A stretch of DNA of 64,000 nucleotides. It comes from a phage. Position numbers and translations under genes: made by a program. Shown in pieces: positions 1 to 64,000 of this stretch; positions within the stretch are counted from its first letter, which is position 1, and each line of letters begins with the position of its first letter. Where the stretch lies: the NCBI GenBank assembly GCA_017822615.1, contig GCA_017822615.1_4530.1. One strand, 5' to 3'. The notes beneath the pieces are model-generated. The model did not search any database. It saw nothing but the letters and a program-made list of their open reading frames with translations, and had not been told where the DNA came from.

Positions 1-1
1 T

Positions 2-196
2 TATTTTAACCCTGTAGATGCTCGCGCTGTTGCTTATGCAGAGAATAAAGCAGAATGGCATTACGAAATTGTTAAGCTTCTTCGAAATCCGAACTATCGG
101 GAAGATCGCGGCTTGTTCTTAGCGGAACATGTTCGAACACATTATAATCTGGCAGATGCAAACGAATTGCGACGCCAGGTTATTGAAAGTTTGTAG
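2..196 (+). CDS. 3' fragment of a gene cut by the window edge; paralog of the next gene (glycosyltransferase-like C-terminus)
   Basis: Frame open from position 2 to TAG at 194-196; C-terminus ...VRTHYNLADANELRRQVIESL parallels ...VRTHYHIDVLNERRRLLFEEL of the 386..1147 product. Confidence 0.5.
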   Translation, partial: YFNPVDARAVAYAENKAEWHYEIVKLLRNPNYREDRGLFLAEHVRTHYNLADANELRRQVIESL

Positions 197-219
197 GTGA
201 AGTATGGGACAAATAATTC

Positions 220-248
220 TTGACAATCGTAACGGAATCAATTATAGT
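220..248 (+). promoter_or_regulatory. sigma70-like promoter TTGACA-N17-TATAGT
   Basis: TTGACA at 220-225, 17-nt spacer, TATAGT at 243-248; followed by a 7-bp leader hairpin at 271-289. Confidence 0.5.
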
Positions 249-385
249 GTCTGCGATTTCCATAGGGTAGTGCTGCCTTACTCAAGGCAGTTCTCTTCAC
301 AACCTAAACACAACGTTTTCGTTTTTAACGGAGTGCCAACAAAAGGTAAAGAGGGCTTTTAGCCCTTAAAAACCTGGGCTTTAAA

Positions 386-1147
386 ATGGTTATGGATTTG
401 GATGACTCTTTAGTTATTCCAAAAGGACACATGTTAGAAGGTATTTTTGAATCAGGTATTCGTGAACATTTAAAATGGTTTTTAGAGCACAGTGATCTTG
501 TTACAACTACGACACCTGCCTTGCAAGTTGAACTTTCACAATACAATGATAATGTGCACATAATCCCTAATGGACTTCCTTACGATGAAGGTCAATTTGT
601 GTTGACCCGTGATCGCTACTCCAAAACTCCATTAGTCTGGGCTGGAAGTGAAACACATAAACAAGATTTGGCTATCTTGCCCGATTTTGGTAAAGATCTT
701 ACAATATGTGGTTTTCGTAGGGATTCTGAAGTTTTAAGTAGTCGTGAATGGTCTTTAATCAGGGAAAATGTAGCACCAACTTGTGTTTATGAAGGTGTAA
801 GACCATATGCCAACTACATGGAATCTTACGATGGTCATCAAATCAGTCTTGCACCATTGATCGATAACGTGTTTAATAATGCAAAAAGCAATCTTAAAAT
901 TCTTGAGGCAGGTGCTAAGGGTTTACCTTTAATCTGCTCTCCTCGTGAGAATTATCATACACAAGAGTTTAAAGATTTGTTATTCTTTGCTGAAACACCT
1001 TCCGAGTGGAAAGATATTACGGAATACTTATTAAGTGCTCCCGATGTTTGCATGGAGAAAGGATTAGCATTAGCTAAGTATGTCAGGACTCATTATCACA
1101 TTGATGTGTTGAATGAGCGTCGTAGACTTTTATTTGAGGAGCTATAA
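386..1147 (+). CDS. putative glycosyltransferase-like protein (GT-B C-terminal domain)
   Basis: 253-aa ORF; motif KILEAGAKGLPLICSP resembles the GT1/GT4 donor-binding segment; C-terminus paralogous to the upstream fragment. Confidence 0.4.
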   Translation: MVMDLDDSLVIPKGHMLEGIFESGIREHLKWFLEHSDLVTTTTPALQVELSQYNDNVHIIPNGLPYDEGQFVLTRDRYSKTPLVWAGSETHKQDLAILPDFGKDLTICGFRRDSEVLSSREWSLIRENVAPTCVYEGVRPYANYMESYDGHQISLAPLIDNVFNNAKSNLKILEAGAKGLPLICSPRENYHTQEFKDLLFFAETPSEWKDITEYLLSAPDVCMEKGLALAKYVRTHYHIDVLNERRRLLFEEL

Positions 1148-1425
1148 TGATTAACACTTTTGATTTTGAATACACCACTCGTAACGGGAAAGCCTTGGTC
1201 GTGGAGGTGGATTACTATTATGAAGAACCTAATCCACTTTCTCGTGAAAGCGATTGGGATTACCACGGAGGGCTTTTAATTGACGGTATTCGTTTTTATG
1301 AAGGATCTACAGAAGTTTTTGAAAAAGATTTAAATGTAACTGTAGCAGAAATTGCTTTCCAATTTAGAAAGCACATGGAAGAACTAGAAGCAGAATATAT
1401 GATGGAGACTAACGAACCATTTTAA
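1147..1425 (+). CDS. hypothetical protein
   Basis: 92-aa ORF; ATG overlaps the upstream stop (TAATG), suggesting translational coupling. Confidence 0.55.
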   Translation: MINTFDFEYTTRNGKALVVEVDYYYEEPNPLSRESDWDYHGGLLIDGIRFYEGSTEVFEKDLNVTVAEIAFQFRKHMEELEAEYMMETNEPF

Positions 1426-1437
1426 CAGGAGAACAAA

Positions 1438-3216
1438 GTGTCGCACATTATAACTAAATATGGATTTGATGTTGATCTTAGCAAGGAAGGGCATACAGGT
1501 TGTCCGCGCTGCATGAAAAATGGCAAGGATCGCTCTCGTAATAACCTGATGGTTTATGGATTAGATTCTAATGGAGAGCATAAAGGTGCTAAGTGCTTTG
1601 CGTGTGAATACACTATTCCTAGCGTAGAATGGTTACGAGAAAATGGTGAAGTTTTAGAAGAAGAGGAGGAGATTGTGGGTTCGGAATTTAATAAACAGAT
1701 TCATCGTAAAATTGTTCAAGAAACATCAACCAACCCACGTGGTTATCGAGGCATTAAAGAAAAAGTTTCATCTTTCTATGGTGTTCGTTATGAATACCGT
1801 CAGGAAGGGGATCAGATGGTAGTAGAAAGTTGTTTATATCCAACTACTATCGGTAAAGAATTGGTTGGTTTTAAGCGTCGTATTCATCCTAAAGATTTCA
1901 GTAAACCTATTGGTCAAGTAGGTAAAGATGTAGATCTTTTTGGACAAATTCGTTTTGCAGACCGTTCTCATACTGTGGTAATTACAGGTGGTGAACACGA
2001 TGCTCTGGCAGCTTATCAAATGCTGTCTGAAAACTTGGACAACAAATATGAACTTCCAGCAGTAGTTAGTGGCACAACTGGTGAAACCAGTATGTATAAA
2101 CAAGTTCAGGCACAATACCCTTTCTTTGAAAAATTTAAGAAGATTATTGTTTGCATGGATAATGACAAAGCAGGTAATGAGGCATTTGAAAATATTGTTA
2201 AGGTGCTGCCTCGTAACAAAGTCTACCGTATGCAGATGGATCTTAAGGATGCCAATCAGTATCTGGAAGAAGGTCGTGCAAAAGATTTCGTAAAAGCTTT
2301 TTGGAGTGCTCGTCTATACACCCCAGCAGGTGTTTATGCTTCTAATGTCTTGTATGAAGCTGCATTAGAATGCTTGGAATCCAAGATGATTACCTTGCCT
2401 CCTTTTATGCGTGTTGCTGCAAATATGCTGGGTGGTGGTTTAGTAGAGGAAGAGATTACAGTCATCCTGGCAAAGACCAGTATCGGTAAAACTTTGATGG
2501 TGAACGAGATCACCAAACATATTATTGTTGCGCACCCAGAACATACCCTAGGTATTCTGTCCTTGGAAGCAACTTATAAGAAATATTCTCGTAACCTGTT
2601 GTCCTCGTTCCTGCATATTCCTCTACACAGGAAAACACCGGAAGAGAAATTTCAAATCTTGGAAGAGAATAAAGAAAAAATCCTAGATTTTTACGAAAGA
2701 GAAGATGGATCACCACGTTTTTATGTGTGTGATGATCGTGGAGCAGATGTGGAGTCTATCAAAGAAAAAGTTTTGGAGATGATCATCTATTTTGGAGTAA
2801 CAATTCTTGTTATCGACCCTTATTCTGATTTGCTTTCTGGTATGGATGTTCAAGCCCAGGAAGAGTTAGCAACATGGTTGAAGCGCATCATGAAAGAGTA
2901 TGCTATAACTATTATCGTCATCTCACACGTTAAGAAATCGGCTAATGGTGGCAATGAACACTTAACAGAGGACGATGCAATGGGTAGTAGTTTCTTGGCT
3001 AAAGGTGCTGGTATTACCTTGGCTTTGGAACGAGATAAAGCCGCTGAAGACCCTGTAGAACGCAATACGACTCATTGCTTTATCCTAAAAAACCGTGAGT
3101 TCTCGGAAACTGGTCCGGCAGGGCAGTTTTACTATGACATTAGAACTGCAACTCTGCATGACAAAGAGCAGTATTTCAACAATCCTGCTAATTTGCCTAC
3201 GGATAGCAACTACTAA
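1438..3216 (+). CDS. DNA primase/helicase (T7 gp4-like)
   Basis: GTG start after AGGAG; N-terminal Cys4 zinc ribbon (CPRC...CFAC); DnaB-like helicase Walker A AKTSIGKT and Walker B ILVIDPY; 592 aa. Confidence 0.85.
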   Translation: MSHIITKYGFDVDLSKEGHTGCPRCMKNGKDRSRNNLMVYGLDSNGEHKGAKCFACEYTIPSVEWLRENGEVLEEEEEIVGSEFNKQIHRKIVQETSTNPRGYRGIKEKVSSFYGVRYEYRQEGDQMVVESCLYPTTIGKELVGFKRRIHPKDFSKPIGQVGKDVDLFGQIRFADRSHTVVITGGEHDALAAYQMLSENLDNKYELPAVVSGTTGETSMYKQVQAQYPFFEKFKKIIVCMDNDKAGNEAFENIVKVLPRNKVYRMQMDLKDANQYLEEGRAKDFVKAFWSARLYTPAGVYASNVLYEAALECLESKMITLPPFMRVAANMLGGGLVEEEITVILAKTSIGKTLMVNEITKHIIVAHPEHTLGILSLEATYKKYSRNLLSSFLHIPLHRKTPEEKFQILEENKEKILDFYEREDGSPRFYVCDDRGADVESIKEKVLEMIIYFGVTILVIDPYSDLLSGMDVQAQEELATWLKRIMKEYAITIIVISHVKKSANGGNEHLTEDDAMGSSFLAKGAGITLALERDKAAEDPVERNTTHCFILKNREFSETGPAGQFYYDIRTATLHDKEQYFNNPANLPTDSNY

Positions 3217-3234
3217 GGGCTTCGGCCCTTTTAT
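3216..3234 (+). terminator. rho-independent terminator
   Basis: agggc-ttcg-gccct hairpin followed by TTTT directly after the primase-helicase stop. Confidence 0.6.
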
Positions 3235-3246
3235 TAAAAATACCTG

Positions 3247-3275
3247 TTGACAACTTTGCGGAAGGGACTTATACT
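3247..3275 (+). promoter_or_regulatory. sigma70-like promoter TTGACA-N17-TATACT
   Basis: Consensus -35 at 3247-3252, 17-nt spacer, TATACT at 3270-3275; upstream of the 3309 gene. Confidence 0.55.
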
Positions 3276-3308
3276 TGTCTCATCAACCAAACAAGAGGAG
3301 AAGTAAAA

Positions 3309-3740
3309 ATGCGTATGACAATCGATCTGAATGCAAAAGTTAAAGCTGCTGGTGCTCTGGGTGCTGGTGTTATTAAACACAAACAAGCGTTGGCATTTGC
3401 CATCCCACACATGATTGTTGAGGATCATCCTGAAGAGTTTGCTGTAAAAGTTGTTGAGAACAATGTCTCTGTTATTGAACATATCCCAACTGGACGTTCT
3501 TACCGTGTTGTTTCTTCTAAAGGTTTCCGTTTCGATGTAAGCCCTTCTTTCACAAAAGGTGCTGGTCGTAGTAAAGTGGGTATTCTTTCTTACAAATATT
3601 ATATCGATAAAGTTGCAGATGGTGTTGCATTCTGTCGTGTAAGTGAAGGTAAAGTAGATATCATCTTTAAAAATACCAAAAACATGGTTATTTCTGACGA
3701 TGGTAAAGTTGACCTCACTATTGAGTTCGCTAACAACTAA
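3309..3740 (+). CDS. hypothetical early protein
   Basis: 143-aa ORF with strong RBS (GAGGAG), sitting between a terminator and its own promoter. Confidence 0.6.
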   Translation: MRMTIDLNAKVKAAGALGAGVIKHKQALAFAIPHMIVEDHPEEFAVKVVENNVSVIEHIPTGRSYRVVSSKGFRFDVSPSFTKGAGRSKVGILSYKYYIDKVADGVAFCRVSEGKVDIIFKNTKNMVISDDGKVDLTIEFANN

Positions 3741-3749
3741 GGAGGACTA

Positions 3750-4544
3750 TTGAGCAAGTTGAACACACTTGATCAATATTACACTAACCCCGCTTATGCG
3801 GGGTTCTTATGTGATAAGATCAAAGAAATTTTTGGAGAGGAAGCTAACTACGTAGAACCATCTGCGGGAGAAGGAGCTTTCTCTTCTTGTTTTAAAAACA
3901 TAACTTCTTTTGATATTGACCCTAAGTTTGAAGATTGTATTGAGGCAGATTTTTTAGCTCAATCTGTTGAGTCTGTTGGTAGTGTAACTGCTTTTGTCGG
4001 TAATCCTCCGTTTGGAAAAAATGCTAGTCTTGCCATTAAGTTCTTTAACCATTGTGCTGAAATGTTGGATAACGAAGGTGGTATTTGTTTTATCTTGCCT
4101 CGCACATTTCAAAAAATCTTTTTTGCACACAAACTAAATCCCCACATGCATCTTCTTTACGAAGAAGAATGTCCAAAAGGATCTTTTATTCTTCATGGAG
4201 AACCTTGGGATGTTCCTTGTGTATTCCAGATATGGATTAAACGCAACGAGAAGCGTTCTCCCGTTGTTTTAGGAGAGAATCGACTATTCGTATTAGGTAA
4301 CAGTAAAGACTACGATATAGCCGTTAGGAGAGCGGGAGCAAGTGCAGGTAAAGTGTTATCAGAAGAAGATTCTTTATCTGAAGCATCTACCTATTTTTTA
4401 AAAGCCTTGACTTCTGATCTTAAAACGCGTATCATTGAGGCTTACCCGTTACTTAAAGCTGAAGCTAGTAAAACTGCGGGAGTAAGAAGTTTAAGTTTAA
4501 AAGAACTTCAGTGGGTTCTGGAGAACATTAGAAAGGAGGAATAG
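3750..4544 (+). CDS. DNA N6-adenine methyltransferase (gamma class), orphan
   Basis: TTG start after AAGGAGG; AdoMet motif VEPSAGEGAF followed by catalytic FVGNPPFG (NPPF); no restriction endonuclease partner seen. Confidence 0.7.
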   Translation: MSKLNTLDQYYTNPAYAGFLCDKIKEIFGEEANYVEPSAGEGAFSSCFKNITSFDIDPKFEDCIEADFLAQSVESVGSVTAFVGNPPFGKNASLAIKFFNHCAEMLDNEGGICFILPRTFQKIFFAHKLNPHMHLLYEEECPKGSFILHGEPWDVPCVFQIWIKRNEKRSPVVLGENRLFVLGNSKDYDIAVRRAGASAGKVLSEEDSLSEASTYFLKALTSDLKTRIIEAYPLLKAEASKTAGVRSLSLKELQWVLENIRKEE

Positions 4545-7141
4545 TGAGTAAGTTTACATGGGATATTGAAGCAAACGGATTGTTGAATAATGACACTATT
4601 GATTATTTAGCTAGTCCTTATCGTCTCAAAGACACATTTCAAATGCACTGTATTGTCTTAGAGAACCATGAAACAGGAGAAATAGTAGCTTTCCACGATG
4701 GCCCTAAATACATCTTTGATGGGCGTCCTTATGAAGAGTCAGATGGTAAATACACATATGTTCTTAAAGAGTATGTGGCGCAAGATTACACGCATTTTCA
4801 ACTAAAAGATTTCCCAGACTTTATTAATCATGAAGGTTATTTTAAAGACAAGCCTGAATATCTGGTTGAAATGGCTGTGGCTCACAACGGTATCAACTAC
4901 GACTGGTTGGCTACAAAACTGTTTTATGGATTAGATTACAGTGTTAAATATAATACGTGGGGCAAAAATAAGGTAAAACTTATTGACTCCTTGATTTTGA
5001 GTAAAGTGTTAAACCCAGATCGAAAGATTGAGGGCAAATCAGGACATAGCTTGGCAGCACTTTCTCGAAAAGCAGGTGGTGATGTAAAAATAGATTTCCG
5101 TAAAGAGATTCCAGAAGAAGATCGATTTAAGACTTTTGCTGCGGATATGCTTTATTACTGTATCTATGACAACAAAGCCAATACTAGCGTATATAACTAC
5201 CTTATGGAAGAATGGGGTGATTATGATAAATGGGAAGGTCCATTTGAACTTGAACAACGTGTAGCAGACATTATCACACGCCAAGAACACCGTGGGTTTG
5301 CTTTTAACATGAAGCAAGCAGAAGAGAACCTTGCTTTTTTGGATGCAGAAATGGAGCGTCTTCGTTTACTCGTTGAGCCTATTTTGCCACCTAAACCAGC
5401 AACAAAAGGCTATCTTAAGGCTTTTATTCCACCTAAGTTGCAAATTAAAAAGAACTTAGAGCCAACTAACCATATGATCAATTTTGCTAAGAAACATGAT
5501 GGTCATTTGGAAGAGAGGGATGGCGATTGGTGGTTAGTTATGTTGGGGAAAGAGTGGAAACTGCCAGTTGCAGCAGATGAACCTCTATGTGATCCTAACA
5601 TCCCTGCAACATTGAACGATACAACCCATATTAAAAACTGGCTTGTAGGATTAGGTTGGGTACCGTCTGAATATAAAGATAAAGACTTAACTCTTAAATC
5701 TGGCACCAAGATTAAAAAGAGCGAGGAAGAACTTCAGAAAGGTATTCGAGCTTACGTTGAGCAAACTCTATCTTCTAATTTTTGTCAGGATCGTTGTGAT
5801 CATCTGGAGTGCACACCGGAAACCTTGGAAAGGAAGATTCAAGAGCGTATAGCAAAAGGTAAAGGTCGCGGTCTTAAAGTATTGACTAACCCATGTTTTA
5901 CCAAAGGTCAGGAAAAAGAAATCTGTCCTAACCTGCAAGCTTTGGGTGAGAAATTTCCTTATGCTACTCAGATTGTAGAATACTTAACGTATAAGCATCG
6001 TAGGAACTCTATTTTAGGTGGCGGTGCTGATTGGGAAGAAGATGAAGAAGATCAAGAATACGATAAAGGTTTCTTAGCCGCAGTAAGGGCGGATGGGCGT
6101 ATTCCTACACCAGCCGCTACATGTGATGCTGCAACCTCTCGTATGAAGCATAGGTCTGTAGCCAATATCCCTCGTGTCACATCTTTGTTTGGATGGGAGA
6201 TGCGTAACTTGTTTGGTGTAGAAGTTCCTAAATACTTCCAGATCGGTTATGACTTCGACTCTTTGGAAGCAAAGATTGAGTCGCATTATTGTTGGCGCTA
6301 CGAACCGGAGCCTCATGAATACTGTAACGCTCTCTTGTTAGAGAAGCCTAACGATGTTCATACCATGATGGCAAAACGTATTACAGATACTATTGGGCGT
6401 AAGTTTGAACGTAGTCCGGCGAAATCTGTTAAATACGGGATCACTTATGGTGCACAAGCAGACAAGGTTGCTAAAACAATTGGTAGCGATAAATACACAG
6501 GGCAACTGGTGTTCGATGCTTTCTGGGAAGCTGCATTCCCACTGGCGCGTCTTAAAGAACGTTTAAACGATTTCTGGGTTAAGACTGGTAAACAGTATGT
6601 TTTGGGTATTGACGGTCGTAAGGTTCCTACTCGTTCTGCTCACGCGATTCTTAACTCTCTGTTCCAAAGTGGTGGGGTTATCTGTGCTAAACGTGCAATG
6701 GTTATTTATGACGACATGATCGAAGAAGAAGGGCTAAGTGTTGACTTCTTTAAAGATGACTGGAAGAATAAAGACTTCGTGCAACAAATGATTGCATATC
6801 ACGATGAAGCCCAGCTTGAAGTTTCTCGTAACCTTGTAGAATTCAAATGGTTTTCACCTGAATCATTAGGTTGGAAGAAAGTAGACGATCCTGAAGAACA
6901 AAAGAAAATTGATAAAGAATGCCTTGCTAAAGTTGAAGAATGGAAGCATAATAAGGAAAAAGAGACAGGGCAAATTTGGGCTAACATTCATGAATCTCCC
7001 AAAGGTGGATGGTTTACAGCCTATAGTCGGGCAGGTGAACTTGCTGCTTTAGCTGTTACTAAGGCTGGAGAATTTTACAATCTTAATGTTCAGCTTACTG
7101 CCGGATATGATGTGGGTAACTCCTGGGCGTCCTGTCACTAG
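4544..7141 (+). CDS. DNA polymerase, family A, with 3'-5' exonuclease domain
   Basis: GTG start; Exo I motif DIEANGL; Pol A motif A DFDSLEAKIESHY, motif B KSVKYGITYG, motif C AYHDEAQLE; 865 aa. Confidence 0.9.
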   Translation: MSKFTWDIEANGLLNNDTIDYLASPYRLKDTFQMHCIVLENHETGEIVAFHDGPKYIFDGRPYEESDGKYTYVLKEYVAQDYTHFQLKDFPDFINHEGYFKDKPEYLVEMAVAHNGINYDWLATKLFYGLDYSVKYNTWGKNKVKLIDSLILSKVLNPDRKIEGKSGHSLAALSRKAGGDVKIDFRKEIPEEDRFKTFAADMLYYCIYDNKANTSVYNYLMEEWGDYDKWEGPFELEQRVADIITRQEHRGFAFNMKQAEENLAFLDAEMERLRLLVEPILPPKPATKGYLKAFIPPKLQIKKNLEPTNHMINFAKKHDGHLEERDGDWWLVMLGKEWKLPVAADEPLCDPNIPATLNDTTHIKNWLVGLGWVPSEYKDKDLTLKSGTKIKKSEEELQKGIRAYVEQTLSSNFCQDRCDHLECTPETLERKIQERIAKGKGRGLKVLTNPCFTKGQEKEICPNLQALGEKFPYATQIVEYLTYKHRRNSILGGGADWEEDEEDQEYDKGFLAAVRADGRIPTPAATCDAATSRMKHRSVANIPRVTSLFGWEMRNLFGVEVPKYFQIGYDFDSLEAKIESHYCWRYEPEPHEYCNALLLEKPNDVHTMMAKRITDTIGRKFERSPAKSVKYGITYGAQADKVAKTIGSDKYTGQLVFDAFWEAAFPLARLKERLNDFWVKTGKQYVLGIDGRKVPTRSAHAILNSLFQSGGVICAKRAMVIYDDMIEEEGLSVDFFKDDWKNKDFVQQMIAYHDEAQLEVSRNLVEFKWFSPESLGWKKVDDPEEQKKIDKECLAKVEEWKHNKEKETGQIWANIHESPKGGWFTAYSRAGELAALAVTKAGEFYNLNVQLTAGYDVGNSWASCH

Positions 7142-7158
7142 TTAACTCATTGTTTTAT

Positions 7159-7179
7159 AAGGGGCTTCTGCCCCTTTAT
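7159..7179 (+). terminator. rho-independent terminator
   Basis: ggggc-ttct-gcccc hairpin followed by TTTAT after the polymerase stop. Confidence 0.55.
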
Positions 7180-7189
7180 AGGAGGAGAT

Positions 7190-7381
7190 ATGCATTACGA
7201 TTTAGATTGTCTTGGTATGCCTTACCTACCAGATGAATTTGAAGGTGAAGAAGAACGTGAATGGGACGATGGGGATATCCGTTGTTGGTCTTGTGGTAAA
7301 GATATGTCCTATGAACAACATATGCACAATGATGGTTTCTGCATACATTGTTATAATGAAATTGATCTGGAGGAAGATTAA
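7190..7381 (+). CDS. small acidic Cys-containing protein (zinc-ribbon-like)
   Basis: 63 aa; RBS AGGAGGAG; CWSCGK...CIHCY. Confidence 0.6.
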   Translation: MHYDLDCLGMPYLPDEFEGEEEREWDDGDIRCWSCGKDMSYEQHMHNDGFCIHCYNEIDLEED

Positions 7382-7548
7382 TGGGAAATGGTATCATGAT
7401 TTGCTATAAAATTGTGCATATTGTCGGAGACGAAGTTATCACTCGGTATTTTATGATAGAGTCTCAAACCGATGAGGTTTACAATGACTGGCTTGAAAAA
7501 GGTGGATACGATTTTGTATCTAAAGAAACTTTCCGTTTAGAAGTATAA
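7381..7548 (+). CDS. hypothetical small protein (55 aa), not in ORF track
   Basis: ATG overlaps the upstream stop (ATGA); open to TAA at 7546-7548. Confidence 0.4.
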   Translation: MGNGIMICYKIVHIVGDEVITRYFMIESQTDEVYNDWLEKGGYDFVSKETFRLEV

Positions 7549-7558
7549 GGAGAAAACA

Positions 7559-7777
7559 ATGCGTAAATTAGTGAGCTTTAATGTTTCAATTCTTGTTGAT
7601 GAACAAAATGAAGATGTTATTAAAGGTCTTGCAAATAAGATTGCAGGCGGAATGACGGAAGCTGAAGTGTGGGAAGAATGTGCTCGACTTTATGAGGAAG
7701 GTGTTATTGAGGTCTTGGGGGATGAGATTAATATGGACGATGTTGTAAAAGTAACTGTGGAGCGTATCCATGACTAA
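7559..7777 (+). CDS. hypothetical protein
   Basis: 72-aa ORF with RBS AAGGAG. Confidence 0.55.
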   Translation: MRKLVSFNVSILVDEQNEDVIKGLANKIAGGMTEAEVWEECARLYEEGVIEVLGDEINMDDVVKVTVERIHD

Positions 7778-8363
7778 ATCAAAACAAATCAATATTGCCA
7801 AAGAAATTCTTACCGTATTAAAGATTGCTGATCCTAATTCTGTCTTGGCTGGCGGCGCTGTTCGTGATTGGCGTATTCTTGATATTGCTGGACGTGATCT
7901 GGATTTTTACACGTCTCTTCCTGCACATCGATCAGAAGAGCAAATACAAGAATTGATTGCATCTGCTTTGATGGGAACTAATGTTCGTAAATTAGGAAAC
8001 AAAGAAGCTTCGGATAACTACGAGGGTGTTACTGGTCTTAAACACGTTTTTGAGTTTGAACGTGATGGTCAGCTTTGCAACCTTATGATTATGGAACCAA
8101 GCGTAATGACAACCTTTCTAAATGAGTTTGATCTGTCCATCTGCCAGGCTGCATTTGATGGGAAGGATTGTTATTACTCTAAAGATTTTGAAACAACTTT
8201 GGAAACAGGGATCTGCTTCTTGCACAAAGATGTTAGAGAAGATGCCAAACACGTTATTAAAATTGCTACACGTTTCCCATATCTTCGTTTTGTGAAAGAG
8301 GTTAAGGTTCCACGTCCACCTCAAGTAGATACCAGATTGGAAGAAGATGATATTCCTTGGTAA
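7770..8363 (+). CDS. nucleotidyltransferase, CCA-adding enzyme / poly(A) polymerase head-domain-like
   Basis: LAGGAVRDWRILDIAGRDLDFY matches the class II tRNA nucleotidyltransferase signature (GGAVRD...DxD); C-terminus EEDDIPW. Confidence 0.6.
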   Translation: MTKSKQINIAKEILTVLKIADPNSVLAGGAVRDWRILDIAGRDLDFYTSLPAHRSEEQIQELIASALMGTNVRKLGNKEASDNYEGVTGLKHVFEFERDGQLCNLMIMEPSVMTTFLNEFDLSICQAAFDGKDCYYSKDFETTLETGICFLHKDVREDAKHVIKIATRFPYLRFVKEVKVPRPPQVDTRLEEDDIPW

Positions 8364-8370
8364 TTAAAGC

Positions 8371-8400
8371 TTGACAATATTAAACATTTTATGATAGGAT
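8371..8400 (+). promoter_or_regulatory. promoter TTGACA-N18-TAGGAT with TG extended -10
   Basis: TTGACA at 8371-8376; aTGaTAGGAT at 8391-8400, same -10 region as tRNA-cluster promoter P3. Confidence 0.45.
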
Positions 8401-8408
8401 AGCATTCA

Positions 8409-8801
8409 ATGACTGAACGTTCTAAGATAGCTGTTGAAACTGTTTATGGAAACTACACCAGTTTGACACTAGTTGAGAAAAATGTTGTAGGTCTTGACAA
8501 CTCTTTTTATTTTCAAATTTTGGTTATTCAAGGTGGAAACAAGAAGCTAACTGCTCGTGTCGAAACATCTGAAATAATTGAAACCACTGTTACAAACAAA
8601 GAATTCATTTCACTGCAAGATACAATCCGAAACGTTATAGACGAAGAAGGCAAAGCTGCCACAATTAAACTCGGAGGTTTCCCAGTGCAAATAGTTCATT
8701 TTCCTAATGGTGAAATTGGAGTTGGAATAGGTAAAGGTAAATACCTGTTAGAGCAAGATGATATGGAAAGACTCCGCTCTTTCTGTGCAAAATTAATGTA
8801 A
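8409..8801 (+). CDS. hypothetical protein
   Basis: 130-aa ORF downstream of a promoter. Confidence 0.55.
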   Translation: MTERSKIAVETVYGNYTSLTLVEKNVVGLDNSFYFQILVIQGGNKKLTARVETSEIIETTVTNKEFISLQDTIRNVIDEEGKAATIKLGGFPVQIVHFPNGEIGVGIGKGKYLLEQDDMERLRSFCAKLM

Positions 8802-8817
8802 TGTAGAGGAGATAATA

Positions 8818-9705
8818 ATGTCCGTAATTAATACTGAAACTGATCGTAAAGGCAAAACCGTAACTTATGCAACTGGTATCGTAGACTACGTTAAACTGGA
8901 TAAATTCGCTGAACCTAAAACTTTTCATTGGGAAGGAAAAACGATTGTTTCAACTCACCGAGCCTCTCTTGTTCTGAAAGAGAAAGGTGCTAAACCAGAT
9001 GAGAAAGGTGTTTGGATTTCTCTTGGTGACATTGAACTGAAAGAAGGTTATGAAAACCTGCAAGTCAAAGAAGGTGATAATTGGATCACTATTGAAAAAG
9101 GTGTAGAAGTAAGTATTGATATTGATCGCGTTGATAATAAAGGCGGTAAAACTTACTACAATACTAAAAAATCTCGTATTACAGTATTGTCTACCGATGG
9201 TGTTCAGAAGTCTAACAAATCTTCTGGCAATAAAGGTTCCAACGATGCTGCTCCTAAGCAGTCCTATAAAAAACGTGATACTGTAGGTCTGGAAACTGGT
9301 CACGCAGTAAATGGTGCACTGGAACTGATTCGTAATGGTGTTAAAGGTGATGCTTTCGATATCGCTGGGGTTGTTCAATCTGCAACTGTCACGCTGAAAT
9401 CGGAAATTGCTGAATCTCGTGGCGTTGATATTAATGATTATGATCTTGGGGCATCTGTTGGTCACGCTATTCTCAATGCTTGTAAAGACCATACCATTAA
9501 GACTGTATCTGTAGAAGATCTGATTGACTCTGCTCGTAAAGTTCTAGCTCTGTCTGATAAAGTTGCTGCTGCCATTCGTGGTTCCGCAGAACAACCTAAG
9601 AAAGAAGAGAAGAAAGAAGTTAAGAAACCTGAACCACAACCAGAACCAACTCCAAGCAATCAAGAAGAACCTCCAATGGACTTCGATGATGATATTCCGT
9701 TCTGA
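8818..9705 (+). CDS. ssb: single-stranded DNA-binding protein
   Basis: 295 aa; Gly/Lys-rich linker and acidic C-terminal tail PPMDFDDDIPF, identical in its last residues to the E. coli SSB tail. Confidence 0.8.
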   Translation: MSVINTETDRKGKTVTYATGIVDYVKLDKFAEPKTFHWEGKTIVSTHRASLVLKEKGAKPDEKGVWISLGDIELKEGYENLQVKEGDNWITIEKGVEVSIDIDRVDNKGGKTYYNTKKSRITVLSTDGVQKSNKSSGNKGSNDAAPKQSYKKRDTVGLETGHAVNGALELIRNGVKGDAFDIAGVVQSATVTLKSEIAESRGVDINDYDLGASVGHAILNACKDHTIKTVSVEDLIDSARKVLALSDKVAAAIRGSAEQPKKEEKKEVKKPEPQPEPTPSNQEEPPMDFDDDIPF

Positions 9706-9733
9706 TCTTATTGATTTATAAAGAGTTTTTATA

Positions 9734-9768
9734 AAAGAAAAGGGAACCTTTGCGGGTTCCCTTTTTAT
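9734..9768. terminator. bidirectional rho-independent terminator between convergent modules
   Basis: gggaacc-tttgcg-ggttccc hairpin flanked by an A-run upstream and a T-run downstream. Confidence 0.65.
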
Positions 9769-12443
9769 TAGTCGTAATATTTCAAACCTGTAATGAACTT
9801 CGATCCCCAATCCGCACTTGCGGCGGTGAACGTCAACATCCAAGTTGTAGCTGTACCAGTGAAGACCTCTCGTTGCACAGTACCATCAGTGTGGTAAATG
9901 TCCACGCCAGTATGTCCATTCTTAGGAATAGTGAAGGTAACAGCACTGGTAGTGTCTCGTGCATAAGAACAAACAAATGGTGTCCCAGCCCAAACTGGAT
10001 TTGTCATATCACCCATCTCAAGCTGTGGAACCCAAGCAATAAGACCTGCCGTACCATCTCCTGCGAAAGTGTCTGATCCACTTGCATTCAAAGCTATAAT
10101 CTCATAGGTTATAGATGCTTGTTTGGCAACTGTCACTTTGTGTAGAATTACACGATACCAACCATTCCCCATATCGATTATGTTTGCATCTGCACCTGTA
10201 AATGTTCCAGCTACAAGATCATAAGTCCCTTCGTTAATCTCATCTCCTGAAGTCAATTTGAGTTTCACTTTAGTGATCCCGTCTGGCTTCAAGAATACGG
10301 ATGCCGCCCAGTGCTTACCTGCTGTAATATCAGAAGCTGTATTCACTGCTGATAAAATATGTTGTCCTGAAGTTGTAGAAGGTGTTAACTTGTAAGTGTT
10401 AGCTGTAGTTCCAACCGGAGAGTTGATTGTTGATGCCGTGACTGTCAAGTTCGTCTTCAACCACGGGGAAGCTGTTGTCAAGTTATTGTTGATAAAGATA
10501 TGTGTACGGTTGGCTGCTACAACACGTCTACCTTGTGGAGTTGTACCAACATATTCTAAAGGTGCTACGGGAGCAGAACTCTCTGTAGGTACAAGGATAT
10601 CTCCAGAAGCCCTGGCATAACGGTTACTCCTGTTGACCTTTACATCCGCCGGAATAGTTTCTTGCGTCAAATCATAATCCATCACAATCACCACAGCATT
10701 CACTGTGAGATAAGAACTATCTTCGGCAGTTACCACACCTTGATAAGTTGCTCTACAACCGATACGACAACCTCCATCAGCAACCGCTGTAATAACGCCT
10801 GTAACGGGGTCAACTGTTGCTACCGTAGGGTCATTAGAGAAATACTCAACAACCATACCAGGTAAGCTTGCTGCTCCTGTTGGCGTTATTTCTGCTACCA
10901 TTGTTTGTGTTGTTCCTACATCCATCGCAGATAAGCTAGGGGTGTAAACACTCAATGTTGAAGCATATCCTCCAGAGGTATCTGATAAAGTTGTTCCTTC
11001 AGCGTTTAAGGCTGTCATACCTGCATCAAAACCACCTTCTGCATGGAAAGTCATTAAACCAGTAGATGATATTGTCATGTTTGCAGGGGCAGAAGAAGTG
11101 TATTTAATATTGAAAAGTTTGCCTCCTTCTGGGCTAACAGAATGTGTCAACTGTTTAGTTCCACCTACAATACAAATTCCTAAAGAATCTGTAGTTAAGC
11201 CTGTTGCCAGAATATCGCCCGTAATCACGGAGCTTGCTATTGGTGTGAATTTATTATAGTTTAGACCACTATTGAACAGATACGAGGCTTTCCCATCTTT
11301 CCAAATACCGGAATAATACATATCTCCATTATAAACGAAAAAGGTTCCTTGATAACCTAATTGGTTAGTAACATCCATATTCAGCGTATGAACGCTTGTG
11401 AGCTTGTTTATATCCCAAGAACCCACTCCTTCAGGTTTAACTGGTTTTCCCACTTGGAGTGGATCTCCGCTCGCAGAATCATACCCCAAACCTAAGTTTG
11501 CAGTGTAGTTCTTACCAATAGCCCACAAGGAATTATTGATCCCAACGAAAAAAGAGTGGCGGCTTGGTGGAAACTTCCATGTTGAGAAACCTGCTGCAAA
11601 GGTATCCAGTTTAGTGTAGGTTGTTTCTGTATTAGATCTAACATATAAGTAGTTTACTGTACCCGTGCCACCGGAGGTATCTCCTACAACTATTGTCTGG
11701 GAAACTGTATTGATGTAATCTTTGACATACACTGTTTCAGTAGTGGATATTGTGGCATTGACAAAAGCTGTTGTTGTGTTATTATTACCTGCTAAACCTT
11801 TACTAGCTCCACAAACACGCAAGGTTCCCACATTGTTGACATAAGAGCATTGGTTGTAACCTGCATCAAAAGCAACTGCTGCGCTTGTTATCTGACGAGG
11901 AGTAGAAACTTCGTTAGTAGTGCTTGCACCTAAACTACCTACTGTGTTTTGACCCGATCCATAAAGAACACCACTATTCATTAACCAGAGAGTATTGTTA
12001 TACCCTCCTTTAACCTCTTTAAGATTGGCTAAAGAAATAGTCCCTGTTATTACAGATGGAAAGCTGGTCCAGGTAGTTACACATGCATCCGTACCACCTG
12101 CTGCTATAGATCCTACCAACCCTGCTGTCAATCCTGAATATTGCCATCCCCCACTGTTAGTTTTAATAACAAAACAACGATCTGCGGTAAACACATCCGC
12201 TACTACAGTAGAAGCTAAGTGGAAATTATTGAATCGTGCACTACGAGTTCCATCTGCAATCTCACCAAAGAGGTTTGCGCCTTGAGTAAACAATCTACCA
12301 TCATTAAGCAAAATTGCTAAACTGCTGTTAGAATTACCAGCGTTATCTGGGTAATCTAAAGTGATTACTTTTTTAACAATACCTGCTGGCAGAGGAACGA
12401 CACCAGTGCTGGTCATAATAGTAAATATTGGAATTGGAAACAT
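9768..12443 (-). CDS. tail fiber / receptor-binding protein with RCC1-like repeats
   Basis: 891 aa; repeated G-x-N/Q-x-x-G-x-L-G motifs (GVLYGSGQNTVGSLG, GRLFTQGANLFGEIADG) suggest a beta-propeller. Confidence 0.6.
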   Translation of the reverse strand: MFPIPIFTIMTSTGVVPLPAGIVKKVITLDYPDNAGNSNSSLAILLNDGRLFTQGANLFGEIADGTRSARFNNFHLASTVVADVFTADRCFVIKTNSGGWQYSGLTAGLVGSIAAGGTDACVTTWTSFPSVITGTISLANLKEVKGGYNNTLWLMNSGVLYGSGQNTVGSLGASTTNEVSTPRQITSAAVAFDAGYNQCSYVNNVGTLRVCGASKGLAGNNNTTTAFVNATISTTETVYVKDYINTVSQTIVVGDTSGGTGTVNYLYVRSNTETTYTKLDTFAAGFSTWKFPPSRHSFFVGINNSLWAIGKNYTANLGLGYDSASGDPLQVGKPVKPEGVGSWDINKLTSVHTLNMDVTNQLGYQGTFFVYNGDMYYSGIWKDGKASYLFNSGLNYNKFTPIASSVITGDILATGLTTDSLGICIVGGTKQLTHSVSPEGGKLFNIKYTSSAPANMTISSTGLMTFHAEGGFDAGMTALNAEGTTLSDTSGGYASTLSVYTPSLSAMDVGTTQTMVAEITPTGAASLPGMVVEYFSNDPTVATVDPVTGVITAVADGGCRIGCRATYQGVVTAEDSSYLTVNAVVIVMDYDLTQETIPADVKVNRSNRYARASGDILVPTESSAPVAPLEYVGTTPQGRRVVAANRTHIFINNNLTTASPWLKTNLTVTASTINSPVGTTANTYKLTPSTTSGQHILSAVNTASDITAGKHWAASVFLKPDGITKVKLKLTSGDEINEGTYDLVAGTFTGADANIIDMGNGWYRVILHKVTVAKQASITYEIIALNASGSDTFAGDGTAGLIAWVPQLEMGDMTNPVWAGTPFVCSYARDTTSAVTFTIPKNGHTGVDIYHTDGTVQREVFTGTATTWMLTFTAASADWGSKFITGLKYYD

Positions 12444-12452
12444 TTAAACCCT

Positions 12453-12481
12453 CCATAAAAAGAAAGCCCCTTTCGGGGCTT
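12453..12481 (-). terminator. rho-independent terminator (minus strand)
   Basis: aagcccc-tttc-ggggctt hairpin with T-run on the minus strand after the 12485 stop. Confidence 0.55.
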
Positions 12482-12484
12482 CTG

Positions 12485-14509
12485 TTATCGTGTTACAACA
12501 ACCATGTCCACGATATCACCCACACCAGGATACGTTAATTGCAAAATTGTTACTGCGTTAGCAGTAGTTGCTATTTCTGTATCATTTAGTGCTCCATAAG
12601 ACGCATCTAGTGTAACCGTGTGTCCCGTTGTATCTTGAATCAAATAAATCATTGCTGAAAACGCTTTAGGTTTTGTAGAGCCAGTGACACCAGGCCATGC
12701 TCCAACTGTCAGAGCGTCAGTTACTGTAACAAAATACATATTGGAAGTTCCAGAAGGAGTCCAAGATGCTCCAGAGTTGGCAGTAGTTGTTTCAAGTTCC
12801 ATGAAACCTGCTGTAACTCTAGTTGGTGTTATAGCTTCCGTAGGATCTGATCCTGATATTTCGATCCAATTTCCATCAGACCTACCATACGTCAAGCCGT
12901 CTTGAGGGGCTTCTGGTATACTAGGAAGAGTGCCTATAAGCGTCCACGTAGAAGAATCTGTTTTCTTAAACACTGCTCCAGTGGTAGTATTGAAGGCGTA
13001 ATCATTGATAACACCGTCTCCTGCGACTGGATTAGTTGTTGCTACAAACCACTGTGCGCCGTCCTTACCGTTGGTCCCATCAGTACCGTTGGTTCCGTTT
13101 GTTCCAGGATCACCCTTATCTCCTTTATCCCCTTTTTCACCTTTGTCGCCTTTAATACTTCCCATGTCAACAAAAGATGCGGAATTGGTGTCTTGATCGT
13201 AGGTATAGATGTAAAGATTACTAGTGTCTTCAGTTAAGTAAGCATCACCATAGTTATTGTAAACAGGGAGAGCTTCACTGTTCGGAACATGACCTTTAGC
13301 TGTAATTGATGTTCCTCCAAGACTGCCAACATTCATCCATTCCGTAGCATCTTGGACCCAAACATATAAATCATTATTAATTTTATATGCGTCACCTACT
13401 TCTCCAGTCGGAGGAAGTTCAGCTTCGCTGTTCAGAACCCCGATAATCTCTAAGCCTGATCCTGTTGCACCCACTGGTCCTTGTGGACCTAGTTCACCTT
13501 GTGGACCTCGCTCTCCTTGATCACCCTTGTCTCCTTTTGGACCTTTAAGTGAGGCAATAAAATCTACTTCTGTCCCTTCATTACCAGCATCCAGCCAACT
13601 TTGATATGCAGATTTCCCTTCATCTCCATCTGTTCCATCTAGACCGTCTTTTCCTGCCTCGCCTTGTGGACCTTGAGGACCAACAATATTACCCATGTTG
13701 ACCCAAGCTGTCCCATTAGAGACATAAAGATTACCATTGATAGAATAAGCTTGGCTTACGTTTTCAGAGGTAGGTTGTGGTAAGTTACTTGTAGAAGGCA
13801 AATCTCCACGATAATCAAAACCGTTGGCGTTAACACCAGGTGCTCCCTGTGGCCCTGTAGGACCAACATCGCCTTTATCACCTTTTATAGAGGTAAGGAA
13901 ATCATAAACAGATCCTGTATTACCATCTGCCAACCATACCTCGTAAGCTGATTTACCTTCTGGCCCAAGAGAAGAAATAAGTTTCCAAACAGAACCATCC
14001 CAAGCGTAGATTACATCACCTACGATATAACCATCCCCTGCAACGTTACCTGTGGATGGTAGTTCACTAGTACTTGCTAATGATCCTTTAATATTAAGTT
14101 GAGCACCAGTATCCCCTTTCAAAGAGGCAAGCCACTGTGCTTCTGTTCCAACAAAACCATTATCAAGTGCGATCTGATAAGCCGATTTACCAGCTTCAGG
14201 TATTGTTTCCGACAGATCATCAATTTGTTGCTGCATTGCCGTAAACTTGGCATTGATAATTGCTATATCATCAGCGGTCCCAACACTTTGCCATGCAAGG
14301 GAAGAAATACCACCTGTGGTGGCTGGCGTAGAGTTTGCTGGAACCACTTTAGGAAAAGTTCCTTTCCATTGGTAATAATTCCCTTCTGCTGCTAACAGCA
14401 AAACTTCACGGGAATTACGTAATGTAAAACCTGCCTCAAAGCTGCGACGTTTTCGATAAGTAGCTTCTACCAGATCGGCTATCGCACTATTAGGTCTTGT
14501 TAAATTCAT
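12485..14509 (-). CDS. tail fiber protein with collagen-like repeats
   Basis: 674 aa; several G-X-Y tracts (GDKGDVGPTGPQGAPG, KGDKGDQGERGPQGELGPQGPVGATG, GDKGEKGDKGDKGDPGTNGTNGTDG). Confidence 0.7.
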   Translation of the reverse strand: MNLTRPNSAIADLVEATYRKRRSFEAGFTLRNSREVLLLAAEGNYYQWKGTFPKVVPANSTPATTGGISSLAWQSVGTADDIAIINAKFTAMQQQIDDLSETIPEAGKSAYQIALDNGFVGTEAQWLASLKGDTGAQLNIKGSLASTSELPSTGNVAGDGYIVGDVIYAWDGSVWKLISSLGPEGKSAYEVWLADGNTGSVYDFLTSIKGDKGDVGPTGPQGAPGVNANGFDYRGDLPSTSNLPQPTSENVSQAYSINGNLYVSNGTAWVNMGNIVGPQGPQGEAGKDGLDGTDGDEGKSAYQSWLDAGNEGTEVDFIASLKGPKGDKGDQGERGPQGELGPQGPVGATGSGLEIIGVLNSEAELPPTGEVGDAYKINNDLYVWVQDATEWMNVGSLGGTSITAKGHVPNSEALPVYNNYGDAYLTEDTSNLYIYTYDQDTNSASFVDMGSIKGDKGEKGDKGDKGDPGTNGTNGTDGTNGKDGAQWFVATTNPVAGDGVINDYAFNTTTGAVFKKTDSSTWTLIGTLPSIPEAPQDGLTYGRSDGNWIEISGSDPTEAITPTRVTAGFMELETTTANSGASWTPSGTSNMYFVTVTDALTVGAWPGVTGSTKPKAFSAMIYLIQDTTGHTVTLDASYGALNDTEIATTANAVTILQLTYPGVGDIVDMVVVTR

Positions 14510-14571
14510 TTATCTCTCCTATCATTAGACCATTCTATTGGAAGAAGAGGGGGAATCCCCCCTCTATTCCA

Positions 14572-17500
14572 TTAGGTTGTTGGCACATCTACTACTGGCG
14601 TTGGGCGAATAACCGCAGTATTACCTACAGAAACATTACTGGAATCATTAGGTATGGTTTTAATTCTAACTCCAGCACTTGTAGGCGTTACAATTGGATC
14701 TGCAATGTCTATTTTAACTGGGTTAGTCCACGTATCATTATCTTGATAAGGTGCACGAGTAATAACTGTGTCCAAATCTGCTCCACCTACGCCAGCACCA
14801 GGAATACGGATACGTGTCCCTGCTGACAGAGGGTAATGATACAACCAAGAAGCATTTGTTGCTGTCCCGTTAGGAGTCAAGTTCTGTGTCAGGAAGGTAT
14901 CTCCTGCCTGTGTAGCTCGAATACCGAAAGCTGGGATATCTGGAATATATGCCCCACTTGTTGTTACAAGGAAGAACGTATTATCCGCTTTGACTATCAT
15001 ATCACCTTTGTCAAACTCTTTCCCTGTTGGGAAATGCATTCCATCAATGTTTCGACTAGGATTAGGCTCTAAGTAATAAACTTTGCCCGTTGTCCCTACA
15101 ATAGCTCCAATACCACCTGCGATATTGGTATACATATTAGCTTCAACATTACAGTTGACACGATGAATATCCGAGTAACGGCAACGGCTCCACTGTGGAC
15201 GACCAGTAACCATCGTCTTGCCATCTGGGTAACAGTTTACGTTAACCATTTCAAGAACAGATTTTTCTCTACGGAAGAATCCATCATAAAATGTCCCTGG
15301 ACCAGATTCAGGTTGACCAACACAATCGAAGATATTACAGGTGATGTTAGACATTGAAAGCCAAGAAGCTATACCGAACAACTGCAATGCAGCGCAACGA
15401 ATATTTTCAAAGCTAACTCTGTTTTCATAACCTGGCCCAGCGGAAACTCCCGCAAAAACACGCCCAGTTTTGGTGTGAATGTTACGAACAGAATAGTTAA
15501 AGCATGGATTTGAAGGTCTGCCCTGTGCCGGAACTACCGGATTACCCTCTTCGTCCAGAACTGCGTTAGTTCCCCACTCCAAGTAAATCATACGGATATT
15601 ACTTGCAAGTGTGCTACCGTCTGTTTTAGGCTCTCCATAAACACCATCAATCGTAAAGTCTTTACTTCCATACATTACAACTGCGCCAGTTGCCAAACCT
15701 GTCCCAACAGATACGGTTTGATCTGGATCGCCATGAATGTTTTCGATAGAAATATTACGACCAACTTCTACGTGGACAATCTGACGGCAACGTTTTGCAA
15801 AAACGTTACGAATTGTAATGTTCTTACAATATTGATCATCAGGGATTCCGTAACCATATGGTCCTTTACCAGCTACACCGATACCGATACCCCAGTTCGA
15901 CAGAGGAATAGGAGCATTAGTTCCATCGATATTAGACAGGTAAATATTCTCAATCACACAACCATCGTCATAATGTTTATTGATGACGTTCAGTTCTATT
16001 GCATCACCTTGCATGTCCATGAAGGTAAGGTTACGGAAGACACCACGTGTTACTGGTTCCCCTGTTCCTTGTTGAAGGATGCCGTATAACCCATTTTTAA
16101 AAGTACAATTATCAATTTCAAAAGTACCTGATATTGGGTTGCCTTGGAATACCAAGCTACCAACTTGACCCGCGCGAGGAGCACCGTCCCACAAACAATC
16201 GAACATGCGCACAGCACCACCCCAATACATAACACGAGAGTTACGGAAAGTTGTGCCTTCTACTGTAGCATTTTGCACACGATAGTCGCGTTGACCACGG
16301 AACACACCCCCACGCAAAGTGATACCTTGAATATCAAAAGAGCTTGTCGTGAAAGTCATATCGCAACCGTAAGCATCGAGAATCTTGCTTTTCGAAGCTT
16401 TTGCTGCTAACAGTGCCGCTTGGAAAGCTGCTTCTGGTGTGGTATATGCTGTTGTGTTGTTAGCAAATTCTGACAAGTAGACAACATCGAATAAATCGTT
16501 GTATGTTCCACCACGAGGGGTTAACAGTCCTTCTGTATTGGTCAGAACCCATGCATTTGGACCTAATCCACCGCTTGTCTCCAATGTATCGGAGGCCAAA
16601 ATACTTTTTGGTAAACTTCCAGCCCAACGATAACGACCAGCGCCACGTCCAATCGTCTGATTTTTAGCTGTCAGAGTTACATTATTACCAAAGCTTGTAG
16701 GCAAATGAACAAACTGTCCACGCTCAACAGCCAGTGCAGAAAGGTCTACAGATCCTCCAGAATAAGTCATTACTCCAGAAACAGACAAGGATGTTAAAGT
16801 GCCTGTAATGTTAGGAGGTAATGTGTAGGAAGACTGCGCTACCGGATCATACAGAGCTTTAATCCCTGTTAACGATTGACCTGCTGTTGCGTAAGCCACC
16901 TCATCATCTAACAAACCATACTTACGAGCAATAGTTTGCAGAGGGACTTTATCCATGCTTTCTGTTAGTTCTTCCGTTTTTGTTTCTAAACTAACAAGAC
17001 GGTTCTCTAGATTAGGATCTGTATCTGCTGAAGCTACGATTTTGCCAATATAAGCAAAAAGTTTGTTTGGCAGTCCTGTTGCAGGATCGTGTCCCAAAGG
17101 TTCAGATAAGATGATCTTACTATCTTCTATACGGAAAGCTTCCCCCAGAACCTGAATAACACCATTGATCGTAACAATAGCACTATCAAAGATGTAAGGA
17201 GGACTAATTACTGTTTCATAACCAGTTGCACCAGAATATACCCAAGGGGTGACTTCTGTTGCCAATTGTTCTGTCTTCAGTCCCCACAATACCCAGTTGT
17301 TATCTCCTACTGGAGTCCCTTGCATAGGGATTGGGTTAACCAATGTAGCGTTAGGGGCATAGTAATAACCGCTCAATACTCCATTCTGGAAATAACGAAG
17401 TTGGTTAAAAACTGTTTCGTTTGTGCCTTGCGCCCAATCCAATGGGCTTTTAAAGAAAAAGTTGTCAACAAGGGCTTTTCTCAGGGTTGGTATCAACCCT

Positions 17501-17625
17501 GATTCTGTTTCAATACTCTCTGTAGCACTTCCATTAATAACATCATGGAGTTGGTTAGATGAGAAAATAACCAGGTCTACGCCCTGTTCGAGAGACGTTG
17601 CTGGATATGTTGGGAATGTTGCCAT
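14572..17625 (-). CDS. tailspike protein, probable beta-helix depolymerase
   Basis: 1017 aa; N/G/T-rich repeats typical of right-handed beta-helix tailspikes. Confidence 0.6.
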   Translation of the reverse strand: MATFPTYPATSLEQGVDLVIFSSNQLHDVINGSATESIETESGLIPTLRKALVDNFFFKSPLDWAQGTNETVFNQLRYFQNGVLSGYYYAPNATLVNPIPMQGTPVGDNNWVLWGLKTEQLATEVTPWVYSGATGYETVISPPYIFDSAIVTINGVIQVLGEAFRIEDSKIILSEPLGHDPATGLPNKLFAYIGKIVASADTDPNLENRLVSLETKTEELTESMDKVPLQTIARKYGLLDDEVAYATAGQSLTGIKALYDPVAQSSYTLPPNITGTLTSLSVSGVMTYSGGSVDLSALAVERGQFVHLPTSFGNNVTLTAKNQTIGRGAGRYRWAGSLPKSILASDTLETSGGLGPNAWVLTNTEGLLTPRGGTYNDLFDVVYLSEFANNTTAYTTPEAAFQAALLAAKASKSKILDAYGCDMTFTTSSFDIQGITLRGGVFRGQRDYRVQNATVEGTTFRNSRVMYWGGAVRMFDCLWDGAPRAGQVGSLVFQGNPISGTFEIDNCTFKNGLYGILQQGTGEPVTRGVFRNLTFMDMQGDAIELNVINKHYDDGCVIENIYLSNIDGTNAPIPLSNWGIGIGVAGKGPYGYGIPDDQYCKNITIRNVFAKRCRQIVHVEVGRNISIENIHGDPDQTVSVGTGLATGAVVMYGSKDFTIDGVYGEPKTDGSTLASNIRMIYLEWGTNAVLDEEGNPVVPAQGRPSNPCFNYSVRNIHTKTGRVFAGVSAGPGYENRVSFENIRCAALQLFGIASWLSMSNITCNIFDCVGQPESGPGTFYDGFFRREKSVLEMVNVNCYPDGKTMVTGRPQWSRCRYSDIHRVNCNVEANMYTNIAGGIGAIVGTTGKVYYLEPNPSRNIDGMHFPTGKEFDKGDMIVKADNTFFLVTTSGAYIPDIPAFGIRATQAGDTFLTQNLTPNGTATNASWLYHYPLSAGTRIRIPGAGVGGADLDTVITRAPYQDNDTWTNPVKIDIADPIVTPTSAGVRIKTIPNDSSNVSVGNTAVIRPTPVVDVPTT

Positions 17626-17628
17626 TAA

Positions 17629-17964
17629 TTACCCCTTATTCTGTGTACGTTTAACTATGTCATCTAGCATCATTTGGATAGTCGCATTCTTGAGGTCCAT
17701 AATCTTTTCAATTTTTTGCTCAAGGGTGTTATTATTTGCCATTAATGTAGAGTTAATTTGATTTAGCATCTGGGTAAGTTCGGCTTTAGTTGCATAAGTT
17801 GATTCAACAAAGACCAACTTCTTCTCTAGCTCTCGACTTTTCTCCTCCATTTCCTCAAGATCAGAGCCGAATTTATCCATTTTTTGTTTGAAAAAGAACC
17901 AGATGACTCCGATTAAAGGGATTATTGCATCCTTTGCAAGTCCCCATGCTTCTTGAAATTCCAT
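17629..17964 (-). CDS. membrane-anchored coiled-coil protein
   Basis: 111 aa; N-terminal TM segment IIPLIGVIWFFF followed by a charged helical region. Confidence 0.5.
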   Translation of the reverse strand: MEFQEAWGLAKDAIIPLIGVIWFFFKQKMDKFGSDLEEMEEKSRELEKKLVFVESTYATKAELTQMLNQINSTLMANNNTLEQKIEKIMDLKNATIQMMLDDIVKRTQNKG

Positions 17965-17973
17965 AGTGATCCC

Positions 17974-18519
17974 TTATTCTGTCGGTAATGTAGGCCAATC
18001 TATAGCGTAAGGATAGTCTTTTTGAAGCGGAACACGATTTAGTTTAACTACATAAACTTGAAGATTTTTAAGATAAGCTAATTCGTCTTCAGTAGCCATT
18101 TCTAAATCTTTAGCATACTGTAAAGGTGTTATAAGTGCTACCGCTGTTTCTTGTAAAGAGCGAATTTTTGCACTAGCTTGTGTCATCAACTCTTCACGGG
18201 AATACTCTTTATCCTTAAGAGTTAAGGTTTCTAAATCCAGAACCTTGTTCCTAATATCCTCAAAAGTATCTATATTAAAGTCTACTTGTGCTATAGAAAG
18301 ATCTTCAGGGCAAAGCAGTGTAGGATCAGTATTCCAAAACACAATACGATTTTGATCATCAAAAACGACTTTCATTTTATCGTTATTGAATTCTGTGCTA
18401 CGTAAATCATACCAATCGTAACCTTGATCGCAACGAAGAAAAAGAATGTTCTCTGCTTCTACCAATTCTTTTAGTTCAGGGTCTTCAGGAATATATTTTT
18501 TAAAGTTTGTAAATATCAT
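17974..18519 (-). CDS. putative tail fiber assembly protein
   Basis: 181 aa directly downstream of a tail fiber gene; position and size as in P2 G / Mu U. Confidence 0.45.
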   Translation of the reverse strand: MIFTNFKKYIPEDPELKELVEAENILFLRCDQGYDWYDLRSTEFNNDKMKVVFDDQNRIVFWNTDPTLLCPEDLSIAQVDFNIDTFEDIRNKVLDLETLTLKDKEYSREELMTQASAKIRSLQETAVALITPLQYAKDLEMATEDELAYLKNLQVYVVKLNRVPLQKDYPYAIDWPTLPTE

Positions 18520-19581
18520 TTAGCCTCCAATATCGTACCAGTTTCCGTTAACGTTGCGCTGGAGGCGTTTGAAGTAAACCCCACCGATGTTATCCGCAGA
18601 GCTACGTCCTGTTTCCTGTACGATAATACCAGAAAGAACATAACCAGAAGAACAGATATAAGTCCAAGAAACCTCGTTCCCTGGTGGATAATACACACCT
18701 TGGCTAGTATAACGAATATCTCTTACAAAGGTTCCGTTAGCATAGTTGTAGTTATTTGTAATCTGACTTTGATGATTACTTTCTACATTGTTTATACGAG
18801 AAGAGAGGTTGTTGTTAACATTATTCAAGTTGTTTTGAACAGTGTTAATATTCGTCTGCAATGTGTTCTGAAGGGAAGTCAAACGAGAGTTCAGATAATC
18901 TAAACGAACTAAAGCATTTCCGTTAGAAGTATCTTGTCCACTGTTTGATCTTGGATTATCTATTAGAACATAACCTGCGTCATATAAACGAATACCTGCC
19001 GATACACTACCTGTGCTAGGATTTCTACGATAGATGTAAAGCTGACCTCCGCTTTGATACTCGGCAGAAATCTCACCATTTGTTTGTCCTGCAAAGTTTT
19101 TGAAGAACAGTGTTGCAGGATCTGTTGTGGAAGTACCGTTAACATAAACATCGCCACCATAAATAGCACCACCCGCATCACGTTTTACCAGCACGTTTGG
19201 TGTTACTGTTGAACTAGTGGCATCTGTAATGTTTGCCGACAAGTGATTATGACTGTTATCTTGAACTTGGATAGATAAAGTAACTTCTTTGTTACCGTTC
19301 CAAGTAGCCTCACCAGTAGCATCACCTGCCATTGTAATCTTAGTTCCCACTAAAGGCAAGTAGGTATTAGGTAAAGTTGGAAGAAAGTCATCCACCAAAT
19401 AGCGAATCCATAAACCGATATTATTAAGAATCCAGTTCATTTCTTCGCAAGTCATGATTTGACCATAATCCATACCAACTGTGCGGATGGTTTCTTTAGG
19501 TCTAATTTTGTTTGTGTTTAAAGTTCCTGGGAGCGTTACAGTTTGTGTAGCCCAGTCAGGATAATATATTGGCTTCGCCAT
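18520..19581 (-). CDS. tail fiber protein
   Basis: 353 aa; N/T/S-rich; sits in the P2 H-like position after the baseplate J/I-like genes. Confidence 0.6.
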   Translation of the reverse strand: MAKPIYYPDWATQTVTLPGTLNTNKIRPKETIRTVGMDYGQIMTCEEMNWILNNIGLWIRYLVDDFLPTLPNTYLPLVGTKITMAGDATGEATWNGNKEVTLSIQVQDNSHNHLSANITDATSSTVTPNVLVKRDAGGAIYGGDVYVNGTSTTDPATLFFKNFAGQTNGEISAEYQSGGQLYIYRRNPSTGSVSAGIRLYDAGYVLIDNPRSNSGQDTSNGNALVRLDYLNSRLTSLQNTLQTNINTVQNNLNNVNNNLSSRINNVESNHQSQITNNYNYANGTFVRDIRYTSQGVYYPPGNEVSWTYICSSGYVLSGIIVQETGRSSADNIGGVYFKRLQRNVNGNWYDIGG

Positions 19582-19590
19582 TTAAACTCC

Positions 19591-20220
19591 TTAATCTATT
19601 TGCTTGAGAAGCGTACACATGCGTCCTGTTTCATCCCCAGTAGATTCCATGTACAGGGAACCTAAACCACCAATACCATGAGGCGGTTTGGTAGCATAAT
19701 AAGAACTAAAACCAAAAGCTGATCCTGCTTTTGCTCCAAGACGGTAGCTACTAATAATAGGGAAAACACTTAGCAACTGCTCTAAAGCTTGATCAGATTG
19801 AAGACACAGGTTGTAGAAAAACACATCAAAGGTTTTATTCAAACCTACGTAAGTATTAAGCGTTTCACGCTCTGTTCCTGTGAAACGGGCGAAGATATCA
19901 ATTATGTCACCACGAGTCCCCGATGAGGCTACGCGGTAAGCCCTGATTTTTAATATTGTTCTATACTCTTCATCATCAGAGCCATTACGTTCGATCCCCA
20001 TTTCTTCCCCTAGAATATCTAGGTATTTGCCTGTGGCTGTAGAGATCAAGCGGTGTTTAGCAAGATAGATCATTGCCTGATCTATCTTTTGCTTTTCACT
20101 GGATACGATGTAGAGGAGCTTGACAATGTTAGGAGAAGATTTAAAATCTTCAATCAGAAGGTTTTTAACGTCTTCATTGATACTGGCCCAAGTTGTTACA
20201 TGGTCAACACTCACTGCCAT
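19591..20220 (-). CDS. baseplate/tail protein (P2 gpI-like position)
   Basis: 209 aa; gene order only. Confidence 0.4.
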   Translation of the reverse strand: MAVSVDHVTTWASINEDVKNLLIEDFKSSPNIVKLLYIVSSEKQKIDQAMIYLAKHRLISTATGKYLDILGEEMGIERNGSDDEEYRTILKIRAYRVASSGTRGDIIDIFARFTGTERETLNTYVGLNKTFDVFFYNLCLQSDQALEQLLSVFPIISSYRLGAKAGSAFGFSSYYATKPPHGIGGLGSLYMESTGDETGRMCTLLKQID

Positions 20221-20222
20221 TT

Positions 20223-21710
20223 TTACACTCCATACTCGTAAGAAATGTTATCAAGGTCAAAAGAAGGGACAACATTATAAGCAGGAACTATATTATTCTC
20301 TGTATATTTACTGTCATCCTCAGTATTAAGTTTAACATAAACACGAAGAGAAGTCAAGCGTCCAAAAGCAAGTGCTGCATAAATAACACCTTTGATTTGA
20401 TCGTTCGTTACTGAAGAACCTAATTCAAAGTAAGCTTGCAGGTTTTGTAAAGCTTCTACGATGTTTTGTTTTTCTGTTCCACTTAAAGTTGTTCCGTTGA
20501 CAGTTTGATAAACAAGTTTTACAGAATACATAGCAGAAGCACCAGGAGAGAAGCGAATAATTTCTTGTCCTCCATCTTCTGTTGTAACTGTTATGTTAGT
20601 TGTTCCGTGTGTCAAAGTGTTGATTGGTTTGGTTTTATAAATAACATTTGCAATTTCTTCTGCACTGCCACCATAAACTATAGTCTGGAAAGTCATAGCT
20701 GGAGCGTGTTCTTGATCATGTAACGTAGGGTTATCATAAATCTTCACCTTAGTAACACCATCTGTAAGCAACAGAGCTTTCACAATAGCTGCTCGTGTCC
20801 CTGCGTTAGCTTCATCAACGTTGTCATTGAAACGAGAGCGGAATTCTGCGTCTGTCTCAACATCTCGACCAGGAGAAAATGAATAGAAGTTACCACTGTC
20901 AAGATAACCTGTAAAGGTAGAAGATATCCCTGTAATAGACTCCACACCAACAGGATTGTATCCTTTCTCTGCTGCAACTACCGGAATCTCACTCCATTTG
21001 GTTCCAACCGGAACACTAGCATAAAATTTAATAGGAGTTACCAGCCCCACTGGAGTATCACTGGTTAAAGAAGTAAAACCAATTGATAAGTTACCTGAAT
21101 CAGAAAATACAAGACTACGATCAGCTTCTGTTAAATTTGCCTTGATAAAAGTTTCAAGATCGGTTATAAATGTAGAAGAACCAGGTGCAAGTGTTTTACT
21201 GTTTAGTCCTCCATCGACCGCACTTTGTGCATAAAAAGTAATATTTGGAACACCTGTAGCAGTTGCATTAGCACGAGAGATTTGATAAGCTGCAATCTTA
21301 GCATTCAACATAGTTGGTGTGCTAACATAGTAGTTCATATCACTATCAGAGTTGAAATAAATATCTGTGCCTAGCTCATAAGTCCAAGCTGCTTTGTTAT
21401 TACTCTTAACATATGCATAACCTGTACTTGCTGCTGCACCTGCTCGATAGAAACCGCGTTTAGAAAAGATTTCATCAAGATAAATACCTTCTGCACCATC
21501 CAGTGTTTGAGTATTATAAACACCTTGCATACCTTCCCACAATGTGTAATCTGTGTATGCAATTATTCTAAACAGTTGTCCGATCACAGTATCTTCCGAA
21601 GTGGCTGCATCTGCACCAAATGTGTTTTTTACTGCTGTCATGTAGTTGTTTAAAACATCGTCAAAAGTCGGGATTACAAATCCCGCATCTGTCAAACCAT
21701 ATTCGTCCAT
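20223..21710 (-). CDS. baseplate J-like protein
   Basis: 495 aa; size and position upstream of gpI-like and fiber genes. Confidence 0.45.
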   Translation of the reverse strand: MDEYGLTDAGFVIPTFDDVLNNYMTAVKNTFGADAATSEDTVIGQLFRIIAYTDYTLWEGMQGVYNTQTLDGAEGIYLDEIFSKRGFYRAGAAASTGYAYVKSNNKAAWTYELGTDIYFNSDSDMNYYVSTPTMLNAKIAAYQISRANATATGVPNITFYAQSAVDGGLNSKTLAPGSSTFITDLETFIKANLTEADRSLVFSDSGNLSIGFTSLTSDTPVGLVTPIKFYASVPVGTKWSEIPVVAAEKGYNPVGVESITGISSTFTGYLDSGNFYSFSPGRDVETDAEFRSRFNDNVDEANAGTRAAIVKALLLTDGVTKVKIYDNPTLHDQEHAPAMTFQTIVYGGSAEEIANVIYKTKPINTLTHGTTNITVTTEDGGQEIIRFSPGASAMYSVKLVYQTVNGTTLSGTEKQNIVEALQNLQAYFELGSSVTNDQIKGVIYAALAFGRLTSLRVYVKLNTEDDSKYTENNIVPAYNVVPSFDLDNISYEYGV

Positions 21711-21952
21711 TAGTCATCCTCTTTGGTAGATTGTGATCTGCCCCAGCGTAAATCAATAAGATTTTTCATGAGGCGAGAAGGAGTTATCATGAAAACAAAA
21801 GCCCAACCCATCCATTCAGGAATTTCTTTTTCTATTCCTAAAAAGATAAACATGCCTGTCATAACCGACATGCCTACAGCGTTCCAGACTTTCGTAGAAC
21901 TGACTTTATTATCAGGATATGTACAGAACATACCTATTAAAAATTTTCTCAT
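21710..21952 (-). CDS. small membrane protein (two TM segments)
   Basis: 80 aa; hydrophobic stretches VMTGMFIFLGI and WMGWAFVFMI; charged C-terminus. Confidence 0.5.
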   Translation of the reverse strand: MRKFLIGMFCTYPDNKVSSTKVWNAVGMSVMTGMFIFLGIEKEIPEWMGWAFVFMITPSRLMKNLIDLRWGRSQSTKEDD

Positions 21953-21954
21953 AG

Positions 21955-22103
21955 TGCGTTCTCATTACTTTTTAAATCACGATATGCAGCTAATTCCCCA
22001 AGGTCTACAGAACCCGCTGAATGCACAAGTACAGCAGCACTAAGACTAATGGCAGTAGTACCTGGGGCAATACCGCCTTGGGAGAACATTTCGTTCATAA
22101 GTA
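21955..22103 (-). CDS. hypothetical small protein (49 aa), not in ORF track
   Basis: RBS AAGAGG before ATG at 22103; its TGA overlaps the ATG of the 21952 gene. Confidence 0.4.
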
Positions 22104-22148
22104 CCTCTTTGTTTTTCTAAGAAACCCCCTCCGAAGAGGGGTTTGTTA

Positions 22149-24131
22149 TTAAGATCCTGAAGACTTAACCCATGTAAAGGTGTCTCCACGATAAATAACT
22201 TCGTATCCGAGAGTAGTGTCGAAATACTTTTGCCATGCGTAAGGCTGGCTAGGTCTATTGGCTGTAGTACCGCCTTCGTTTAGCCCGTAACTGAAGCGTC
22301 CGGTGCCGTTTGCGCTAAAGAACTCACCTCGCACGGTATCGATACTCCAAGTATTTAATAGCTTCTTGCAAATCATCTTACCTGTGGCAGTGCTACGCAC
22401 TTCAGTAGTACGCGCCTCCAACATATCAGTAAAGATGAAATTCATCTGATTGCCTGATGTGTTGTAGCAGGTAAATTGCATTTCATCTGTACCATAACCA
22501 GCCTGAATAGTTACGGCAATAGGCCTGGTTGCATTGGTATTACGCACCTCATTACACCAGCGCGAGTTAGTAACTGTACCTGATGCAGTGAACTCCTGGT
22601 ATATCTTAGAGTTCGTGCGAATGCCTGCTGCTGCCGGGTTATGAATCTCAGGGTAAGTAAACTTACTACGGTCATACGTTATGTTGTTGAAAGTATAATT
22701 GCCGACATCTCCCGATATATTGTTTGTAATGGCAATAGGGTGAGTAAGCGTAGTACTACGGTTAATGATGTTTAGGTTATCAATTGTGATACCACCTGCA
22801 GTACCCCCTGCATAGTTATTGTAAATACCAATAGCTACACCATACGGGGAACTGGTATCACCTACCTGGTTACAGTTCAAACTTGTCATATTACGGATAT
22901 GGAACTTACAATCATCTCGCCACTTAACAGTTTGCAGTTCCTGATTCTTACTGTTACGCCCATAAACGGAATCAATAGTAATATTGCCGGACACGCCCCC
23001 GTCACCACGGATTTCTATACAACGTTGGCATCCAATAGATGATACGGACCCTACGGTAACGTTTATAGGTTGTGATACACCAGTAAGTTGGTGTACTGCA
23101 AACAGGAGTGCAGGCCCAGCGTTATTAACACCTCGTACAGAACCTATTACTAAATCAATGATAAATTCAGAAGATACGTCAGGCTCCACGTCAATAGTAG
23201 CCCACGGACCTGCCGAAGCTCCTTGAATACTAACTCCTACACTATCTTCGATATATAAACCACGGCATGAGATAACACTTATACCTTGTCTACGAGAACG
23301 GGTGTATACACCAGTACCGGTAATTGCACCTCCGTACTGTTGGTCGTCGTTAACGAACCAAAGGATACTATCGCCCCAACAATAACTGATGTTTGGTGAA
23401 TCAATCACAAGGTTGCTACTGTTGAAGTTGCGAATACCATAACCCCATTCACCTGTAGTCCCTGTATGTGTTTCAACATCACCAACAATAACAGGGTTAA
23501 TTATTTTTGAGTTATGAGCATAGTAAGCGTCTATGATGACATATCGCCCTGATTCTACTGCATCCATTTTTAAAGACGCACCAGCAGAAAATTCGATGTC
23601 TATATTTTGGCGGGTCATTCTCAGCCCCATAGGATATGTTTCACTCCTGACAGGGTCCAAAGTATCCACGAGAACAATTCTATGCTCTCCTGGCGGAATG
23701 GTTACTTTATTAGGGGTCAATTCATATGCGGTTTTCAGAAGAGGCATGATGTCGTCTCCGCTTTTTACAGCCCCCCAATTTCTTAAATCGTCGATATCAA
23801 ATCCATTAAGTAATCCAACGCACTGCCACGAGTCGTCAGGGGAGGAACCGGCACCTACAGTTATAGTGCCGTATTTGGGTGTGTAATAATAACCGTTTGT
23901 TGTGTTTTTTAGAGCTGATACACCCTCAGTTGCGCTTCCTCCTGATAAGAAAGATCCTTCAGACTTAACTAATTGGAGTGGTTTTAGTGTATTATTAGCC
24001 CAGCTTCCAACCGTGTCAGTAAGAAAGTTGGAAACTGTGCTTTTAACAGTCTTATCAGGTTGGTCTAAAACCAGGTAATCAGAACCATTAACTTTTGATG
24101 TTTCGGGTAAATTAGTAATTGTAGTTGACAT
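22149..24131 (-). CDS. tailspike protein, pectate-lyase-like beta-helix
   Basis: 660 aa; repetitive G/N/S/V-rich beta-strand pattern. Confidence 0.6.
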   Translation of the reverse strand: MSTTITNLPETSKVNGSDYLVLDQPDKTVKSTVSNFLTDTVGSWANNTLKPLQLVKSEGSFLSGGSATEGVSALKNTTNGYYYTPKYGTITVGAGSSPDDSWQCVGLLNGFDIDDLRNWGAVKSGDDIMPLLKTAYELTPNKVTIPPGEHRIVLVDTLDPVRSETYPMGLRMTRQNIDIEFSAGASLKMDAVESGRYVIIDAYYAHNSKIINPVIVGDVETHTGTTGEWGYGIRNFNSSNLVIDSPNISYCWGDSILWFVNDDQQYGGAITGTGVYTRSRRQGISVISCRGLYIEDSVGVSIQGASAGPWATIDVEPDVSSEFIIDLVIGSVRGVNNAGPALLFAVHQLTGVSQPINVTVGSVSSIGCQRCIEIRGDGGVSGNITIDSVYGRNSKNQELQTVKWRDDCKFHIRNMTSLNCNQVGDTSSPYGVAIGIYNNYAGGTAGGITIDNLNIINRSTTLTHPIAITNNISGDVGNYTFNNITYDRSKFTYPEIHNPAAAGIRTNSKIYQEFTASGTVTNSRWCNEVRNTNATRPIAVTIQAGYGTDEMQFTCYNTSGNQMNFIFTDMLEARTTEVRSTATGKMICKKLLNTWSIDTVRGEFFSANGTGRFSYGLNEGGTTANRPSQPYAWQKYFDTTLGYEVIYRGDTFTWVKSSGS

Positions 24132-24139
24132 TTTTACTC

Positions 24140-26293
24140 CTATATATAAAATTTTTGTGTTGTTACCAAATCTTCTCCAGATTTAGTAGCTAATGTAATT
24201 CCACTTATGGTAGCAATCTCAACATTTGCTTGTTTAAGAGTGATATCTTGCAAATAACAATTCAAAGGCACATTACCCATATAGAAAACTTGGGATTGAG
24301 AATTAACTACCGTGATGGAATCATGCATTATTTGAGGATAGGCCCATATATATTGTGTAAGCCCATTGAACTTATTGGCGTTCAACACTATATTACCTAT
24401 AATCATCTTCCAAAGATATGTGCGGTAGTTTGATTTAGGATCAAAGCCATACAAAGGTGCAAGAGTAGCATCTGGAACAAAACCTGAAAGGTAGTGAATA
24501 TCAGAATATTCAAAACCTAATTTTTCATGTGGTATAGTAATTGCATCAAATGCTTTCATCATCTTACCTTCCAGAAGCCAGTCATAACACTCTGAACAGT
24601 AAAAATCAAAAGCTTCAGGAATGTAGTAATCAGACGGGAAGTTAACTTTCTCCATCAAACCGTTGCCGATAATTGATGGCAAGAACGGAAGCAATGTTAC
24701 CTTGGCTCCTGGGTAAGTTGCTCTAGTATCTGTTGCAAACTTTGTAACTCTTAATCCTAGTTTACGAGACAAAAATGCATAATATTCGTCAAACGGCGTT
24801 CCTGTTTTATAATTATCTATTGTTCCTGCATCTTGTGCAAATAAACCTGTTTCTGTGTTGAATGCCAGTTTGGTAGTGTAATCATATATGCAAGGCATTT
24901 TACTTGCTGTATTATACCACCACCAAGGCTCACCAATTTGAATGACAACTGGAATATTATTAGCTTGCGAAATAGATGCTATTTTATTAATAACATTTTG
25001 CAAATATTCCATACCTTCGTCAATAGTTGGAGACAACACATAACTAGGAGGTTCATACCCTGTTGCTGCAAGAGCATCGTTCCAATCATGCTGGACCCAT
25101 TCTACAGGACAAACTGTGCTCATCAATTCAAAACTTAAAGAGTTCATTATTGTGTAGCCCTTCTCGTTTGCTATAGAATGGAAGCTGTTAAGCCAAGCTT
25201 CTGTAGCCGGATTCAGGAAAACAGATTTATTTAAAGCCCAAGATGTTCCATTCCATGAGAACTCATAATAGTGAGACATTCCGTTATAATGGTTAATCAT
25301 CCCACGATAACCTAGTGCATATGTATTATAAATAACTCTCTCTGGAGTCAGGTTATACATATCATCATAAGATGTGCACATGCGAATATCATGTTCAGGC
25401 TGGACAAGGTTGCTGACTTTCATCATACTGTAACCAGAGGTAGGTTCAAGAAGAGTGAAAGTAAACCAAGCCTCTTGACTGTCAATAGGTACAACCTCTT
25501 CTATTTCTTCATACCTTGCTGTAATCAAAGAGAAGAAAATATTATCTACAGCACTCATATCCAAAGGAATATCATTATTAGGGCCAGAAAAGATATTACC
25601 AAAATCTAACTTGATTGTAGCTGTTTTACCATCTTCTGAAATATCTGAAGCGTAGAATCCTAAACTGACATAATGAACACTTTTATCCAGGAGAGTTACA
25701 GTCAAAGTCGGCACCAAAGGTTCTTCTTTAAAACCTGGCATGTTTTGACTAATTTCCATTTTAAACCAAAGTTTCTCTGAACTTAAATCTGTGTGGGGTA
25801 AATACCCAACACCTTTATGGTCATATTTGTCAACTGTGCTCCAGATAACCCCTGCCAAACCTGCTGTTGTTCTGTTTACAAATCTTGCAGTAAAAGAGTC
25901 TCCATGAGATACAATAGAACAACTTTCCGTTGCTTGAGAATCTATTGTCCAATACATAGGAGAGAACATTTTAACGTCTTTTGTAGTCCAAGTTATTGGA
26001 GTAGTATTTTCTTGGATAGTAGTTATAATACAATTGATGGTTGTTTCAACCATCATGTTATTTTGACTAATCCCTGAAACTTGGAGGGAGAAGTTAAGAT
26101 CTATTGAGTTCTTTGGTCGTTCAAATACTTCAACCACAATGGTAGCAGAATCAGCATCATCAGGGAACACAAGTGTTCCCGATTTTGCAATATAATCTCT
26201 ACCAGCGACTGCTGTTCCATCAACAGTCGTGTAGTTAAATGAACTCGCATTTACTCTCTTGTCTCGCGTGACAGTAAATATAGCTTGTTTCAT
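24140..26293 (-). CDS. tail-associated protein with N-terminal Calx-beta-like domain
   Basis: 717 aa; FNYTTVDGTAVAGRDYIAKSGTLVFPDD matches the Calx-beta motif; large C-terminal domain. Confidence 0.5.
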   Translation of the reverse strand: MKQAIFTVTRDKRVNASSFNYTTVDGTAVAGRDYIAKSGTLVFPDDADSATIVVEVFERPKNSIDLNFSLQVSGISQNNMMVETTINCIITTIQENTTPITWTTKDVKMFSPMYWTIDSQATESCSIVSHGDSFTARFVNRTTAGLAGVIWSTVDKYDHKGVGYLPHTDLSSEKLWFKMEISQNMPGFKEEPLVPTLTVTLLDKSVHYVSLGFYASDISEDGKTATIKLDFGNIFSGPNNDIPLDMSAVDNIFFSLITARYEEIEEVVPIDSQEAWFTFTLLEPTSGYSMMKVSNLVQPEHDIRMCTSYDDMYNLTPERVIYNTYALGYRGMINHYNGMSHYYEFSWNGTSWALNKSVFLNPATEAWLNSFHSIANEKGYTIMNSLSFELMSTVCPVEWVQHDWNDALAATGYEPPSYVLSPTIDEGMEYLQNVINKIASISQANNIPVVIQIGEPWWWYNTASKMPCIYDYTTKLAFNTETGLFAQDAGTIDNYKTGTPFDEYYAFLSRKLGLRVTKFATDTRATYPGAKVTLLPFLPSIIGNGLMEKVNFPSDYYIPEAFDFYCSECYDWLLEGKMMKAFDAITIPHEKLGFEYSDIHYLSGFVPDATLAPLYGFDPKSNYRTYLWKMIIGNIVLNANKFNGLTQYIWAYPQIMHDSITVVNSQSQVFYMGNVPLNCYLQDITLKQANVEIATISGITLATKSGEDLVTTQKFYI

Positions 26294-26301
26294 TTTACCC
26301 C

Positions 26302-29178
26302 TTACTCGGTAACGTCCACACTAATGTTTGCCATTGTCAAAACAGTAAGTGCAGGAATATTGCTCGAATCCAAAACAGGTAATGCATTTTGGGGATTAAG
26401 TTTTTTGTATAAGGCATACAACCCAAAACCACGTAACAACTCTCCGGCGTGGAAGCCAAAGAAGACTCCGTTATCACTGTCTGGTCTAGGAGCAGCACTC
26501 CAACAACCATTCATAACGTGATTAGGACCAAGAACAATATAATTTTCCTGAATAAGTTCAAAACAGCGATCTGCTACTATTTTAATGTTAGGAATTTCTG
26601 AATCATATCCAGCCATCCCCATTATAGCACATCCCGCCATAAAGAGCGCAGACATGTGACTTGTAAAGTCATCTACAGGCGCAGCCACTTCTCCGTTGGG
26701 ATAAAATATTGTTGGTGTTCTTCCTTCGTTGTTATCTTGGAACCACTTCAGATAATTGATCCAGTTTTTACAAACTGTTAAAAGTTTTGCAGGAACTTCT
26801 GCTCCTCGTTGCTTCAGTTCGTATACTGTATGACACGCACAGAAGAATGCTCGTGCTTCATAACCATCCCAAGCTTTATCGTTCCAATGATACATTGTGA
26901 ACTCATTCTTGTTTCCATATTTATGAGCATCCCAACGATCCCAAACATAAGCTTGTGCCATTGGCCCAGGCATCACAGGGGCAAACTTATTATAAAACCA
27001 CATTTGTGAATCATATAAAAAGTCTATACTGTTGTTCATACGAACCCAGTCAATATCTCTCCCTTTAAAACAATATAAGGATGGGTATTGATAACCTGGG
27101 TAAGGAATACCACGCCAACCATCATACAATGCTGTGTTAGGATCACTAATATTGGAAAATGGAATGATTCCTGGAGTATAATTCAAACTATCAAGTTTGT
27201 AGTCCAGTATCGTACAATCTCCAAGTTTTGCTGTATAAGGCTTTTCAGACGAAACTGTAACCCTGAAGTACATTGTGTAGTCATCGCCAGTGGCTGAAGA
27301 ATACAAAGATGGGATATCGTTAACGCAATAAAAGTCGATTGCCCCTGTCAAACCATTTGCAGGTTCAGAATCCAATGCAATGTTAATCTGATCAACAGTA
27401 GTCAGGTTTATTGACGAAGGTTTTGTCTCTGTGTCATTGTGATTAGGTTGCCAAGTACTTAATTTGAAATCAGCAGGACTTAAAGCTTTAGTAACCCATG
27501 CAGAATTTGTTTTTTCTAACATGGCCCACCATCTCCAACCTGCGGAATCCGTAATAGTGATGTTAAAATCATCTGCGTATGAACGATACGTAATAGATTT
27601 TAAATTGGTTGTTTTAGTTGGTGTTAACCAAAACCCAATAGTAAAACCACCATCTGAATCCATATTAGCAGAAACTATCTGATCACTATTTGTCCCAGCA
27701 ATACCAGTTGCATATTTATATTGTATCACAGTATTGCTTCCCCAGTCAACAATGATTCTAGGTTCAGCAATAATATATACACCACCTCCAGGAGGTTCAG
27801 TGCGCATAAAACTGGATAAAGGTATATCCATCTTAGTCATATTAGCTGCACCAAGAGGTAAGCCACAACGATATGTCACTGTGTCTGTTTCACTCTTAGT
27901 CTTGCTTAATTCTAACTCTGGACGGAAAAGAACACCTTCCCCTGCATCATCTACGCCTTGAAACTCAATACGCAGTTTTGAATTCTGATCCACTCTGAAC
28001 CAAACTGCTTGTTGTTCTAGAGTTGTTTGTGCTGCAACATCTTGGCGAATTACTGTGTATCCTAACTCGTCACGAGAATATTTAGGTATTGCTGTAGATG
28101 GGTATGAGTAATCATACGAGATACCATCTGTAAAAGGAATTATTGCTGTCGTAGATCTACGGAAGAATTTATCAAACATATCGATGTTTGAGTAGTCTTG
28201 ACACAACAATAAAGAAGATTGCCAGCAAAGCCAGTATTTTCTCTCTCCTGTGATTTGATACATCAAGTAGTTTGCATCACACCACCACGTTTCAGCATCG
28301 GAAGCATTATCTTGATAACCTAACTCTACCGGAACGTTTACAGGACGGTTATGCCACATCTCATTACGCTTAAGCAGATATCCACCGTGTTCTACAGGAT
28401 TGCATGTAGCGTAGTTGAATTTATAGTCCCCGTTCACAGAAGCATTTTTAAGTTGCACTGTTCCATATTCTGCGAAGCTGTGCCCTGTAGATAAAATGTT
28501 ACCGTCCCAATCAACTTTACGTCCTAGACGATCTATAATCCATTCAACGTCCCACTGATCTCCATATTCTTTCCAGTTGGTTGAACCATCTGGGTTAGTT
28601 GCATAAACTGTTGCGTTAACGGAGTTCCAACCAAGATTGCCATTGAAAGCAAACCAAGCTTTATCTAAGTATTCCCCCCAATGCGGTGCACCTTTAGGAA
28701 TAACAGTCCTTCCGTTAATCCAAGTCATCATGCTACCTTTGAACCCGCCGTGCGTAGGATACCCATCATCTGTGAGAGGGTAATGTGCTAAACGTGGTTC
28801 TTTACCATTGATGATCCAGTTGGGACGATATTTAGCTGGAGGATCAGGAATAGGTTGGCCCCCGAAGAAGTGATCTATATAGGCTTGCCAATACTTCTCG
28901 GCAGATTCAAGATATTTTTTATCCCCTGTAGCCAAATATGCATAAGCAAAACCAGTGATAAGCACAGATTGACCTTCGGTAGTAGCGTCACCGTTTGGTT
29001 GCCCTTCCTGCGCTGTCCAGTTAATAAAGTGTCTGTTGTTCGCCAATACGTTTTGTGGGTTGATAATGTAATGCTGAACCGTAGGATCTATGGTAAGCCC
29101 AGTATTTCTTTCCAAAAACTGAACCAACCCTTCAATCAACTGAAACGTGTTGTCAATATTGTGCTTAACTCTTGACAT
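26302..29178 (-). CDS. large tail fiber/depolymerase-like protein
   Basis: 958 aa; N-terminal region (GFAYAYLATGDKKYLESAEKYWQAY) resembles alpha/alpha-toroid polysaccharide lyase/hydrolase folds. Confidence 0.45.
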   Translation of the reverse strand: MSRVKHNIDNTFQLIEGLVQFLERNTGLTIDPTVQHYIINPQNVLANNRHFINWTAQEGQPNGDATTEGQSVLITGFAYAYLATGDKKYLESAEKYWQAYIDHFFGGQPIPDPPAKYRPNWIINGKEPRLAHYPLTDDGYPTHGGFKGSMMTWINGRTVIPKGAPHWGEYLDKAWFAFNGNLGWNSVNATVYATNPDGSTNWKEYGDQWDVEWIIDRLGRKVDWDGNILSTGHSFAEYGTVQLKNASVNGDYKFNYATCNPVEHGGYLLKRNEMWHNRPVNVPVELGYQDNASDAETWWCDANYLMYQITGERKYWLCWQSSLLLCQDYSNIDMFDKFFRRSTTAIIPFTDGISYDYSYPSTAIPKYSRDELGYTVIRQDVAAQTTLEQQAVWFRVDQNSKLRIEFQGVDDAGEGVLFRPELELSKTKSETDTVTYRCGLPLGAANMTKMDIPLSSFMRTEPPGGGVYIIAEPRIIVDWGSNTVIQYKYATGIAGTNSDQIVSANMDSDGGFTIGFWLTPTKTTNLKSITYRSYADDFNITITDSAGWRWWAMLEKTNSAWVTKALSPADFKLSTWQPNHNDTETKPSSINLTTVDQINIALDSEPANGLTGAIDFYCVNDIPSLYSSATGDDYTMYFRVTVSSEKPYTAKLGDCTILDYKLDSLNYTPGIIPFSNISDPNTALYDGWRGIPYPGYQYPSLYCFKGRDIDWVRMNNSIDFLYDSQMWFYNKFAPVMPGPMAQAYVWDRWDAHKYGNKNEFTMYHWNDKAWDGYEARAFFCACHTVYELKQRGAEVPAKLLTVCKNWINYLKWFQDNNEGRTPTIFYPNGEVAAPVDDFTSHMSALFMAGCAIMGMAGYDSEIPNIKIVADRCFELIQENYIVLGPNHVMNGCWSAAPRPDSDNGVFFGFHAGELLRGFGLYALYKKLNPQNALPVLDSSNIPALTVLTMANISVDVTE

Positions 29179-29651
29179 TAAATAACTCCTGCTAAAACTA
29201 AGCTACCTGTCCAAGTTGCTCCATTATCATAACTGATAAACTCAAAAGTGTCTGTTGCACCTTGACGATAACTCAAAACTGGGGAACGACCAAAACTCCA
29301 TTTTACAGAAGAAGGCCATACGACTTTATTTGCACCACTTCCTTGACGCAAAGCTAAAGTAAAGTTTAAAACTGCATTTGTTGCTACTGGAATATTAGTA
29401 AAACTAATTGTGCACGTTGCAGAAGATAAAGTTGCTGAAAAATATTCTGCCGAACTAATATCTAATGCTAGGGTGCTAGTTACTGTTCCCCGTGCATTCA
29501 GACGGTTTCTAGTTACCCCTGCACCACTCAACAGCACTTTCAAAGAAGTTTTCTTTGTTATTCCAGCCTGATCTGTTACAAAGAAATCTGTATCAGACAC
29601 AGAGGTTGTTTGGGTAAGATCAGAAACTTTGATCGTAGTTAAATCTGCCAT
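29178..29651 (-). CDS. tail/baseplate protein
   Basis: 157 aa; start overlaps the upstream stop. Confidence 0.5.
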   Translation of the reverse strand: MADLTTIKVSDLTQTTSVSDTDFFVTDQAGITKKTSLKVLLSGAGVTRNRLNARGTVTSTLALDISSAEYFSATLSSATCTISFTNIPVATNAVLNFTLALRQGSGANKVVWPSSVKWSFGRSPVLSYRQGATDTFEFISYDNGATWTGSLVLAGVI

Positions 29652-30277
29652 TACTCTTCTACTCCTGTCATAGCTGTTATACCGAAATTATTGTTTGTAG
29701 CTAATGCATCACCTTTTTCGTTAACCATGATTCTTTCCACTGCTGACTCTGTAGACCATTCATTCCACCAAGTAGAGTAGGTATCACGTGGCAAACCAAC
29801 AAAGTTGATAAAGCGATAAAGTCTATTCGAATTCTCAACAATACTGTAAGCTTCGCAAGTGATCGCTGCATTGTCTTCACCAGCTTCAGGGTAAATAAAC
29901 TCTTCAGAAGGTTGAGTATTGAATATAGATGTTACTGTATCTGCTCCAACTGTGACCATAACTGTCATTGAGTAATAACGTTGATCCATGTCATACGCAG
30001 ATTTATAACTGTTTATTGTATCAATGTAAACGTTTTTGGCAATCTCTGCTAAAAATATTCTGTCTACAATATCTTTCTTTCTGGCAACACCAATAATCTC
30101 TTGTAAGTAAGGAACACCGAAGTTAGTATTTAAAAACCACTCCCCACGATACGTGTTCAGAGTTATCCCAAGAGTTTGTGCTGCAATTTCTGTTCTGGTT
30201 GTAGTGAGGACCAAATCCCCATCATCCATGATGAGGTCGTTGTTTGGTCCAAGCTTTAAGTCAAAAGGGATTCCCAT
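29651..30277 (-). CDS. baseplate protein
   Basis: 208 aa; gene order. Confidence 0.45.
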   Translation of the reverse strand: MGIPFDLKLGPNNDLIMDDGDLVLTTTRTEIAAQTLGITLNTYRGEWFLNTNFGVPYLQEIIGVARKKDIVDRIFLAEIAKNVYIDTINSYKSAYDMDQRYYSMTVMVTVGADTVTSIFNTQPSEEFIYPEAGEDNAAITCEAYSIVENSNRLYRFINFVGLPRDTYSTWWNEWSTESAVERIMVNEKGDALATNNNFGITAMTGVEE

Positions 30278-30278
30278 G

Positions 30279-31013
30279 TTAGGCTCCTGTTGGTTTTAAG
30301 GACTCGGCACTTGAGCTACCGCTCTGAATGTTACGAACCGTGTGCGTGTGAGTATGGAATCCGATGCCATTACCATCTGTCATCAAACCGTTCTGATCTA
30401 TTTTAAGACCATTGATATCTGCCACGCCGCCTTTGAAAGTTAAATTACCACCTTTTAGATCCAAAGTCCCTGTGCCATCTGTAATAGTAATACCAGAGGT
30501 AGTAATATCTATTTTCATCCCTTGACTATTCCATATTGAAATATTACCTGTAGGGTCGAAAGAAGCGTACGTGTTTTTGTTGTTAGAAATAACTACCTTT
30601 TCAGAATCTACAGCTTCTGTTGAATCTGTTCCTGTAGCTATTTTGGGAATAAAACAAATAGGGTATAATCCACAAGGCTGCATAAAAGTGGATGATGAAG
30701 AGGTTTCTCCACTAGTTTGCAGTGCATTAGAAGGATCTCTTTCAGAAAATATAACAGTTCCTAAATCGCCAGCTTTAATAGGGAATGAGATTCTTCCTGT
30801 CCCACCACCATTAACCATAAAAGGAACATCTTCAAAAGTAGGGTAATCTATTTCATCTTCGCTAGATCGTGTGTTTTTAACAATAGATTCTAAGGTGACA
30901 GTCTTAGCACCATAATTAACGCCAGTCACACGGACTGGCAGGGCTGTATGGACTTCTGCTAATTGTTCTGTCATTAAGCCACGCATTGCTGTGACAAAAT
31001 TTAATGCATCCAT
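30279..31013 (-). CDS. baseplate central spike protein (gpV-like)
   Basis: 244 aa; C-terminal beta-rich region with HTHTH motif, resembling HxH iron-binding spike tips. Confidence 0.5.
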   Translation of the reverse strand: MDALNFVTAMRGLMTEQLAEVHTALPVRVTGVNYGAKTVTLESIVKNTRSSEDEIDYPTFEDVPFMVNGGGTGRISFPIKAGDLGTVIFSERDPSNALQTSGETSSSSTFMQPCGLYPICFIPKIATGTDSTEAVDSEKVVISNNKNTYASFDPTGNISIWNSQGMKIDITTSGITITDGTGTLDLKGGNLTFKGGVADINGLKIDQNGLMTDGNGIGFHTHTHTVRNIQSGSSSAESLKPTGA

Positions 31014-32023
31014 TATTTCTCCTTAGTCATTATTTCAGACACGGATACACACTCCACTTCAGTAACCCACTCTTTACCCTCTTTATCACCATTGTGAGAA
31101 ACAGAAACAACTTTAAATGGACCATCATAATCTCGGCTTTTTAACCAGATTGTTTTTTCTGGTAATATTGCACCATTCATTTGACATTTGAATTTAACAC
31201 CATCTGTAGGTTTCTTTGCCTTCTTAGAGGACTTGGTAACTTTTTTAGTAGGTTTTATATCGTTGTGGAATGGTTCTGGACTTCCTATCAGACCAGTTTC
31301 AGGGCTAATATAGGCGCTACGTGCACTAGACATTTGTGAACGAGGCGTGACATAAACAGATCCATCTTGTATTGACACATTGTGATCAATACTTTTACAA
31401 ATATGTTCTAGGTAATGTGAAGTGTTTCCACACATAGCTGTTGCTGAAGATAAGGTTTGATCATTATCTACGTGTATATTACCTTCTGTAGTTCCTAAAT
31501 CCTTTACCAAATCTGTCACAACACGTTTTATTTTAGTTCCTTTTGGATAACTGCGACTTGTTCTTGCTTCTGCAATGTTAATACCGCCATCTAAACAGTG
31601 TAAAGTGGTTTTCCTGTCTACCGAGTCAAAAGTATCACTAACCCACTGGATAGTTCCTTTGAAGATCATAACCAACTCTTCACCTTCGTATCCTACCGCT
31701 AAAGCAACAGCCAAGTTATTTCGGATACCACGGTTTATATAGTTAACAGTATCATCCGAAAGGTTATAAACTACAATCTCTGCTTGGTTAGGATCTTTGT
31801 TATTATCTTTCTTAATACTGAAGGTTATTTGATGGTCTTGCAACAAATACAAATTAGAAGAGGATTTTTCTGTTGTCCCTAACTTGGTATCCAAATCTAC
31901 TGTAGATTTAAATGCCGAGTTCTTAGTTCTCTTCTGTATTGTGTTTGTGGCAGAACCAATTAATAATTTGTATGCCCTGTTTAAATTAGGGGCAGGAGCT
32001 TTTGTATACTCTCTTTCTGCCAT
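31013..32023 (-). CDS. baseplate hub / tail protein
   Basis: 336 aa; downstream of tape measure. Confidence 0.45.
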   Translation of the reverse strand: MAEREYTKAPAPNLNRAYKLLIGSATNTIQKRTKNSAFKSTVDLDTKLGTTEKSSSNLYLLQDHQITFSIKKDNNKDPNQAEIVVYNLSDDTVNYINRGIRNNLAVALAVGYEGEELVMIFKGTIQWVSDTFDSVDRKTTLHCLDGGINIAEARTSRSYPKGTKIKRVVTDLVKDLGTTEGNIHVDNDQTLSSATAMCGNTSHYLEHICKSIDHNVSIQDGSVYVTPRSQMSSARSAYISPETGLIGSPEPFHNDIKPTKKVTKSSKKAKKPTDGVKFKCQMNGAILPEKTIWLKSRDYDGPFKVVSVSHNGDKEGKEWVTEVECVSVSEIMTKEK

Positions 32024-32032
32024 ATTATCTCC

Positions 32033-32446
32033 TTACGCCTGATTAGGTTTGTTATCAATATAAACCAATACAAAACGTTTATCTCGACCTGTAGTTGTAT
32101 ACCCAGGACGACCATTAATCTTAACTGTATCTACTATATATAATTGACCATCTGGCACACTTTCAAGATATTTATAAGGTTTAAGAAGATCTAAACCATT
32201 TGTAACTTTGAAACTTATACTTGGATCATCTCCAGATAATCCAATCTGACATTGCCAAGACTCGTCCCTAGTGTTCCACCTTAAACGAATGTCATAATCA
32301 ACTCCATCCAATGTAACTGTATATGTTTGATCAGGATACTCTTCAGTTTTCAGATACCATGCAAAATAAGTAGAATGGTCCTCCAGATAAACTGCACTGT
32401 AGCCTGTATTACTTGTAGACCTTGTTGTTTTAGAATAAGTTGTCAC
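32033..32446 (-). CDS. tail protein
   Basis: 137-aa ORF in the tail module. Confidence 0.45.
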   Translation of the reverse strand: MTTYSKTTRSTSNTGYSAVYLEDHSTYFAWYLKTEEYPDQTYTVTLDGVDYDIRLRWNTRDESWQCQIGLSGDDPSISFKVTNGLDLLKPYKYLESVPDGQLYIVDTVKINGRPGYTTTGRDKRFVLVYIDNKPNQA

Positions 32447-32448
32447 TA

Positions 32449-33150
32449 TTAACCTCCGTTGTTTGTTGGGGTATTAGTAGCTTCAGCAGTTCTTACTGTA
32501 ATATCTGACTTAGGACCATTCGAAGCAACTTGACCTTTCACATCACCACCAGTCGATTTATTTGGTGCTGTTTTTACAGCAATAGCATTAGTAGTGGCCT
32601 TAGAAACGAGACGGATTTGTTCAAACTCTAAATCAAATTGCATAGCAAATTCAGATTTATAATCATAAGAGTAGCCTTTGAGAATAACATTTTCAAAAGT
32701 CCTGTGTTCTGTCAAAAGAACTATTGGTTGTCTTGACTCAAATATTTGATCTAGATATTCTATTGCTTGAGAAATCCTTGCCCCATTTACACCTGCGCTG
32801 TATAATTGATCTCGCATAAGCCGAATTGGTGTTTCGGTAATTATACCTGAAAGTTTAAATCTGTTGTTTTTTATTTGAACGTGGTCACTTACATCCGATC
32901 CTGATTCTACTGGAAAACTTGTAACATCTGCCTCACGAGTTACACCTACTTCAGGGACCGAATCGAAAGTAATTGCTTTAAAGTTTTGAATGTATTGATC
33001 ACTTGAACTATTATAAACACTTGCTAAAATGCAGAAACCATTATCACCCTTTACAGTAGATGCCGAGGTATTTTTATTCTCGGTAGAGTTGATTTCCTGT
33101 TCTGCCTTATAGACGGCTCTCACCGACTGTTGTGGAGTCATTGCTGCCAT
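32449..33150 (-). CDS. tail protein
   Basis: 233-aa ORF after tape measure. Confidence 0.45.
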   Translation of the reverse strand: MAAMTPQQSVRAVYKAEQEINSTENKNTSASTVKGDNGFCILASVYNSSSDQYIQNFKAITFDSVPEVGVTREADVTSFPVESGSDVSDHVQIKNNRFKLSGIITETPIRLMRDQLYSAGVNGARISQAIEYLDQIFESRQPIVLLTEHRTFENVILKGYSYDYKSEFAMQFDLEFEQIRLVSKATTNAIAVKTAPNKSTGGDVKGQVASNGPKSDITVRTAEATNTPTNNGG

Positions 33151-33245
33151 GATAACCTCGTAGTAATGATAATGCCAAAAGGAAGATGCAAGATCTTCCC
33201 ATATTGATTATTGTAACACATATAGAAACTTCGTGTCAAGGGAAA

Positions 33246-33269
33246 CGAAAAAACCCCGCCGAAGCGAGG
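33246..33269 (-). terminator. rho-independent terminator (minus strand)
   Basis: GC hairpin followed by a T6 run on the minus strand just after the tape measure stop. Confidence 0.45.
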
Positions 33270-33276
33270 TATTTTA

Positions 33277-35262
33277 TTAACCACCAGTGTTAGATTGTCC
33301 ACTTAGAGTTGAAAGAGATAAACGTTGGAAAATGCTATTTCCGCTATTTTGAATTCTTGCATCAAGAATATTTCCAAACTCTGAAGAAGGGCTGATCGTA
33401 ACTTTGATAAGATCACTTGGTATTGCTACCGTATTCTCAACAACAGGTTGATTACGAGCCAAACTTACATTAGGTGTATATGCCGACTGACGTAAATCTT
33501 CCAGAGGGTTTCCGAAACCGAAGGTTTGTGATCTGGTTTCTTCTCCTCTTATAGCACGACCAACATCTCGTGTATCTAAACCAGTGGCATTAAATATCCA
33601 ATCTGCTATAGTATTTGGTATTATTTGAGATGCGTCATTCACCTTATCTAATATAGATTTGTTCGGATCTGAATTTTTACCAAAAGTATCAGGGAAAGTT
33701 TCTTTTAACCAGTTATTAAAAGATCCAAAACCATCTCCTAATTCTTTAGCAAACCCTGTAAGCTGGACAGTTGTCTTACCAAGTTCTTCACCTAAATTTT
33801 TGGCGAACTGATCTAACACTTTAACGTTATCCAACCAACCATCATCTTTAGGTAAAGCTTTTACAAAACCTTCTAAGAAATGGTTCTGCATACCTTGACC
33901 TACAAGTTGAACTGTTGCAGCAAAACGAGTAAACTCTTTAGAAGCGTCTATTTGTTCTTGAGTTAATGTTGCACCTGTTCTTTGAAGCATTTTCAATGTT
34001 TCATTGTATCCTTCGCCGTTTTTACTAAACATTCGTTGGTAGTGCATAAGGTCGTCACCAAGGTTTTCAAGAAGTCGCCCGATTTGAGCAGAGTTCATAC
34101 CTCGACGCTCACCTTCATTAACAGTAGCCTGAATAAAAGCTAAAGGATCGTTCTGTAAAGGTTTAAGCTGTTCTGGATTCCATCCAAACAAGTTCATAAT
34201 GTCATTTATGCCATTATCACCGCCTTTCCACTTCCCTTCTTTCTCATTCCATTTTGAGGCTAAAACTGTATTACCAAGACGTTCACGAACGTCTTTAATA
34301 TTATCTATTGACTTAATAATATTTGCAGAGTCTACACCGTTCTGTTCACCCCAAGCTGTCATCGTTAAAATAGAGTTGGCGTTTGTCTGAACGTTTTCAG
34401 CGCCACGGCTTACAAGTTTAATTCTTTCGTTAGTATTCATCAAAGTGTTACCAACTACAGAACCACCTGCAAACAGTCCAGCACCGATCAAAGAGGATGC
34501 AATCATGCGTGGATTAAGACCTGCTGCACCTTCTTTTAATTGTCCATATCGACGATCACGATCACGTTTTTGTTGAGCTAATTCACGCTTACGGTTGCGT
34601 TCTATATCTCTAAGTTCACGATTTCGCATACGTATACGCATTTTAGCTTCTGCTTCTAGCTCTCTACGAATACGGCGACGACCGCGAACCTCGTCTTCTA
34701 TTTCAGCATTCTTTTCACGATGAGATCTGCGTAAAGCATCCAACTGGTGAGCAAGAGCTTGGTTCATACGTTGAAGAGTTATTTCACCCTTTTTGTATTG
34801 CTCTACAGCTTTACCCATAACGTCCCTAGCTTCTTGCATAGCCCCAGGACTGGCTTTACTAAACGCTCTTGCTCTGTAGTTAAAGTTCTGCAAACGAAGA
34901 TTACCTAAATCTTCCCTACGTGCTGCTGCTTTAGCTTCGCGTTCAGCAGCTTTACGAGCTTTTTCTTCTTCTCTACCTTGTGGGGTTTTAGGAGTTCTAG
35001 GTCTACCAGAACCACCTACAGGAGCACCCGCTCCAGCGGGAGTAGGTGCTCGCATAGGTTTTTGGCTTTGAGTTTGAGCTTTCTTAAGTTCACGCTCAAT
35101 CTCTTTCATTTGTTGTCTAAACTTGGTCATGTTCATAGTGGGTTGCATTTTATTTGCAAACTTCTGAACACTCAACACGGCATCTTTTGCTTCCTTGAGA
35201 CTGTTCTTGTCCACCTTAAACGTAACCACGTTACTAATTCTGGAGGCGTTAATTTCTAACAA
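33277..35262 (-). CDS. tail tape measure protein
   Basis: 661 aa; Arg/Glu-rich helical core; follows the chaperone pair. Confidence 0.75.
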   Translation of the reverse strand: MLEINASRISNVVTFKVDKNSLKEAKDAVLSVQKFANKMQPTMNMTKFRQQMKEIERELKKAQTQSQKPMRAPTPAGAGAPVGGSGRPRTPKTPQGREEEKARKAAEREAKAAARREDLGNLRLQNFNYRARAFSKASPGAMQEARDVMGKAVEQYKKGEITLQRMNQALAHQLDALRRSHREKNAEIEDEVRGRRRIRRELEAEAKMRIRMRNRELRDIERNRKRELAQQKRDRDRRYGQLKEGAAGLNPRMIASSLIGAGLFAGGSVVGNTLMNTNERIKLVSRGAENVQTNANSILTMTAWGEQNGVDSANIIKSIDNIKDVRERLGNTVLASKWNEKEGKWKGGDNGINDIMNLFGWNPEQLKPLQNDPLAFIQATVNEGERRGMNSAQIGRLLENLGDDLMHYQRMFSKNGEGYNETLKMLQRTGATLTQEQIDASKEFTRFAATVQLVGQGMQNHFLEGFVKALPKDDGWLDNVKVLDQFAKNLGEELGKTTVQLTGFAKELGDGFGSFNNWLKETFPDTFGKNSDPNKSILDKVNDASQIIPNTIADWIFNATGLDTRDVGRAIRGEETRSQTFGFGNPLEDLRQSAYTPNVSLARNQPVVENTVAIPSDLIKVTISPSSEFGNILDARIQNSGNSIFQRLSLSTLSGQSNTGG

Positions 35263-35282
35263 AGTATGTTCCTCGTGTTGGA

Positions 35283-35618
35283 TTAAACAAGTTTCTTAAA
35301 CAAATCTGACATTTTGTTTGTCTGGTTTTGATGTTTTCTCTTTATTGAAGTGTCTTTAACATACATGGCTTCAACATACTCTTCGTATGTTAAATACTCA
35401 TATAGTTTTAAAAGATAATCTACACCGTAGTTATCTAATGTTTTCAGTGTTTCCGAGGTATCTTTAACGACTTTGCAAAGAATAACCTCATACCACTTCA
35501 AAGTAAGGGTTTTCGTTGCTGTGTCGATAGCATGTTCAATCGCAGGTGTTAATTTGCTGCTAAACTCGTCATCGCCTGAAGCTGTGTGAACAGTTTTCCG
35601 AAACCTCGTTTGAAAAAA
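35283..35618 (-). other. -1 frameshift extension of the tail assembly chaperone (GT-like fusion, about 249 aa)
   Basis: Slippery heptamer at 35612-35618 (minus strand); the -1 frame is open from there through the 72-aa ORF to the stop at 35283. Confidence 0.55.
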
Positions 35619-36031
35619 GGGCCGTAGTTTACCTCCAGAACTTTAGCAGTAAGATCTAACACTAGTTCTGGGTGAGCCATAAATAATTCATCAAAATTTT
35701 CTGCAACGTTATAACCGTCTTGAGTATAAACCTCATCTAAAATTTTACGCAAAAAGACAGTTAAATTCTTTTCTTCCAAACCTGCAAAAAGTTGGATCAG
35801 TGCCATAGCAATACGTGACTCAAGGTCTTCGTCTGCGGACATTGTTGCTGTGCTATACATAGTCATAGGAACAACCAGAACACTACCTAATTCTGGAATC
35901 CTGTCAAACACTTTAGATGGACTCCACTTCATAATACGGAAAGTAACAGATCTGTTTCCATCTAACGGAATCTCAACTACTTCTTCTGGTCGAGCATATT
36001 TTTGAATTGTGTTATCTTGTTCTTGTGACAT
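35549..36031 (-). CDS. tail assembly chaperone (G-like)
   Basis: 160 aa directly upstream of tape measure; contains slippery heptamer T_TTT_TTC. Confidence 0.65.
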   Translation of the reverse strand: MSQEQDNTIQKYARPEEVVEIPLDGNRSVTFRIMKWSPSKVFDRIPELGSVLVVPMTMYSTATMSADEDLESRIAMALIQLFAGLEEKNLTVFLRKILDEVYTQDGYNVAENFDELFMAHPELVLDLTAKVLEVNYGPFFKRGFGKLFTQLQAMTSLAAN

Positions 36032-36076
36032 ATTTTCCTCTCTAATGATAAAAAGGGCATTTCTGCCCTTTATTTA

Positions 36077-36556
36077 TTATTGAATTGTCAGAGCAGAGAT
36101 TGAGTTAAGGGTGCTCAAACCTACACCAACTTCATTACGCAGAAGGCTTGCATCTTTAAGACCAATAACCCATTGGTTCTCTGTAATCATTTCGCCAATA
36201 GTATCTTCAGGCTGACTTTGAATCCATCCAATCGTGCTAATGTAATAGCCACGTGGGTCTTCCAAGTAAACACTGAATGCTACTTGACGAGTAGAATACA
36301 TTGTTTGTGCATATGTTGCAAGTACTTCGTTAGCTGGAGATGTGCGTTGCAAAGACATTGTGAGTGTTCCCAAACGGTTACGACTCAAAGCTAATGAAAC
36401 GTCCCCATCAGTCCCTGAATAAGGGTTGATAATATCGTTAGATTTAGCAATAACGATTTTAGTATCAGCCGCAAAACCCCACGGTTCCCAACCACCTAAT
36501 GAAAGGATAACTTGAGATGGGTCGTAGGCCATTACGCCAGTAAGCATTTTATCCAT
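36077..36556 (-). CDS. tail tube protein
   Basis: 159 aa immediately downstream of the sheath gene; RBS AAGAGG. Confidence 0.65.
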   Translation of the reverse strand: MDKMLTGVMAYDPSQVILSLGGWEPWGFAADTKIVIAKSNDIINPYSGTDGDVSLALSRNRLGTLTMSLQRTSPANEVLATYAQTMYSTRQVAFSVYLEDPRGYYISTIGWIQSQPEDTIGEMITENQWVIGLKDASLLRNEVGVGLSTLNSISALTIQ

Positions 36557-36580
36557 TATAGATCCTCTTTATTTTGATAA

Positions 36581-36597
36581 CGGGGGCTTAACCCCCG
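36581..36597 (-). promoter_or_regulatory. intergenic GC hairpin between sheath and tube genes
   Basis: cggggg-cttaa-cccccg perfect 6-bp stem; no clean T-run. Confidence 0.35.
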
Positions 36598-36602
36598 CCG
36601 TA

Positions 36603-37976
36603 TTAGTTTGCAGTACGGTTAGTCAGGACGTTGACCTGAACTTTAACGTAATGGAAGAAGCCAGCGTAAACATATTCAATCTTCATCCCATCAACCAGAC
36701 GAGCATTGATTTGCGCATCGGTCATATCGGCACGAGAAGGAATATAAACTATAGGTTTCAGATCGACACGCAAACCAGTCTCTTCAGAAGTAACAACTTC
36801 ATTAGCGATGGAACCGTTGAGGATACCTACTTGGATCGGGTTAGCCAGAACAGCTTGTCGAATCAAAGCTAGACCGTTTGAAGTAGCACGAACACCACCA
36901 CCCAGCATAGACTGTTGTTTAAACAGTGTAAACAGTGATTCTTCTGTGCGAGCTTTAAACCACAAAGCATGAACAACATAGTCAACAAAGAAACCGCTAA
37001 CCATCAATCCATCACGATAGAACAGAGTTCCATGCTCTTTACGATAGATGTTACCGTTCTGTTGAACAATATTGTTTTCCGAAGTCTGATCCAGTTTCTC
37101 GATCTCTACACCTACCAGTGTTTTACCGTGAAGGGTAGTTAAACCAGGTTGACGAGAACAGATAGCACCAACAACTGCTGCTTCTGGGAATACAGAATCT
37201 GCATCGGTCATCCACAATGCAAAGCAAGTGTTATTATAACCGAGATCATTCAGTCGTTCCAGAACGTTATCTTCTGCTTTCGTTTTAATTCCAGGTTCAG
37301 AACTAGAGAAGAAGTAAACTTTATCATTCTCTTCTACCCATGCAGCCAAAGCTAGAATATCTTCTGTTTCATGGGAATCTGAAAGGGTCCAGAACCAGCT
37401 ACTATCAATATCATGCAGAGCAGCAATATCTTCCGTAATAGCATTAGCATAGACAGTTTCTTGAGTGAAACCTGTGCTATCAATAGAACCAAACTTACCT
37501 TCTACTGGAGTGAAAGTCATTGCAGCGCCGTTGTTAGCTACTGTAAACAGTGGGCCATAAACAAGATCTGCATTGATCATTTCAGTAAGACCAACTACAA
37601 TCTCTTGTGCAGTTGCAGTGTCATCAGCAATGAATTTAAATTCTTTTTTCTTGGTACCATTTTTGATGGTAATTGTGTAAGTTGCACTATCTTCTACGAT
37701 TGGAGTTAGAGTAAAGTTTGTAACTTCACGCTTACCAACCATAACTTGATCTGGTGGGAACAAACCGTTAAACAGTTTGACTGCCATAATATACGCTGGA
37801 TCATTTAATCCATAACCTGCTTCCAAAAGTGCATCGGAAGAAGAGTAATATTGAATCGCTTCGCCAGTTACGTTCTGACCTGTAAGGATCAGGGGAATAT
37901 CGAACTGGGTTTCACGAATTGATGTAGCACCATACAGTAAAGTTACGGTTGCTACCTTTTCACGAAAAGTTGCCAT
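36603..37976 (-). CDS. tail sheath protein
   Basis: 457 aa; precedes the tube gene, as in contractile tails. Confidence 0.7.
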   Translation of the reverse strand: MATFREKVATVTLLYGATSIRETQFDIPLILTGQNVTGEAIQYYSSSDALLEAGYGLNDPAYIMAVKLFNGLFPPDQVMVGKREVTNFTLTPIVEDSATYTITIKNGTKKKEFKFIADDTATAQEIVVGLTEMINADLVYGPLFTVANNGAAMTFTPVEGKFGSIDSTGFTQETVYANAITEDIAALHDIDSSWFWTLSDSHETEDILALAAWVEENDKVYFFSSSEPGIKTKAEDNVLERLNDLGYNNTCFALWMTDADSVFPEAAVVGAICSRQPGLTTLHGKTLVGVEIEKLDQTSENNIVQQNGNIYRKEHGTLFYRDGLMVSGFFVDYVVHALWFKARTEESLFTLFKQQSMLGGGVRATSNGLALIRQAVLANPIQVGILNGSIANEVVTSEETGLRVDLKPIVYIPSRADMTDAQINARLVDGMKIEYVYAGFFHYVKVQVNVLTNRTAN

Positions 37977-38010
37977 TTATGCTCCTGTTAGAAACTTAAT
38001 TCCAATGAGT

Positions 38011-38670
38011 TTATTCGGTAGGGTTGTTAAATAATGATCCATTTTGATTAACTGACGAGTATTCGCCTGGAACCAAAGTAATTGCATAAACCCTGTTTAG
38101 AATTAAATCTAAAGGGATAGGATCATTGTAACTATCTCTGAATGAACGGATGTGCATGTTGATTGCTTCTATTGGTGTAGTAGCAATATCTTCAATACTC
38201 ATGCGAGTGTTGAACGTCATAACCATACGCGCTCTTAATTCAGTCTTATCTCCGTCTACAATTGTATTGGCTTGAGCTATATTAGAGGCTCCTAAAAAAC
38301 CAAGACCTTTAGAATAGAGATGTTTGTATTTTAATTCCTCTGCACCACGGAGAGCAGCCAGAACATAGCTCATCAAAGTGGTAGGTCTTCCACGATAGGC
38401 TACAAGTTCAATCTCGTAGGTATTATCCATCTCGTAGGAATACATATCATTTTGAATAGAGCTTCGGTAAGACCAACCTCCAGAATCGCTGGAAGTGATA
38501 ATACGTAGTGCTAGGTAAGGAGTATCCGGTTTAATGAATGGCTTATCCATAACATAGACTGGCAACCCCACTAATTCTTGAAGGAAGCCACCTATATTTA
38601 AGTAGATGGCATTTTCGTATGCTTCTATTTGTTGGTAAATATTAGCCAAAGTTTCCTCCTTCTGTTCCAT
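38011..38670 (-). CDS. neck/tail completion protein
   Basis: 219 aa between head and tail modules. Confidence 0.45.
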   Translation of the reverse strand: MEQKEETLANIYQQIEAYENAIYLNIGGFLQELVGLPVYVMDKPFIKPDTPYLALRIITSSDSGGWSYRSSIQNDMYSYEMDNTYEIELVAYRGRPTTLMSYVLAALRGAEELKYKHLYSKGLGFLGASNIAQANTIVDGDKTELRARMVMTFNTRMSIEDIATTPIEAINMHIRSFRDSYNDPIPLDLILNRVYAITLVPGEYSSVNQNGSLFNNPTE

Positions 38671-39091
38671 AAGACCAGGAGTTGTTTTGATCGTCTAATA
38701 TTGCAACACAGTGATGATGGACTAAGAAAGATGTTCTGGTCCAATCTTTAAGGGAATAAACAGAATACCATTTACCATCTATCAATATCTGATCTGATAA
38801 CTGTTCTGTTCCTTGTTGTAACCCCTTCATTTCTGTTTTAGTCCAGAAACTATATTGAGCCTTAGATCTGTAACCTTCAGGTAGTGCATTCAGTATTTTA
38901 CCAGATATCGGTTGTAAGCTTGCAGCTTCAATAGTAAATGGTTCATATTCTACACTACTTTCTAAGTTAGCAATAACTGAACCAACGGCCTCTTTGTAGA
39001 CTCGTCTACGACCTTGGTATTCAGTTAGATCAAGGAGAGTAAATTGATCTAGTAACACTTGTATCTCCTTTTTAGTATACATCAAAAACAA
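38642..39091 (-). CDS. head-tail joining protein
   Basis: 149-aa ORF overlapping its neighbour. Confidence 0.45.
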   Translation of the reverse strand: MFLMYTKKEIQVLLDQFTLLDLTEYQGRRRVYKEAVGSVIANLESSVEYEPFTIEAASLQPISGKILNALPEGYRSKAQYSFWTKTEMKGLQQGTEQLSDQILIDGKWYSVYSLKDWTRTSFLVHHHCVAILDDQNNSWSYGTEGGNFG

Positions 39092-39103
39092 AGTTTATGC
39101 AAG

Positions 39104-39592
39104 TTATTTTTTAGACTTGCTTTTTGTGATTTTTGTTTCGATTGCATTTATCATGTGTGCCGTATCTATTAAGATATGATTAGAATAGTTGCCTTTATCT
39201 TGTCGTATCTTAATTGTCACAGGAGATAAAGGACGATAACGTTGCATTGCAATCGCTTGAGCTATTCCTTCTCTAGAGGCTCTCGCTATAGGCTCAAAAA
39301 CAGCTAACCCGACATTATTCATTAGGTAATTTGCAAACACCTGCTTCATCTTTTTAGCGATATCGTTCTGTGAGATAACAGCACCATCTGTTATAAAAGG
39401 GCGAGCAGGTATGTTATTTGTTTCATTACCATATTGTTGAATAGCTGCTATTGCAGGAATAGTGAGATCTGATTCAGGATGCCTTTTGTTTGTTAAAAAA
39501 CCAGCTTCGATTTGAACTTGTTCAAGGTCCATCATCTTTTTGATAATGGTTTCCCAATCTGTATCGTCACCTGGTAAGATCTCACTTTCCAT
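39104..39592 (-). CDS. head-tail joining protein
   Basis: 162-aa ORF. Confidence 0.45.
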   Translation of the reverse strand: MESEILPGDDTDWETIIKKMMDLEQVQIEAGFLTNKRHPESDLTIPAIAAIQQYGNETNNIPARPFITDGAVISQNDIAKKMKQVFANYLMNNVGLAVFEPIARASREGIAQAIAMQRYRPLSPVTIKIRQDKGNYSNHILIDTAHMINAIETKITKSKSKK

Positions 39593-40140
39593 TATTTGTC
39601 CCTACGATAAAAAGAAACAGGTCCGTAATTTCGCAAATAATTAACGTTGCGTGTATTACGATCAACACTTGCAACATTACCAAGACCATTTACAGAGTTA
39701 GGATCGCTGTTTACTCGATCAATCTCACGAGCATCCACACCGCCAATAAGAACTTTGCTGGTTGCTCCTCGTCCTGCCGTGCACCCAGGGATCACCATAA
39801 GACCATTTAAATAGTTATGATAGATATCTTCCCACGGAGATTTATAAGTGACTTGACCGTTGTTAAATTTAACTTCAACTTCGACTTCACCCATCTTTTC
39901 TCTGCGGGACATAGCTCCTCCTGTTTGAGTACTGTTGTTAAGAACATCGTTGTTCCATAAATACTCTAAAACAGAAATCAAGCTGTTCCACAATACTGCA
40001 CACTTATCCTTATCTTCATTCCCTATAATATCAATCCAAGTTTGGATGATCTGAATCAGCATCGCATCTGGCAATACTTCTTGAGAAGGGTTATAAACAA
40101 GAATTCGGATCAGTGGTGCCAACTCTACCGCATTCAGCAT
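39592..40140 (-). CDS. head completion / connector protein
   Basis: 182-aa ORF. Confidence 0.45.
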   Translation of the reverse strand: MLNAVELAPLIRILVYNPSQEVLPDAMLIQIIQTWIDIIGNEDKDKCAVLWNSLISVLEYLWNNDVLNNSTQTGGAMSRREKMGEVEVEVKFNNGQVTYKSPWEDIYHNYLNGLMVIPGCTAGRGATSKVLIGGVDAREIDRVNSDPNSVNGLGNVASVDRNTRNVNYLRNYGPVSFYRRDK

Positions 40141-40149
40141 AAGCCCACC

Positions 40150-40548
40150 TTATTTTTTACGAAGGGAACGTTTTTTAGCTGGAGTGTCTACCGCTTCTAC
40201 TTTTAAAACTTCTTCTTTGATTTTTACAGGTGCATAGTCTTCGTAACTTACAAGATAGTAACCCATGTGTTCTTCACTTGCAAAAGGATGCACAAGAATA
40301 CCTGTTTCTTCTCTCAAACGCGTGAGGAAGTGAATGAAGTTTCCACCTAATGCAATACGACCATCTTTCAGATAGAAAGACATTGGTGGCGCAGATACTA
40401 ATGTTTTATCAGCATCAATCAGTGGTGAAAGCGATTCGAAATCACGAATCATTTCGTGATAACTAAAGTAACGTTTCAATTCTGGGTTTGACATATCAAT
40501 CTCCTCGTTGTAAACTCTTATTGTAAACAGAAAAGGCTCGCCCATCAC
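40150..40548 (-). CDS. head-associated protein
   Basis: 132 aa; start codon lies inside a hairpin just after the capsid gene. Confidence 0.5.
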   Translation of the reverse strand: MMGEPFLFTIRVYNEEIDMSNPELKRYFSYHEMIRDFESLSPLIDADKTLVSAPPMSFYLKDGRIALGGNFIHFLTRLREETGILVHPFASEEHMGYYLVSYEDYAPVKIKEEVLKVEAVDTPAKKRSLRKK

Positions 40549-40578
40549 GGACGAGCCTCTAATCTTAACAGAGTTCTA

Positions 40579-41580
40579 TTAAGCCGTAGTCAGTTTAACT
40601 ACCAGTTCTGGACGGGTGTTAACTGCGAGCAGCGAGAATTCAGACTGAAGCTGAATAGTGCGGTGCTGGCTGATCATGAAGGTATACAGTTCACGAGCCT
40701 GGGTGTTAGCCAGTTCTGGAGTATCCGCAGGAGCGTAGTGCGCCTGGAACATACCTTCGATACCCATAGGCAGAACATATGCTTCACCAGCAGGGATGTT
40801 ACCGTGGATATCTTCAATGTAAGTTACACCGTTCCATTCGAACACCTGAACATCCATGTTACCGCTAAGGCGGTCACGCAGAAGGTTAGGAGTTCCCTGG
40901 AAATACTGATACGCCTGGCGAACAAATGGAGAGTTAACCAGAGATGCGAAAAATTCACGAGAACACAGAGCTACGATACGGGTAGCGGTAGAGCCATCTT
41001 GTTTAGTATCGATGATGTAAGCACGAGCTTCTTGTTCGATAGTGGCTGCTGGAGAAACAGTGGTAGAAGCAAAGTCTACAGCAACAGATTTCTGGGTAGC
41101 ACCCCATTCGGTATACCAGTTGTATGCAGAGTTAGCTGCACCACCTACGCCGTTATAGGCACGACCCATAACTGCTTCTGCAAAGATTTTTTCTTTGGTT
41201 TTTGCTACGTCACGCAGAATCTGGGACATATAGCGGTTAACAACTTCAGCGTCTGTGCGCAGAGAGTCGTTGATTCCTGCCATTGCAAAGCTACGGAAAG
41301 ATTGAATATCTTGAGCTTTGATGTTTTTATCCAGAGGGAAGAACGGAATGCGGAACGCTTTCAGTTCTGGATTTTTCATGGTCAGGAAGTTACGCTCACC
41401 ACCACGCTCACGAGCGGAGATCAGAGCATCTTCAGCTTTTTCTTTACCGATTTCAATAGCGGTAGTTGAATGATAGTCAACACTGAACAGATTCAGGCTG
41501 GCAATCAGTGTATCAGGGGAATCCTGAAGTTCGATCATAGGGCTGAAATCTACAACCTGATCTAAAATTACTGCTGGCAT
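40579..41580 (-). CDS. major capsid protein (lambda gpE-like)
   Basis: 333 aa; C-terminal NTQARELYTFM resembles lambda E NTQARGLRTYG; follows decoration and scaffold genes. Confidence 0.8.
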   Translation of the reverse strand: MPAVILDQVVDFSPMIELQDSPDTLIASLNLFSVDYHSTTAIEIGKEKAEDALISARERGGERNFLTMKNPELKAFRIPFFPLDKNIKAQDIQSFRSFAMAGINDSLRTDAEVVNRYMSQILRDVAKTKEKIFAEAVMGRAYNGVGGAANSAYNWYTEWGATQKSVAVDFASTTVSPAATIEQEARAYIIDTKQDGSTATRIVALCSREFFASLVNSPFVRQAYQYFQGTPNLLRDRLSGNMDVQVFEWNGVTYIEDIHGNIPAGEAYVLPMGIEGMFQAHYAPADTPELANTQARELYTFMISQHRTIQLQSEFSLLAVNTRPELVVKLTTA

Positions 41581-41601
41581 TATATTAATCTCCTATTAAA
41601 A

Positions 41602-42000
41602 TTAAGAAGTGAAAACGACTTTTTCGGTCAGTTTCAGATCATGTGTTTCCAGTGCTGCTACGCCAGCGTCATCTACCAGGGAGCCATCTTTGTAGTATAC
41701 TGCAAAGCGGTTCAGAGTAAGATCACGTACGCCAACAACTGCGGTGAAAGTGTCACCTACTGCTACATCGTCAATACCGAACAGAGCATCAGTCCAAATC
41801 AGAACTTTAGCAGCATCGGCAGCTTCAGCTTTAGCAGCTTCAGTGTTGTCAGCTTTCAGGATAGAACCAATTTTCATGGTTGCTGTTTTAACCAGGTTAA
41901 CTTCACGTACACAGTGTCCAAGGTCAGAGCTAAACACTCCACCCAGAACCAGGTGTCCGAATTCCTGGCGAGAGTTAGATAAAGTAATTCCTTTAGCCAT
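41602..42000 (-). CDS. head decoration protein (gpD-like)
   Basis: 132 aa; Ala/Val/Thr-rich; between scaffold and capsid genes. Confidence 0.55.
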   Translation of the reverse strand: MAKGITLSNSRQEFGHLVLGGVFSSDLGHCVREVNLVKTATMKIGSILKADNTEAAKAEAADAAKVLIWTDALFGIDDVAVGDTFTAVVGVRDLTLNRFAVYYKDGSLVDDAGVAALETHDLKLTEKVVFTS

Positions 42001-42019
42001 TTAATTTAATCTCCTAAGA

Positions 42020-43135
42020 TTATTGTTTCTGGGCTTTTTTAAGTTCAGCAGCTTTCTGACTAATCAGTTCAGAAGAAGATTTAGCTACAGGTTGAGTATT
42101 GATCACGTCAACACCACGTTCTGTTCCAAATTCTTTCTTAACTGCGTCCACTTCTGCACGTGCTTTTTCGAATGCTTTGACGATAGTTTCAGCGATATCT
42201 TTATTGTCTACCAGATATTTAACGAGAGCTTCAACTTTGTCTTCTTCTACGAAAGAATAGGATTTAACAACAGTTGTATATTCTTCTTCGATACGAGCTT
42301 GTTCAGCTTTACGAAGTTCTTCTGCTTCCTGTTCTGCCTTAGCGATTTTTTCCTGTGCTTCAAGTTCTGCGGCTGCACGTGCATCTGCGGCTGCTTTTTC
42401 TACAGCTTCAGCGATCTGTGCTTTCATCAGTTCTTGGAATTCAGCAGATTTCAGGAATTCTTCTTTGTTGATATTTTCCAAAGGGGTTTCTCCTTTATTG
42501 ATTCCAGTTGTGTTTGCAGATTTATCACCTGCGGGGTTAGCCTCTGCATCCACAGAGTTTGTATTAGCTTTAGCGTGAGCTTTCACTAAATAATCTTTAA
42601 CTTGACTTTGTTTCAAGGAACTCTTAACGAGATTACTCAAAGCATCGTCTAAAACGTCCTCAAAGAAATCAATGGAGATCATTACATCACCATCAACAAC
42701 TTGATAATCAGTAACACGAACAACAGGTTTAGCAACCTCTTCAACTTCAACATTCAGTCCGTCAACTTTAAAGCCAACAGAGAACATACCGTTATCTGAA
42801 CAGAAAATTGCAACGTTCGCATCGAAGTCAGCATCAATAACGTAAACCCAATCCCAACCAGCTTCAAATTTTTCACGCACTTTTTCAGAAATGCGATCCA
42901 TCACTTGTTGAATATAGCTTTTACGTAACTCTGTAACATCTTCTCCCATTTTAGTGAGAGCTTCTAACTTTTCAAAAGTTATGTCTGGAGATCCGTCTGA
43001 CTTAAATAAAAGGGGGGTATTATAACCAGATGCCGCTCCACCTTGAAAATCAAAAGTGTAAGCAATATGAGCACCTAGTGACTCTTCCGTAGCTTTTCCA
43101 GAAAAGTCTACGTTAGTTAAATATGTATTTGCCAC
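42020..43135 (-). CDS. scaffolding protein
   Basis: 371 aa; long Ala/Glu/Lys coiled-coil C-terminal half. Confidence 0.6.
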   Translation of the reverse strand: MANTYLTNVDFSGKATEESLGAHIAYTFDFQGGAASGYNTPLLFKSDGSPDITFEKLEALTKMGEDVTELRKSYIQQVMDRISEKVREKFEAGWDWVYVIDADFDANVAIFCSDNGMFSVGFKVDGLNVEVEEVAKPVVRVTDYQVVDGDVMISIDFFEDVLDDALSNLVKSSLKQSQVKDYLVKAHAKANTNSVDAEANPAGDKSANTTGINKGETPLENINKEEFLKSAEFQELMKAQIAEAVEKAAADARAAAELEAQEKIAKAEQEAEELRKAEQARIEEEYTTVVKSYSFVEEDKVEALVKYLVDNKDIAETIVKAFEKARAEVDAVKKEFGTERGVDVINTQPVAKSSSELISQKAAELKKAQKQ

Positions 43136-43137
43136 GA

Positions 43138-43617
43138 TTAGTCCTTCTTGACTTTAACGCCCATTGCGCCTATACTCAAACCTTTAAGAACGCCGTCTTT
43201 ACGAGCTTGATATAATTCAGGGTCGTTGAATTGGATTTTAACGAGGGGAGTTCCTTCCACAACGAGTTCGTCACCAATGTAACAATCGACTTCATTTACC
43301 CAAGCTTTAATTGGAGAAAACTTATCGGTGTTCTTCATGTGACCAAGATTACCACTAATGTTGGTAATATTCTCATTGAAGTTGTCAACCATCTTCCTGA
43401 TTTCCAAATCAGACATGCGCTCTCCGTGGAGATCGTCTTCTTCAGGTGGACAATACAAGACCTCAATAACCTGCATCTTTTCTTCATCAAATTTATTTTG
43501 TTTGACTAGAGTTTCAGGTTTTTGAGATGGTATAGAATCTTGTTGGGATTCAGAATTCTCTTTAAAACCAGCGAAGGTTTTGAAGAGTTCCCACAGTGTA
43601 TCTTTATTGAGTTCCAT
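43138..43617 (-). CDS. head morphogenesis protein (possible prohead protease)
   Basis: 159 aa between portal and scaffold. Confidence 0.4.
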   Translation of the reverse strand: MELNKDTLWELFKTFAGFKENSESQQDSIPSQKPETLVKQNKFDEEKMQVIEVLYCPPEEDDLHGERMSDLEIRKMVDNFNENITNISGNLGHMKNTDKFSPIKAWVNEVDCYIGDELVVEGTPLVKIQFNDPELYQARKDGVLKGLSIGAMGVKVKKD

Positions 43618-43647
43618 TTGAAACCTCTTAAAAACAGATATCCCATA

Positions 43648-43682
43648 AATCTTAGTCTACAGGATATTTGTTGTTTTGTCAA
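43648..43682 (-). promoter_or_regulatory. minus-strand promoter with ctaTTGACAA -35 motif
   Basis: ttgtcaatag at 43674-43683 on the plus strand; upstream of the 43617 start. Confidence 0.45.
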
Positions 43683-43710
43683 TAGAAAAATTAAAAAATA
43701 TTAAATATTT

Positions 43711-45276
43711 TTAATTCGACAGGTTTTGTGCTGAAGGATCTAAAGCAGAAACAGTATCAGACGTTCCAGTTCCCGCTGTAGCTAAACCATCTCCTGATCG
43801 TGAAGTTTTGTCAGGCATATAGTTATCCATGAATTCAAAGAATTTCTCTTTATTGGCAACAATATCGTCAGGGATACGATATTCAAAACCAATTTTTTCA
43901 AGGAACTCGTTAATAACTTCTGGGGTTAAAGGTATTGCACCAGAGGCTACCAACTGCTGAATAGCTTTAGCATTTACTTCAATATCAGGATCACCCATTT
44001 CACCACTGACAAACTTAGGCATATCTTCATCAGAAAGGAAGATATTGTTTAGTCGTAGTGTTTGAGGGATCAGTTGAGAGTTTATAGCTTCTACAACAAT
44101 ATCTACATCCCGCTCAATAAAATGAGACAATAGTGTTTGTTTGTTGTCAGAAAGCGCAAAACTTCCTGCATCACCATCACCCATAATCAACACACCCGCA
44201 CCAAAGCGGTTATAAATATCTAGCTTGCGTTGTTTGATTAGTGCTTGAGTGTCAAACTGTTTACCCGTGCCATCAACACCTTGGAATACAAGGTCGTATT
44301 GACGCATCACTGTGCCTTCATAAACGTCTGAAGGCAATACCATGTAGGCTTGCTCACCAGAGTGCAGGTTAGCGATGTTGGCTTGGAGAACTCGAAGAGA
44401 TTGTGCTTCATCCCCAGCAGGATCTAAAGATGCCCTGTTTAGAATGTCACTTGGAACCTTAAGAACTGGCATACCGCCTAAATCTTTAGATACCCCAATA
44501 ACCTCAAATTCCTGAATAAGAGATTTTTCACGCCAGCTACGATATACAGCTAAAAGCGGACTAACTCCTAGTGGGTTATTCTCTGTAATGTTACTACCAA
44601 CAAATAAAACTTTACTGAAAGGAATTTCTTTAATACCAGTTTCTAAAGTTGTATTACCTGGAGCTAACATCGTATTGGTGATATTCTGGTTAACAGATAG
44701 AATAGAACGTCCGTCTGCCGAATATGTAAAAGGTTGAGCCATGTGAAGAGTGTCTTGTGGTCTAAAAGCCAGTTTGGTCAATCGCCAATACCCAAAGTAA
44801 GGACTCTTAGGATCTTCATCCAACTCATAAACTTTTTCTGCGAATGCAAACCCGTATTGCTTATATGTCAAAAGTGATCTAACATATTGACGTAGAGGGG
44901 CTTGCATATTGCGTAACATGTAATCAATAAACTTAGCAGCTTTTCTTGACTTTGCCGAGTTTACATTGTATTTTATCTTGAAATCAAAGAATGCTCTATC
45001 TACAAAGATATATGTAGCGTCAAGAGCAGTAGCTACATCAGGGTCTTCACCCATCTCTTTAAAAGTGCGAATACATTCTGGGAAACGAGTCTCATAAGGT
45101 TGCATGAAATTCGTAAATGCTTTGATTGAGTTTAATCCGATCGTTCCTATTTCAGGTGACAGGAGTAACGTTTTCTCTTTCTCTGCCTCTTTTGTTGGAG
45201 AGAGAGCAGCTTTATTTGCAGCACCTTTGTCCCAGTATTCTGACTTTTTAGTGTACGTTCTTTTTCCTGTTGACAC
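43711..45276 (-). CDS. portal protein
   Basis: 521 aa; downstream of large terminase. Confidence 0.75.
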   Translation of the reverse strand: MSTGKRTYTKKSEYWDKGAANKAALSPTKEAEKEKTLLLSPEIGTIGLNSIKAFTNFMQPYETRFPECIRTFKEMGEDPDVATALDATYIFVDRAFFDFKIKYNVNSAKSRKAAKFIDYMLRNMQAPLRQYVRSLLTYKQYGFAFAEKVYELDEDPKSPYFGYWRLTKLAFRPQDTLHMAQPFTYSADGRSILSVNQNITNTMLAPGNTTLETGIKEIPFSKVLFVGSNITENNPLGVSPLLAVYRSWREKSLIQEFEVIGVSKDLGGMPVLKVPSDILNRASLDPAGDEAQSLRVLQANIANLHSGEQAYMVLPSDVYEGTVMRQYDLVFQGVDGTGKQFDTQALIKQRKLDIYNRFGAGVLIMGDGDAGSFALSDNKQTLLSHFIERDVDIVVEAINSQLIPQTLRLNNIFLSDEDMPKFVSGEMGDPDIEVNAKAIQQLVASGAIPLTPEVINEFLEKIGFEYRIPDDIVANKEKFFEFMDNYMPDKTSRSGDGLATAGTGTSDTVSALDPSAQNLSN

Positions 45277-45345
45277 TTGTTCCTCCAGTCAGGTATAAAA
45301 TCGTTAAGGCAAGGCTGTATTATATACAACCTCACCTATCTAGTT

Positions 45346-45374
45346 ATAATACACTTTAAAGTGACTTTTGTCAA
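45346..45374 (-). promoter_or_regulatory. minus-strand sigma70-like promoter TTGACA-N17-TATTAT
   Basis: Consensus hexamers (plus strand tgtcaa 45369-45374, ataata 45346-45351) between terminase stop and portal start. Confidence 0.5.
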
Positions 45375-45377
45375 CAA

Positions 45378-47453
45378 TTATCTTTTACGGACACTATACG
45401 GTTGGTGAAATCCGCTGTTCATTCTACTGTATCCTGTAGGAGCATTTGTTGTTGCAGGGATAGCTACTGCTTTGAAAGTATTCTCTTTTGACAGAGTATT
45501 GAAACAAGAAGCAGCAGCATCGGGAATGTCATCTTTAATAGTGGCTGTAGATCTTTCACCATTGAAAGATTCCAATTCTTTATAAAAGTGGGTTAAAGTT
45601 TCCACATTAGGGAAAGAATCTTCAACAATATAAACAAAACCGTTTTGACACGCACTACTAAAAGGCATAAAACGCTGAAGCTTTTTCTTGTTGCCTGGCA
45701 TAGCATCTGGTTTAACAACAAAACCCTCTAGAATAAGTTTCTTTGCAGACTCTGTATATTCTATTGTCCCAGCACCAGATGGGTCTTTAGGAAGAACTAC
45801 TGTAACTTCTGGTCCATCAATCTTACATTGATTTAGAATCAGGTTATCCCTTTCCCCAGGTAATCTTCGAAACCTTCCGAAAATTTTACTTTTCTCATCC
45901 ACAGCATCATAATCATAGTCACCAAAGATGTAGATATTACCATCTTGGTCTTTACCCATTTTGACAGATGTTGTATAGTCTGGATAACGATAAGTTTCTG
46001 TAGGAATTGAAACAGCTTTATCCCATGCTCGCATTAGTTTAAGATTATTAGGAACATCTTTATAAGATATCTTATGCAACCATTCACGTTGGAAGAAAGA
46101 CTCTTTCTGTATACGTGCAAACCAACAGCCGTCCAAGAGTTGTGCTCTTTTGATTGCTGTTTGTGATTTAAGCTGTGCTAAATAATTAGGGTTAAGCCTA
46201 ATCAATTCTGGGTTATCAAATATTGTCCCACCGATAAATACGAAAGTTTGTGGTTCAATAACAACTGTCTCCCCTGTATTAGGGTTTTCCATGAAACAGT
46301 TTTCTGGATATTTTTCTTTCAGTTCTTCAGGTGTGTCAGCAAAAACAGGTTCATCGTTAACAATGATGAAATATTTTTGTTTACCACACATATCTTCTCT
46401 AGGATAACCACCCTCATCAAGATAAGGTAACACCCAATTCAAAACCCAACTATCTGCATCGGGGTTACATGTGCACAACATGAAGCTTGTTTCTGATTCT
46501 GAACGCATACGTCCCAGAAGATAGAGCATTTCATATTGCGTGAAGTGGGTTAACTCGTCAAAACCTACCATTGAATACTGTGTACCCTGATGGTTTGTTT
46601 CTGCTGTTACGTTGTCATTTTCCAAATGGTCGAATTTGAGGGTTCCACCACCAGTGGCTTCAAAAATGATATCCATTGTACTTTCTTTTACGTGCGGTTG
46701 TAAAGGAAGATACAAACGTTTTGCTTCTGTAAACAGACCACCTGGTTTACGGTGAGCAGTGGTGTTCTTACGGAAAAGTATTCCACCAAACAAAGGGTCT
46801 TTGTAGGCGTATTTTAAAGCTTTCAGCAATAGCAGACGAGACTTGCCGCTATTCCCAGTAACGAAGCAGTGATCGCCACGTCTAAAGACAATATAGCTGC
46901 TTGGAGTCTCAAAACAATATTTCTTATCATCTGTTGAAATAACCTCGTGTATTTTTAAGTAAGTGCTCTTTTTACCAGGTATGTTAAAAGGAACACGTTT
47001 ACCGAATGGATTTTCTACATAACCTTGCAGGGGTTTTCCTATTTGCTGTAATGCAATAAGATCTCCTACAAGAATCTCGAAATGTTTCTTTGATTTCTTT
47101 TTCTTATAGAATACAAAACGGTGTTCCATACTAAGTTCTTGGAACAATCCTACACCATTTGTTATTCTGTATAGGTTATCTCCATTTAAATCATATTCTA
47201 CAAAATAAGGTGTTACCAATTCTAAACGCTTATTCTTAGGATTGTATTGGTAAATATCCTCTCCCGAATATTCACTAATCTGTCTCCAACCATCTTTTGT
47301 AAGATATTCTGTTTCAGCAGAAACACATCCAGCGGCACCACCATAAATCATAACTTCTGGCATTAAATCCATTGCAAGAGTCTGTTTACCTGGTTGAGCC
47401 TTTACTTCAATATCTACTCCAGCTAAACTACCTGCTGCCTTTTTCTTTGCCAC
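45378..47453 (-). CDS. terminase large subunit, interrupted by a mini-intein
   Basis: 691 aa; Walker A split as MIYGGAAG / SGKS around a 159-aa insert; nuclease-type C-terminal half. Confidence 0.8.
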   Translation of the reverse strand: MAKKKAAGSLAGVDIEVKAQPGKQTLAMDLMPEVMIYGGAAGCVSAETEYLTKDGWRQISEYSGEDIYQYNPKNKRLELVTPYFVEYDLNGDNLYRITNGVGLFQELSMEHRFVFYKKKKSKKHFEILVGDLIALQQIGKPLQGYVENPFGKRVPFNIPGKKSTYLKIHEVISTDDKKYCFETPSSYIVFRRGDHCFVTGNSGKSRLLLLKALKYAYKDPLFGGILFRKNTTAHRKPGGLFTEAKRLYLPLQPHVKESTMDIIFEATGGGTLKFDHLENDNVTAETNHQGTQYSMVGFDELTHFTQYEMLYLLGRMRSESETSFMLCTCNPDADSWVLNWVLPYLDEGGYPREDMCGKQKYFIIVNDEPVFADTPEELKEKYPENCFMENPNTGETVVIEPQTFVFIGGTIFDNPELIRLNPNYLAQLKSQTAIKRAQLLDGCWFARIQKESFFQREWLHKISYKDVPNNLKLMRAWDKAVSIPTETYRYPDYTTSVKMGKDQDGNIYIFGDYDYDAVDEKSKIFGRFRRLPGERDNLILNQCKIDGPEVTVVLPKDPSGAGTIEYTESAKKLILEGFVVKPDAMPGNKKKLQRFMPFSSACQNGFVYIVEDSFPNVETLTHFYKELESFNGERSTATIKDDIPDAAASCFNTLSKENTFKAVAIPATTNAPTGYSRMNSGFHQPYSVRKR
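46851..47327 (-). other. mini-intein (159 aa) inside the terminase P-loop
   Basis: Starts CVSAETEYLTKDGW (block A), has ELSMEHRF (block B-like), ends DHCFVTGN followed by Ser; excision would give YGGAAGSGKS. Confidence 0.7.
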
Positions 47454-47462
47454 ATTCCCTCC

Positions 47463-47807
47463 TTATTCAGCAATAATACCTTTTTCTTGCAGTGTTTTAA
47501 TATATGTTTGTAAACCTAGAACCTTTCGTCTATCTTGCTCCCAAAGAGCATTGTTTTGAGTTTGGTTGTTAACAACTTCAGATCTACTAACCCCTTTTGC
47601 AATTTGATTTTTAGTGTATGGCACAGGTGTCGATACTTTATCCATCAAGTCCGAATCTGGACCTTTAACCTTTTCTATGGCTACAGCCTTACACTCATCA
47701 ATAAGAACTGGGGAAACTTTTGTTGATGATGAACAACCCGTCATCATTAGGGGCAAAGCAAGACATACTGCCAGAATTAGTTTTTGCATAATTCGTTGTA
47801 TCCTCAT
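47463..47807 (-). CDS. outer-membrane lipoprotein, putative o-spanin
   Basis: 114 aa; signal peptide with lipobox-like LMMTGC; starts 110 nt inside the upstream TM/coiled-coil gene in another frame. Confidence 0.5.
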   Translation of the reverse strand: MRIQRIMQKLILAVCLALPLMMTGCSSSTKVSPVLIDECKAVAIEKVKGPDSDLMDKVSTPVPYTKNQIAKGVSRSEVVNNQTQNNALWEQDRRKVLGLQTYIKTLQEKGIIAE

Positions 47808-48090
47808 TGATCGTTTGTTTCTTCTTCTCTAAATCTGCTTTTAATTGTGCATTGTTTTTAGACAAGTTGTTTATTTGAGTATTTAATAATGCTCTTTCTT
47901 CATCTGCTCTTTTTTGAAGAACATCAAAATCTTGTTTTGCTTTTGCTTGGGCTGCTTGATATACTTGCGTTTGATAGGCAACACCATCTTTGTAGCCAGA
48001 CTCACGTATCTTGTTATAAGCAAACATTCCGGCAAGAATAAGAACAACAATTAAAACAAAACTTAATACAGTTTTAGTCTTTAGATTCAT
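47698..48090 (-). CDS. putative i-spanin (Rz-like)
   Basis: 130 aa; N-terminal TM helix (VLSFVLIVVLILAGMFAY) then coiled-coil domain; overlaps the lipoprotein gene. Confidence 0.5.
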   Translation of the reverse strand: MNLKTKTVLSFVLIVVLILAGMFAYNKIRESGYKDGVAYQTQVYQAAQAKAKQDFDVLQKRADEERALLNTQINNLSKNNAQLKADLEKKKQTINEDTTNYAKTNSGSMSCFAPNDDGLFIINKSFPSSY

Positions 48091-48140
48091 TATCTTCTAC
48101 TTCCTCATAAAATTTTATTTTAGGAAGAGAAGGGGCGTTG

Positions 48141-48311
48141 TTAACTATCTTCTTCACTTCCATTGGTTGAGCCTCCGCTAGGATCTCTTCCCAAGTCTTC
48201 TCTGTCATCATAAAGTTCTTCCTCCAAGTTCCAAACCCGTGTGTAATCATTCTTTTTATCTTTATGATAAGAAGAACGGTTAAAATCATTTTTAACTACA
48301 AAATTGCGCAT
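48141..48311 (-). CDS. small acidic protein (56 aa), not in ORF track
   Basis: Strong RBS GAGGAGG 7 nt before ATG at 48311; competes with the RBS-less 71-aa track ORF 48074..48289. Confidence 0.35.
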   Translation of the reverse strand: MRNFVVKNDFNRSSYHKDKKNDYTRVWNLEEELYDDREDLGRDPSGGSTNGSEEDS

Positions 48312-48450
48312 ATTTTATCCTCCTCATATCTGATCTTATCACAAAATGATATACAATTGCAAGCATTAAAAATAAAAAAGCCCCTAACCTTTCGGAGAGG
48401 GGTGTTAAAAATAACAAGGAGGAGGGCAAAGCCCCAAGAGAGGAGAGGGA

Positions 48451-48747
48451 TTAGATTACGATCTTTTTAGGAACGTCATCTGTATTCTGCACGGCAGGGG
48501 TTTCTTCTTCCATAGCTTCATAATGTTCTTCTAACCATTCTTCTACTTGCTCTTTAATAGCTTTAGCTGCTTGGAAGCGGAGAGGTTTTGCTGCATCCTT
48601 ATCATTAACAAGTTCAACAATATACCGCATAGCTTCTAAATAATGCTCTGCAAATAATTCTTTTACACTTGCTTGCGCCGCATCCATTGCGTAAATCTGT
48701 TGCATTTCGGCTGTTGGTCTTCCACGACCACGTTTTAGTTTAGGCAT
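48451..48747 (-). CDS. DNA-binding protein, possible terminase small subunit
   Basis: 98 aa; N-terminal KRGRGRP basic motif; RBS AGGAGG; own promoter. Confidence 0.4.
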   Translation of the reverse strand: MPKLKRGRGRPTAEMQQIYAMDAAQASVKELFAEHYLEAMRYIVELVNDKDAAKPLRFQAAKAIKEQVEEWLEEHYEAMEEETPAVQNTDDVPKKIVI

Positions 48748-48768
48748 AATAAAATCCTCCTAAACTTT

Positions 48769-48797
48769 ATCTTAACATATAAAAAATAATAAGTCAA
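48769..48797 (-). promoter_or_regulatory. minus-strand promoter TTGACT-N17-TAAGAT
   Basis: Upstream of the 48747 start. Confidence 0.4.
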
Positions 48798-48811
48798 GTT
48801 TTATTCAATAG

Positions 48812-48839
48812 ATAGCAAAAAGCCTCCAATAAGGAGGCT
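48812..48839 (-). terminator. rho-independent terminator ending the tRNA transcription unit
   Basis: agcctcc-aataa-ggaggct hairpin with T-run on the minus strand. Confidence 0.55.
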
Positions 48840-48952
48840 AATAAATACTGTTAATTTGAAATGCTTTATTATAATTGTGCGTTAAGGAGTCGCACCCCTC
48901 CCTCTTAGAAGGAACCAGGCAAGGTCTTCAAAGATACCGCTGGCGCGATATT

Positions 48953-49031
48953 TGGAGGCGGGAATCGGATTCGAACCGATGATCTCCAGCATATGAAACT
49001 GGCGAGGACGACCAGACTCCTCTATCCCGCT
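48953..49031 (-). tRNA. tRNA-Met(CAT): tRNA, anticodon CAT (Met or lysidine-Ile), CCA encoded
   Basis: Manual cloverleaf: T-arm atcgg/attcgaa/ccgat, anticodon loop TTCATAT, 6/7 acceptor pairs. Confidence 0.6.
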
Positions 49032-49037
49032 ATTATG

Positions 49038-49107
49038 TATCCCGTGCTGGATTCGAACCAGCATCACAATAAGCTGTGGAACTCTTATCCTGTAAGTCTA
49101 ACGGGAA
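49038..49107 (-). tRNA. tRNA-like gene, anticodon unresolved
   Basis: Canonical T-arm gctgg/attcgaa/ccagc and 6/7 acceptor stem, but no regular anticodon arm could be folded. Confidence 0.35.
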
Positions 49108-49112
49108 ACTGG

Positions 49113-49183
49113 TTGTTTCGACAAGAATCGAACTTGTATCTCACGATTATCAGTCGTGGGTTCTACCATTGAACTACGAAACA
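49113..49183 (-). tRNA. tRNA-Ile(GAT): tRNA-Ile (GAT)
   Basis: Perfect 7-bp acceptor stem, D-stem GTTC/GAAC, anticodon loop CTGATAA, T-loop TTCGATT. Confidence 0.75.
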
Positions 49184-49192
49184 TTTAATTGG

Positions 49193-49266
49193 TCGGAATT
49201 GCAGGATTCGAACCTGCGACAATACGCTCCCAAAGCGTACACTCTACCAAACTGAGCTAAATTCCG
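49193..49266 (-). tRNA. tRNA-Pro(TGG): tRNA-Pro (TGG)
   Basis: Perfect acceptor stem, anticodon stem TACGC/GCGTA, loop TTTGGGA. Confidence 0.75.
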
Positions 49267-49363
49267 TCATAACATTCTAAAGGTACACCGCAAAAGAAAG
49301 TGTTCGGCGGCTCCTCGTTTTTTAACTTCACACTTGAGGTAGTGACTCACCTTTGTTGTATGG

Positions 49364-49436
49364 CTGGTCTGTCTGGATTTGAACCAAACCTACGACAGTC
49401 AAAGTGTCGTGTGCTACCTGACTACACTACAAACCA
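49364..49436 (-). tRNA. tRNA-Gln(TTG): tRNA-Gln (TTG)
   Basis: Anticodon stem CGACA/TGTCG, loop CTTTGAC, T-loop TTCAAAT. Confidence 0.7.
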
Positions 49437-49534
49437 ATAAATCATTTAATGAAGGGCAACCAGAAGAAGTGTGAGAGAAGGAGAAAACCATGAGTAAAAG
49501 AGAAAGTTTTCTGGCAACCCTTTATTAAATAATT

Positions 49535-49611
49535 TGGAGCGTTATATCGGATTCGAACCGATGCCACCGACTTGGAAGGACGGGATGCTGAACCGCTAAC
49601 ACTAATAACGC
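49535..49611 (-). tRNA. tRNA-Gly(TCC): tRNA-Gly (TCC), CCA encoded
   Basis: Perfect acceptor stem, anticodon loop CTTCCAA with one U-U mismatch in the stem. Confidence 0.65.
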
Positions 49612-49619
49612 TTTGTATA

Positions 49620-49654
49620 TATTTACTATACTACATTTTACTATTGGTTGTCAA
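49620..49654 (-). promoter_or_regulatory. tRNA promoter P1 (ctaTTGACAA, TG-extended -10)
   Basis: ttgtcaatag on plus strand at 49647-49656; TATAGT-like -10; reads into tRNA-Gly. Confidence 0.5.
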
Positions 49655-49930
49655 TAGTTTTATTGAGTGGGACAGTGACGAGTATCCCATTGGGTGACTA
49701 GCCCTACGTTCGGTAAGCTAACTTAAAATAATACAAAACAAAAGTCAAATATTATTCTTCGTTGCTGTCGATGGGAGAGCCGCTTCTTCTTTTGCCCCAT
49801 CCAACCCTACTCCGGTCAAGTTTCAGGTGACTCTTTTTGTGATCAACACAATACTAAGAACACTGTCTTTCGAGCAGACCTTGTGCACAGGATACGACGA
49901 TCAATCACAGTGCTCTTAATGTTGTGTTGG

Positions 49931-50002
49931 TGCTCCCACACTGAATCGAACAGAGATCCACGGATTACAAAACCGTTGTAATAGCCATTATACTATAGGA
50001 GC
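49931..50002 (-). tRNA. tRNA-Thr(TGT): tRNA-Thr (TGT)
   Basis: Acceptor stem with one G-U pair, anticodon loop TTTGTAA, T-loop TTCGATT. Confidence 0.6.
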
Positions 50003-50008
50003 AATGCT

Positions 50009-50086
50009 GGGACTCGGCAGGATTCGATACCTGCAATTCCAGAAGCCTATTGGCGACTGGGGGGTTTACCTTAACTCTACAAGTCC
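50009..50086 (-). tRNA. tRNA-like gene, non-canonical
   Basis: Acceptor stem (6 bp plus G-U) and T-stem GCAGG/CCTGC with an 8-nt T-loop; anticodon arm could not be placed. Confidence 0.3.
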
Positions 50087-50093
50087 ATAATTC

Positions 50094-50179
50094 TGGCGAT
50101 GAGTATAGGATTCGAACCTATATTGTTCTTTCGAACACGGATTAACAGTCCGCCGCTTAAACCATTCAGCCAACTCATC
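50094..50179 (-). tRNA. tRNA-Asn(GTT): type II (long variable arm) tRNA with Asn anticodon GTT, CCA encoded
   Basis: Perfect 7-bp acceptor, 3-bp D-stem, anticodon arm GCGGA-CTGTTAA-TCCGT, 15-nt variable arm GTTCGAAAGAACAAT, discriminator G73. Confidence 0.55.
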
Positions 50180-50185
50180 TTAATT

Positions 50186-50273
50186 TGGTGGTGAGTGATG
50201 GAGTCGAACCACCCGAATCGCAATGATAACAGATTTACAGTCTGCCCCGCTACCCCTACGGAATTAACTCACC
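50186..50273 (-). tRNA. tRNA-Tyr(GTA): tRNA-Tyr (GTA), type II, CCA encoded
   Basis: Perfect acceptor stem, anticodon arm GCAGA-CTGTAAA-TCTGT, long variable arm. Confidence 0.65.
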
Positions 50274-50403
50274 TAAATACTAATATTTAAATTCTTTTTA
50301 AAATAGCCAGTGTTCACACCACTAACTATGAGGTATCGGTAAAGTGGTTACCGCCACTTGCCGAAGATTTACTCTGCTAAAGTAAGCTACATTAAAAAGA
50401 ACT

Positions 50404-50489
50404 TGGCGGTAGATGTAGGACTCGAACCTACACGCCGTTTCCGACTACAGTTTAGCAAACTGTCGTGGCTACCATTTCACCAATCTACC
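50404..50489 (-). tRNA. tRNA-Ser(GCT): tRNA-Ser (GCT), type II, CCA encoded
   Basis: Perfect acceptor stem, anticodon arm ACAGT-TTGCTAA-ACTGT, 15-nt variable arm, G73. Confidence 0.7.
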
Positions 50490-50494
50490 TAATC

Positions 50495-50585
50495 TGGCGG
50501 AAGGAGGGAGAGTCGAACTCCCAAGGCTCTTTCAAGCTCGGCGGTTTTCAAGACCGTTTTCGTCGCCACATCGATTTGCCCTTCC
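50495..50585 (-). tRNA. tRNA-Ser(TGA): tRNA-Ser (TGA), type II, CCA encoded
   Basis: Anticodon loop CTTGAAA, long variable arm, T-loop TTCGACT, G73. Confidence 0.6.
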
Positions 50586-50593
50586 ATACTTAT

Positions 50594-50623
50594 AATCTAA
50601 CATAAAATAATGTTTGTTGTCAA
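50594..50623 (-). promoter_or_regulatory. tRNA promoter P2 (ctaTTGACAA, aTGtTAGATT)
   Basis: ttgtcaatag at 50616-50625; reads into tRNA-Ser(TGA). Confidence 0.5.
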
Positions 50624-50819
50624 TAGTTTTTTAAAACATTTTACCATGAATGGTGACTCCACCAACCCCCGTTCTCCACGAACGGTGCTCTTCGAGCATT
50701 TATGTCTTCTAATATAACCGTGGCCTTTGTTTATAATGTCTGACATACTTGCCTCATTCTCTGCCACCATGATCAGTAGTGGGTTCAAATCACTTGAGCT
50801 AATTCATGTTAAAATGTTC

Positions 50820-50894
50820 TGGTGTCTTTACAAGGAATCGAACCTTGACTAAGAGTTTAGAAGACTCCTGTGCTATCCATTACACCATAAAGAC
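50820..50894 (-). tRNA. tRNA-Arg(TCT): tRNA-Arg (TCT), CCA encoded
   Basis: Perfect acceptor stem, D-stem GTGT/GCAC, anticodon loop CTTCTAA. Confidence 0.7.
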
Positions 50895-50896
50895 TT

Positions 50897-50971
50897 TGGT
50901 GGCCCTGGCTGGTTTCGATCCAGCTACCTATCGGTTATGAGCCGACAGCTCTCCCATTGAGCTACAGGGCC
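50897..50971 (-). tRNA. tRNA-Met(CAT): tRNA-Met (CAT), possibly initiator-like, CCA encoded
   Basis: Perfect acceptor stem, anticodon loop CTCATAA with three G/C pairs closing the stem; unusual T-loop ATCGAAA. Confidence 0.65.
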
Positions 50972-51180
50972 ATAAATGTGGTAACAGAGACGCTGACGAT
51001 TGTAGAGAACCGCTACATTCTCTAAGACCAAGCCCAACTTTCAGCGTAAAAGTTCTTGAGCCGAGACTATTCCTTTTCCTCTTTGGTAGCTAACCTCTGA
51101 AGAAGTAGTCTCTAACACTACCGCAGTGCAAGCCCCTCTTAACAAAAGTCAACGACCCTGTTACCACACTTGATGAACGT

Positions 51181-51210
51181 ATCCTAACATATGAAGGATA
51201 CGTTTGTCAA
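51181..51210 (-). promoter_or_regulatory. tRNA promoter P3 (ctaTTGACAA, aTGtTAGGAT)
   Basis: ttgtcaatag at 51203-51212; reads toward the tRNA-Met/Arg end of the cluster. Confidence 0.5.
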
Positions 51211-51217
51211 TAGTTAT

Positions 51218-51466
51218 TTAAGCATATTCTGCTACTTCTTCACTATCTTTCTTTTCCAGAAGAGCAACAACCAAAGCTTCTGCGTTAAAAGTGTTAATTT
51301 CAAGATCCATTTCTCGCATCAGAGCCAAGAAATCAATAACTTTAACATCTTTAGTTATTACAATAGAAGTTGTACCATTGTTTTCAGATGTGTATTTTTC
51401 TGGATGGAAAAGAAAAACTGCATTGCCGTTACCATCTTCAAACACGTGTTTTTCTAATAGAGACAT
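51218..51466 (-). CDS. hypothetical protein (83 aa, start refined)
   Basis: Internal ATG at 51466 preceded by AGGAGG is a better start than the upstream ATG used in the track. Confidence 0.5.
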   Translation of the reverse strand: MSLLEKHVFEDGNGNAVFLFHPEKYTSENNGTTSIVITKDVKVIDFLALMREMDLEINTFNAEALVVALLEKKDSEEVAEYA

Positions 51467-51474
51467 TGTTCCTC

Positions 51475-51726
51475 CTAATCTGTTAGTTGTTCGTCCTCTA
51501 CCAAGTTTGACACGAGAACGTCTGTTATACATTGATGCTGATAAACCCTTTCGGGACTATCATCAAAAGCCAAACCTGTGCAAATAGAACAGAGGTCTGA
51601 TTCCTTGATGACTCCATTTTTATCACGTCTGGAGTGGTTTGTCAAATGCCTATTACAAGCACGGCACCTAAAATAAAAGCTATTTTGCATATATCCTTCG
51701 AACCCCAAATGGGGAGTGATCGGCAT
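51475..51726 (-). CDS. hypothetical Cys-rich protein
   Basis: 83 aa with CxxC...CxxC; poor SD spacing; overlaps a plus-strand track ORF. Confidence 0.35.
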   Translation of the reverse strand: MPITPHLGFEGYMQNSFYFRCRACNRHLTNHSRRDKNGVIKESDLCSICTGLAFDDSPERVYQHQCITDVLVSNLVEDEQLTD

Positions 51727-51763
51727 CTCCTCACTTCTAGTTTAGCACGAAGGATATCTTAAG

Positions 51764-51949
51764 TCAACTAGGAATAATTTTATCCTTTTTGGTTTCATAA
51801 CCAGTCCAATCTAAATCCTCCCAGCCTTCATCATCGTCTAACACATTGTCATCATCATAAGATGCAATGTTATAAATAGAACGTGGATTACAAGACATAC
51901 AATCTTTAATAGGCACATGATGCCATTTGCACGGATTCTCACTAATCAT
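51764..51949 (-). CDS. small acidic Cys-containing protein
   Basis: 61 aa; RBS GGAGG; Asp/Glu-rich C-terminal half. Confidence 0.5.
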   Translation of the reverse strand: MISENPCKWHHVPIKDCMSCNPRSIYNIASYDDDNVLDDDEGWEDLDWTGYETKKDKIIPS

Positions 51950-51981
51950 TGCACACCTCCATTCTTGTTAAGATGTTCCGT

Positions 51982-52010
51982 ACTGTACTTCATACTAATC
52001 TATAGATCAA
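51982..52010 (-). promoter_or_regulatory. candidate minus-strand promoter TTGATC-N17-TACAGT
   Basis: Hexamers with 17-nt spacing about 33 nt upstream of the 51949 start, inside the divergent AT-rich region. Confidence 0.3.
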
Positions 52011-52431
52011 GTATTATTTATAATAATTTATTATTTTATTTTTTAATTGATAGAAGTTGATCTGTACGTACCAGTTCTGATACACTGTACCTGTTTGTTA
52101 GATCTAATAATTATTTATTATTAATATTTAATAATTATTAATCTAGTACGGAGTACAGTACTTGAGTACAGAGTACTACATCAACAACCTAAAACCTTAA
52201 CTCGCTGCGCTCGTTAATAGATTTCTAGGGTAGCATACTTCGAACACAAAAGTCAAGAGTTTTATTAAAATTATTTTCTGTGTGCAAAAAACCTTGCTTA
52301 AATAGGTAGCAATAGTATAGCCTATAACATAAGCTTCATAAGAGGCTCGTAGAGCAAGTTCACTTACTAGGTAAGGTGATTTATCATCTTATATATAAAA
52401 AGTGCGTCAGAGACGCGTTTAGGAGGCTAGA

Positions 52432-52755
52432 ATGAGATTTACAAGACAAGAGGTAGTTGTGCTGGACGAAGCAATGACAATGATCGTCTTTTACTACGAG
52501 GATATCTTCTGTGCAGCATATCATTTAAATGATATTCAGATTGAATGGCAGCAGATAGCATTCCTGTTGGACAAGAGTAATCATTTGGATGGCTTTGAGT
52601 ATTTGGAGTGGGATGGTGCAAAGGAAGTTAAAATTGTAGGGTTAAATCACGATCAGATTGTTGACATGCAATGTAAGTTGTGTCATTATCAGTTCTCAAA
52701 CAAAGTCAAACTCGAAAGGCAATTGGAGGTGGTTAAAGATGATAGCACTAATTAG
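52432..52755 (+). CDS. hypothetical early protein
   Basis: 107 aa; RBS AGGAGG; first gene of the plus-strand early block. Confidence 0.55.
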   Translation: MRFTRQEVVVLDEAMTMIVFYYEDIFCAAYHLNDIQIEWQQIAFLLDKSNHLDGFEYLEWDGAKEVKIVGLNHDQIVDMQCKLCHYQFSNKVKLERQLEVVKDDSTN

Positions 52756-52855
52756 TGAGAACCCAATCCTGACAACAATTGTTCTGATTTTTGCCATGTG
52801 TGTGGTTCACGATGTTCTGGTAAGTTATTTTGACAACAAAGGAGGTAAGAAATGA
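52739..52855 (+). CDS. small membrane peptide (38 aa, start refined)
   Basis: Internal ATG after GGAGGTGG; single hydrophobic helix ILTTIVLIFAMCVV. Confidence 0.4.
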   Translation: MIALISENPILTTIVLIFAMCVVHDVLVSYFDNKGGKK

Positions 52856-53046
52856 AAGACGTTATTCAAATGGTATTCCGTGTAACGCTAGATGGTATAC
52901 ACGTTGTTAAAGGCACACAGAACTACACAGAAGCGAAAGAACACTTCTTAGAGTGGATTGATACATTGAAGACACAAGATGTGTCCTACAGCCGTGTTAC
53001 GCTTACTGGCGACCATACCCCAATCATGGAGTACGTAAAGAAATGA
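52852..53046 (+). CDS. hypothetical protein
   Basis: 64 aa; overlapping start/stop with neighbours. Confidence 0.5.
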   Translation: MKDVIQMVFRVTLDGIHVVKGTQNYTEAKEHFLEWIDTLKTQDVSYSRVTLTGDHTPIMEYVKK

Positions 53047-53282
53047 GCAACTATCCAATTACAGGCGTAACCTATTCTTGTGTAGCAAAAGGTGGTTTAT
53101 ATACAGTAGTGGAATTTCCAAAACCCGCCGGAATATCTAAAGTGTTTGATCCTGTGGTTATCTATGAAGATCTTAGAACAGGTCAACGTTACTGGAGATT
53201 TGTGAATGACTTTTTAGATCGTATGGAGGTAGTAAGTGGCGAAAACACCGAAGAAGTTATCAAAGCCAAAGAACGTTACTAA
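53043..53282 (+). CDS. hypothetical protein
   Basis: 79-aa ORF. Confidence 0.5.
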   Translation: MSNYPITGVTYSCVAKGGLYTVVEFPKPAGISKVFDPVVIYEDLRTGQRYWRFVNDFLDRMEVVSGENTEEVIKAKERY

Positions 53283-53589
53283 GAAACCGAAAAACGAGGT
53301 TCTCAAAGTAGCCAAATCAGTTCCTAAGAAAGATAAATTTGATACGGAGGCATTCGTCTTTGACACACCAATCGAGAAGATTGAAGAAGCGTTGCAACGT
53401 CTTGAGGAGCAGGAGGCAGATCCAATGGCTGAACCACTCACGGCAGACCAAATTTATTGGTGGGGAATATGGACTTTGCAACTACCAGAAGCAAAACGAA
53501 GAGGAATGACTTCAGTTCCTACTTGTGCAAAAGAAGCGGCTGTGTTAGGTTTGTATGAGAAATCTAAAAAGAGGAGCAAAAAGAAATGA
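53236..53589 (+). CDS. hypothetical Lys-rich protein
   Basis: 117 aa; GTG start 7 nt after GGAGG; overlaps the upstream gene by 47 nt. Confidence 0.45.
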   Translation: MAKTPKKLSKPKNVTKKPKNEVLKVAKSVPKKDKFDTEAFVFDTPIEKIEEALQRLEEQEADPMAEPLTADQIYWWGIWTLQLPEAKRRGMTSVPTCAKEAAVLGLYEKSKKRSKKK

Positions 53590-53867
53590 TCAAGACTTTC
53601 CTGAAGTGTGTAAAAGCAACAGATAATGAGTGGTACTCTGGATTATTCACTGCTGGCAAGAAATACGAGATCCTCAACGGGACAGGCAAGAAGTTTTCTC
53701 TCGTTGTAAACGATGAAGGTACGAAGCAAATGGTATTTGCTGAAAGTTCTGTTTATGGTATCTTTGAAGTAGTGCAAGAAGGATCTCCAATGCTTCTGGA
53801 GTATCATGGCACTAATAAACCATATACTGCTATGGATGTTATCAACAACAAGAGAAATGCAAAATGA
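53586..53867 (+). CDS. hypothetical protein
   Basis: 93-aa ORF. Confidence 0.5.
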   Translation: MIKTFLKCVKATDNEWYSGLFTAGKKYEILNGTGKKFSLVVNDEGTKQMVFAESSVYGIFEVVQEGSPMLLEYHGTNKPYTAMDVINNKRNAK

Positions 53868-54046
53868 TTTTGCTCTATTCCGGTAAGGCAAAATACATGC
53901 AAGGTGTTAAACGCGTAGAGGTTACTAGGACAGTAACAATCGGGAAATCTTTTATCGTTTATTATTTCCTTGTTAATGGGAAGGAGTATGCTGTAGCAAA
54001 AACCTTGGTTGATAATGGTAAAACGTGGAAAGTGGAGGCACTATGA
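53864..54046 (+). CDS. hypothetical protein
   Basis: 60-aa ORF. Confidence 0.45.
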   Translation: MILLYSGKAKYMQGVKRVEVTRTVTIGKSFIVYYFLVNGKEYAVAKTLVDNGKTWKVEAL

Positions 54047-54249
54047 TCCCTGTAGCTGGGTGGGTGGTATTGGCAACACTTAATGGGAATGTTACTGTGG
54101 AGACTAAAACCATCTTCAAAGCACCAGAAGATTGCTATAACTCCTTGGTAACTTGGCCTCGTGATGATGATGATAAGGCAGAGTATCAGTGTTTTTACAT
54201 TGAGGGTAATCCTGTAGAATTTGAGGTTAAAGTGAAGGAGGAAAAATGA
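54025..54249 (+). CDS. hypothetical protein
   Basis: 74-aa ORF. Confidence 0.45.
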   Translation: MESGGTMIPVAGWVVLATLNGNVTVETKTIFKAPEDCYNSLVTWPRDDDDKAEYQCFYIEGNPVEFEVKVKEEK

Positions 54250-54716
54250 GAATTAAAGTAACTAAAGCTTACGATGATAACCCGAAGTTTATCTCTTTGA
54301 ATAAGAGTTATGGTGTCGAAAACGGCGATGAGTTCGAGGTTATCGATCTTTTTGAGGACCACGGTTATATTGTCAAAGCCCCAATCACAGAGCAGGCTAT
54401 TATCATCTTACGCACAGAGGCTGTTGAGGTAGGTTCTGATGAGCCTCAATATGACAGCCCATACATGACAGAGTGGATCGTAGCTGTGGATGTTGGAGGT
54501 ATGGTTTCTGTACTGAAGGCTCCTAATCTCCATCCTAGTTTTACAGAGAACGGTAAGACAGCTTTGGATTATGGGTTGCCAGAAGATGTTGAGAATACAC
54601 CGCCAGGTATGTACCGTTGGATTTGCTCTTTCCATGAAGAGAAGGATTGGGAATCAGGGCTTGTTGATGATTGGCATTTTGAAGTGGAAAGTTCTTTTTT
54701 AATCATGCCAGCTTAA
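54246..54716 (+). CDS. hypothetical protein
   Basis: 156 aa; RBS AAGGAGG. Confidence 0.55.
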   Translation: MRIKVTKAYDDNPKFISLNKSYGVENGDEFEVIDLFEDHGYIVKAPITEQAIIILRTEAVEVGSDEPQYDSPYMTEWIVAVDVGGMVSVLKAPNLHPSFTENGKTALDYGLPEDVENTPPGMYRWICSFHEEKDWESGLVDDWHFEVESSFLIMPA

Positions 54717-54726
54717 AGGAGGTTAT

Positions 54727-55071
54727 ATGAAAGTTTGGATAGATGATATGCGGAACCCAGCCGACTATGGACAGGAGGATGCAATTTGGTTTAAAACGTC
54801 ACAAGAAGCTATGGCCTTTCTCAACGATCCTGCTAAACTGTATCGAAGAGTAACCGAGTGGTCTTTTGACAATGATTTAGGTATGGAGTCAGACCAAGAT
54901 GGGTATGATGTTTTCCTGTACCTGGAAGAACTTCTGGCGTTTGGTAAACCTTGCTTTGGTTCACCCACCATTTTCGTGCATACTTCTAATCCCGCCGCTG
55001 GGGATAAATTCATGCTTGCAAAAGAATCCATGCTGCGTTATGGTATTAAAATGATTCGTGTGCACTACTAA
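54727..55071 (+). CDS. hypothetical protein
   Basis: 114 aa; RBS AAGGAGG. Confidence 0.55.
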   Translation: MKVWIDDMRNPADYGQEDAIWFKTSQEAMAFLNDPAKLYRRVTEWSFDNDLGMESDQDGYDVFLYLEELLAFGKPCFGSPTIFVHTSNPAAGDKFMLAKESMLRYGIKMIRVHY

Positions 55072-55080
55072 GGAGAGAAC

Positions 55081-55224
55081 ATGCATCATTCGGTTTGGTC
55101 GGAACAAGAAGAGGACGAAGGTTACTTTATCTACCGAGAAGAAGAGGATTGGCCCGACACAAGTAATGATCTTTTACTTCCAGACGCTAGTTTTTTCGAG
55201 GATAACTTAAGAGAGGAGGATTAG
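55081..55224 (+). CDS. small highly acidic protein (47 aa), not in ORF track
   Basis: RBS AAGGAGAG; product MHHSVWSEQEEDEGYFIYREEEDWPDTSNDLLLPDASFFEDNLREED. Confidence 0.4.
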   Translation: MHHSVWSEQEEDEGYFIYREEEDWPDTSNDLLLPDASFFEDNLREED

Positions 55225-55230
55225 GAAACA

Positions 55231-55587
55231 ATGAGTGGTATTGAAAACAATATTTGTTACCAACCTCTTACCTGGATGGGTGAGGGTCATTATGCGCAAC
55301 GTGTTATCGTCTGTGCTGCAAATAAGTATATTTTGAATAATGGTGAAGAGTTAATTATTCCTTGTGTTCGACATGCAAATCCTGTACTATATGCACAGTT
55401 AAACGTGTTGAAAGAAGCAGGTGTAATCAACAAAACTTTGTGCACACCAGATAATCAAGGCTTTATCGATCAGTATTACAATTGGTGGAGTCGTGCGGAT
55501 GCTTACATCATCGCGGAAAATGCTGACCAGATCGACCATGAGCGTAATGGTCACGACCATGAATTATTTAGCGAGGGATTATACTAA
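55231..55587 (+). CDS. hypothetical protein
   Basis: 118 aa; RBS GAGGAGG. Confidence 0.55.
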   Translation: MSGIENNICYQPLTWMGEGHYAQRVIVCAANKYILNNGEELIIPCVRHANPVLYAQLNVLKEAGVINKTLCTPDNQGFIDQYYNWWSRADAYIIAENADQIDHERNGHDHELFSEGLY

Positions 55588-56138
55588 TGTTTATTACAAG
55601 TGATTTGCATTTTATGCACAAACGTATACGAGAGTTTGCTCCTGAATATCGACCGTGGGAAGATATGGACCACATGACAGAAGCACTGATCGAAGCATGG
55701 AATAAATGTGCTACTACTCCTGGTGTTAAGATGTGGCATTTGGGCGACTTCTGTTTCGGAACTGAAGAAGATACCCGTAAAATTGCTTCTCGTCTCCAAG
55801 GAGATATCACCTACTGTGTTGGGAACCATGACTACAGCAAACACCGAGAAGTGCTTGCAGAGTATGGTGAAGTGGTGTATTATGACGAAGTGAAATATCA
55901 GAAGCTGTTCTTCGTCTTAAGTCATTACCCTATGGCCTCCTGGAATAAACAAGGTCGTGGATCAATCATGCTACACGGGCATTCCCACGGATCTTTCCCT
56001 GATGAAGCTTATGGTAAAATGTTAGATGTGGGTTGGGATGCACATGGAAAAATCTTGCATTTTGATGAGATAATTTCTATGATGAGTAAACGAGATATCG
56101 TGACTGTAGACCATCACAAAATAATCAAAGGAGAGTAA
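55587..56138 (+). CDS. calcineurin-like metallophosphoesterase (putative RNA 3'-end healing phosphatase)
   Basis: Motifs SDLHFMH, HLGDFCFG, CVGNHD, HGHSH; immediately upstream of the RNA ligase and kinase genes. Confidence 0.7.
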   Translation: MFITSDLHFMHKRIREFAPEYRPWEDMDHMTEALIEAWNKCATTPGVKMWHLGDFCFGTEEDTRKIASRLQGDITYCVGNHDYSKHREVLAEYGEVVYYDEVKYQKLFFVLSHYPMASWNKQGRGSIMLHGHSHGSFPDEAYGKMLDVGWDAHGKILHFDEIISMMSKRDIVTVDHHKIIKGE

Positions 56139-56139
56139 T

Positions 56140-57072
56140 GTGGCTAAATTTAACTGCGACGATTTGGTTGAAAAAGGTTTAGTTCATAAGAAAACATATA
56201 AAGAAGGAGAGTATTCTGGTCTATCTGTTCTTAAGTATAAGAACAAAGTTTTCTGGGATAACTTATGGGGCATTGATTCTCGTCTTCTGGAATGTCGCGG
56301 AATCGTTGTTGACGCTGATGACAATGTTGTTATTTGGCCTTTCACTAAGATTTTTAATCATTTTGAGAATGGCACAGATCTACCAGCGGATGAACTTGTA
56401 GATGTGGTTCGTAAAGTAAATGGTTTTATGGCCTCTGTGGGTGTATATAAAGGTCAACTTATTGTATCGACAACAGGAAGCCTTGAATCAGATTTTGCAA
56501 GTATTGCAAAGAATCATATTGTTTCAGAGTGTGATGACATAGAACATTTCATCAAATGGACAGAGAGTGCAAAAGCAACTTTCCTTTTTGAAATCTGTGA
56601 TCCTTCTGATCCGCATATTGTCGAAGAAGAACCAGGTGCATACTTAATTGGTGCCAGAATTCAAAACCCTGATGGGACAAGTTTTATGTTACCTGAAGGT
56701 GCTCTTGATGGAATTGCTTCTGTCACCAAATTTAAGCGTCCTGAAGTTTATCCAATGGTTAAGTTTTCAGATGTTGTTGAAATGTCTAAACATTGTAAAC
56801 ACGAAGGGTTTGTAGTTCGTGAAACAAACTATCCGTTCAACTTACTTTTAAAAATTAAATCACCACACTATCTTACTAAGAAGTTTCTTATGCGCGGTGG
56901 AGATAAAAAGTGGGATCTGATTTGGGATAATCCGAAAAATGCCAAACAAATTGTTGACGAAGAATATTACGCTTTGTTAGAATGGATTCGAAATAATTTT
57001 ACGAAGACTCAATGGGCTGCTTTAAATCAGCAAGAGCGACGTGAAAAAATCGAAAACTTCTTTGGAGGATAA
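56140..57072 (+). CDS. ATP-dependent RNA ligase
   Basis: Nucleotidyltransferase motif I KVNG, motif IV EGFVV, motif V LLKIK; 310 aa; flanked by end-healing enzymes. Confidence 0.65.
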   Translation: MAKFNCDDLVEKGLVHKKTYKEGEYSGLSVLKYKNKVFWDNLWGIDSRLLECRGIVVDADDNVVIWPFTKIFNHFENGTDLPADELVDVVRKVNGFMASVGVYKGQLIVSTTGSLESDFASIAKNHIVSECDDIEHFIKWTESAKATFLFEICDPSDPHIVEEEPGAYLIGARIQNPDGTSFMLPEGALDGIASVTKFKRPEVYPMVKFSDVVEMSKHCKHEGFVVRETNYPFNLLLKIKSPHYLTKKFLMRGGDKKWDLIWDNPKNAKQIVDEEYYALLEWIRNNFTKTQWAALNQQERREKIENFFGG

Positions 57073-57477
57073 ATGAAACAACTTATCATTTTACGTGGCG
57101 TTTCAGGTGCTGGTAAATCTACGGTAGCAGAAATTATTTCTGAAGGTTATTGGCCTATCTGTGAGGCAGATCAATATCATTACACAGAGAGTGGTGTTTA
57201 CGATTGGAAGCCAGAAAATGTAGGTAAAGCACACGCATGGTGTCAGGGTATTGTTCGTGATGCTATGGCATCTAATCTTAACAAGATTATTGTTTCTAAT
57301 ACTTCAACCACAGAGAAAGAACTTAAACCTTATCTAGCTCTTGCTGAAGAGTTTGGTTATCAAGTTATCTCTTTAATTGTTGAAAATAGGCACGGTAATG
57401 ATTCAATTCACGAGGTTCCACAATATATCCGTGATCAGCAAGAGAAACGTCTTCGTGGTTCACTTAAACTTCAATAA
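57073..57477 (+). CDS. polynucleotide 5'-kinase (T4 Pnk kinase-domain-like)
   Basis: Walker A GVSGAGKST in IILRGVSGAGKSTVA, close to the T4 Pnk N-terminus; IIVSNT segment; 134 aa. Confidence 0.65.
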   Translation: MKQLIILRGVSGAGKSTVAEIISEGYWPICEADQYHYTESGVYDWKPENVGKAHAWCQGIVRDAMASNLNKIIVSNTSTTEKELKPYLALAEEFGYQVISLIVENRHGNDSIHEVPQYIRDQQEKRLRGSLKLQ

Positions 57478-57486
57478 GGAGAAATA

Positions 57487-57813
57487 ATGCAGATTTATAC
57501 AGATGATCGTAAATATGAGACAATTTTAGATGAAGATACTGGACGAATTACCGTTCTCCGTCACGGTGAAGAGTGGCGTGATGAAACGGGAGACAATTAT
57601 ATCTTGTCTCTGATTCATCTTATTGAACAAATGCGTGATGATTACGCTGAACTGCATTATGAAAATGAGGCTAATAAAGTAAAATTTGAAAATGAATTAG
57701 AAGAGAAAGAATCCGAAATGGTATATCTAAAAGAAGAGATCTCCCGTTTGGAGGAAGAGATTGATGCTCTTCAAGAAGAGATTTACGAACTCAACAACGA
57801 ACTGAACGCTTAA
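57487..57813 (+). CDS. hypothetical coiled-coil protein
   Basis: 108 aa; C-terminal heptad-rich segment. Confidence 0.5.
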   Translation: MQIYTDDRKYETILDEDTGRITVLRHGEEWRDETGDNYILSLIHLIEQMRDDYAELHYENEANKVKFENELEEKESEMVYLKEEISRLEEEIDALQEEIYELNNELNA

Positions 57814-57822
57814 GGAGGGATT

Positions 57823-58011
57823 ATGAAAAAAGATATCGTTGTTGGTTGGCTGACTTGCCCTTGTGGTAGTAATGACATAACTGTAAACACAGAGGGTGAT
57901 AAAAATTATTTATTCTACGGGGATAAAATCACTTGCAATACCTGCGGACGTGTTGGTATTATAGAAACCGATGATTGTTGTGCTTTTGAATCTTGGGATG
58001 AAGAAGAATGA
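57823..58011 (+). CDS. small zinc-ribbon protein
   Basis: 62 aa; CPCG...CNTCG plus a DDCC tail. Confidence 0.5.
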   Translation: MKKDIVVGWLTCPCGSNDITVNTEGDKNYLFYGDKITCNTCGRVGIIETDDCCAFESWDEEE

Positions 58012-58229
58012 GTACTGCATTTTATGTTCGTAGCGGAGACGAGGATTTTCTAGCTACTTTTGATGACGGTGATCTTGAAGATATGTATGAAGATATGCTT
58101 GACTATGCCAAAGGGCAAGGTTTCACAAGCATTGATTATATGTTGGCAACATCTACAACGTTACTCGACGCAGATTTGGATGAAGTGTGTAACAGATTGA
58201 AAATTTCAGTTTTTAAATGGGAGGACTAA
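58008..58229 (+). CDS. small acidic protein
   Basis: 73 aa, Asp/Glu-rich. Confidence 0.45.
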   Translation: MSTAFYVRSGDEDFLATFDDGDLEDMYEDMLDYAKGQGFTSIDYMLATSTTLLDADLDEVCNRLKISVFKWED

Positions 58230-59344
58230 TGCAACAAACAAATCAAACGCTGTATGGTAAAGATTCAAAAGGAAAACTTAAACAGTGGACAGTATATACA
58301 GATGGTGCAGTTGTTACTGTAGCTCATGGAAGAGTAGGTGGAAAGATCACAGAAAAATCTTATACAGCAGAAGCAAAAAACATTGGTCGTTCCAATGAAA
58401 CAACACCGGAAGAACAAGCTGAACTTGAAGCTTTTGCCAAATGGACAAAACAGTTAAAGAATGGCTATTATAAAACAAAAGAAGAAGCTGAAAACCATGT
58501 TCCTTCCACACCAATGAAATGCCAGGATTATAAAGATTATCCTGAAAGGGTTGTGTTCCCTGGTTATGCACAATACAAACTGAACGGGTTACGTTCTATG
58601 ATTAACATGAAAGGGGAGTGTTTATCAAAAGCTGGGGAAGTGTATAACCTGCCACCTCATTGGAAAGGTATTCCAAACTTTATTAGTGAAGTTGTTGGTC
58701 ATCCTCTTGATGGTGAAGTGTTTGCTGGGTTAGGTGTCCTTAGTCTGCAACAAATTAACAGTGCTTGGAAGAAGCATAATGCAAATACACCTTTGCTGAA
58801 TTATTACGTATACGATATTCCAGTTCCAGGTCTACCGTTTGAAAAACGTGTTGATGCTCTTGCTGCTCTTAAGGCAGTAGTTGAAGATTATGGTCTTGAC
58901 GAGCTTATTTGTGTAGTTCATACAGAGTATATTGAAAACCAAGAGCGGTTTGACGCTTTCTATGAAAAAGCTTTACTTGAGAAAGCTGAAGGTGTAGTAT
59001 ATCGTAATGCTCACGGAGTTTACGAATTTGATAAACGTTCTTATGACGTTATTAAACGTAAGCCTCGCCACACCCTTGAAGTTAAAGTAACAAATTCAAA
59101 AAGCGATAAAAATGGCGATGGAGTGTTGACAGGTGAGATGGAAAATGGTAAAGTAGTCGAATTCTTAATGCGTAAAGATGCTCATGAGACTATCAATTAT
59201 CGTAAAGCAGAGAATGCTTCTACCTTGATTAATCAGTTCGTTGAAATAGAGTATGAAGAATTTTCAGATGAAGGTATTCCAACAAAACCTGTTGGTGTTC
59301 GTATTCGAGAAATGATCCCAGGCACTTGGGAACCAGCAGAGTAA
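58229..59344 (+). CDS. ATP-dependent DNA ligase
   Basis: Start refined to ATG 58229 after GGAGG; motif I KLNGLR, motif IV EGVVYR, motif V VIKRK. Confidence 0.75.
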   Translation: MQQTNQTLYGKDSKGKLKQWTVYTDGAVVTVAHGRVGGKITEKSYTAEAKNIGRSNETTPEEQAELEAFAKWTKQLKNGYYKTKEEAENHVPSTPMKCQDYKDYPERVVFPGYAQYKLNGLRSMINMKGECLSKAGEVYNLPPHWKGIPNFISEVVGHPLDGEVFAGLGVLSLQQINSAWKKHNANTPLLNYYVYDIPVPGLPFEKRVDALAALKAVVEDYGLDELICVVHTEYIENQERFDAFYEKALLEKAEGVVYRNAHGVYEFDKRSYDVIKRKPRHTLEVKVTNSKSDKNGDGVLTGEMENGKVVEFLMRKDAHETINYRKAENASTLINQFVEIEYEEFSDEGIPTKPVGVRIREMIPGTWEPAE

Positions 59345-59353
59345 GGAGGAAAA

Positions 59354-59548
59354 ATGTTCTTAGCCATTTTAATCGTTTTCAGTGTACTTTCTTTTTATTG
59401 TATGAATGCTTCGGAAAACTTTCCTAAGAATTCAAAGAAAAGAACCGTATGTGTTGTGATTGATTCATGTATGTCTGGAGTTGGGTATGCGGTAGTTTCT
59501 TGTTTCTTAGCTTATCATTGTTCAAAATACCTGGAGGCATTTTTATGA
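59354..59548 (+). CDS. small membrane protein
   Basis: 64 aa; hydrophobic N-terminus FLAILIVFSVLSF. Confidence 0.45.
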   Translation: MFLAILIVFSVLSFYCMNASENFPKNSKKRTVCVVIDSCMSGVGYAVVSCFLAYHCSKYLEAFL

Positions 59549-59727
59549 TAATTTTAGCAACAATTCTTATGATGCTGATAGCAATTGCTATTGTAATTCT
59601 GGCATCTTTTCCAGCGGATAAATGGTATTTCAATATTCCACGTATGCTTGTTTTCGGTTTCGCAGGAATTTACATGGGTGAGACTGTAGTAAATATTAGC
59701 AACTTTCTAGAAAGCTATTTTAAATAA
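59546..59727 (+). CDS. small membrane protein (start refined)
   Basis: ATG at 59546 after GGAGG; hydrophobic segments IILATILMMLIAIAIVILA and MLVFGFAGIYM. Confidence 0.45.
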
Positions 59728-59736
59728 GGAGTTATA

Positions 59737-60462
59737 ATGATCGAGAATTTTTTTAAAGATATTAAGTTCGATACTGAATTTTTCAAAAATGCAGCGAAGC
59801 ACGTGATTGATTGGAATGCTAAAGCACGAGGTGGTGAACAACCTGAATTCACTCAAGAGCTATTTATGTCCCAAATCGGATTCGTTCGTGAAGAGCTTAA
59901 AGAGTATGAAACAGCCGCGAAAGTAAACGATCATGTAGAACTCTTGGATGCAGCAGCGGATATTTTTGTAGTATCCAGTTATCTGACCTACATGTTCTTT
60001 GGTGAAGAACATACGATGAATTTCTTGGACTATGCTGTAGGCGATGTTTTTACTCCAACTGTGTATACTGATTTTGATGCTTTGGAACAAACATTTACAG
60101 AGCCAGTTCAAATGGCACTAATGGCTGCTGGTATTATGCGTATGTCTCGTGACACTCTAATCCGTTCAAAATATCCAGAAAAGAAAGTTATTAAAGAGGT
60201 ATTGAAAAGTAATGATTCCAAGTATCCAACTAAACAACAGTTGCTGAAAACTTGGAAAACTTCGGATATCGATTCAGCCATTGCACAAGAATGCGCTGCA
60301 ATTGAAGAACGAAATGCCAATCGTCCAGAAGGGGCATACACTGGTGTTCATGCTGTTTATAATGAAAAACAGAAAGTGTATGTGTTCTTTGATGATAAAG
60401 GTAAGATCATGAAACCATCGACCTTTGTCAAACCTAATATTGCAGGTATTATTAATAAGTAA
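59737..60462 (+). CDS. MazG-like nucleotide pyrophosphohydrolase domain protein
   Basis: EELKEYE ... ELLDAAADIF matches the MazG E-E-x2-E / E-x2-D metal-binding helices; 241 aa. Confidence 0.45.
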   Translation: MIENFFKDIKFDTEFFKNAAKHVIDWNAKARGGEQPEFTQELFMSQIGFVREELKEYETAAKVNDHVELLDAAADIFVVSSYLTYMFFGEEHTMNFLDYAVGDVFTPTVYTDFDALEQTFTEPVQMALMAAGIMRMSRDTLIRSKYPEKKVIKEVLKSNDSKYPTKQQLLKTWKTSDIDSAIAQECAAIEERNANRPEGAYTGVHAVYNEKQKVYVFFDDKGKIMKPSTFVKPNIAGIINK

Positions 60463-60518
60463 TGTTGTAAGCCGCCCTTTATGGGCGGTAATGTGAGATG
60501 TATTAAATAGGAGGAAAC

Positions 60519-61397
60519 ATGTTTGTAAAATCTTTTAAATCCGCTCTGCCTATGGTTGTTGGTGACAATGCTTCTGTAGCATCCCTTAACAGCATTACAG
60601 ATATTCCTCTGGAATTTGTAACAGCAGAAGGCTCCCAGTCACACACTATCGGTCTTGTTCGTTTCGAAGATGACTCTAAATTTGTAAAAGAGTTTTCAGA
60701 TCTTGAACTGCTTAATGTAGGTCAATCTGTGAAGAAGGTAGATAAAAAGAAAGTTAAACGTATTCTGAATGAACGTCTAGAAGAAATGCGTCAGGACATG
60801 GAGAGCGAAGGTAAAGAGTTTTATGTCGATAAAGAAGTAGTCAAAGCAATGAAAGAAGATATTGAATTTGCACTATTGCCTGAAACAGAACCTGAAGATT
60901 TCTTTAACTATGTTGTCTTGGATAAAACTACGAATCTTCTTTATGTTCTTAATGGAAGTAAAAAGGTTGCAGAAGAGATTACTTCTTTCCTCCGTTCCGT
61001 CCTGGGGACTTTCCCTTCGGTAGGTTTTAGTGTGCACGAAGAAGCTATTGTAAAAGGTTTTGGTGAATTGCTGGAGAATCACGAAGCAGATCGTATTACT
61101 CTCGGAAATTATATCAAAATGGAGGATAGCGAGGGCGTTGTTGTTTGGAGTAAAGAATCTCTATACGAGTCTAAAGCTGTCGAACTAAAAGAAGATGGTA
61201 AAGATGTTGTTGCAATCGGTCTTGAATATGACGGTGTTGTAGATTTTGTAGTGGATAAAGAGTTTAAACTTTCTAAACTACGTTTTCCGAAATATTTTGC
61301 AGACGAAGAAGGTAGTATTGAAGCTTCAGTCCTTCTGTGCTTCAATGAGATTCGAGGTCTGATGGAAGATTTAACCAAAGCAACAATCCTTAAATAA
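60519..61397 (+). CDS. hypothetical protein (possibly recombination-associated)
   Basis: 292 aa; RBS AGGAGG; no decisive motif. Confidence 0.5.
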   Translation: MFVKSFKSALPMVVGDNASVASLNSITDIPLEFVTAEGSQSHTIGLVRFEDDSKFVKEFSDLELLNVGQSVKKVDKKKVKRILNERLEEMRQDMESEGKEFYVDKEVVKAMKEDIEFALLPETEPEDFFNYVVLDKTTNLLYVLNGSKKVAEEITSFLRSVLGTFPSVGFSVHEEAIVKGFGELLENHEADRITLGNYIKMEDSEGVVVWSKESLYESKAVELKEDGKDVVAIGLEYDGVVDFVVDKEFKLSKLRFPKYFADEEGSIEASVLLCFNEIRGLMEDLTKATILK

Positions 61398-61401
61398 GTT
61401 C

Positions 61402-61430
61402 TTGACTTGCGGGATTAGTTATGATATTAT
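61402..61430 (+). promoter_or_regulatory. promoter TTGACT-N17-TATTAT
   Basis: Lies between the 61397 stop and the terminator hairpin; predicted start site falls inside the 5' arm of that hairpin. Confidence 0.5.
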
Positions 61431-61459
61431 GCCTACCTACTTAATGAGGTAGGCTTTTT
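61431..61459 (+). terminator. rho-independent terminator overlapping the promoter output
   Basis: gcctacct-acttaatg-aggtaggc 8-bp stem followed by TTTTT. Confidence 0.55.
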
Positions 61460-61469
61460 AGGAGGCGTT

Positions 61470-61679
61470 ATGAAAAAGATTCTGACAGTCGTTCTTTTAG
61501 CTTTTAGTTTCACAGTAGCAGCAGGTCAAATTACTTTAATCTTGTCTGATTCTGAAGTTAATGGCAACACAAAATATTGCTACTATTCTAACGCTAACCA
61601 AGATGAAGTTATAGCAATCCCGAAAAGTCGTCAATGTCCGTATACTAAAACATTCTCAACAGAGGATGACGATGAATAA
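61470..61679 (+). CDS. small secreted protein with signal peptide
   Basis: 69 aa; MKKILTVVLLAFSFTVAAG signal-like N-terminus, two Cys, acidic C-terminus; RBS AGGAGG. Confidence 0.55.
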   Translation: MKKILTVVLLAFSFTVAAGQITLILSDSEVNGNTKYCYYSNANQDEVIAIPKSRQCPYTKTFSTEDDDE

Positions 61680-61691
61680 TTAGGGGGAAAT

Positions 61692-62810
61692 ATTAGCGGT
61701 TATATTTTAATTAAACCTGAAGATCTTCATTTATATGTCAACGAAGAAACAATAGCTGCAATTGATTATGATCAGATCGCTTTCCAAGCAGCGTCTGCAT
61801 TAGAGAAAAGAACAATCATTGCGAAGCACATCCCTTCAGGTGCTCAAAAGGAATTTAAAAATAAGACAGAGTTTTGGGGTAAAAGCAAGACTAAAATTGG
61901 AGGTTGGCTAGGAGATACAAATGCAGAAAGAGCCTCCAAAAACAAACGTCCCTTCACAAAGGAAGAGTTCGAAATCATTGATAAGCAATATCCGCCAGAA
62001 GATATCGGACACACCTTCCAAGCAGCTAAAACAAAAGTCTTAGGTATTCTAAAACATCTACGTTTAGAAAAATATTGCGGAGTTATTGGCGTAGGAAAAA
62101 CTTTCAGACACGCCTTCAAAATGCCTGTAGAATATAAATCTGAACGATTAGATATCAAACCACTCCAGCTTTCAGAAACCAAAGATTATCTTGTGGAGTT
62201 CCACAATGGTGATGTTGTTACTGTAATAGAAGCTGATGATGAGTTAGAGAAGTATGGTTTCCAAGGTTATAAAGATTATAAAAGGACGGGTAAATTTTCT
62301 TATATCGTTGTATCTATAGATAAAGATAGTTTACATACTCCTAGTATCCTTTTTAATTTCTACAAAGAGGATGGAGTATTTAAAAATCCAGATATAATTC
62401 TTATTGACGAGTCTATTGGCGACATATGGATCGTAGATAAAGGTAAAAAGAAAGAAGTTAAAGGTTGGGGCAGTTACTGGTTAGCATATCAGATGCTAAT
62501 GGGAGATAAAACAGATAGTATCCGACCTTATCAAGATTTTGATATTAAGTTCGGAGATATTACTTGTTTTAATCTTCTTTCAGCTTGTAAAACTCAAGCA
62601 GAACTTTTCCAAACAGTTAAAGATACTTACTACTCATGGTTCCCAGATGGTGTTAATTTTACTTCTTGGGATGGAGAAGAAGTCCATATGACAACAGATG
62701 AATGGATAGAAACAATTTTCCAGTTGGTATACATGAAACGCTGGGATAATGACGATACAACATTTGAGAGTATGCTTCAGTCATACATCTCGCAACAGGA
62801 GGCAGAGTGA
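61692..62810 (+). CDS. 5'-3' exonuclease / flap endonuclease (T7 gp6-like), non-canonical start
   Basis: Frame open from 61680; AIDYDQIAFQAASA resembles T7 gp6 MDGDWLVFQAMSA, VVSIDKD resembles IISCDKD, GDKTDSI helix; no ATG/GTG/TTG before 62121, so ATT at 61692 after AGGGGGA is proposed. Confidence 0.5.
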   Translation: MSGYILIKPEDLHLYVNEETIAAIDYDQIAFQAASALEKRTIIAKHIPSGAQKEFKNKTEFWGKSKTKIGGWLGDTNAERASKNKRPFTKEEFEIIDKQYPPEDIGHTFQAAKTKVLGILKHLRLEKYCGVIGVGKTFRHAFKMPVEYKSERLDIKPLQLSETKDYLVEFHNGDVVTVIEADDELEKYGFQGYKDYKRTGKFSYIVVSIDKDSLHTPSILFNFYKEDGVFKNPDIILIDESIGDIWIVDKGKKKEVKGWGSYWLAYQMLMGDKTDSIRPYQDFDIKFGDITCFNLLSACKTQAELFQTVKDTYYSWFPDGVNFTSWDGEEVHMTTDEWIETIFQLVYMKRWDNDDTTFESMLQSYISQQEAE

Positions 62811-63766
62811 GCAGATTAACAGAAGAGCAGAAAGCAGATATCCTTAGTATGAGTGCAGAGGGTATGTCTTCTCGCAATATTGCAGCAATTGTTTTAGGTA
62901 GTCCAACAAGAAAAAGCACAGTGAACGATTTCCTTGCACGATTCGGAGCAAGTAAACAAGAGCCAGTTAAAAAGAAACAACCAGTTATTAAAATTATTGA
63001 TGTTGAAACTGCACCAGAGATTGCATATACTTTCCGTCGATTCAAAGCCTTCATTTCTCCAGATCAAGTAATTCGTAGGGGTTATTTGTTATCTTACTCT
63101 TCTGCCGACCTGTATACTGGTGAAGTGGAAGGTAAGAACTTGTCTTCTTATCCTCTTTTTGATATTGATCATACAGATGATTGGGAGCTTTGCCAAGATC
63201 TTTGGAACCTTCTGAATGAGGCAGATGTAGTTGTGGCACACAACGGATATAAGTTTGACCGTGCATACATTAACCAACGATTTGCATATCACGATATGGC
63301 TCCTCCTTCTAATTATGTAGTTGTTGATACATTGAAGGCAGCTAAGAAACAATTTGCACTTCCTTCCAACTCCCTTAAAGAAATGGGAGCATATTTCGAA
63401 ACAGAAAGTGAAAAACTGGATAACGAGGGGTTCCCTTTATGGAAAGCATGTTGTGAAGGTGATCGTGATGCTTTTGAACGTATGCAGATTTACAATGATG
63501 GTGATGTTGTTTCGCTCCGTGATTTGTATATGAAAATCCTTCCGTGGATTCCACAGCATCCTAACTTATCCGCTTATTACACAGATGAGAAGGTCCGTTG
63601 TTCTCGTTGTGGCAGTGATCACGTTCACGTTGTTACTGGTAAACAATACCACACTGCGGTAAGTTCTTTCGATATCATTCGTTGTGAATCTTGTGGAGGT
63701 TTGTCACGTAGTAGAGCAAACACCAGATCCAAAGATAAACGAGCAGCAACTATTATTGGAATCTAA
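62807..63766 (+). CDS. DnaQ-like 3'-5' exonuclease with N-terminal HTH and C-terminal zinc ribbon
   Basis: GTG start; HTH-like NIAAIVLGSPTRKSTVNDFL; Exo I IDVETA, Exo II VAHNGYKFD, Exo III YNDGD; CSRCG...CESCGG. Confidence 0.6.
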   Translation: MSRLTEEQKADILSMSAEGMSSRNIAAIVLGSPTRKSTVNDFLARFGASKQEPVKKKQPVIKIIDVETAPEIAYTFRRFKAFISPDQVIRRGYLLSYSSADLYTGEVEGKNLSSYPLFDIDHTDDWELCQDLWNLLNEADVVVAHNGYKFDRAYINQRFAYHDMAPPSNYVVVDTLKAAKKQFALPSNSLKEMGAYFETESEKLDNEGFPLWKACCEGDRDAFERMQIYNDGDVVSLRDLYMKILPWIPQHPNLSAYYTDEKVRCSRCGSDHVHVVTGKQYHTAVSSFDIIRCESCGGLSRSRANTRSKDKRAATIIGI

Positions 63767-63770
63767 TAAT

Positions 63771-63796
63771 CAGGGAGCTTATTGCTCCCTTTTTTA
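63771..63796 (+). terminator. rho-independent terminator
   Basis: gggagc-ttatt-gctccc hairpin followed by T6. Confidence 0.6.
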
Positions 63797-63825
63797 TTGA
63801 CAAAAATTTGATATTAGTGTATACT
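63797..63825 (+). promoter_or_regulatory. sigma70-like promoter TTGACA-N17-TATACT
   Basis: Same hexamers and spacing as the 3247 promoter. Confidence 0.55.
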
Positions 63826-63852
63826 CTGCTAACCACAATAAAAGGAGGAAAT

Positions 63853-64000
63853 ATGAGCATTACATTAACAGGTAACGAAATTTTCGAACTGTTTGAAATG
63901 TTAGGTTTAAACTACACCATCGAGAAAGACCCAGATTTACTTGACGTTAAAATAACAATTCAAGAAGATACAGCAATCTACAATGATGATGGTGATGTTA
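63853..64000 (+). CDS. hypothetical protein, 5' part (cut by window end)
   Basis: RBS AAAGGAGG before ATG at 63853; frame open to the window end. Confidence 0.5.
   Translation, partial: MSITLTGNEIFELFEMLGLNYTIEKDPDLLDVKITIQEDTAIYNDDGDV

Follow-up and report, generated by a model that had tools for sequence, protein, structure and literature searches.

The first 1,147 nucleotides of the window (the 64,000-nucleotide stretch of contig GCA_017822615.1_4530.1 that was analyzed) contain the final two members of a cluster of four glycosyltransferase (GT) genes that is conserved, as judged by synteny, among relatives of its source, a phAPEC8-like E. coli phage of about 150 kb that belongs to Phapecoctavirus. 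The two genes are old tandem paralogs predicted to encode GT-B enzymes, and the second is split by a one-nucleotide deletion. The explanation towards which we lean is that the cluster directs the synthesis of a short glycan and that paralog 2 has been inactivated in this phage.

The glycosyltransferase cluster and its two GT-B genes

In phage nieznany, the near-identical relative whose genome was used for comparison, and in other relatives, two small GT-A-like genes are followed by the two GT-B genes. The cluster lies in the replication-gene block, directly upstream of the primase/helicase gene and on the same strand, with the methyltransferase and DNA polymerase genes in the same block. Phapecoctavirus and Justusliebigvirus both carry the GT-B pair, rV5-like phages lack it, and some Klebsiella phages have the GT-B gene as a single copy. 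In the first two genera, as in related metagenomic contigs, the pair is followed by the small ORF assigned to phrog_4240 (Table 1). The four GT genes are already annotated as "glycosyltransferase" in the RefSeq records of nieznany, ESCO5, ESCO13 and others, and as "putative disaccharide synthase" in the BASEL phages EmilieFrey and PaulScherrer. The annotated proteins, whose labels are putative, are 99% identical to the intact form of paralog 2, whereas the second gene in the window is frameshifted. A promoter and terminator scan of positions 1..4600 gave only background-level signals.

Table 1. Features at the start of the window, with the basis for each.
Feature	Position	Strand	Description	Basis
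GT-B paralog 1, 3' end	1..196	+	64 codons and TAG, frame 2	Runs off window start
Shine-Dalgarno-like AGGTGA	195..200	+	Overlaps paralog 1 stop	3 nt before ATG 204
GT-B paralog 2	204..1147	+	314 codons in relatives (nieznany gp200), -1 nt frameshift here	Continuous 314-aa ORF in nieznany
N-terminal fragment of paralog 2	204..362	+	52 aa, with nearly invariant H20/R21 (CDxHR)	ORF list; conserved columns of alignment A2
Frameshift site	357..360	+	Run of four T's (five in relatives) within inverted repeat AGGGC-TTTT-AGCCCT	Alignments
C-terminal ORF of paralog 2	386..1147	+	253 codons, residues 62-314 of intact protein	ORF list; PF13524 at residues 132-235
Small acidic ORF (phrog_4240)	1147..1425	+	92 aa	Start overlaps paralog 2 stop (TAATG)
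Gamma-class N6-adenine DNA methyltransferase (predicted)	3750..4544	+		Motifs, AF2 fold, distribution

When translated, the paralog 1 segment matches the C-terminal end of the nieznany 315/328-aa ORF without a difference. The full length of paralog 1 in relatives is 315 aa (nieznany gp199), and the full-length relative matched phrog_7162 (E 7e-149). A preliminary description of this DNA had proposed that the truncated gene and the ORF at 386..1147 are tandem paralogs that end in near-identical blocks. The paralogy is confirmed by the full-length pair of nieznany, which share 42% identity across 303 residues (E 2e-78). The C-terminal blocks in the window are indeed homologous, but with 22 of 53 residues identical (42%, E 8e-11 by BLASTP) "near-identical" was an overstatement. 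The limits assigned to the second gene were wrong, as the ORF at 386..1147 represents the 3' 80% of a 314-codon gene starting at 204. Unlike ATG 204, ATG 386 has no ribosome-binding motif, as read from the sequence.

A frameshift allele of paralog 2

Deletion of one nucleotide in the run of five T's splits paralog 2 into the ORFs 204..362 and 386..1147. Any product started at 386 would lack the first 61 residues, including H20/R21. The preliminary description had overlooked the frameshift. The only hairpin that the terminator scan gave at this site is on the minus strand, and we do not regard it as a terminator.

Judging from the available assemblies, the four-T allele is probably a real loss-of-function allele, because a second, non-identical metagenome genome carries it too. 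This genome is represented by ENA scaffold ERZ28620348 (125.6 kb) and by the Logan assembly of ERR2241901, whose sequences are identical to each other. Over 4.1 kb, 27 positions of this genome differ from the window, all of them outside paralog 2, and its three upstream GT genes are intact (187, 227, and 315 aa). It could be argued that the deletion is a sequencing or assembly artefact and that paralog 2 is really intact, since the T run is a homopolymer and lies within a small hairpin, and since the four-T allele occurs in 0 of 63 isolate genomes. (With an 81-nt query around the run, the matching stretch was 82 nt in the matches listed, which came from 63 related phage records, none giving a match at least 99% identical to the window across the site.) We consider an artefact quite improbable, however, as the allele was recovered by two different assemblers (ENA and Logan) in a genome 27 positions away from the window, and runs of five T's are short for homopolymer error of the Illumina type. 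In addition, the deletion is the sole indel relative to nieznany in the first 6.3 kb, and phAPEC8_ev052 has an independent frameshift in paralog 2 (A5 to A4) at a different site.

With two homopolymer frameshifts of independent origin in this gene, the T run could also be taken for a phase-variable or recoding switch, such that full-length paralog 2 is produced by reversion or by ribosomes slipping -1 at C-TTT-TAG; slippage once the TTT codon has been read would give the exact wild-type peptide G-F-L-A-L. We regard such a switch as very unlikely. The run is just 4-5 nt and an X-XXY-YYZ slippery heptamer is absent, which argues against programmed frameshifting, and re-pairing of tRNA-Phe on CUU would, from general knowledge, be poor. 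Moreover, the ev052 frameshift is elsewhere in the gene, and two alleles in about 65 genomes are in keeping with ordinary mutation. If the four-T allele is a real one, as we favor, it circulates in nature and paralog 2 would therefore be dispensable; the other three GT genes of the cluster (paralog 1 and the GT-A pair), which are still intact, may explain why.

Predicted GT-B fold and sequence motifs

The AF2 model of an intact ortholog that is 99% identical to paralog 2 (P0001; pLDDT 93.6, pTM 0.91) has two Rossmann-like domains, with the C-terminal helix packing back on the N-domain. It gave 274 matches in the PDB at E<=0.001, and the best 50 of the 274 were all GT-B enzymes, with BshA, PglA, GtfC, and MshA at the top (E about 1e-9). 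On the basis of this modeling both paralogs are predicted to have the GT-B fold and to be closest to GT4 enzymes, and the model does not place paralog 2 in a non-glycosyltransferase fold. The GT-B-like donor-binding segment that had been suggested for 386..1147 finds borderline support in a match to Pfam Glyco_trans_1_2 (PF13524) in the C-terminal half of paralog 2, with 25.9 bits for the 253-aa ORF and 25.2 bits for the full-length protein (cut-off 25); paralog 1 scored 19.2 bits, under the cut-off. A search of NCBIfam with the four GTs and the methyltransferase gave no match. Two other results with paralog 2 were discarded as spurious: the ankyrin-repeat proteins that were the only matches by phmmer against the PDB, and a designed TIM barrel found beside weak GT4 matches in a PDB profile search.

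Retaining GT-B enzymes of GT4 (BshA 3mbo, PglA 8dvz, MshA 3c4q, GtfC 4w6q, Gtf3, SdgB, TarM, and PimA) have the same two-Rossmann fold as the phage family (Foldseek E 1e-9 to 1e-7, TM 0.5-0.65), and TreT, PglA, and BshA gave weak profile matches in its C-terminal donor-binding region. The phage proteins nevertheless differ from the GT4 enzymes in their low identity to them (11-16%), their shorter N-terminal domain (about 135 residues), their near confinement to phages and prophages, and their own motifs, which are CDxHR, DLDD, WAG..H, and KSNLK(I/V)LE. The EX7E motif of retaining GT4 enzymes is not conserved. In alignment A2 its place is taken by K228-SNL-K232-IL-E235, in which the nearly invariant E235 corresponds to the second Glu, whereas the first is replaced (position 227 is A/C/S/G/H).

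A GT-A/GT-B module in other phages

Relatives of the GT-B family are encoded in at least 572 IMG/VR stretches and at 23 loci in cellular genomes, in a set that covers 185,579 species of bacteria and archaea with one genome per species. Of these 23, many of those in Bacteroidota have terminase or tail genes nearby and those in Pseudomonas have the GT-A partner, and the family thus appears, by its distribution, to be restricted to phages. In other phages the GT-B gene is nearly always next to a GT-A gene of the phrog_2456 family, which is immediately upstream of it in 35 of the 44 contigs carrying the GT-A partner; the pair is also present in a Serratia prophage and a P22-like contig. In small phages the module is located between the lysis genes and terminase, or before genes for an unknown 140-aa protein, HNH, TerS, and TerL, and the domain of the +1 neighbor is fused to a head-maturation protease at other loci. 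Its small-phage neighbors include genes for DNA-acting proteins (VRR-NUC, ParB-like, HNH, and terminase), and one module locus carries an Nmad5 gene. Apart from a single RmlB-like gene, no rml gene is near the module in other phages.

Fifteen of the 28 members of the GT-A partner family match phrog_842 (beta-glucosyl-HMC-alpha-glucosyltransferase) and 10 match Pfam TAGT (TET/JBP-associated glycosyltransferase, PF20691), all of the latter below the cut-off (best score 19.2 bits versus 27.5; best E 3e-4). Both sets of matches cover just some 40 residues in the vicinity of the DxD motif. A PDB sequence search with the GT-A partner gave no match. Both paralog 2 (pI 5.6) and the GT-A partner (pI 4.9) are acidic. 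A 148-aa neighbor of the GT at locus L006 was matched by PHROGs as a "kinase", but by eye it looks less like a P-loop kinase than like a DUF3310-type domain, and it was therefore not counted towards a thymidine-hypermodification pathway.

The neighboring adenine methyltransferase

The product of 3750..4544 has AdoMet motif I (EPSAGEG, residues 36-42) ahead of catalytic motif IV (NPPF, 85-88), as in the gamma class, where the target-recognition region is C-terminal, and both motifs are invariant in an alignment of 42 sequences. Its AF2 model (pLDDT 93.5) best matched M.BseCI, HsdM (StySJI), CamA, and M.TaqI in the PDB (E 5e-8 to 4e-7); matches in a PDB sequence search were insignificant, and the Pfam Eco57I score was 15.6 bits versus a cut-off of 25.3. 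It is a divergent gamma-class member, and no nuclease is annotated next to it. Its identification in the preliminary description as an orphan gamma-class N6-adenine methyltransferase therefore stands, on the motif order, the fold matches and the lack of an annotated nuclease neighbor.

The same description had linked the methyltransferase to the GTs, a link that their distributions do not bear out. The methyltransferase is present in Phapecoctavirus (at least 95% identity) and in rV5-like Vequintavirus (about 54%), with nothing between these values, and is missing in Justusliebigvirus EmilieFrey, between a 131-aa gene and the polymerase. Because the distributions across phage genera differ, the GTs and the methyltransferase do not make up a shared module, and the methyltransferase appears to be evolutionarily independent of the GT cluster.

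Further downstream, the window DNA polymerase (865 aa) might be thought truncated relative to that of nieznany (1189 aa). This was rejected, as nieznany has an in-frame insertion of ~975 nt, with no Pfam match, and the form in the window is uninterrupted.

Potential donors and acceptors

In the explanation we favor, the predicted enzymes would work one after another, taking nucleotide sugars as donors, to assemble a short glycan. The donor might be a host UDP-sugar or dTDP-L-rhamnose made by phage-encoded RmlABCD, a complete dTDP-rhamnose pathway having been noted previously (PMC7552041). Any choice of donor is a guess, because rmlBACD are annotated at 19.5-22.8 kb in nieznany, 66-72 kb from the cluster, and an rml gene accompanies the module only once in other phages. 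Our literature search covered the glycosyltransferases of Phapecoctavirus and Justusliebigvirus, rml genes in phages, and restriction digestion of DNA from phAPEC8-like phages, and found no experimental work on the cluster; a paper on RmlA (PMC12773781) does not concern phages.

Based on gene context and analogy, we tentatively suggest that the acceptor may be one or more phage virion proteins, an assignment we hold to be possible rather than probable. DNA is unlikely to be the acceptor and a lipid-linked or envelope glycan is a little less likely still, with other targets accounting for the remainder. The late-operon and head-module setting of the module in small phages would support the favored explanation. 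Viruses that glycosylate their virions with their own GTs and sugar-nucleotide pathways include the mycobacteriophages Che8, Corndog, and Myrna, the chloroviruses (A064R) and mimivirus (fibril glycans). Like the phage studied here, they have several viral GTs and a viral pathway to a rhamnose nucleotide, and the location of the module beside head and packaging genes in small phages is a further similarity. They differ in that the cluster here is among replication genes, outside the structural block, which counts against a preference for virion proteins, and in that glycosylation of phAPEC8- and phi92-like virions is a proposal.

The preliminary description had taken the GTs to modify DNA as protection against restriction. 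As with the DNA glucosyltransferases of the T-even phages, of which the alpha-GT and the beta-GT are also GT-B enzymes, the cluster is among replication genes, beside those for the primase/helicase, methyltransferase, and DNA polymerase. Recurrent matches below threshold between the GT-A family and either TAGT or the beta-alpha-glucosyltransferase family of T2/T6, and the DNA-acting neighbors of the module in other phages, including Nmad5 at one locus, are also consistent with glycosylation of phage DNA, possibly with rhamnose and either alone or together with methylation, to counter restriction or other DNA-targeting defenses. However, unlike the T-even phages, these phages appear to have no pathway to a hydroxymethylated base. 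No tblastn match to the T6 dCMP hydroxymethylase (gp42), dCTPase (gp56), alpha-GT, or beta-alpha-GT was obtained at E<0.9 in the whole nieznany genome (L001-L004), the window and more than 100 other loci, a search that very remote homologs could escape, and no hmC-pathway gene came to light. Among potentially related genes, the nieznany annotation has just those for a MazG-like pyrophosphohydrolase and ThyX, its sole thymidylate-synthase-type enzyme, and it has none for a dioxygenase, of the TET/JBP or any other type. Profile similarity by hhalign was insignificant (alignment A2 against the T6 alpha-GT, probability 2.4%; alignment A6 against T6 ggt, 0.15%), and T4-type DNA glucosyltransferases were not in the best 50 fold matches in either library. 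The acidity of paralog 2 and the GT-A partner and the separate inheritance of the methyltransferase also argue against DNA as the acceptor.

Rhamnosylation of hydroxymethylated nucleotides was proposed by Olsen et al. (PMC7552041), and the idea of DNA glycosylation has since been questioned by restriction-sensitivity data (PMC8594841). The latter study describes Vequintavirinae and related phages, among them phi92-like ones that share the four-GT cluster and the rml genes, as "exceptionally susceptible" to RM systems, a result that applies to a sister genus rather than to a Phapecoctavirus; our literature search for restriction sensitivity found none for a Phapecoctavirus. A Druantia preprint counts against a restriction shield too. 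The cluster appears to give no general protection against restriction, and we consider its action on DNA improbable.

The target of the cluster could conceivably also be an envelope glycan (ECA, O-unit, or LPS core), linked to undecaprenyl phosphate or otherwise, in which case it would alter or deplete the surface receptor of infected cells, leading to superinfection exclusion or less trapping of progeny on debris. Lipid-linked or membrane acceptors are used by some of the enzymes among the best fold matches (PglA, PimA), some records label the gene RfaG-like, and dTDP-rhamnose is generally known as an O-antigen precursor. ECA and the LPS core serve as receptors for these phages (PMC8594841). 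Against this, no flippase, polymerase or initiating phosphoglycosyltransferase accompanied the module in the contexts examined, and no predicted membrane protein adjoining the cluster was noticed. The module of temperate and small phages is in or beside the late/packaging operon, which would be too late for surface remodeling, and bacterial polysaccharide loci contain almost no members of the family, the annotated ones among its 23 cellular loci being phage-like. An envelope acceptor therefore seems to us an even weaker candidate than DNA.

Implications for the phage family

The window itself is of little consequence, since its genes were already annotated and the idea of DNA modification had already been raised and questioned, although it is useful to recognize that the "gene" at 386..1147 is part of a gene broken by a frameshift and that the methyltransferase is unrelated to the cluster. 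Of wider significance is the conserved, apparently phage-confined GT-A/GT-B module in at least 572 viral contigs. A more specific proposal, which we put forward as doubtful, is that the pair is a widespread two-enzyme module that adds an undescribed glycan to virion proteins of Gram-negative phages or to DNA, in the latter case by a route independent of hydroxymethyl-pyrimidines, and that in Stephanstirmvirinae this glycan may contain rhamnose from phage-made dTDP-rhamnose. If true, either acceptor would be new for these phages, as neither has been described for them so far. Cocktails for therapy and biocontrol make use of Phapecoctavirus and phi92-like phages, and a glycan on their virions or DNA would matter for immunogenicity and host range.

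Organization of the glycosyltransferase cluster

Over its first 5 kb the window has 99.1–99.6% identity to numerous Phapecoctavirus phages of Escherichia (among them AV125, phAPEC8_ev052, ESCO5, and nieznany), ~150 kb myoviruses of the subfamily Stephanstirmvirinae, and phage nieznany (NC_052659.1) was chosen as the annotated reference (position in its locus L001 = window x+8000). In nieznany, the two GT-B paralogs are the final two of four consecutive glycosyltransferase genes, and the second of them is disrupted in the window. No curated family matched the first product of the cluster, gp197. A small acidic ORF, its start overlapping the stop of paralog 2, comes next and is followed by genes for a primase/helicase, a 143-aa protein, a methyltransferase, and the DNA polymerase, and the whole series from the cluster through the polymerase lies on a single strand with very little space between genes. 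In Justusliebigvirus, the sister genus of phi92-like phages to which BASEL phage EmilieFrey belongs, the same four-gene cluster is syntenic, its paralog 2 having 76% protein identity. RmlB, RmlA, RmlC, and RmlD are also encoded in nieznany, 66–72 kb from the cluster; rml genes in these phages have been noted earlier (PMC7552041).

The ORF entering at the window start and the 386..1147 ORF were initially described as having near-identical C-terminal blocks. The paralogy stands but the near-identity does not, as the last 53 residues of the former have 42% identity (E 8e-11) to the end of the latter. The complete nieznany genes (315 and 314 aa) also have 42% identity across 303 residues (E 2e-78), which marks them as genuine tandem paralogs of long standing. 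Three relatives in public data (P0013, P0014, and P0020) are hybrids that resemble paralog 1 in their N-terminal part and paralog 2 in their C-terminal part, and in a Justusliebigvirus alia record (OZ035770.1) only one copy is present, with 60% identity. Such forms point to unequal recombination within the tandem pair.

Several other features were observed in this region and in comparison with nieznany (see table). A near-consensus sigma-70-like site lies in the 92-nt gap 3' of the primase/helicase gene, upstream of the genes for the 143-aa protein and the methyltransferase, although such sites occur in the region at chance level. The polymerase gene of nieznany has an in-frame insertion that could be an intein-like element and has an HNH endonuclease gene just 3' of it; the window has the uninterrupted polymerase form (865 aa) and no such HNH gene. 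A block found in the window and missing from nieznany resembles the RNA/tRNA repair cassettes with which phages counter anticodon nucleases, and two stretches of the tail-fiber region are probably variable receptor-binding modules.

Features of the window and of related loci (window coordinates unless a locus is named)
Feature	Position	Strand	Remark
Paralog 1, end	196		stop of ORF entering at window start
Paralog 2	204..1147		AGGTGA precedes ATG 204
T run	357-360		TTTT in window vs TTTTT in nieznany and phAPEC8_ev052
Stop codon TAG	360-362		ends frame from 204 after 52 codons
Remainder of paralog 2	386..1147		253 codons; begins at internal Met without ribosome-binding motif
Paralog 2, phAPEC8_ev052	L007 3501..4444		A5 to A4 deletion, equivalent to window ~883-887
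Sigma-70-like site	3247..3275	+	TTGACA-17-TATACT
Methyltransferase	3750..4544		
nieznany gp197			187 aa, phrog_14179; DTD (DxD-type) motif by eye, looks GT-A-like
nieznany gp198			227 aa, phrog_2456; GT-A with DDD motif
nieznany gp199, gp200			both phrog_7162
TerC-like membrane protein, "tellurite resistance" (TerD-like), phosphatase, and hydrolase genes	nieznany 79874..84173 (L002/L001)		few kb upstream of cluster
nieznany polymerase insertion	L001 14439..15415; window 6438..6442		~975 nt, without Pfam match
nieznany HNH endonuclease	L001 16136..16719; window 7162..7178		missing from window
Putative repair block	54246..57813	+	missing from nieznany
Cyclic-phosphate-processing receiver domain protein (PF20274)	within 54246..57813	+	block absent from nieznany
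Metallophosphoesterase	within 54246..57813	+	block absent from nieznany
T4 Rnl1-type RNA ligase (PF09511)	within 54246..57813	+	block absent from nieznany
P-loop kinase (AAA_33)	within 54246..57813	+	block absent from nieznany
Tail-fiber stretches	22072..24013; 17976..18794		no megablast match to nieznany
Nmad5 gene, P22-like contig	L006 16754..17359	-	associated with nucleotide modification
phrog_4049 protein, P22-like contig	L006 10927..11385	+	152 aa

A frameshift allele of paralog 2

The second paralog had been taken for a gene beginning at 386; it is instead the remainder of a frameshifted gene, whose equivalent in nieznany is a single 314-codon ORF. Across its first 6.3 kb the window has no indel relative to nieznany other than the lost T. 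None of the 63 phage records matched by an 81-nt query spanning the site reached at least 99% identity across it, the matched stretch being 82 nt in all matches listed, and no isolate genome among these records had the four-T allele. An ENA metagenome scaffold (ERZ28620348, 125.6 kb) and the Logan assembly of ERR2241901 encode the exact 253-aa product, and both have four Ts at the site; these two are identical to one another, and over 4.1 kb they show 27 differences from the window, all outside paralog 2. A contig of SRR27108373 has 100% identity to window 384–1627 and starts 24 nt past the T run. As read from these assemblies, natural populations most likely do carry the frameshifted allele. 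The same gene in phAPEC8_ev052 has a separate 1-nt deletion, in the codons of an invariant KSNLK motif, and is annotated as two CDSs. Because of this allele, the phAPEC8_ev052 frameshift, the chimeric proteins, and the single-copy Justusliebigvirus record together, we would say that paralog 2 is dispensable, under some conditions at least.

Predicted folds of the glycosyltransferases and methyltransferase

The glycosyltransferase assignment of the preliminary description holds, as structure prediction, examined for a non-glycosyltransferase fold, gave a GT-B fold of the GT4 type. The AlphaFold model of an intact protein 99% identical to paralog 2 (29-sequence alignment; pLDDT 93.6, pTM 0.91) had its best PDB matches to GT4-type GT-B enzymes (BshA, PglA, GtfC, MshA, Gtf3, SdgB, TarM, and PimA; E 1e-9 to 1e-7, TM 0.5–0.65), and T4-type DNA glucosyltransferases were not among the top 50 matches in either the PDB or the viral library. 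Pfam Glyco_trans_1_2 scored just over threshold in the C-terminal half of the 386..1147 ORF. Unlike the classical EX7E motif of GT4, the phage family is missing the first Glu, and has conserved motifs of its own (H20/R21, D65/D67/D68, W-A-G..H, A-P-L, and K228..K232..E235).

The methyltransferase has motif I (EPSAGEG) and, 40 residues on, motif IV (NPPF), both invariant in a 42-sequence alignment, and its model (pLDDT 93.5) best matched M.BseCI, type I HsdM, CamA, and M.TaqI. This motif order and these folds bear out the proposed gamma, N6-adenine class, and the product is predicted to be a divergent member, since its scores to curated families fall under threshold. There was no recognizable nuclease beside the gene, its neighbors being those for the 143-aa protein and the polymerase. 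The suggested link between methyltransferase and glycosyltransferases found no support, as the two differ in distribution across genera: the methyltransferase occurs in Phapecoctavirus and rV5-like Vequintavirus and is missing at the syntenic site of Justusliebigvirus, and the glycosyltransferase pair is missing from rV5-like phages. Judged by this distribution, they are not one module.

A GT-A/GT-B pair restricted to phages

A family-motif scan of IMG/VR identified at least 572 stretches encoding GT-B relatives, and a scan of bacteria and archaea (one genome per species, 185,579 species) only 23 loci. Among the latter, the GT-A partner adjoins GT-B in the Pseudomonas loci and many Bacteroidota loci have terminase or tail genes close by; the remaining loci had no match to the query proteins. 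When ORFs around GT-B were clustered over 82 loci, a GT-A family matching Pfam Glycos_transf_2 and phrog_2456 was present in 44, directly upstream of GT-B in 35 of those, with a hexapeptide-repeat acyltransferase frequently two genes upstream. A 140-aa protein, whose domain is fused to a head-maturation protease in other loci, is directly downstream in 36; an HNH gene and then those of the small and the large terminase come next. A Serratia prophage has the phrog_14179, phrog_2456, and GT-B set between lysis genes and terminase, and a P22-like metagenomic contig (L006) has the three-gene set between terminase and portal. In this contig a phrog_4049 protein, which by eye resembles a papain-like cysteine peptidase, separates GT-B from its partner, and an Nmad5 gene lies 6 kb downstream. 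Near the module in other phages, no rml genes were found except at locus L015, whose cluster includes one RmlB-like gene. From these neighbor data, the core of the module is therefore a phage-restricted GT-A/GT-B pair, which starts the late or packaging block in small phages.

Candidate acceptors

All four enzymes would use nucleotide sugars for the stepwise build-up of a short glycan, the donors possibly being dTDP-L-rhamnose of the phage pathway or host UDP-sugars. DNA, proposed earlier as an acceptor glycosylated against restriction, seems unlikely, and the anti-restriction role found no support. The cluster does sit within the replication block, the neighbors of the module in small phages include DNA-acting genes (with Nmad5 in one locus), and in the GT-A partner family, 15 of 28 members match phrog_842 and 10 match Pfam TAGT, all sub-threshold and over ~40 residues at the DxD motif. 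However, tblastn with the T6 dCMP hydroxymethylase, dCTPase, alpha-GT, and beta-glucosyl-HMC-alpha-GT gave no match at E<0.9 in the complete nieznany genome, the window, or any fetched locus, ThyX is the sole thymidylate-synthase-type gene annotated in nieznany, and profile comparison of the cluster transferases with those of T6 was insignificant. Paralog 2 (pI 5.6) and the GT-A partner (pI 4.9) are acidic, which we also count against DNA. Moreover, Maffei et al. (PMC8594841) describe Vequintavirinae and their relatives, among them the phi92-like phages with this cluster, as "exceptionally susceptible" to RM systems "despite ... a putative dTDP glycosylation machinery", and a 2026 preprint places Stephanstirmvirinae with families targeted by RM systems. 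Were DNA modified all the same, this would have to be at low density or by a chemistry that common restriction enzymes tolerate.

In temperate and small phages the location of the module, in the late operon or a head module, speaks against a part in lysogenic conversion or in remodeling the surface early on, and we consider an envelope or lipid-linked glycan as the acceptor to be improbable. The same location is in keeping with a product destined for the virion, either inside it or on it. Certain other viruses have both glycosyltransferases and sugar-nucleotide pathways, an analogy for glycosylation of virion proteins. One or more virion proteins may thus be the acceptor, the reading that we tentatively favor, with other targets taking up the rest of the probability. 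RefSeq already lists these genes as glycosyltransferases; what is added here is confined to the frameshifted allele and to the broad distribution of a GT-A/GT-B pair restricted to phages.

Follow-up and report, generated by a model that had tools for sequence, protein, structure and literature searches.

A predicted multivalent host-recognition locus of phi92 type, with a new variant in its tailspike slot, in a phAPEC8-like Escherichia coli phage

Introduction

Multi-fibre adsorption systems of the 'Swiss army knife' kind, found in phi92, phAPEC8 and rV5-like phages, have been known since 2012 and are annotated in many genomes. In phi92, three lateral fibres were seen co-expressed, orthologous loci are present in all relatives, and the ensemble of glycan hydrolases has been likened to a Swiss army knife. 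In the spike complex of CBA120, N-terminal modules of the tailspike protein (TSP) type form the branch points.

A 2026 cryo-EM study of phi92 assigned gp145 and gp146 to the baseplate wedge and gp147 to fibre III, and placed gp143 at the tip of the L-shaped fibre I, which is attached to gp145; fibres I and III each contact this wedge protein (PMC13450770). Only fibre-shaped candidates were screened; gp141 and gp142 are not mentioned, and gp150 and gp151 could not be fitted into fibre II (PMC13450770). Here we analyse the corresponding locus in a 64,000-nucleotide stretch of phage DNA (the window).

Results

Identity and gene content of the locus

By megablast, the window is 97-98.5% identical at the nucleotide level to phAPEC8, Ro121c4YLVW and others over approximately 90% of the query, the sole gap in coverage by these relatives falling at 22073-24012. 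On this similarity it is assigned to Phapecoctavirus (Stephanstirmvirinae), as a phAPEC8-like E. coli myophage. The six large open reading frames are present with the coordinates and lengths originally given, all on the minus strand (Table 1). All six have full-length or near-full-length matches to PHROG tail proteins, and dozens of Phapecoctavirus genomes share the region at the identity above; they are genuine genes and not chance reading frames. The genes lying between them are also as described, Pfam identifying the Baseplate_J protein, the DUF2612 wedge protein, the fibre and a Caudo_TAP assembly protein. When compared with phi92 by blastp, all 13 window ORFs find a positional counterpart, and the orthologues of gp140-gp151 are collinear, flanked by genes of the baseplate hub on one side and by the replication module on the other. 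It is thus very probable that the stretch is a host-recognition locus encoding the tail fibres and tailspikes of a phi92-type multivalent adsorption apparatus.

Table 1. Features of the locus, with positions numbered along the window
Feature	Position	Strand	Description
Terminator-like hairpin	9738..9765	-	just downstream of the 891-aa gene; consensus scan
891-aa protein	9768..12443	-	RCC1-like, Big_2 and RcGTA-fibre-like domains
Terminator-like hairpins	12463-12482, 14550-14562, 22126-22141		after the 674-, 1017- and 660-aa genes
674-aa collagen-like fibre	12485..14509	-	orthologue of phi92 gp151, 60% identity
1017-aa mosaic tailspike	14572..17625	-	gp150-type N-terminus, CBA120/G7C-type module and beta-helix
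Conserved baseplate block splitting the large-gene set	17629..21952	-	Pfam; blastp against phi92
80-aa protein	in block 17629..21952	-	gp144-like
495-aa wedge protein, Baseplate_J	in block 17629..21952	-	phi92 gp145, 80%
209-aa wedge protein (DUF2612)	in block 17629..21952	-	phi92 gp146, 87%
353-aa short fibre	in block 17629..21952	-	phi92 gp147 ('fiber III'), 75% over residues 1-267
181-aa tail fibre assembly protein	in block 17629..21952	-	phi92 gp148, 24%
111-aa protein	in block 17629..21952	-	phi92 gp149, 76%
49-aa ORF	21949..22098	-	marks the downstream cassette boundary
660-aa gene	22149-24131	-	exchangeable slot, phi92 gp143 position
660-aa body, residues 41-660	22149..24012	-	right-handed parallel beta-helix
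660-aa anchor peptide, codons 1-40	24013..24131	-	conserved N-terminus of the variable tailspike slot
717-aa protein	24140..26293	-	orthologue of phi92 gp142, 77% identity
958-aa protein	26302..29178	-	orthologue of phi92 gp141, 83% identity
157-aa small fibre-like protein	29178..29651	-	orthologue of phi92 gp140, 84% identity (blastp)

The original prediction called this set of large proteins unusually rich. It is so relative to an average myophage; within the lineage such richness is the norm. The locus corresponds gene for gene to the phi92 gp140-gp151 cluster, for which the name 'Swiss army knife' has been published. At genus level the 660-aa protein is the one exception among the six large proteins; the other five are conserved, each being at least 99% identical in some relative. 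Little space separates the 157-, 958-, 717- and 660-aa genes, the successive intervals being -1, 8 and 8 nucleotides, and the stop of the first overlaps the start of the second by one base. A consensus scan found 21 terminator-like sites against an expectation of 12.9 +/- 4.2, so that the hairpins in Table 1 are only suggestive as terminators.

The exchangeable tailspike slot

The 660-aa protein begins with 40 residues that are 95% identical by blastp to the N-terminus of the phi92 gp143 endosialidase, and the match to gp143 is confined to them. The same peptide recurs at 100% identity in dozens of Phapecoctavirus proteins with mutually unrelated bodies, which carry endosialidase, GDSL, pectate-lyase, beta-helix or GDPD domains. 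AlphaFold2 predicts residues 1-47 to be disordered (pLDDT below 50), while the monomer model as a whole has a pLDDT of 85.4 and bears out the proposed beta-helix: Foldseek matches it to CBA120 TSP3, the Pam1 tailspike, the APK16 depolymerase and the P22 and HK620 tailspikes, each with a probability of 1.00, and to AlgE4. Homologues carry PF13229 and PF12708. As modelled, the protein is a beta-helix tailspike with a tailspike-like N-terminal attachment region.

The body has a GC content of 0.435, compared with 0.36-0.38 in the flanks. Homology to Ro121c4YLVW breaks at 22072 and resumes at 24013, and the 3' part of the 49-aa ORF, up to the first of these points, shares homology with the 3'-terminal part of the gene for Ro121c4YLVW gp051, a 102-aa 'tail protein'. 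Among 50,697 phage records, none exceeds 38% identity over the body of the 660-aa protein. Related bodies, 96-59% identical, occur on metagenomic contigs behind other N-termini: near-identical copies are found in metagenomic myophages, one lies at the equivalent baseplate position of a small myophage, and another on a contig of approximately 150 kb with phi92-like neighbouring genes. The body is also 76% identical to the tailspike of an E. coli P22-type prophage. This distribution is an example of spike bodies passing between phages of different morphotypes. In EmilieFrey the slot is empty. The 660-aa tailspike is the only one of the set that looks strain-specific, with an O-antigen or K-antigen as its target, and host range would be retuned mainly by exchanging the single cassette at 22073-24012. 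Together with the invariant anchor, this cassette offers a clean engineering handle for host range.

The mosaic spike, the collagen-like fibre and the putative propeller protein

The 1017-aa protein is assembled from three parts. Residues 1-215 are 75% identical by blastp to the N-terminus of phi92 gp150. Residues ~216-454 form a tailspike N-terminal module of CBA120/G7C type that includes a Tail_spike_N domain at 302-361 (37.7 bits in Pfam, cutoff 25) and, over residues 226-399, matches CBA120 TSP1, TSP3, TSP4 and 4qnl in the PDB (E 1e-26 to 1e-30). Residues 455-1002 are the predicted beta-helix, which is confirmed by a match to the phi92 gp150 structure (PDB 6e0v, E 1.5e-79) and is 33% identical to that colanidase. 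The protein matches phrog_6117, 'colanic acid degradation', and is at least 99% identical in 61 phage records. Colanic acid is a likely target on the strength of the identity to the gp150 catalytic domain, but the substrate could differ, because that identity to the characterised colanidase is only 33%.

In the 674-aa fibre the collagen-like tracts are present (Pfam Collagen 46.4 bits, cutoff 27.2), as four G-X-Y runs of 6, 8, 10 and 11 triplets at residues 210-227, 277-300, 323-352 and 454-486, 35 triplets in total; no such runs were found in the other five large proteins. The fibre starts with a Tail_spike_N docking domain at 12-77 (PF18668, 70.5 bits, cutoff 25) and ends in a C-terminal knob at 559-671, and its PDB matches are 9vvr_A, 5w6h and 9cuy_g.

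The RCC1-like N-terminus proposed for the 891-aa protein is recovered by Pfam just above threshold (RCC1, 24.0 bits, cutoff 21.7). WD40_RLD scores 42 bits (E 7.9e-11), below its cutoff of 150, the RCC1-like domains of RPGR and HERC2 are matched in the PDB at E 2e-4 to 3e-3, and a PHROG annotated 'regulator of chromosome condensation' at E 7e-34. The putative beta-propeller spans residues ~40-322 and is followed by a Big_2 Ig-like region at ~400-590 and a C-terminal domain at 615-831, which matches the RcGTA head spike fibre Rcc01080 (E 5.7e-14), a related protein that binds capsule. Conservation stands at 97% over residues 1-584, but EF1-1 and ETEC-TG have a different C-terminus in its place, and full-length matches number only 33 among 392 records. 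Sequence comparison thus marks the C-terminal third as a second, milder swap point.

The conserved 958- and 717-aa proteins

The suggested alpha/alpha toroid is borne out, at the level of fold, by the 958-aa protein: helices at 8-104, 293-330 and 711-924 make up a split (alpha/alpha)6 barrel, which is interrupted by two large beta-rich insertions at about 120-290 and 350-660 (~170 and ~310 residues). Membership of glycoside hydrolase family GH8 is rejected at the sequence level, since Pfam, including the GH8 model PF01270, gives no match even with the insertion-spliced core, a profile search of the PDB came back empty, hhalign against the GH8 enzyme BcsZ gives a probability of 0.3-0.4%, and a Smith-Waterman comparison with it gives z = -1.2. 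Among acidic residues, invariance down to 32% identity is limited to six, E68, D294 and E296 being three of them, and Q70 is likewise invariant. In the hhalign alignment, itself non-significant, the E68/Q70 and D294/E296 motifs are co-linear with TSEGQ and ASDGD of BcsZ; we take TSEGQ (Glu) and ASD[AG]D (Asp) to be the GH8 catalytic motifs. The family has no Pfam model and also occurs in Vequintavirinae and in Ackermannviridae-, Grimontviridae- and Goslar-type phages. In one fusion protein (P0206) a 958-like part is joined to the gpI wedge protein (Tail_P2_I), and in another (P0226) to NCTSP_N and a TIM barrel. Its neighbour, the 157-aa protein, has no match in Pfam.

The Calx-beta domain predicted in the 717-aa protein was found at residues 4-82 (PF03160, 42.3 bits, cutoff 27), with PDB matches to the CBD of the Na/Ca exchanger at E 1e-4. 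It is followed by NCTSP_N at 107-292 and TIM-barrel_NCTSP at 299-658 (59.7 and 267 bits; cutoff 27). In the PDB the protein matches phage N4 Gp64 (9lc0_M, E 3.5e-30) and gp65 (9lc0_I, E 1.1e-12), and 247 of 332 phage records match it over its full length. Phages with an N4 Gp64-type protein, phi92-like ones included, depend on wecB/nfrB, and the NGR glycan is, from this homology, a likely target. The domain shared with N4 Gp64 has been predicted to be a poly-GlcNAc deacetylase in the BASEL collection (PMC8594841).

Discussion

Structure predictions were looked at for an absence of enzymatic or binding domains and instead gave enzyme-type folds in four of the six large proteins, namely a colanidase-related beta-helix, a second tailspike beta-helix, a glycosidase-like (alpha/alpha)6 barrel and an N4 Gp64-type TIM barrel, so that the core of the original prediction stands. 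Some of its wording has to be narrowed. The apparatus is multi-component and carries several enzyme-type folds, whereas its branching is suggested by Tail_spike_N homology and gene fusions. Capsule or O-antigen remains the likely target of the strain-specific 660-aa spike, but colanic acid and the NGR glycan join the list. Finally, 'receptor-binding proteins' fits the 958- and 717-aa proteins poorly: hundreds of phages from many families share both at full length and without allelic variation, a pattern that fits a scaffold or a conserved-glycan target and not a strain-specific receptor binder.

To judge from the genes, each of the six baseplate wedges would bear several different fibres and spikes at the same time, and the 958-, 717-, 1017-, 674- and 891-aa proteins would all have their place on the baseplate. 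The 958-/717-aa pair would sit on the wedge, where conserved glycans, NGR for instance, may be its substrates, and is probably also the arm that grips the exchangeable tailspike by its invariant N-terminal peptide. This scaffold role is suggested by the fusions P0226 and P0206 and by the tight packing of the 157-, 958-, 717- and 660-aa genes, and the 958-aa protein probably serves as a conserved, baseplate-attached scaffold with an enzyme fold. The 660-aa tailspike would recognise, and probably cleave, a strain-specific O- or K-antigen; the 1017-aa spike would clear exopolysaccharide of the colanic acid type and, through its CBA120-like modules, may carry the 674-aa fibre by the docking domain of the latter; the 891-aa protein would add a further glycan-binding tip; and the short fibre, as the counterpart of fibre III, would engage the LPS core irreversibly and trigger contraction.

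Tentatively, the 958-/717-aa pair could account for density that still lacks an assignment in the phi92-type baseplate, that is, the proximal arm of the L-shaped fibre I and/or the 'short, thick, rigid' fibre II. It would there form an enzymatically active, wedge-anchored platform, a GH8-like hydrolase together with a deacetylase-like barrel, with NGR or another conserved glycan as its substrate, and would hold the exchangeable tailspike by the 40-residue peptide. The orthologues of gp141 and gp142 are obvious, overlooked candidates for the unassigned fibre density in the newest phi92 structure and, if the assignment is true, platforms of this type would be a widespread, so far undescribed baseplate module. 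It is possible, if somewhat doubtful, that both proteins are instead purely structural parts of the baseplate periphery, their folds catalytically dead relics, which would leave the 1017- and 660-aa spikes as the only real depolymerases. Their conservation across many phage families and hosts would suit this, as would the description of the N4 homologues gp64 and gp65 as sheath subunits, by which the TIM barrel of the 717-aa protein may be non-catalytic, and the failure of the 958-aa protein to match any glycoside hydrolase family in sequence. Against it, three of the six invariant acidic residues of the 958-aa protein fall in the motifs aligned with BcsZ, albeit in that non-significant alignment, and the phages that share the Gp64-type domain are precisely the NGR-dependent ones; scaffold and catalytic roles are in any case not mutually exclusive.

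The fibres might also be unbranched, each large protein occupying its own site on the wedge or the sheath-initiator ring and Tail_spike_N binding baseplate proteins directly. We regard this too as a conceivable but not a probable arrangement: on the small myophage contig, a tailspike with a 96%-identical body and Tail_spike_N lies between sheath initiator and wedge genes in a genome segment without 958- or 717-like genes, and fibres I and III of phi92 both touch gp145, but the 1017-aa spike carries modules of the type found at the CBA120 branch points, and proteins in which 958- and 717-like parts are fused do exist. It is improbable that the 891-aa protein, and possibly the 674-aa protein as well, is a head or neck decoration fibre and not a receptor-binding protein of the baseplate. 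The RcGTA head-fibre match and the frequency of Big_2 Ig domains on capsids speak for such a location, and gp151 is annotated in the phi92 record with a 'potential capsid binding domain'; however, the RcGTA domain is a capsule-binding module usable at either site, and the 674-aa fibre begins with a domain shared with tail-mounted spikes.

Comparison with known systems

Compared with the (alpha/alpha)6 glycoside hydrolases of GH8 and clan GH-M, such as E. coli BcsZ, the 958-aa protein shows no significant sequence similarity and has a barrel split by insertions. With the N4 sheath (PDB 9lc0, 9yf4) the 717-aa protein shares the gp64 TIM barrel and a gp65 segment. In N4, however, gp64 and gp65 are two chains that form a podovirus tail sheath as a heterodimer in which gp65 binds NfrA, whereas here a single chain with an added Calx-beta domain is encoded in a contractile-tail locus; most of the ten domains of gp65 have no counterpart in the 717-aa protein, and the plug- and tube-contacting D8-D10 are among those missing from the sequence matches. 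The 674-aa protein (residues 12-77) and the 1017-aa protein (residues 226-399) carry Tail_spike_N and TSP N-terminal modules like those of CBA120 (Kuttervirus) TSP1-4 and G7C gp63.1/gp66, at E values of 1e-9 to 1e-30 against TSP1/3/4 and 4qnl. The receptor-binding bodies show no orthology with those phages, and branching here is a prediction from domain homology.

The lateral fibre locus of rV5 and other Vequintavirinae (PMC8594841) has orthologues of the 958-aa (35%) and 717-aa (43%) proteins, of the short fibres and of the chaperone, and is organised on the same principle, most of the locus being conserved and a few genes variable. It is more distant, and there two short-fibre paralogues accompany three variable large genes.

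Closest in organisation is phi92 (gp140-gp151; Schwarzer et al. 2012; PMC13450770), which shares the gene order, 60-87% identity for gp140-gp142, gp144-gp147, gp149 and gp151, the 40-residue anchor on the slot protein and the gp150-type N-terminus on the 1017-aa spike. The two differ in the content of the slot, a 918-aa endosialidase in phi92 and a 660-aa beta-helix here; in the 1017-aa spike, whose CBA120-like module (~216-454, including Tail_spike_N) is lacking in gp150 and whose catalytic beta-helix has diverged; in the fibre tip and assembly protein (gp148); and in the 891-aa gene, intact here and kept in phi92 only as the fragments gp152 and gp153. From the Phapecoctavirus relatives phAPEC8, Ro121c4YLVW, ESCO13 and SKA64, similar throughout the rest of the locus, it differs only in the tailspike cassette, which encodes a 921-aa endosialidase in phAPEC8, a 762-aa protein in Ro121c4YLVW and, in SKA64, an 849-aa protein with a GDSL-family match in its record. 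The locus is therefore of an already known type, ordinary for its phage group, and the 660-aa gene alone is a new variant.

Organisation of the locus and its counterpart in phi92

The six large proteins encoded between 9768 and 29178 have exactly the coordinates and lengths of the original prediction and lie on the minus strand (see table). The genes said to split them were likewise matched: two wedge proteins, one with Baseplate_J and one with DUF2612, followed by a 353-aa fiber and its Caudo_TAP assembly protein, and every domain guess made for the six proteins was correct. All belong to one closely packed array that extends from the baseplate hub genes, near 33150, to 9768, in which most junctions measure -1 to 9 nt and larger gaps occur only 3' of the 660-aa (196 nt), 1017-aa (62 nt) and 674-aa (41 nt) genes. 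Leftward transcription throughout the region is confirmed by GC skew; a promoter scan was uninformative, with 51 sites where 52 were expected. The distal fiber genes (10001-18000 and 22001-24000) have a GC content of 0.42-0.435, against 0.38 for the conserved baseplate genes (18001-22000) and 0.36 for the region of the 717-aa gene (24001-26000), and their raised GC is compatible with horizontally acquired modules. An all-against-all blastp comparison of 18 locus proteins found no common modules at E <= 1e-3, and thus no recognisably duplicated anchor among the six.

When the phi92 genes were translated and compared with the ORFs of the window, a complete and positional correspondence was found. 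Published work calls the phi92-type locus a multivalent adsorption apparatus or "nanosized Swiss army knife"; phi92 co-expresses three lateral fibers, and Phapecoctavirus and Vequintavirinae have orthologous loci. The same genes are annotated in the BASEL phage EmilieFrey as "lateral tail fiber protein with several glycosidase domains", "with glycosidase and deacetylase domains", "with type I collagen domain" and "with intimin and glycosidase domains". Since the locus is published and its genes are annotated in EmilieFrey, the system as a whole is already known, and the sole novelty is a tailspike allele unseen in sequenced isolates. The initial view of a multi-enzyme, probably branched adsorption apparatus was right in kind, but it overstated the rarity of the gene set and, in naming capsule or O-antigen, drew the targets too narrowly.

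Features of the adsorption locus and their phi92 counterparts
Feature	Coordinates	phi92 product	Amino acid identity or remark
157-aa protein		gp140	84%
958-aa protein	26302-29178	gp141	83%
717-aa protein	24140-26293	gp142	77%
660-aa tailspike	22149-24131	gp143	95%, first 40 residues only
Exchangeable cassette	22073-24012		includes body of 660-aa tailspike
GC-rich hairpin	22126-22141		CCCCTCTTCGGAGGGG then T-rich tail; terminator-like, 3' of 660-aa gene
49-aa ORF	21949-22098		between 660-aa and 80-aa genes (196-nt gap region)
80-aa protein		gp144	81%
495-aa protein		gp145	80%
209-aa protein		gp146	87%
353-aa short fiber	17974-19581 (with assembly gene)	gp147	75%, residues 1-267
181-aa assembly protein		gp148	24%
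111-aa protein		gp149	76%
1017-aa spike	14572-17625	gp150	75% over 1-215; 33% over 455-1002
674-aa fiber	12485-14509	gp151	60%
891-aa protein	9768-12443	gp152	62%, Ig-like part only (411-587)
Second swap point	9768-10690		codons about 585-891 of 891-aa gene

In a megablast search, 141 phage records matched 9768-29178, 60 of them with at least 80% query coverage and 95-99% identity. These high-coverage relatives, which include phAPEC8, Ro121c4YLVW, ESCO13 and SKA64, all belong to Phapecoctavirus, subfamily Stephanstirmvirinae. The approximately 10% of the locus that never aligns is one block, the cassette that carries the body of the 660-aa tailspike. About 20 records of this E. coli phage group (e.g., A110a, A140) are labelled as Campylobacter phages, and Acinetobacter phage vB_AbaM_ABPW7, 98% identical, also falls within it. 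Such host labels look doubtful or due to contamination; one paper mentions Campylobacter as a reported host for Stephanstirmvirinae.

An exchangeable tailspike cassette

Structure prediction gives a disordered segment for residues 1-47 of the 660-aa protein and a confident right-handed beta-helix for the remainder, a fold that matches CBA120 TSP3, AlgE4, the Pam1 and APK16 spikes and the P22 and HK620 tailspikes. Among 50,697 phage genomes searched by tblastn, conservation is limited to the first ~40 residues, and the best match that spans the greater part of its length comes from a Vibrio phage, at 38% identity. A 5.8-billion-protein collection holds the 40-residue N-terminus, 100% identical, on endosialidase, GDSL, pectate-lyase, beta-helix and GDPD bodies, and also holds proteins with other N-termini that are 96-59% identical to the body of the 660-aa protein. 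One relative of the body is an 825-aa Tail_spike_N protein encoded between sheath-initiator and wedge genes on a small myophage contig; a 95%-identical copy lies on a 150-kb contig with phi92-like genes adjoining. The slot is empty in EmilieFrey. GC content is 0.435 in the cassette against 0.36-0.38 in its flanks. The 49-aa ORF beside it is homologous only in its 3' part (up to 22072) to a 102-aa 'tail protein' gene at the same position in Ro121c4YLVW, and looks like a gene truncated by cassette exchange.

Of 5,426 complete E. coli genomes, that of CUWW11 (NZ_CP182154.1) alone has a relative of the body (75% nucleotide identity); there, a P22-like prophage adjoining ybhB-bioA encodes a tailspike that is 76% identical and has a head-binding domain of P22 type. 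This strain carries an O8-family wzm/wzt polymannan cluster adjoining the his operon and, past gnd, a second glycan cluster of the Wzx/Wzy type that is broken by IS903B. The target of the 660-aa spike would be a strain-specific O- or K-antigen, but an ambiguous one, as the sole lysogen has both clusters.

Conserved and mosaic fiber proteins

Phages throughout the genus carry the 958-, 717-, 1017- and 674-aa proteins at full length and with at least 95% identity (tblastn, 50,697 phage genomes). The 1017-aa protein is a mosaic: behind a gp150-type N-terminus lies an N-terminal tailspike module of the CBA120/G7C type (~240 residues, about 216-454), which includes Tail_spike_N and is absent from gp150, and then comes a beta-helix homologous to the colanidase of phi92. 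As this beta-helix is 33% identical to the catalytic domain characterized in gp150 and 46% to an annotated "tailspike colanidase", colanic acid is a moderately likely target, and the widespread 'colanic acid-degrading' annotation rests on distant homology. The 674-aa protein consists of a Tail_spike_N domain, four tracts totalling 35 G-X-Y triplets and a C-terminal knob. Judging by its Tail_spike_N domain and the CBA120-like N-terminal modules of the 1017-aa spike, the latter would be its likeliest docking partner.

The 891-aa protein combines a putative RCC1-like propeller and Big_2 Ig-like domains with a C-terminal domain akin to the head fiber of RcGTA, which binds capsule. Residues 1-584 are conserved (about 97% in EF1-1 and ETEC-TG) and the C-terminal third is replaced in some relatives, such as these two, so that this end of the gene is a second, milder swap point. 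Kin of the C-terminal domain, at 26-29% identity, occur in phage genomes of ~44 kb (Kagunavirus LM08P1, Sf11, Snoke, NTEC3). The short fiber departs from gp147 beyond its first 267 residues and its assembly protein has only 24% identity to gp148, from which it appears that tip and chaperone were exchanged together between the two genera.

A proposed wedge-attached platform

The initial view took the 958- and 717-aa proteins, both conserved and scaffold-like, for ordinary receptor binders. Full-length conservation of the 958-aa family was seen in 521 of 534 phage records, and at 50% identity it falls into 189 clusters in a set of 1.84 billion representatives. A BFVD fold search with its model gave no functional annotation, all hits being tail proteins with no name or a generic one. 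Membership of GH8 was non-significant by Pfam (full protein and insertion-spliced core), by a profile search of PDB sequences, by hhalign against E. coli BcsZ (full and spliced profiles) and by Smith-Waterman alignment with 500 shuffles, and the protein is thus assigned no further than to a GH8-like fold carrying co-linear motifs. These motifs, TTEGQ (66-70) and N-A-x-D-A-E (291-296), correspond in order, within the non-significant hhalign alignment, to TSEGQ and ASDGD of BcsZ, the catalytic motifs of GH8. In a family alignment that reaches 32% identity (rV5-like, Grimontviridae, Ackermannviridae and Goslar phages), only 57 columns are invariant, the acidic ones being E68, D294, E296, D351, D544 and D654; this and the co-linear motifs favour a retained active site.

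The 717-aa protein comprises Calx-beta (4-82), NCTSP_N and TIM-barrel_NCTSP domains and matches two proteins of phage N4, Gp64 (E 3.5e-30) and, over a portion of its length, gp65, which form the heterodimer of its non-contractile sheath. N4 Gp64 has been aligned with this conserved fiber protein, for which a poly-GlcNAc deacetylase domain was predicted (Maffei et al.), and wecB/nfrB (NGR glycan) are needed by N4, Vequintavirinae and phi92-like phages (Sellner et al.). By this homology, the NGR glycan is a putative target of the Gp64-like protein.

Two natural fusions bear on the placement of the 958-aa protein. In P0226 (1557 aa) a 958-like module is followed by NCTSP_N and then an NCTSP TIM barrel, the order of the adjacent genes in the window, and in P0206 (1097 aa) a P2 gpI wedge domain precedes the 958-like module. 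Other homologs, 1.4-1.66 thousand residues long, carry a Gly_rich_2 C-terminal domain. Such proteins suggest a baseplate platform onto which varied distal modules are fused. Given the two fusions, the tight packing of the 157-, 958-, 717- and 660-aa genes and the invariance that the 40-residue anchor shares with the 958/717 pair, the 958- and 717-aa proteins would form a wedge-attached platform that bears the exchangeable spike.

In the cryo-EM study of phi92 (PMC13450770), the wedge is formed by gp145/gp146, fiber III is gp147, which triggers contraction, and gp143 was inferred to be the tip of the L-shaped fiber I, attached to gp145; gp141 and gp142 are nowhere mentioned. The residual interest of the locus lies in proteins of the gp141/gp142 type as a candidate for unassigned fiber density in phi92-like baseplates.

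What the first reader, a model, noticed from the sequence alone, without database searches (positions are those of the whole stretch)
35283..36031. Programmed -1 frameshift in the tail assembly chaperone pair upstream of tape measure
The 160-aa chaperone gene contains the slippery heptamer T_TTT_TTC at 35612-35618 (minus strand). The -1 frame from that point is open through the 72-aa downstream ORF to the stop at 35283, predicting a fusion of about 249 aa. This is the conserved G/GT arrangement of tailed phages.
Basis: partly seen in the sequence, partly recalled or inferred. Interest (0 to 1): 0.45.

Follow-up and report, generated by a model that had tools for sequence, protein, structure and literature searches.

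The report
Phage tail chaperone -1 frameshift site
A small fraction of ribosomes most likely slip back one base on a run of six T's near the end of this E. coli phage's tail-chaperone gene and make a longer second protein; this is a well-known trick of tailed phages, but public records of this phage group do not annotate it.

Summary
On the minus strand, T_TTT_TTC (35618-35612) is in the right phase in a 160-aa tail assembly chaperone gene (35549-36031; Pfam Phage_TAC_15, E 1e-23). The gene lies between the tail tube gene and the tape measure gene. The -1 frame stays open to the stop at 35283, giving a 249-aa fusion.

The window is a phAPEC8-like E. coli myovirus (Phapecoctavirus). In one sequence the heptamer is weak evidence: about 0.13 are expected per overlap. 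Comparison is decisive.
- All 43 distinct alleles from two subfamilies (down to 23% protein identity) keep NNT-TTT-TTC.
- The -1 frame runs 80-92 codons past the chaperone stop in all loci where the sequence extends far enough; the +1 frame closes within 2-20.
- Synonymous-codon identity rises from about 0.45 to 0.83-0.90 around the site.
- The conserved downstream domain begins before any start codon.

No downstream RNA structure exists. An upstream Shine-Dalgarno-like GGAGGT is a likely stimulator. A second heptamer, C_CCT_TTT, overlaps the first.

None of the 19 GenBank records I inspected annotates the fusion, and no searched paper describes it for this lineage. It is a new member of a known kind. 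It is useful for annotation but not surprising. Ribosomal slippage rather than transcriptional slippage is inferred, not shown.

The parts
35549..36031 (-). Tail assembly chaperone gene 'G' (160 aa, ATG 36031, stop TAA 35551-35549)
35612..35618 (-). Slippery heptamer T_TTT_TTC (codons 138-140 are CCT TTT TTC)
   Evidence: Phase read directly. Invariant in 43/43 distinct alleles. U_UU.U_UU.C falls in the H_HH.U_UU.Y class, among the most efficient heptamers in E. coli (PMC4066793).
35615..35621 (-). Overlapping second heptamer C_CCT_TTT; together the two form CCCTTTTTTC
   Evidence: Present in all 20 Stephanstirmvirinae-like alleles and absent from the Vequintavirinae-like ones, which have TGT or AGT. 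A slip at either heptamer gives the same peptide, GPFFQTR.
35631..35636 (-). Shine-Dalgarno-like GGAGGT, 13 nt upstream of T_TTT_TTC and 10 nt upstream of C_CCT_TTT; candidate 5' stimulator
   Evidence: Duplex with the 16S 3' end is -10.6 kcal/mol, in the top 1% of 15-nt windows in G genes. 19/20 Stephanstirmvirinae-like and 12/23 Vequintavirinae-like alleles reach -6 or lower, against 5.9% of background windows. Glu133 is GAG in 20/20 although GAG is only 27% of Glu codons in the window.
35552..35642 (-). Overlap window where both the 0 frame and the -1 frame are open (91 nt, from the -1-frame stop TAA at 35645-35643 to the G stop)
35283..35612 (-). -1-frame extension 'T' (109 codons plus stop TAA 35285-35283); with G codons 1-140 it gives the 249-aa GT fusion
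   Evidence: phrog_16039, 9.5e-45. Third-position variation dominates in T codons 21-37, which lie after the G stop and before any start codon.
35283..35501 (-). The 72-aa ORF as gene callers annotate it (TTG start, no SD upstream); here read as the C-terminal part of T, not an independent gene
   Evidence: The 20 nt upstream, cagcaacgaaaacccttact, hold no GGAG-like motif. Homologues in the protein database are 64-85 aa orphans with variable N termini.
33277..35262 (-). Tape measure protein gene (661 aa, TTG start)
   Evidence: phrog_16051, E 0, full length.
36077..36556 (-). Tail tube gene
   Evidence: phrog_280, 3e-35; annotated as tail tube or major tail protein in relatives.
36603..37976 (-). 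Tail sheath gene
   Evidence: phrog_205 tail sheath, 2e-100; Pfam DUF3383.
36052..36071 (-). Terminator-like hairpin between the tube and chaperone genes (probable attenuator ahead of G-GT-tape measure)
   Evidence: annotated as a terminator in phage Schickermooser.

Best explanation
This is a programmed -1 ribosomal frameshift in the tail assembly chaperone gene of a phAPEC8-like E. coli myovirus. Most ribosomes read gene G to its stop and make the 160-aa chaperone. A minority slip back one base with two tRNA-Phe on U_UUU_UUC, or one codon earlier on the overlapping C_CCU_UUU. They then read CAA ACG AGG... in the -1 frame and finish at 35283, making a 249-aa GT protein: G residues 1-140, a short poorly conserved linker, and a conserved helical T domain. 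The signal has no 3' RNA structure. It consists of the slippery decamer CCCUUUUUUC plus, probably, pairing of the upstream GGAGGU with 16S rRNA. A low efficiency (order of a percent) is expected. By analogy with lambda gpG/gpGT, the G parts coat the tape measure protein and the T domain recruits the tube protein, and neither ends up in the virion. Shown here: the anatomy, the family membership of G, and selection on the slip site and on the -1 frame. Inferred: that the shift is ribosomal, its efficiency, the role of the SD-like element, and the function of T.
For: Conservation: T_TTT_TTC is in phase in 16 GenBank-derived loci and 44 IMG/VR loci, 43 distinct alleles in all. Codon 138 always ends in T (CCT x20, TGT x22, AGT x1), codon 139 is always TTT and codon 140 always TTC. 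This holds although protein identity falls to 23% and window codon usage is TTT 58%, TTC 42%, CCT 51%.

The -1 frame is open 80-92 codons beyond the G stop in every locus where the sequence runs far enough (one IMG/VR locus, L048, ends first); the +1 frame closes in 2-20 codons.

Synonymous-codon identity among same-residue pairs rises from about 0.45 to 0.83-0.90 at codons 134-148, independently in both subfamilies. A blastn hit to the diverged phage KP13-16 is confined to a 56-nt island over the site.

The conserved T motif (SLxW[YF]...) lies upstream of the first ATG/GTG/TTG in many relatives (first start at codon 79 in Hena1, 83 in KB57, 63 in CB7). The window's TTG has no SD.

Codon-position variation switches from the 0-frame pattern to the -1-frame pattern right after the G stop.

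The heptamer class is among the most efficient in E. coli, and SD-like elements 6-17 nt upstream are the ones with a demonstrated stimulatory effect (PMC4066793). The SD-like element is enriched.

The lambda G/GT mechanism and its 30:1 product ratio are taken from PMC5009743.
Against: There is no protein, ribosome-profiling or RNA evidence, so everything rests on sequence comparison. No downstream stimulatory structure exists: the window's z-score is +1.27, 30 relatives scatter around 0, and RNAalifold finds no pairs; efficiency could therefore be very low. The SD-like element is weak or absent in about half of the Vequintavirinae-like alleles and is confounded by the conserved Leu-Glu-Val residues. 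Part of the nucleotide conservation downstream of the site (GGTTTCG) is explained by dual coding (G-F-G in the 0 frame, R-F-R in the -1 frame) and not by a signal. The alleles are phylogenetically related, so the counts are not independent events. The Foldseek search of the G model against PDB gave no significant match, and the T model has low confidence (pLDDT 65).
Confidence: 0.85

Rival explanations
1. Transcriptional slippage. RNA polymerase adds one extra U on the T6 run, and ordinary translation of the U7 mRNA gives the same GT protein.
For: The site is a homopolymer run. A U7 transcript would read CCU UUU UUU CAA, which gives GPFFQTR, identical to the frameshift product, so no sequence analysis or peptide mass can separate the two. 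A non-frameshifting route to TAC isoforms has been proposed for T4-like phages (Vladimirov et al. 2022, as cited in PMC10885494 and PMC12846349).
Against: Efficient slippage by bacterial RNA polymerase is reported on runs of 9 A or T and is not detectable at T5C5 without special context (PMC5009743). Here the run is only 6 and it never lengthens in 43 alleles, although TTC to TTT is synonymous in G and would not create a -1-frame stop in the Vequintavirinae-like alleles (CAC to TAC, CGG to TGG). U_UUU_UUC is an experimentally efficient ribosomal slip site in E. coli.
Confidence: 0.06
2. Two separate proteins. The 72-aa ORF is translated independently from the TTG at 35501 and no fusion is made, which is how most GenBank records annotate it.
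For: Thirteen of the 19 records inspected (not counting KP13-26) annotate a separate small CDS downstream of G. An in-frame TTG exists.
Against: No SD precedes the TTG. Amino-acid conservation and -1-frame codon periodicity extend 17 or more codons upstream of it. In Hena1, KB57, CB7, L033 and L025 the first possible start lies 58-83 codons into the -1 frame, inside or beyond the conserved domain. This model does not explain the synonymous constraint on the heptamer.
Confidence: 0.04
3. Chance. A T-rich heptamer happens to sit in the overlap and has no function.
For: The genome is 39% GC. About 0.13 in-phase heptamers are expected per 30-codon overlap, and in-phase TTTTTTC occurs elsewhere in the window.
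Against: The heptamer is invariant in 43 distinct alleles across two subfamilies, there is a synonymous-site conservation peak, and a conserved T domain without a start codon lies downstream.
Confidence: 0.01

Closest known systems
Phage lambda gpG/gpGT and the conserved tail-assembly-chaperone frameshift of tailed phages (Levin et al. 1993; Xu, Hendrix and Duda 2004, 2013, 2014; summarised in PMC5009743)
   Same: Two overlapping ORFs lie between the tail tube or major tail gene and the tape measure gene. [quoted passage not shown] No strong 3' structure is present, and the second ORF has no initiation signals.
   Different: The heptamer differs: lambda uses G_GGA_AAG (from my own knowledge), here it is U_UUU_UUC with an overlapping C_CCU_UUU. 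The host virus is a large (~150 kb) contractile-tailed phage. G belongs to a different Pfam family (Phage_TAC_15). The T domain has no detectable sequence relation to lambda T. No experimental evidence exists for this lineage.
TAC-N/TAC-NC -1 frameshift proposed for Vandenendeviridae (Pakpunavirus, phage Adele) and Andersonviridae, with an invariant GTTTTT motif (PMC12846349, Dec 2025)
   Same: [quoted passage not shown] The downstream 'hypothetical protein' is really a C-terminal fragment, and the -1 frame is uninterrupted across divergent genomes. The authors place those families as relatives of Vequintavirinae and Stephanstirmvirinae. The Vequintavirinae-like alleles here read TGTTTTTTC, which contains that motif.
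   Different: In the passages I read, that paper analyses the TAC locus only for Vandenendeviridae and Andersonviridae. Here the site is defined to the heptamer and its phase, and it reads CCCTTTTTTC (no G) in the window's own subfamily. The upstream SD-like element and the absence of 3' structure were tested here.
Phage P2 E/E+E' tail-gene frameshift (Christie et al. 2002; from my own knowledge, not checked here)
   Same: It is a contractile-tailed phage with a T-rich heptamer and a -1 shift just upstream of the tape measure gene.
   Different: The proteins are unrelated at the sequence level, and P2 has a small temperate genome.
E. coli dnaX -1 frameshift (PMC5009743)
   Same: An internal SD-like sequence roughly 10 nt 5' of the heptamer is the kind of stimulator proposed here.
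   Different: dnaX also needs a 3' stem-loop and reaches about 50% efficiency. Here no 3' structure exists and low efficiency is expected.

Membership tests
G/GT-type tail assembly chaperone programmed frameshift (Xu, Hendrix and Duda 2004) | Two same-strand ORFs lie between the tail tube or major tail gene and the tape measure gene | tested here: met
   The order on the minus strand is sheath 36603-37976, tube 36077-36556, G 35549-36031, T ORF 35283-35501, tape measure 33277-35262.
G/GT-type tail assembly chaperone programmed frameshift (Xu, Hendrix and Duda 2004) | The second ORF overlaps the first in another frame, and a slippery sequence sits in phase inside the overlap | tested here: met
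   The overlap is 91 nt. T_TTT_TTC and C_CCT_TTT are both in X_XXY_YYZ phase.
G/GT-type tail assembly chaperone programmed frameshift (Xu, Hendrix and Duda 2004) | The downstream ORF lacks its own translation initiation signals | tested here: met
   The first start codon is a TTG 37 codons after the slip site, with no SD. In several relatives the first start lies 58-83 codons in, within or past the conserved domain.
G/GT-type tail assembly chaperone programmed frameshift (Xu, Hendrix and Duda 2004) | The arrangement and slip site are conserved among diverged relatives | tested here: met
   All 43 distinct alleles keep the heptamer. The -1 frame is open 80-92 codons in every locus that extends far enough. 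A synonymous-site conservation peak sits at the site.
G/GT-type tail assembly chaperone programmed frameshift (Xu, Hendrix and Duda 2004) | Both products are made in a fixed ratio, the long form is required for tail assembly, and neither is in the virion | not testable with these tools
   This needs a western blot or mass spectrometry, and phage genetics.
Pfam PF21822 Phage_TAC_15 | Score above the curated gathering threshold over most of the profile | tested here: met
   84.3 bits against a cutoff of 22; profile positions 3-125 of 127.
Tail assembly chaperone fold (e.g. HK97 TAC, PDB 2ob9) | Structural similarity of the G model to solved TAC structures | tested here: inconclusive
   [not shown]
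dnaX-type -1 frameshift signal | A 3' stem-loop or pseudoknot 5-9 nt downstream of the heptamer | tested here: not met
   The window's MFE is -11.2 kcal/mol with z +1.27. No excess stability appears in 30 relatives. RNAalifold predicts 0 pairs. Rfam has no match.
dnaX-type -1 frameshift signal | An SD-like sequence 6-17 nt upstream of the heptamer | tested here: met
   GGAGGT lies 13 and 10 nt upstream and pairs at -10.6 kcal/mol. It is enriched in relatives but not universal. Its function was not tested.
Programmed transcriptional slippage | A homopolymer run long enough for RNA polymerase realignment (about 9 A/T in bacteria, or special context) | tested here: not met
   The run is T6 in all 43 alleles. 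The threshold is taken from PMC5009743.

The most novel reading that the evidence does not exclude
The signal may be an unusual 5'-only recoding signal shared by a whole proposed order of large myoviruses. It would consist of a slippery decamer with no 3' structure, an upstream SD-like element, and a spacer (AAC TAY GG) that is under synonymous constraint for an unknown reason: AAC is used in 42/43 alleles although AAC and AAT are used 50:50 in the window, and this stretch is not translated in the -1 frame. Alternatively, the long form may arise by transcriptional slippage on only six T's, which would be shorter than any run known to work in bacteria.
Probability: 0.12. Interest if true: 0.45.

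Novelty: new member of a known kind. Interest (0 to 1): 0.28.

Why it matters
The value is mainly for annotation. In the phAPEC8-, phi92- and rV5-like phage records I inspected, many from phages proposed for therapy or biocontrol, this locus appears as a chaperone plus an orphan 'hypothetical protein' of arbitrary length, or with the second ORF missing. The evidence here supports one joined GT product with a defined slip site. It also extends the poly-T chaperone frameshift recently proposed for Pakpunavirus-like and Felix O1-like phages to two more subfamilies, which supports an old, vertically inherited recoding signal in this group. Finally, it offers a compact natural cassette (an SD-like element plus CCCUUUUUUC, with no 3' structure) for studying structure-independent -1 frameshifting in E. 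coli. It does not change what is understood about tail assembly.

Tried and rejected
- Downstream stimulatory structure. I folded the 82 nt after the heptamer (z +1.27) and the 60-nt downstream segments of 30 relatives (z scattered around 0), and ran RNAalifold on -40..+50 in 13 phages (0 pairs). Nothing was found.
- Rfam scan of 35200-36100. The only hit was a sub-threshold chance match to SraG.
- Natural in-frame G-T fusions. Searches of the 5.8-billion-sequence protein collection with the fusion and with T alone found only ~160-aa G proteins and 64-85-aa T fragments, so there is no 'fused gene' confirmation.
The T model alone has low confidence (pLDDT 65, pTM 0.35, long helices), so I ran no fold search on it.
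- GenBank annotation. None of the 19 records inspected carries a joined CDS.
- Literature. No frameshift is mentioned in the rV5 genome paper or in the Stephanstirmvirinae papers found. Vladimirov et al. 2022 is not held.
- The conserved GGTTTCG 6-9 nt downstream was considered as a signal and set aside, because dual coding explains it (Gly-Phe-Gly in the 0 frame, Arg-Phe-Arg in the -1 frame).
- A weak 5-bp pairing that I spotted by eye between the upstream AAACU and the downstream GGUUU was dismissed: the ribosome would melt it at the slip site, and the alignment fold does not support it.

Full report
**What is in the sequence**

On the minus strand the window carries, in order:
- a tail sheath gene (36603-37976; phrog_205, 2e-100);
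- a tail tube gene (36077-36556; phrog_280);
- a 160-aa ORF (35549-36031);
- a 72-aa ORF called from a TTG (35283-35501);
- a 661-aa tape measure gene (33277-35262; phrog_16051, full length).

Codons 138-140 are CCT TTT TTC, so T_TTT_TTC at 35618-35612 is in the X_XXY_YYZ phase. The -1 frame has its last stop at 35645-35643 and then runs open to the TAA at 35285-35283. A slip therefore gives 140 + 109 = 249 aa with the junction ...VNYGPFF|QTRFRK.... All the coordinates and numbers in the finding are correct.

A second in-phase heptamer, C_CCT_TTT (35621-35615), overlaps the first. GGAGGT (35636-35631) lies 13 and 10 nt upstream of the two heptamers.

**Where the window comes from**

The region is 97-99% identical to many phAPEC8-like E. 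coli myoviruses (genus Phapecoctavirus, subfamily Stephanstirmvirinae, about 150 kb). None of the 19 GenBank records I inspected from this subfamily and from the related Vequintavirinae annotates a joined CDS. They list the chaperone plus a small 'hypothetical protein', or omit the second ORF altogether.

**Is it more than chance?**

In one sequence the evidence is modest.
- In-phase heptamers occur at 0.0043 per codon in the window's ORFs, so about 0.13 are expected in the 30-codon overlap.
- A long -1 extension alone is common, because downstream genes often sit in that frame.
- G is the only ORF of 58 that combines an in-phase heptamer with a long -1 extension.
- The 109-codon open stretch far exceeds the longest open -1 run inside long ORFs, which is 67 codons at a stop density of 0.106 per codon.

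**Comparative evidence (decisive)**

I collected the locus from 16 GenBank-derived loci and 44 IMG/VR loci, 43 distinct chaperone alleles in all. Of these, 20 are Stephanstirmvirinae-like and 23 Vequintavirinae-like (rV5, Hena1, KB57, SSE121, CB7, Av-05, ChuuTotoro and others). Protein identity to the window falls to 23%.

- *The heptamer is invariant.* Codon 138 always ends in T although the residue changes (CCT x20, TGT x22, AGT x1). Codon 139 is always TTT and codon 140 always TTC. Window codon usage is TTT 58%, TTC 42% and CCT 51%.
- *Only the -1 frame is open.* It runs 80-92 codons past the chaperone stop in every locus where the sequence extends far enough (one IMG/VR locus, L048, ends first). 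The +1 frame closes within 2-20 codons.
- *Synonymous sites are constrained at the slip site.* Codon identity among pairs with the same residue is 0.4-0.55 along the gene and rises to 0.83-0.90 at codons 134-148. This holds separately in each subfamily. It falls back afterwards even though both frames are still coding. A blastn match to the diverged Klebsiella phage KP13-16 is limited to a 56-nt island over the site.
- *The T domain starts before any start codon.* The -1-frame product contains a well-conserved domain (SLxW[YF]..., TSET/KGE..., YLLKL.EYL). In Hena1, KB57, CB7, L033 and L025 it begins upstream of the first ATG/GTG/TTG (first start at codon 58-83). The window's TTG has no Shine-Dalgarno sequence.
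- *The codon periodicity switches frame at the expected place.* Variation by codon position follows the 0-frame pattern in the overlap. It switches to the -1-frame pattern (third position 0.61 against 0.36 and 0.22) in T codons 21-37, which lie after the G stop and before any start codon.

The downstream domain is therefore translated, cannot initiate on its own, and is reached from G at a site under direct nucleotide-level selection.

**How it most likely works**

U_UU.U_UU.C and C_CC.U_UU.U both belong to the H_HH.U_UU.Y class, which is among the most efficient -1 heptamers measured in E. coli. Both gave more than 0.1% shifting without any stimulator (PMC4066793). From textbook knowledge, E. 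coli tRNA-Phe reads both UUU and UUC, so both tRNAs can re-pair with cognate codons after the slip. A slip on either heptamer gives the same peptide.

No 3' stimulator exists:
- the downstream 82 nt fold no better than shuffles (z +1.27);
- 30 relatives show no excess stability;
- the alignment has no consensus pairs;
- Rfam has no match.

The only candidate stimulator is the upstream SD-like element.
- It pairs with the 16S 3' end at -10.6 kcal/mol in the window, in the top 1% of background windows.
- It reaches -6 or lower in 19/20 Stephanstirmvirinae-like and 12/23 Vequintavirinae-like alleles, against 5.9% of background windows.
- Glu133 is GAG in 20/20 although GAG makes up only 27% of Glu codons.
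- Its spacing lies within the 6-17 nt range for which stimulation has been demonstrated (PMC4066793).

Its function is inferred, and the conserved Leu-Glu-Val residues confound the signal. I expect low efficiency, as in lambda, where G:GT is about 30:1 (PMC5009743).

By analogy with lambda, G and the G part of GT bind the tape measure protein, and T recruits the tube protein. That part is inference from the family, not tested here. Terminator-like hairpins after the tube gene (36052-36071) and after the tape measure gene (33253-33270) bracket G-T-tape measure as a unit.

**Rivals**

- *Transcriptional slippage on the T6 run.* It would give an identical protein (CCU UUU UUU CAA), so it cannot be excluded by sequence or by a junction peptide. 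However, bacterial RNA polymerase slippage is reported as efficient on runs of about 9 and undetectable at T5C5 without special context (PMC5009743). The run never lengthens in 43 alleles.
- *Independent initiation of the 72-aa ORF.* This is contradicted by the missing SD, by the conservation upstream of the TTG, and by relatives that lack a start codon.
- *Chance.* This is excluded by the conservation.

**Comparison with what is known**

This is the G/GT arrangement of tailed phages (Xu, Hendrix and Duda 2004; review PMC5009743). All the sequence-level defining features were tested and met. The experimental ones (two products, requirement for assembly) could not be tested.

The nearest published case is a December 2025 proposal of a conserved -1 frameshift with an invariant GTTTTT motif in the chaperone genes of Vandenendeviridae and Andersonviridae. 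The authors place those families as relatives of Vequintavirinae and Stephanstirmvirinae (PMC12846349). The Vequintavirinae-like alleles here read TGTTTTTTC, which contains that motif. The window's own subfamily reads CCCTTTTTTC.

I found no paper describing the frameshift for phAPEC8-, phi92- or rV5-like phages. The library is incomplete, so an earlier mention elsewhere cannot be ruled out. No natural in-frame G-T fusion was found in the large protein collection.

**Verdict**

This is an ordinary, well-understood kind of recoding. It is a new, so far unannotated member in a therapeutically popular phage group. Two details are of minor interest: the tandem slippery decamer, and a signal that has no 3' structure and probably relies on a 5' SD-like element. 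One observation remains unexplained: synonymous constraint on the spacer codons (AAC in 42/43 alleles) upstream of the slip site, where the -1 frame is not translated. Interest is low to moderate.

Noticed in passing
window 36052-36071 and 33253-33270 (minus strand): Terminator-like hairpins lie directly after the tail tube gene and after the tape measure gene. They bracket chaperone-T-tape measure as a unit, and the first may attenuate expression relative to sheath and tube.
   Followed up: partly
GenBank MG065650.1 and other 'Campylobacter phage' records: Several records labelled Campylobacter jejuni phages are 99.6% identical to this E. coli Phapecoctavirus region, and others to phi92-like and rV5-like phages. 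The host labels look doubtful.
   Followed up: no
window 48953-50971 (minus strand): A cluster of 10 tRNA genes: Met x2, Ile, Pro(UGG), Gln, Gly, Thr, Asn, Ser, Arg. There is no tRNA-Phe. The phage tRNA-Pro(UGG) could read the CCU codon of the first heptamer; its relevance is unknown.
   Followed up: no
L009 (phage rV5) 951-1319; proteins P0042-P0059: rV5 ORF50 is annotated as an ORF overlapping the chaperone gene by 109 nt and starting right where the -1 frame opens. Across databases the T fragment is called as a 64-85 aa orphan with arbitrary N termini. This is a systematic mis-annotation of the locus.
   Followed up: yes
T extension, codons ~8-35 after the slip site (window 35510-35590; L009-L015): The linker between the slip site and the conserved T domain is poorly conserved. 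It is 15-20 residues longer and Gly/Ser/Asp-rich in Vequintavirinae-like phages.
   Followed up: partly
window 35622-35630 (minus strand), chaperone codons 135-137: The spacer AAC TAY GGC between the SD-like element and the heptamer is under synonymous constraint: AAC in 42/43 alleles against 50:50 AAC/AAT usage in the window. It is not translated in the -1 frame, and the cause is unexplained.
   Followed up: partly
window 11547-11553 (minus strand): Another in-phase TTTTTTC sits inside an 891-aa ORF, but the -1 frame closes after 4 codons. It is probably fortuitous.
   Followed up: no
[not shown]
   Followed up: no
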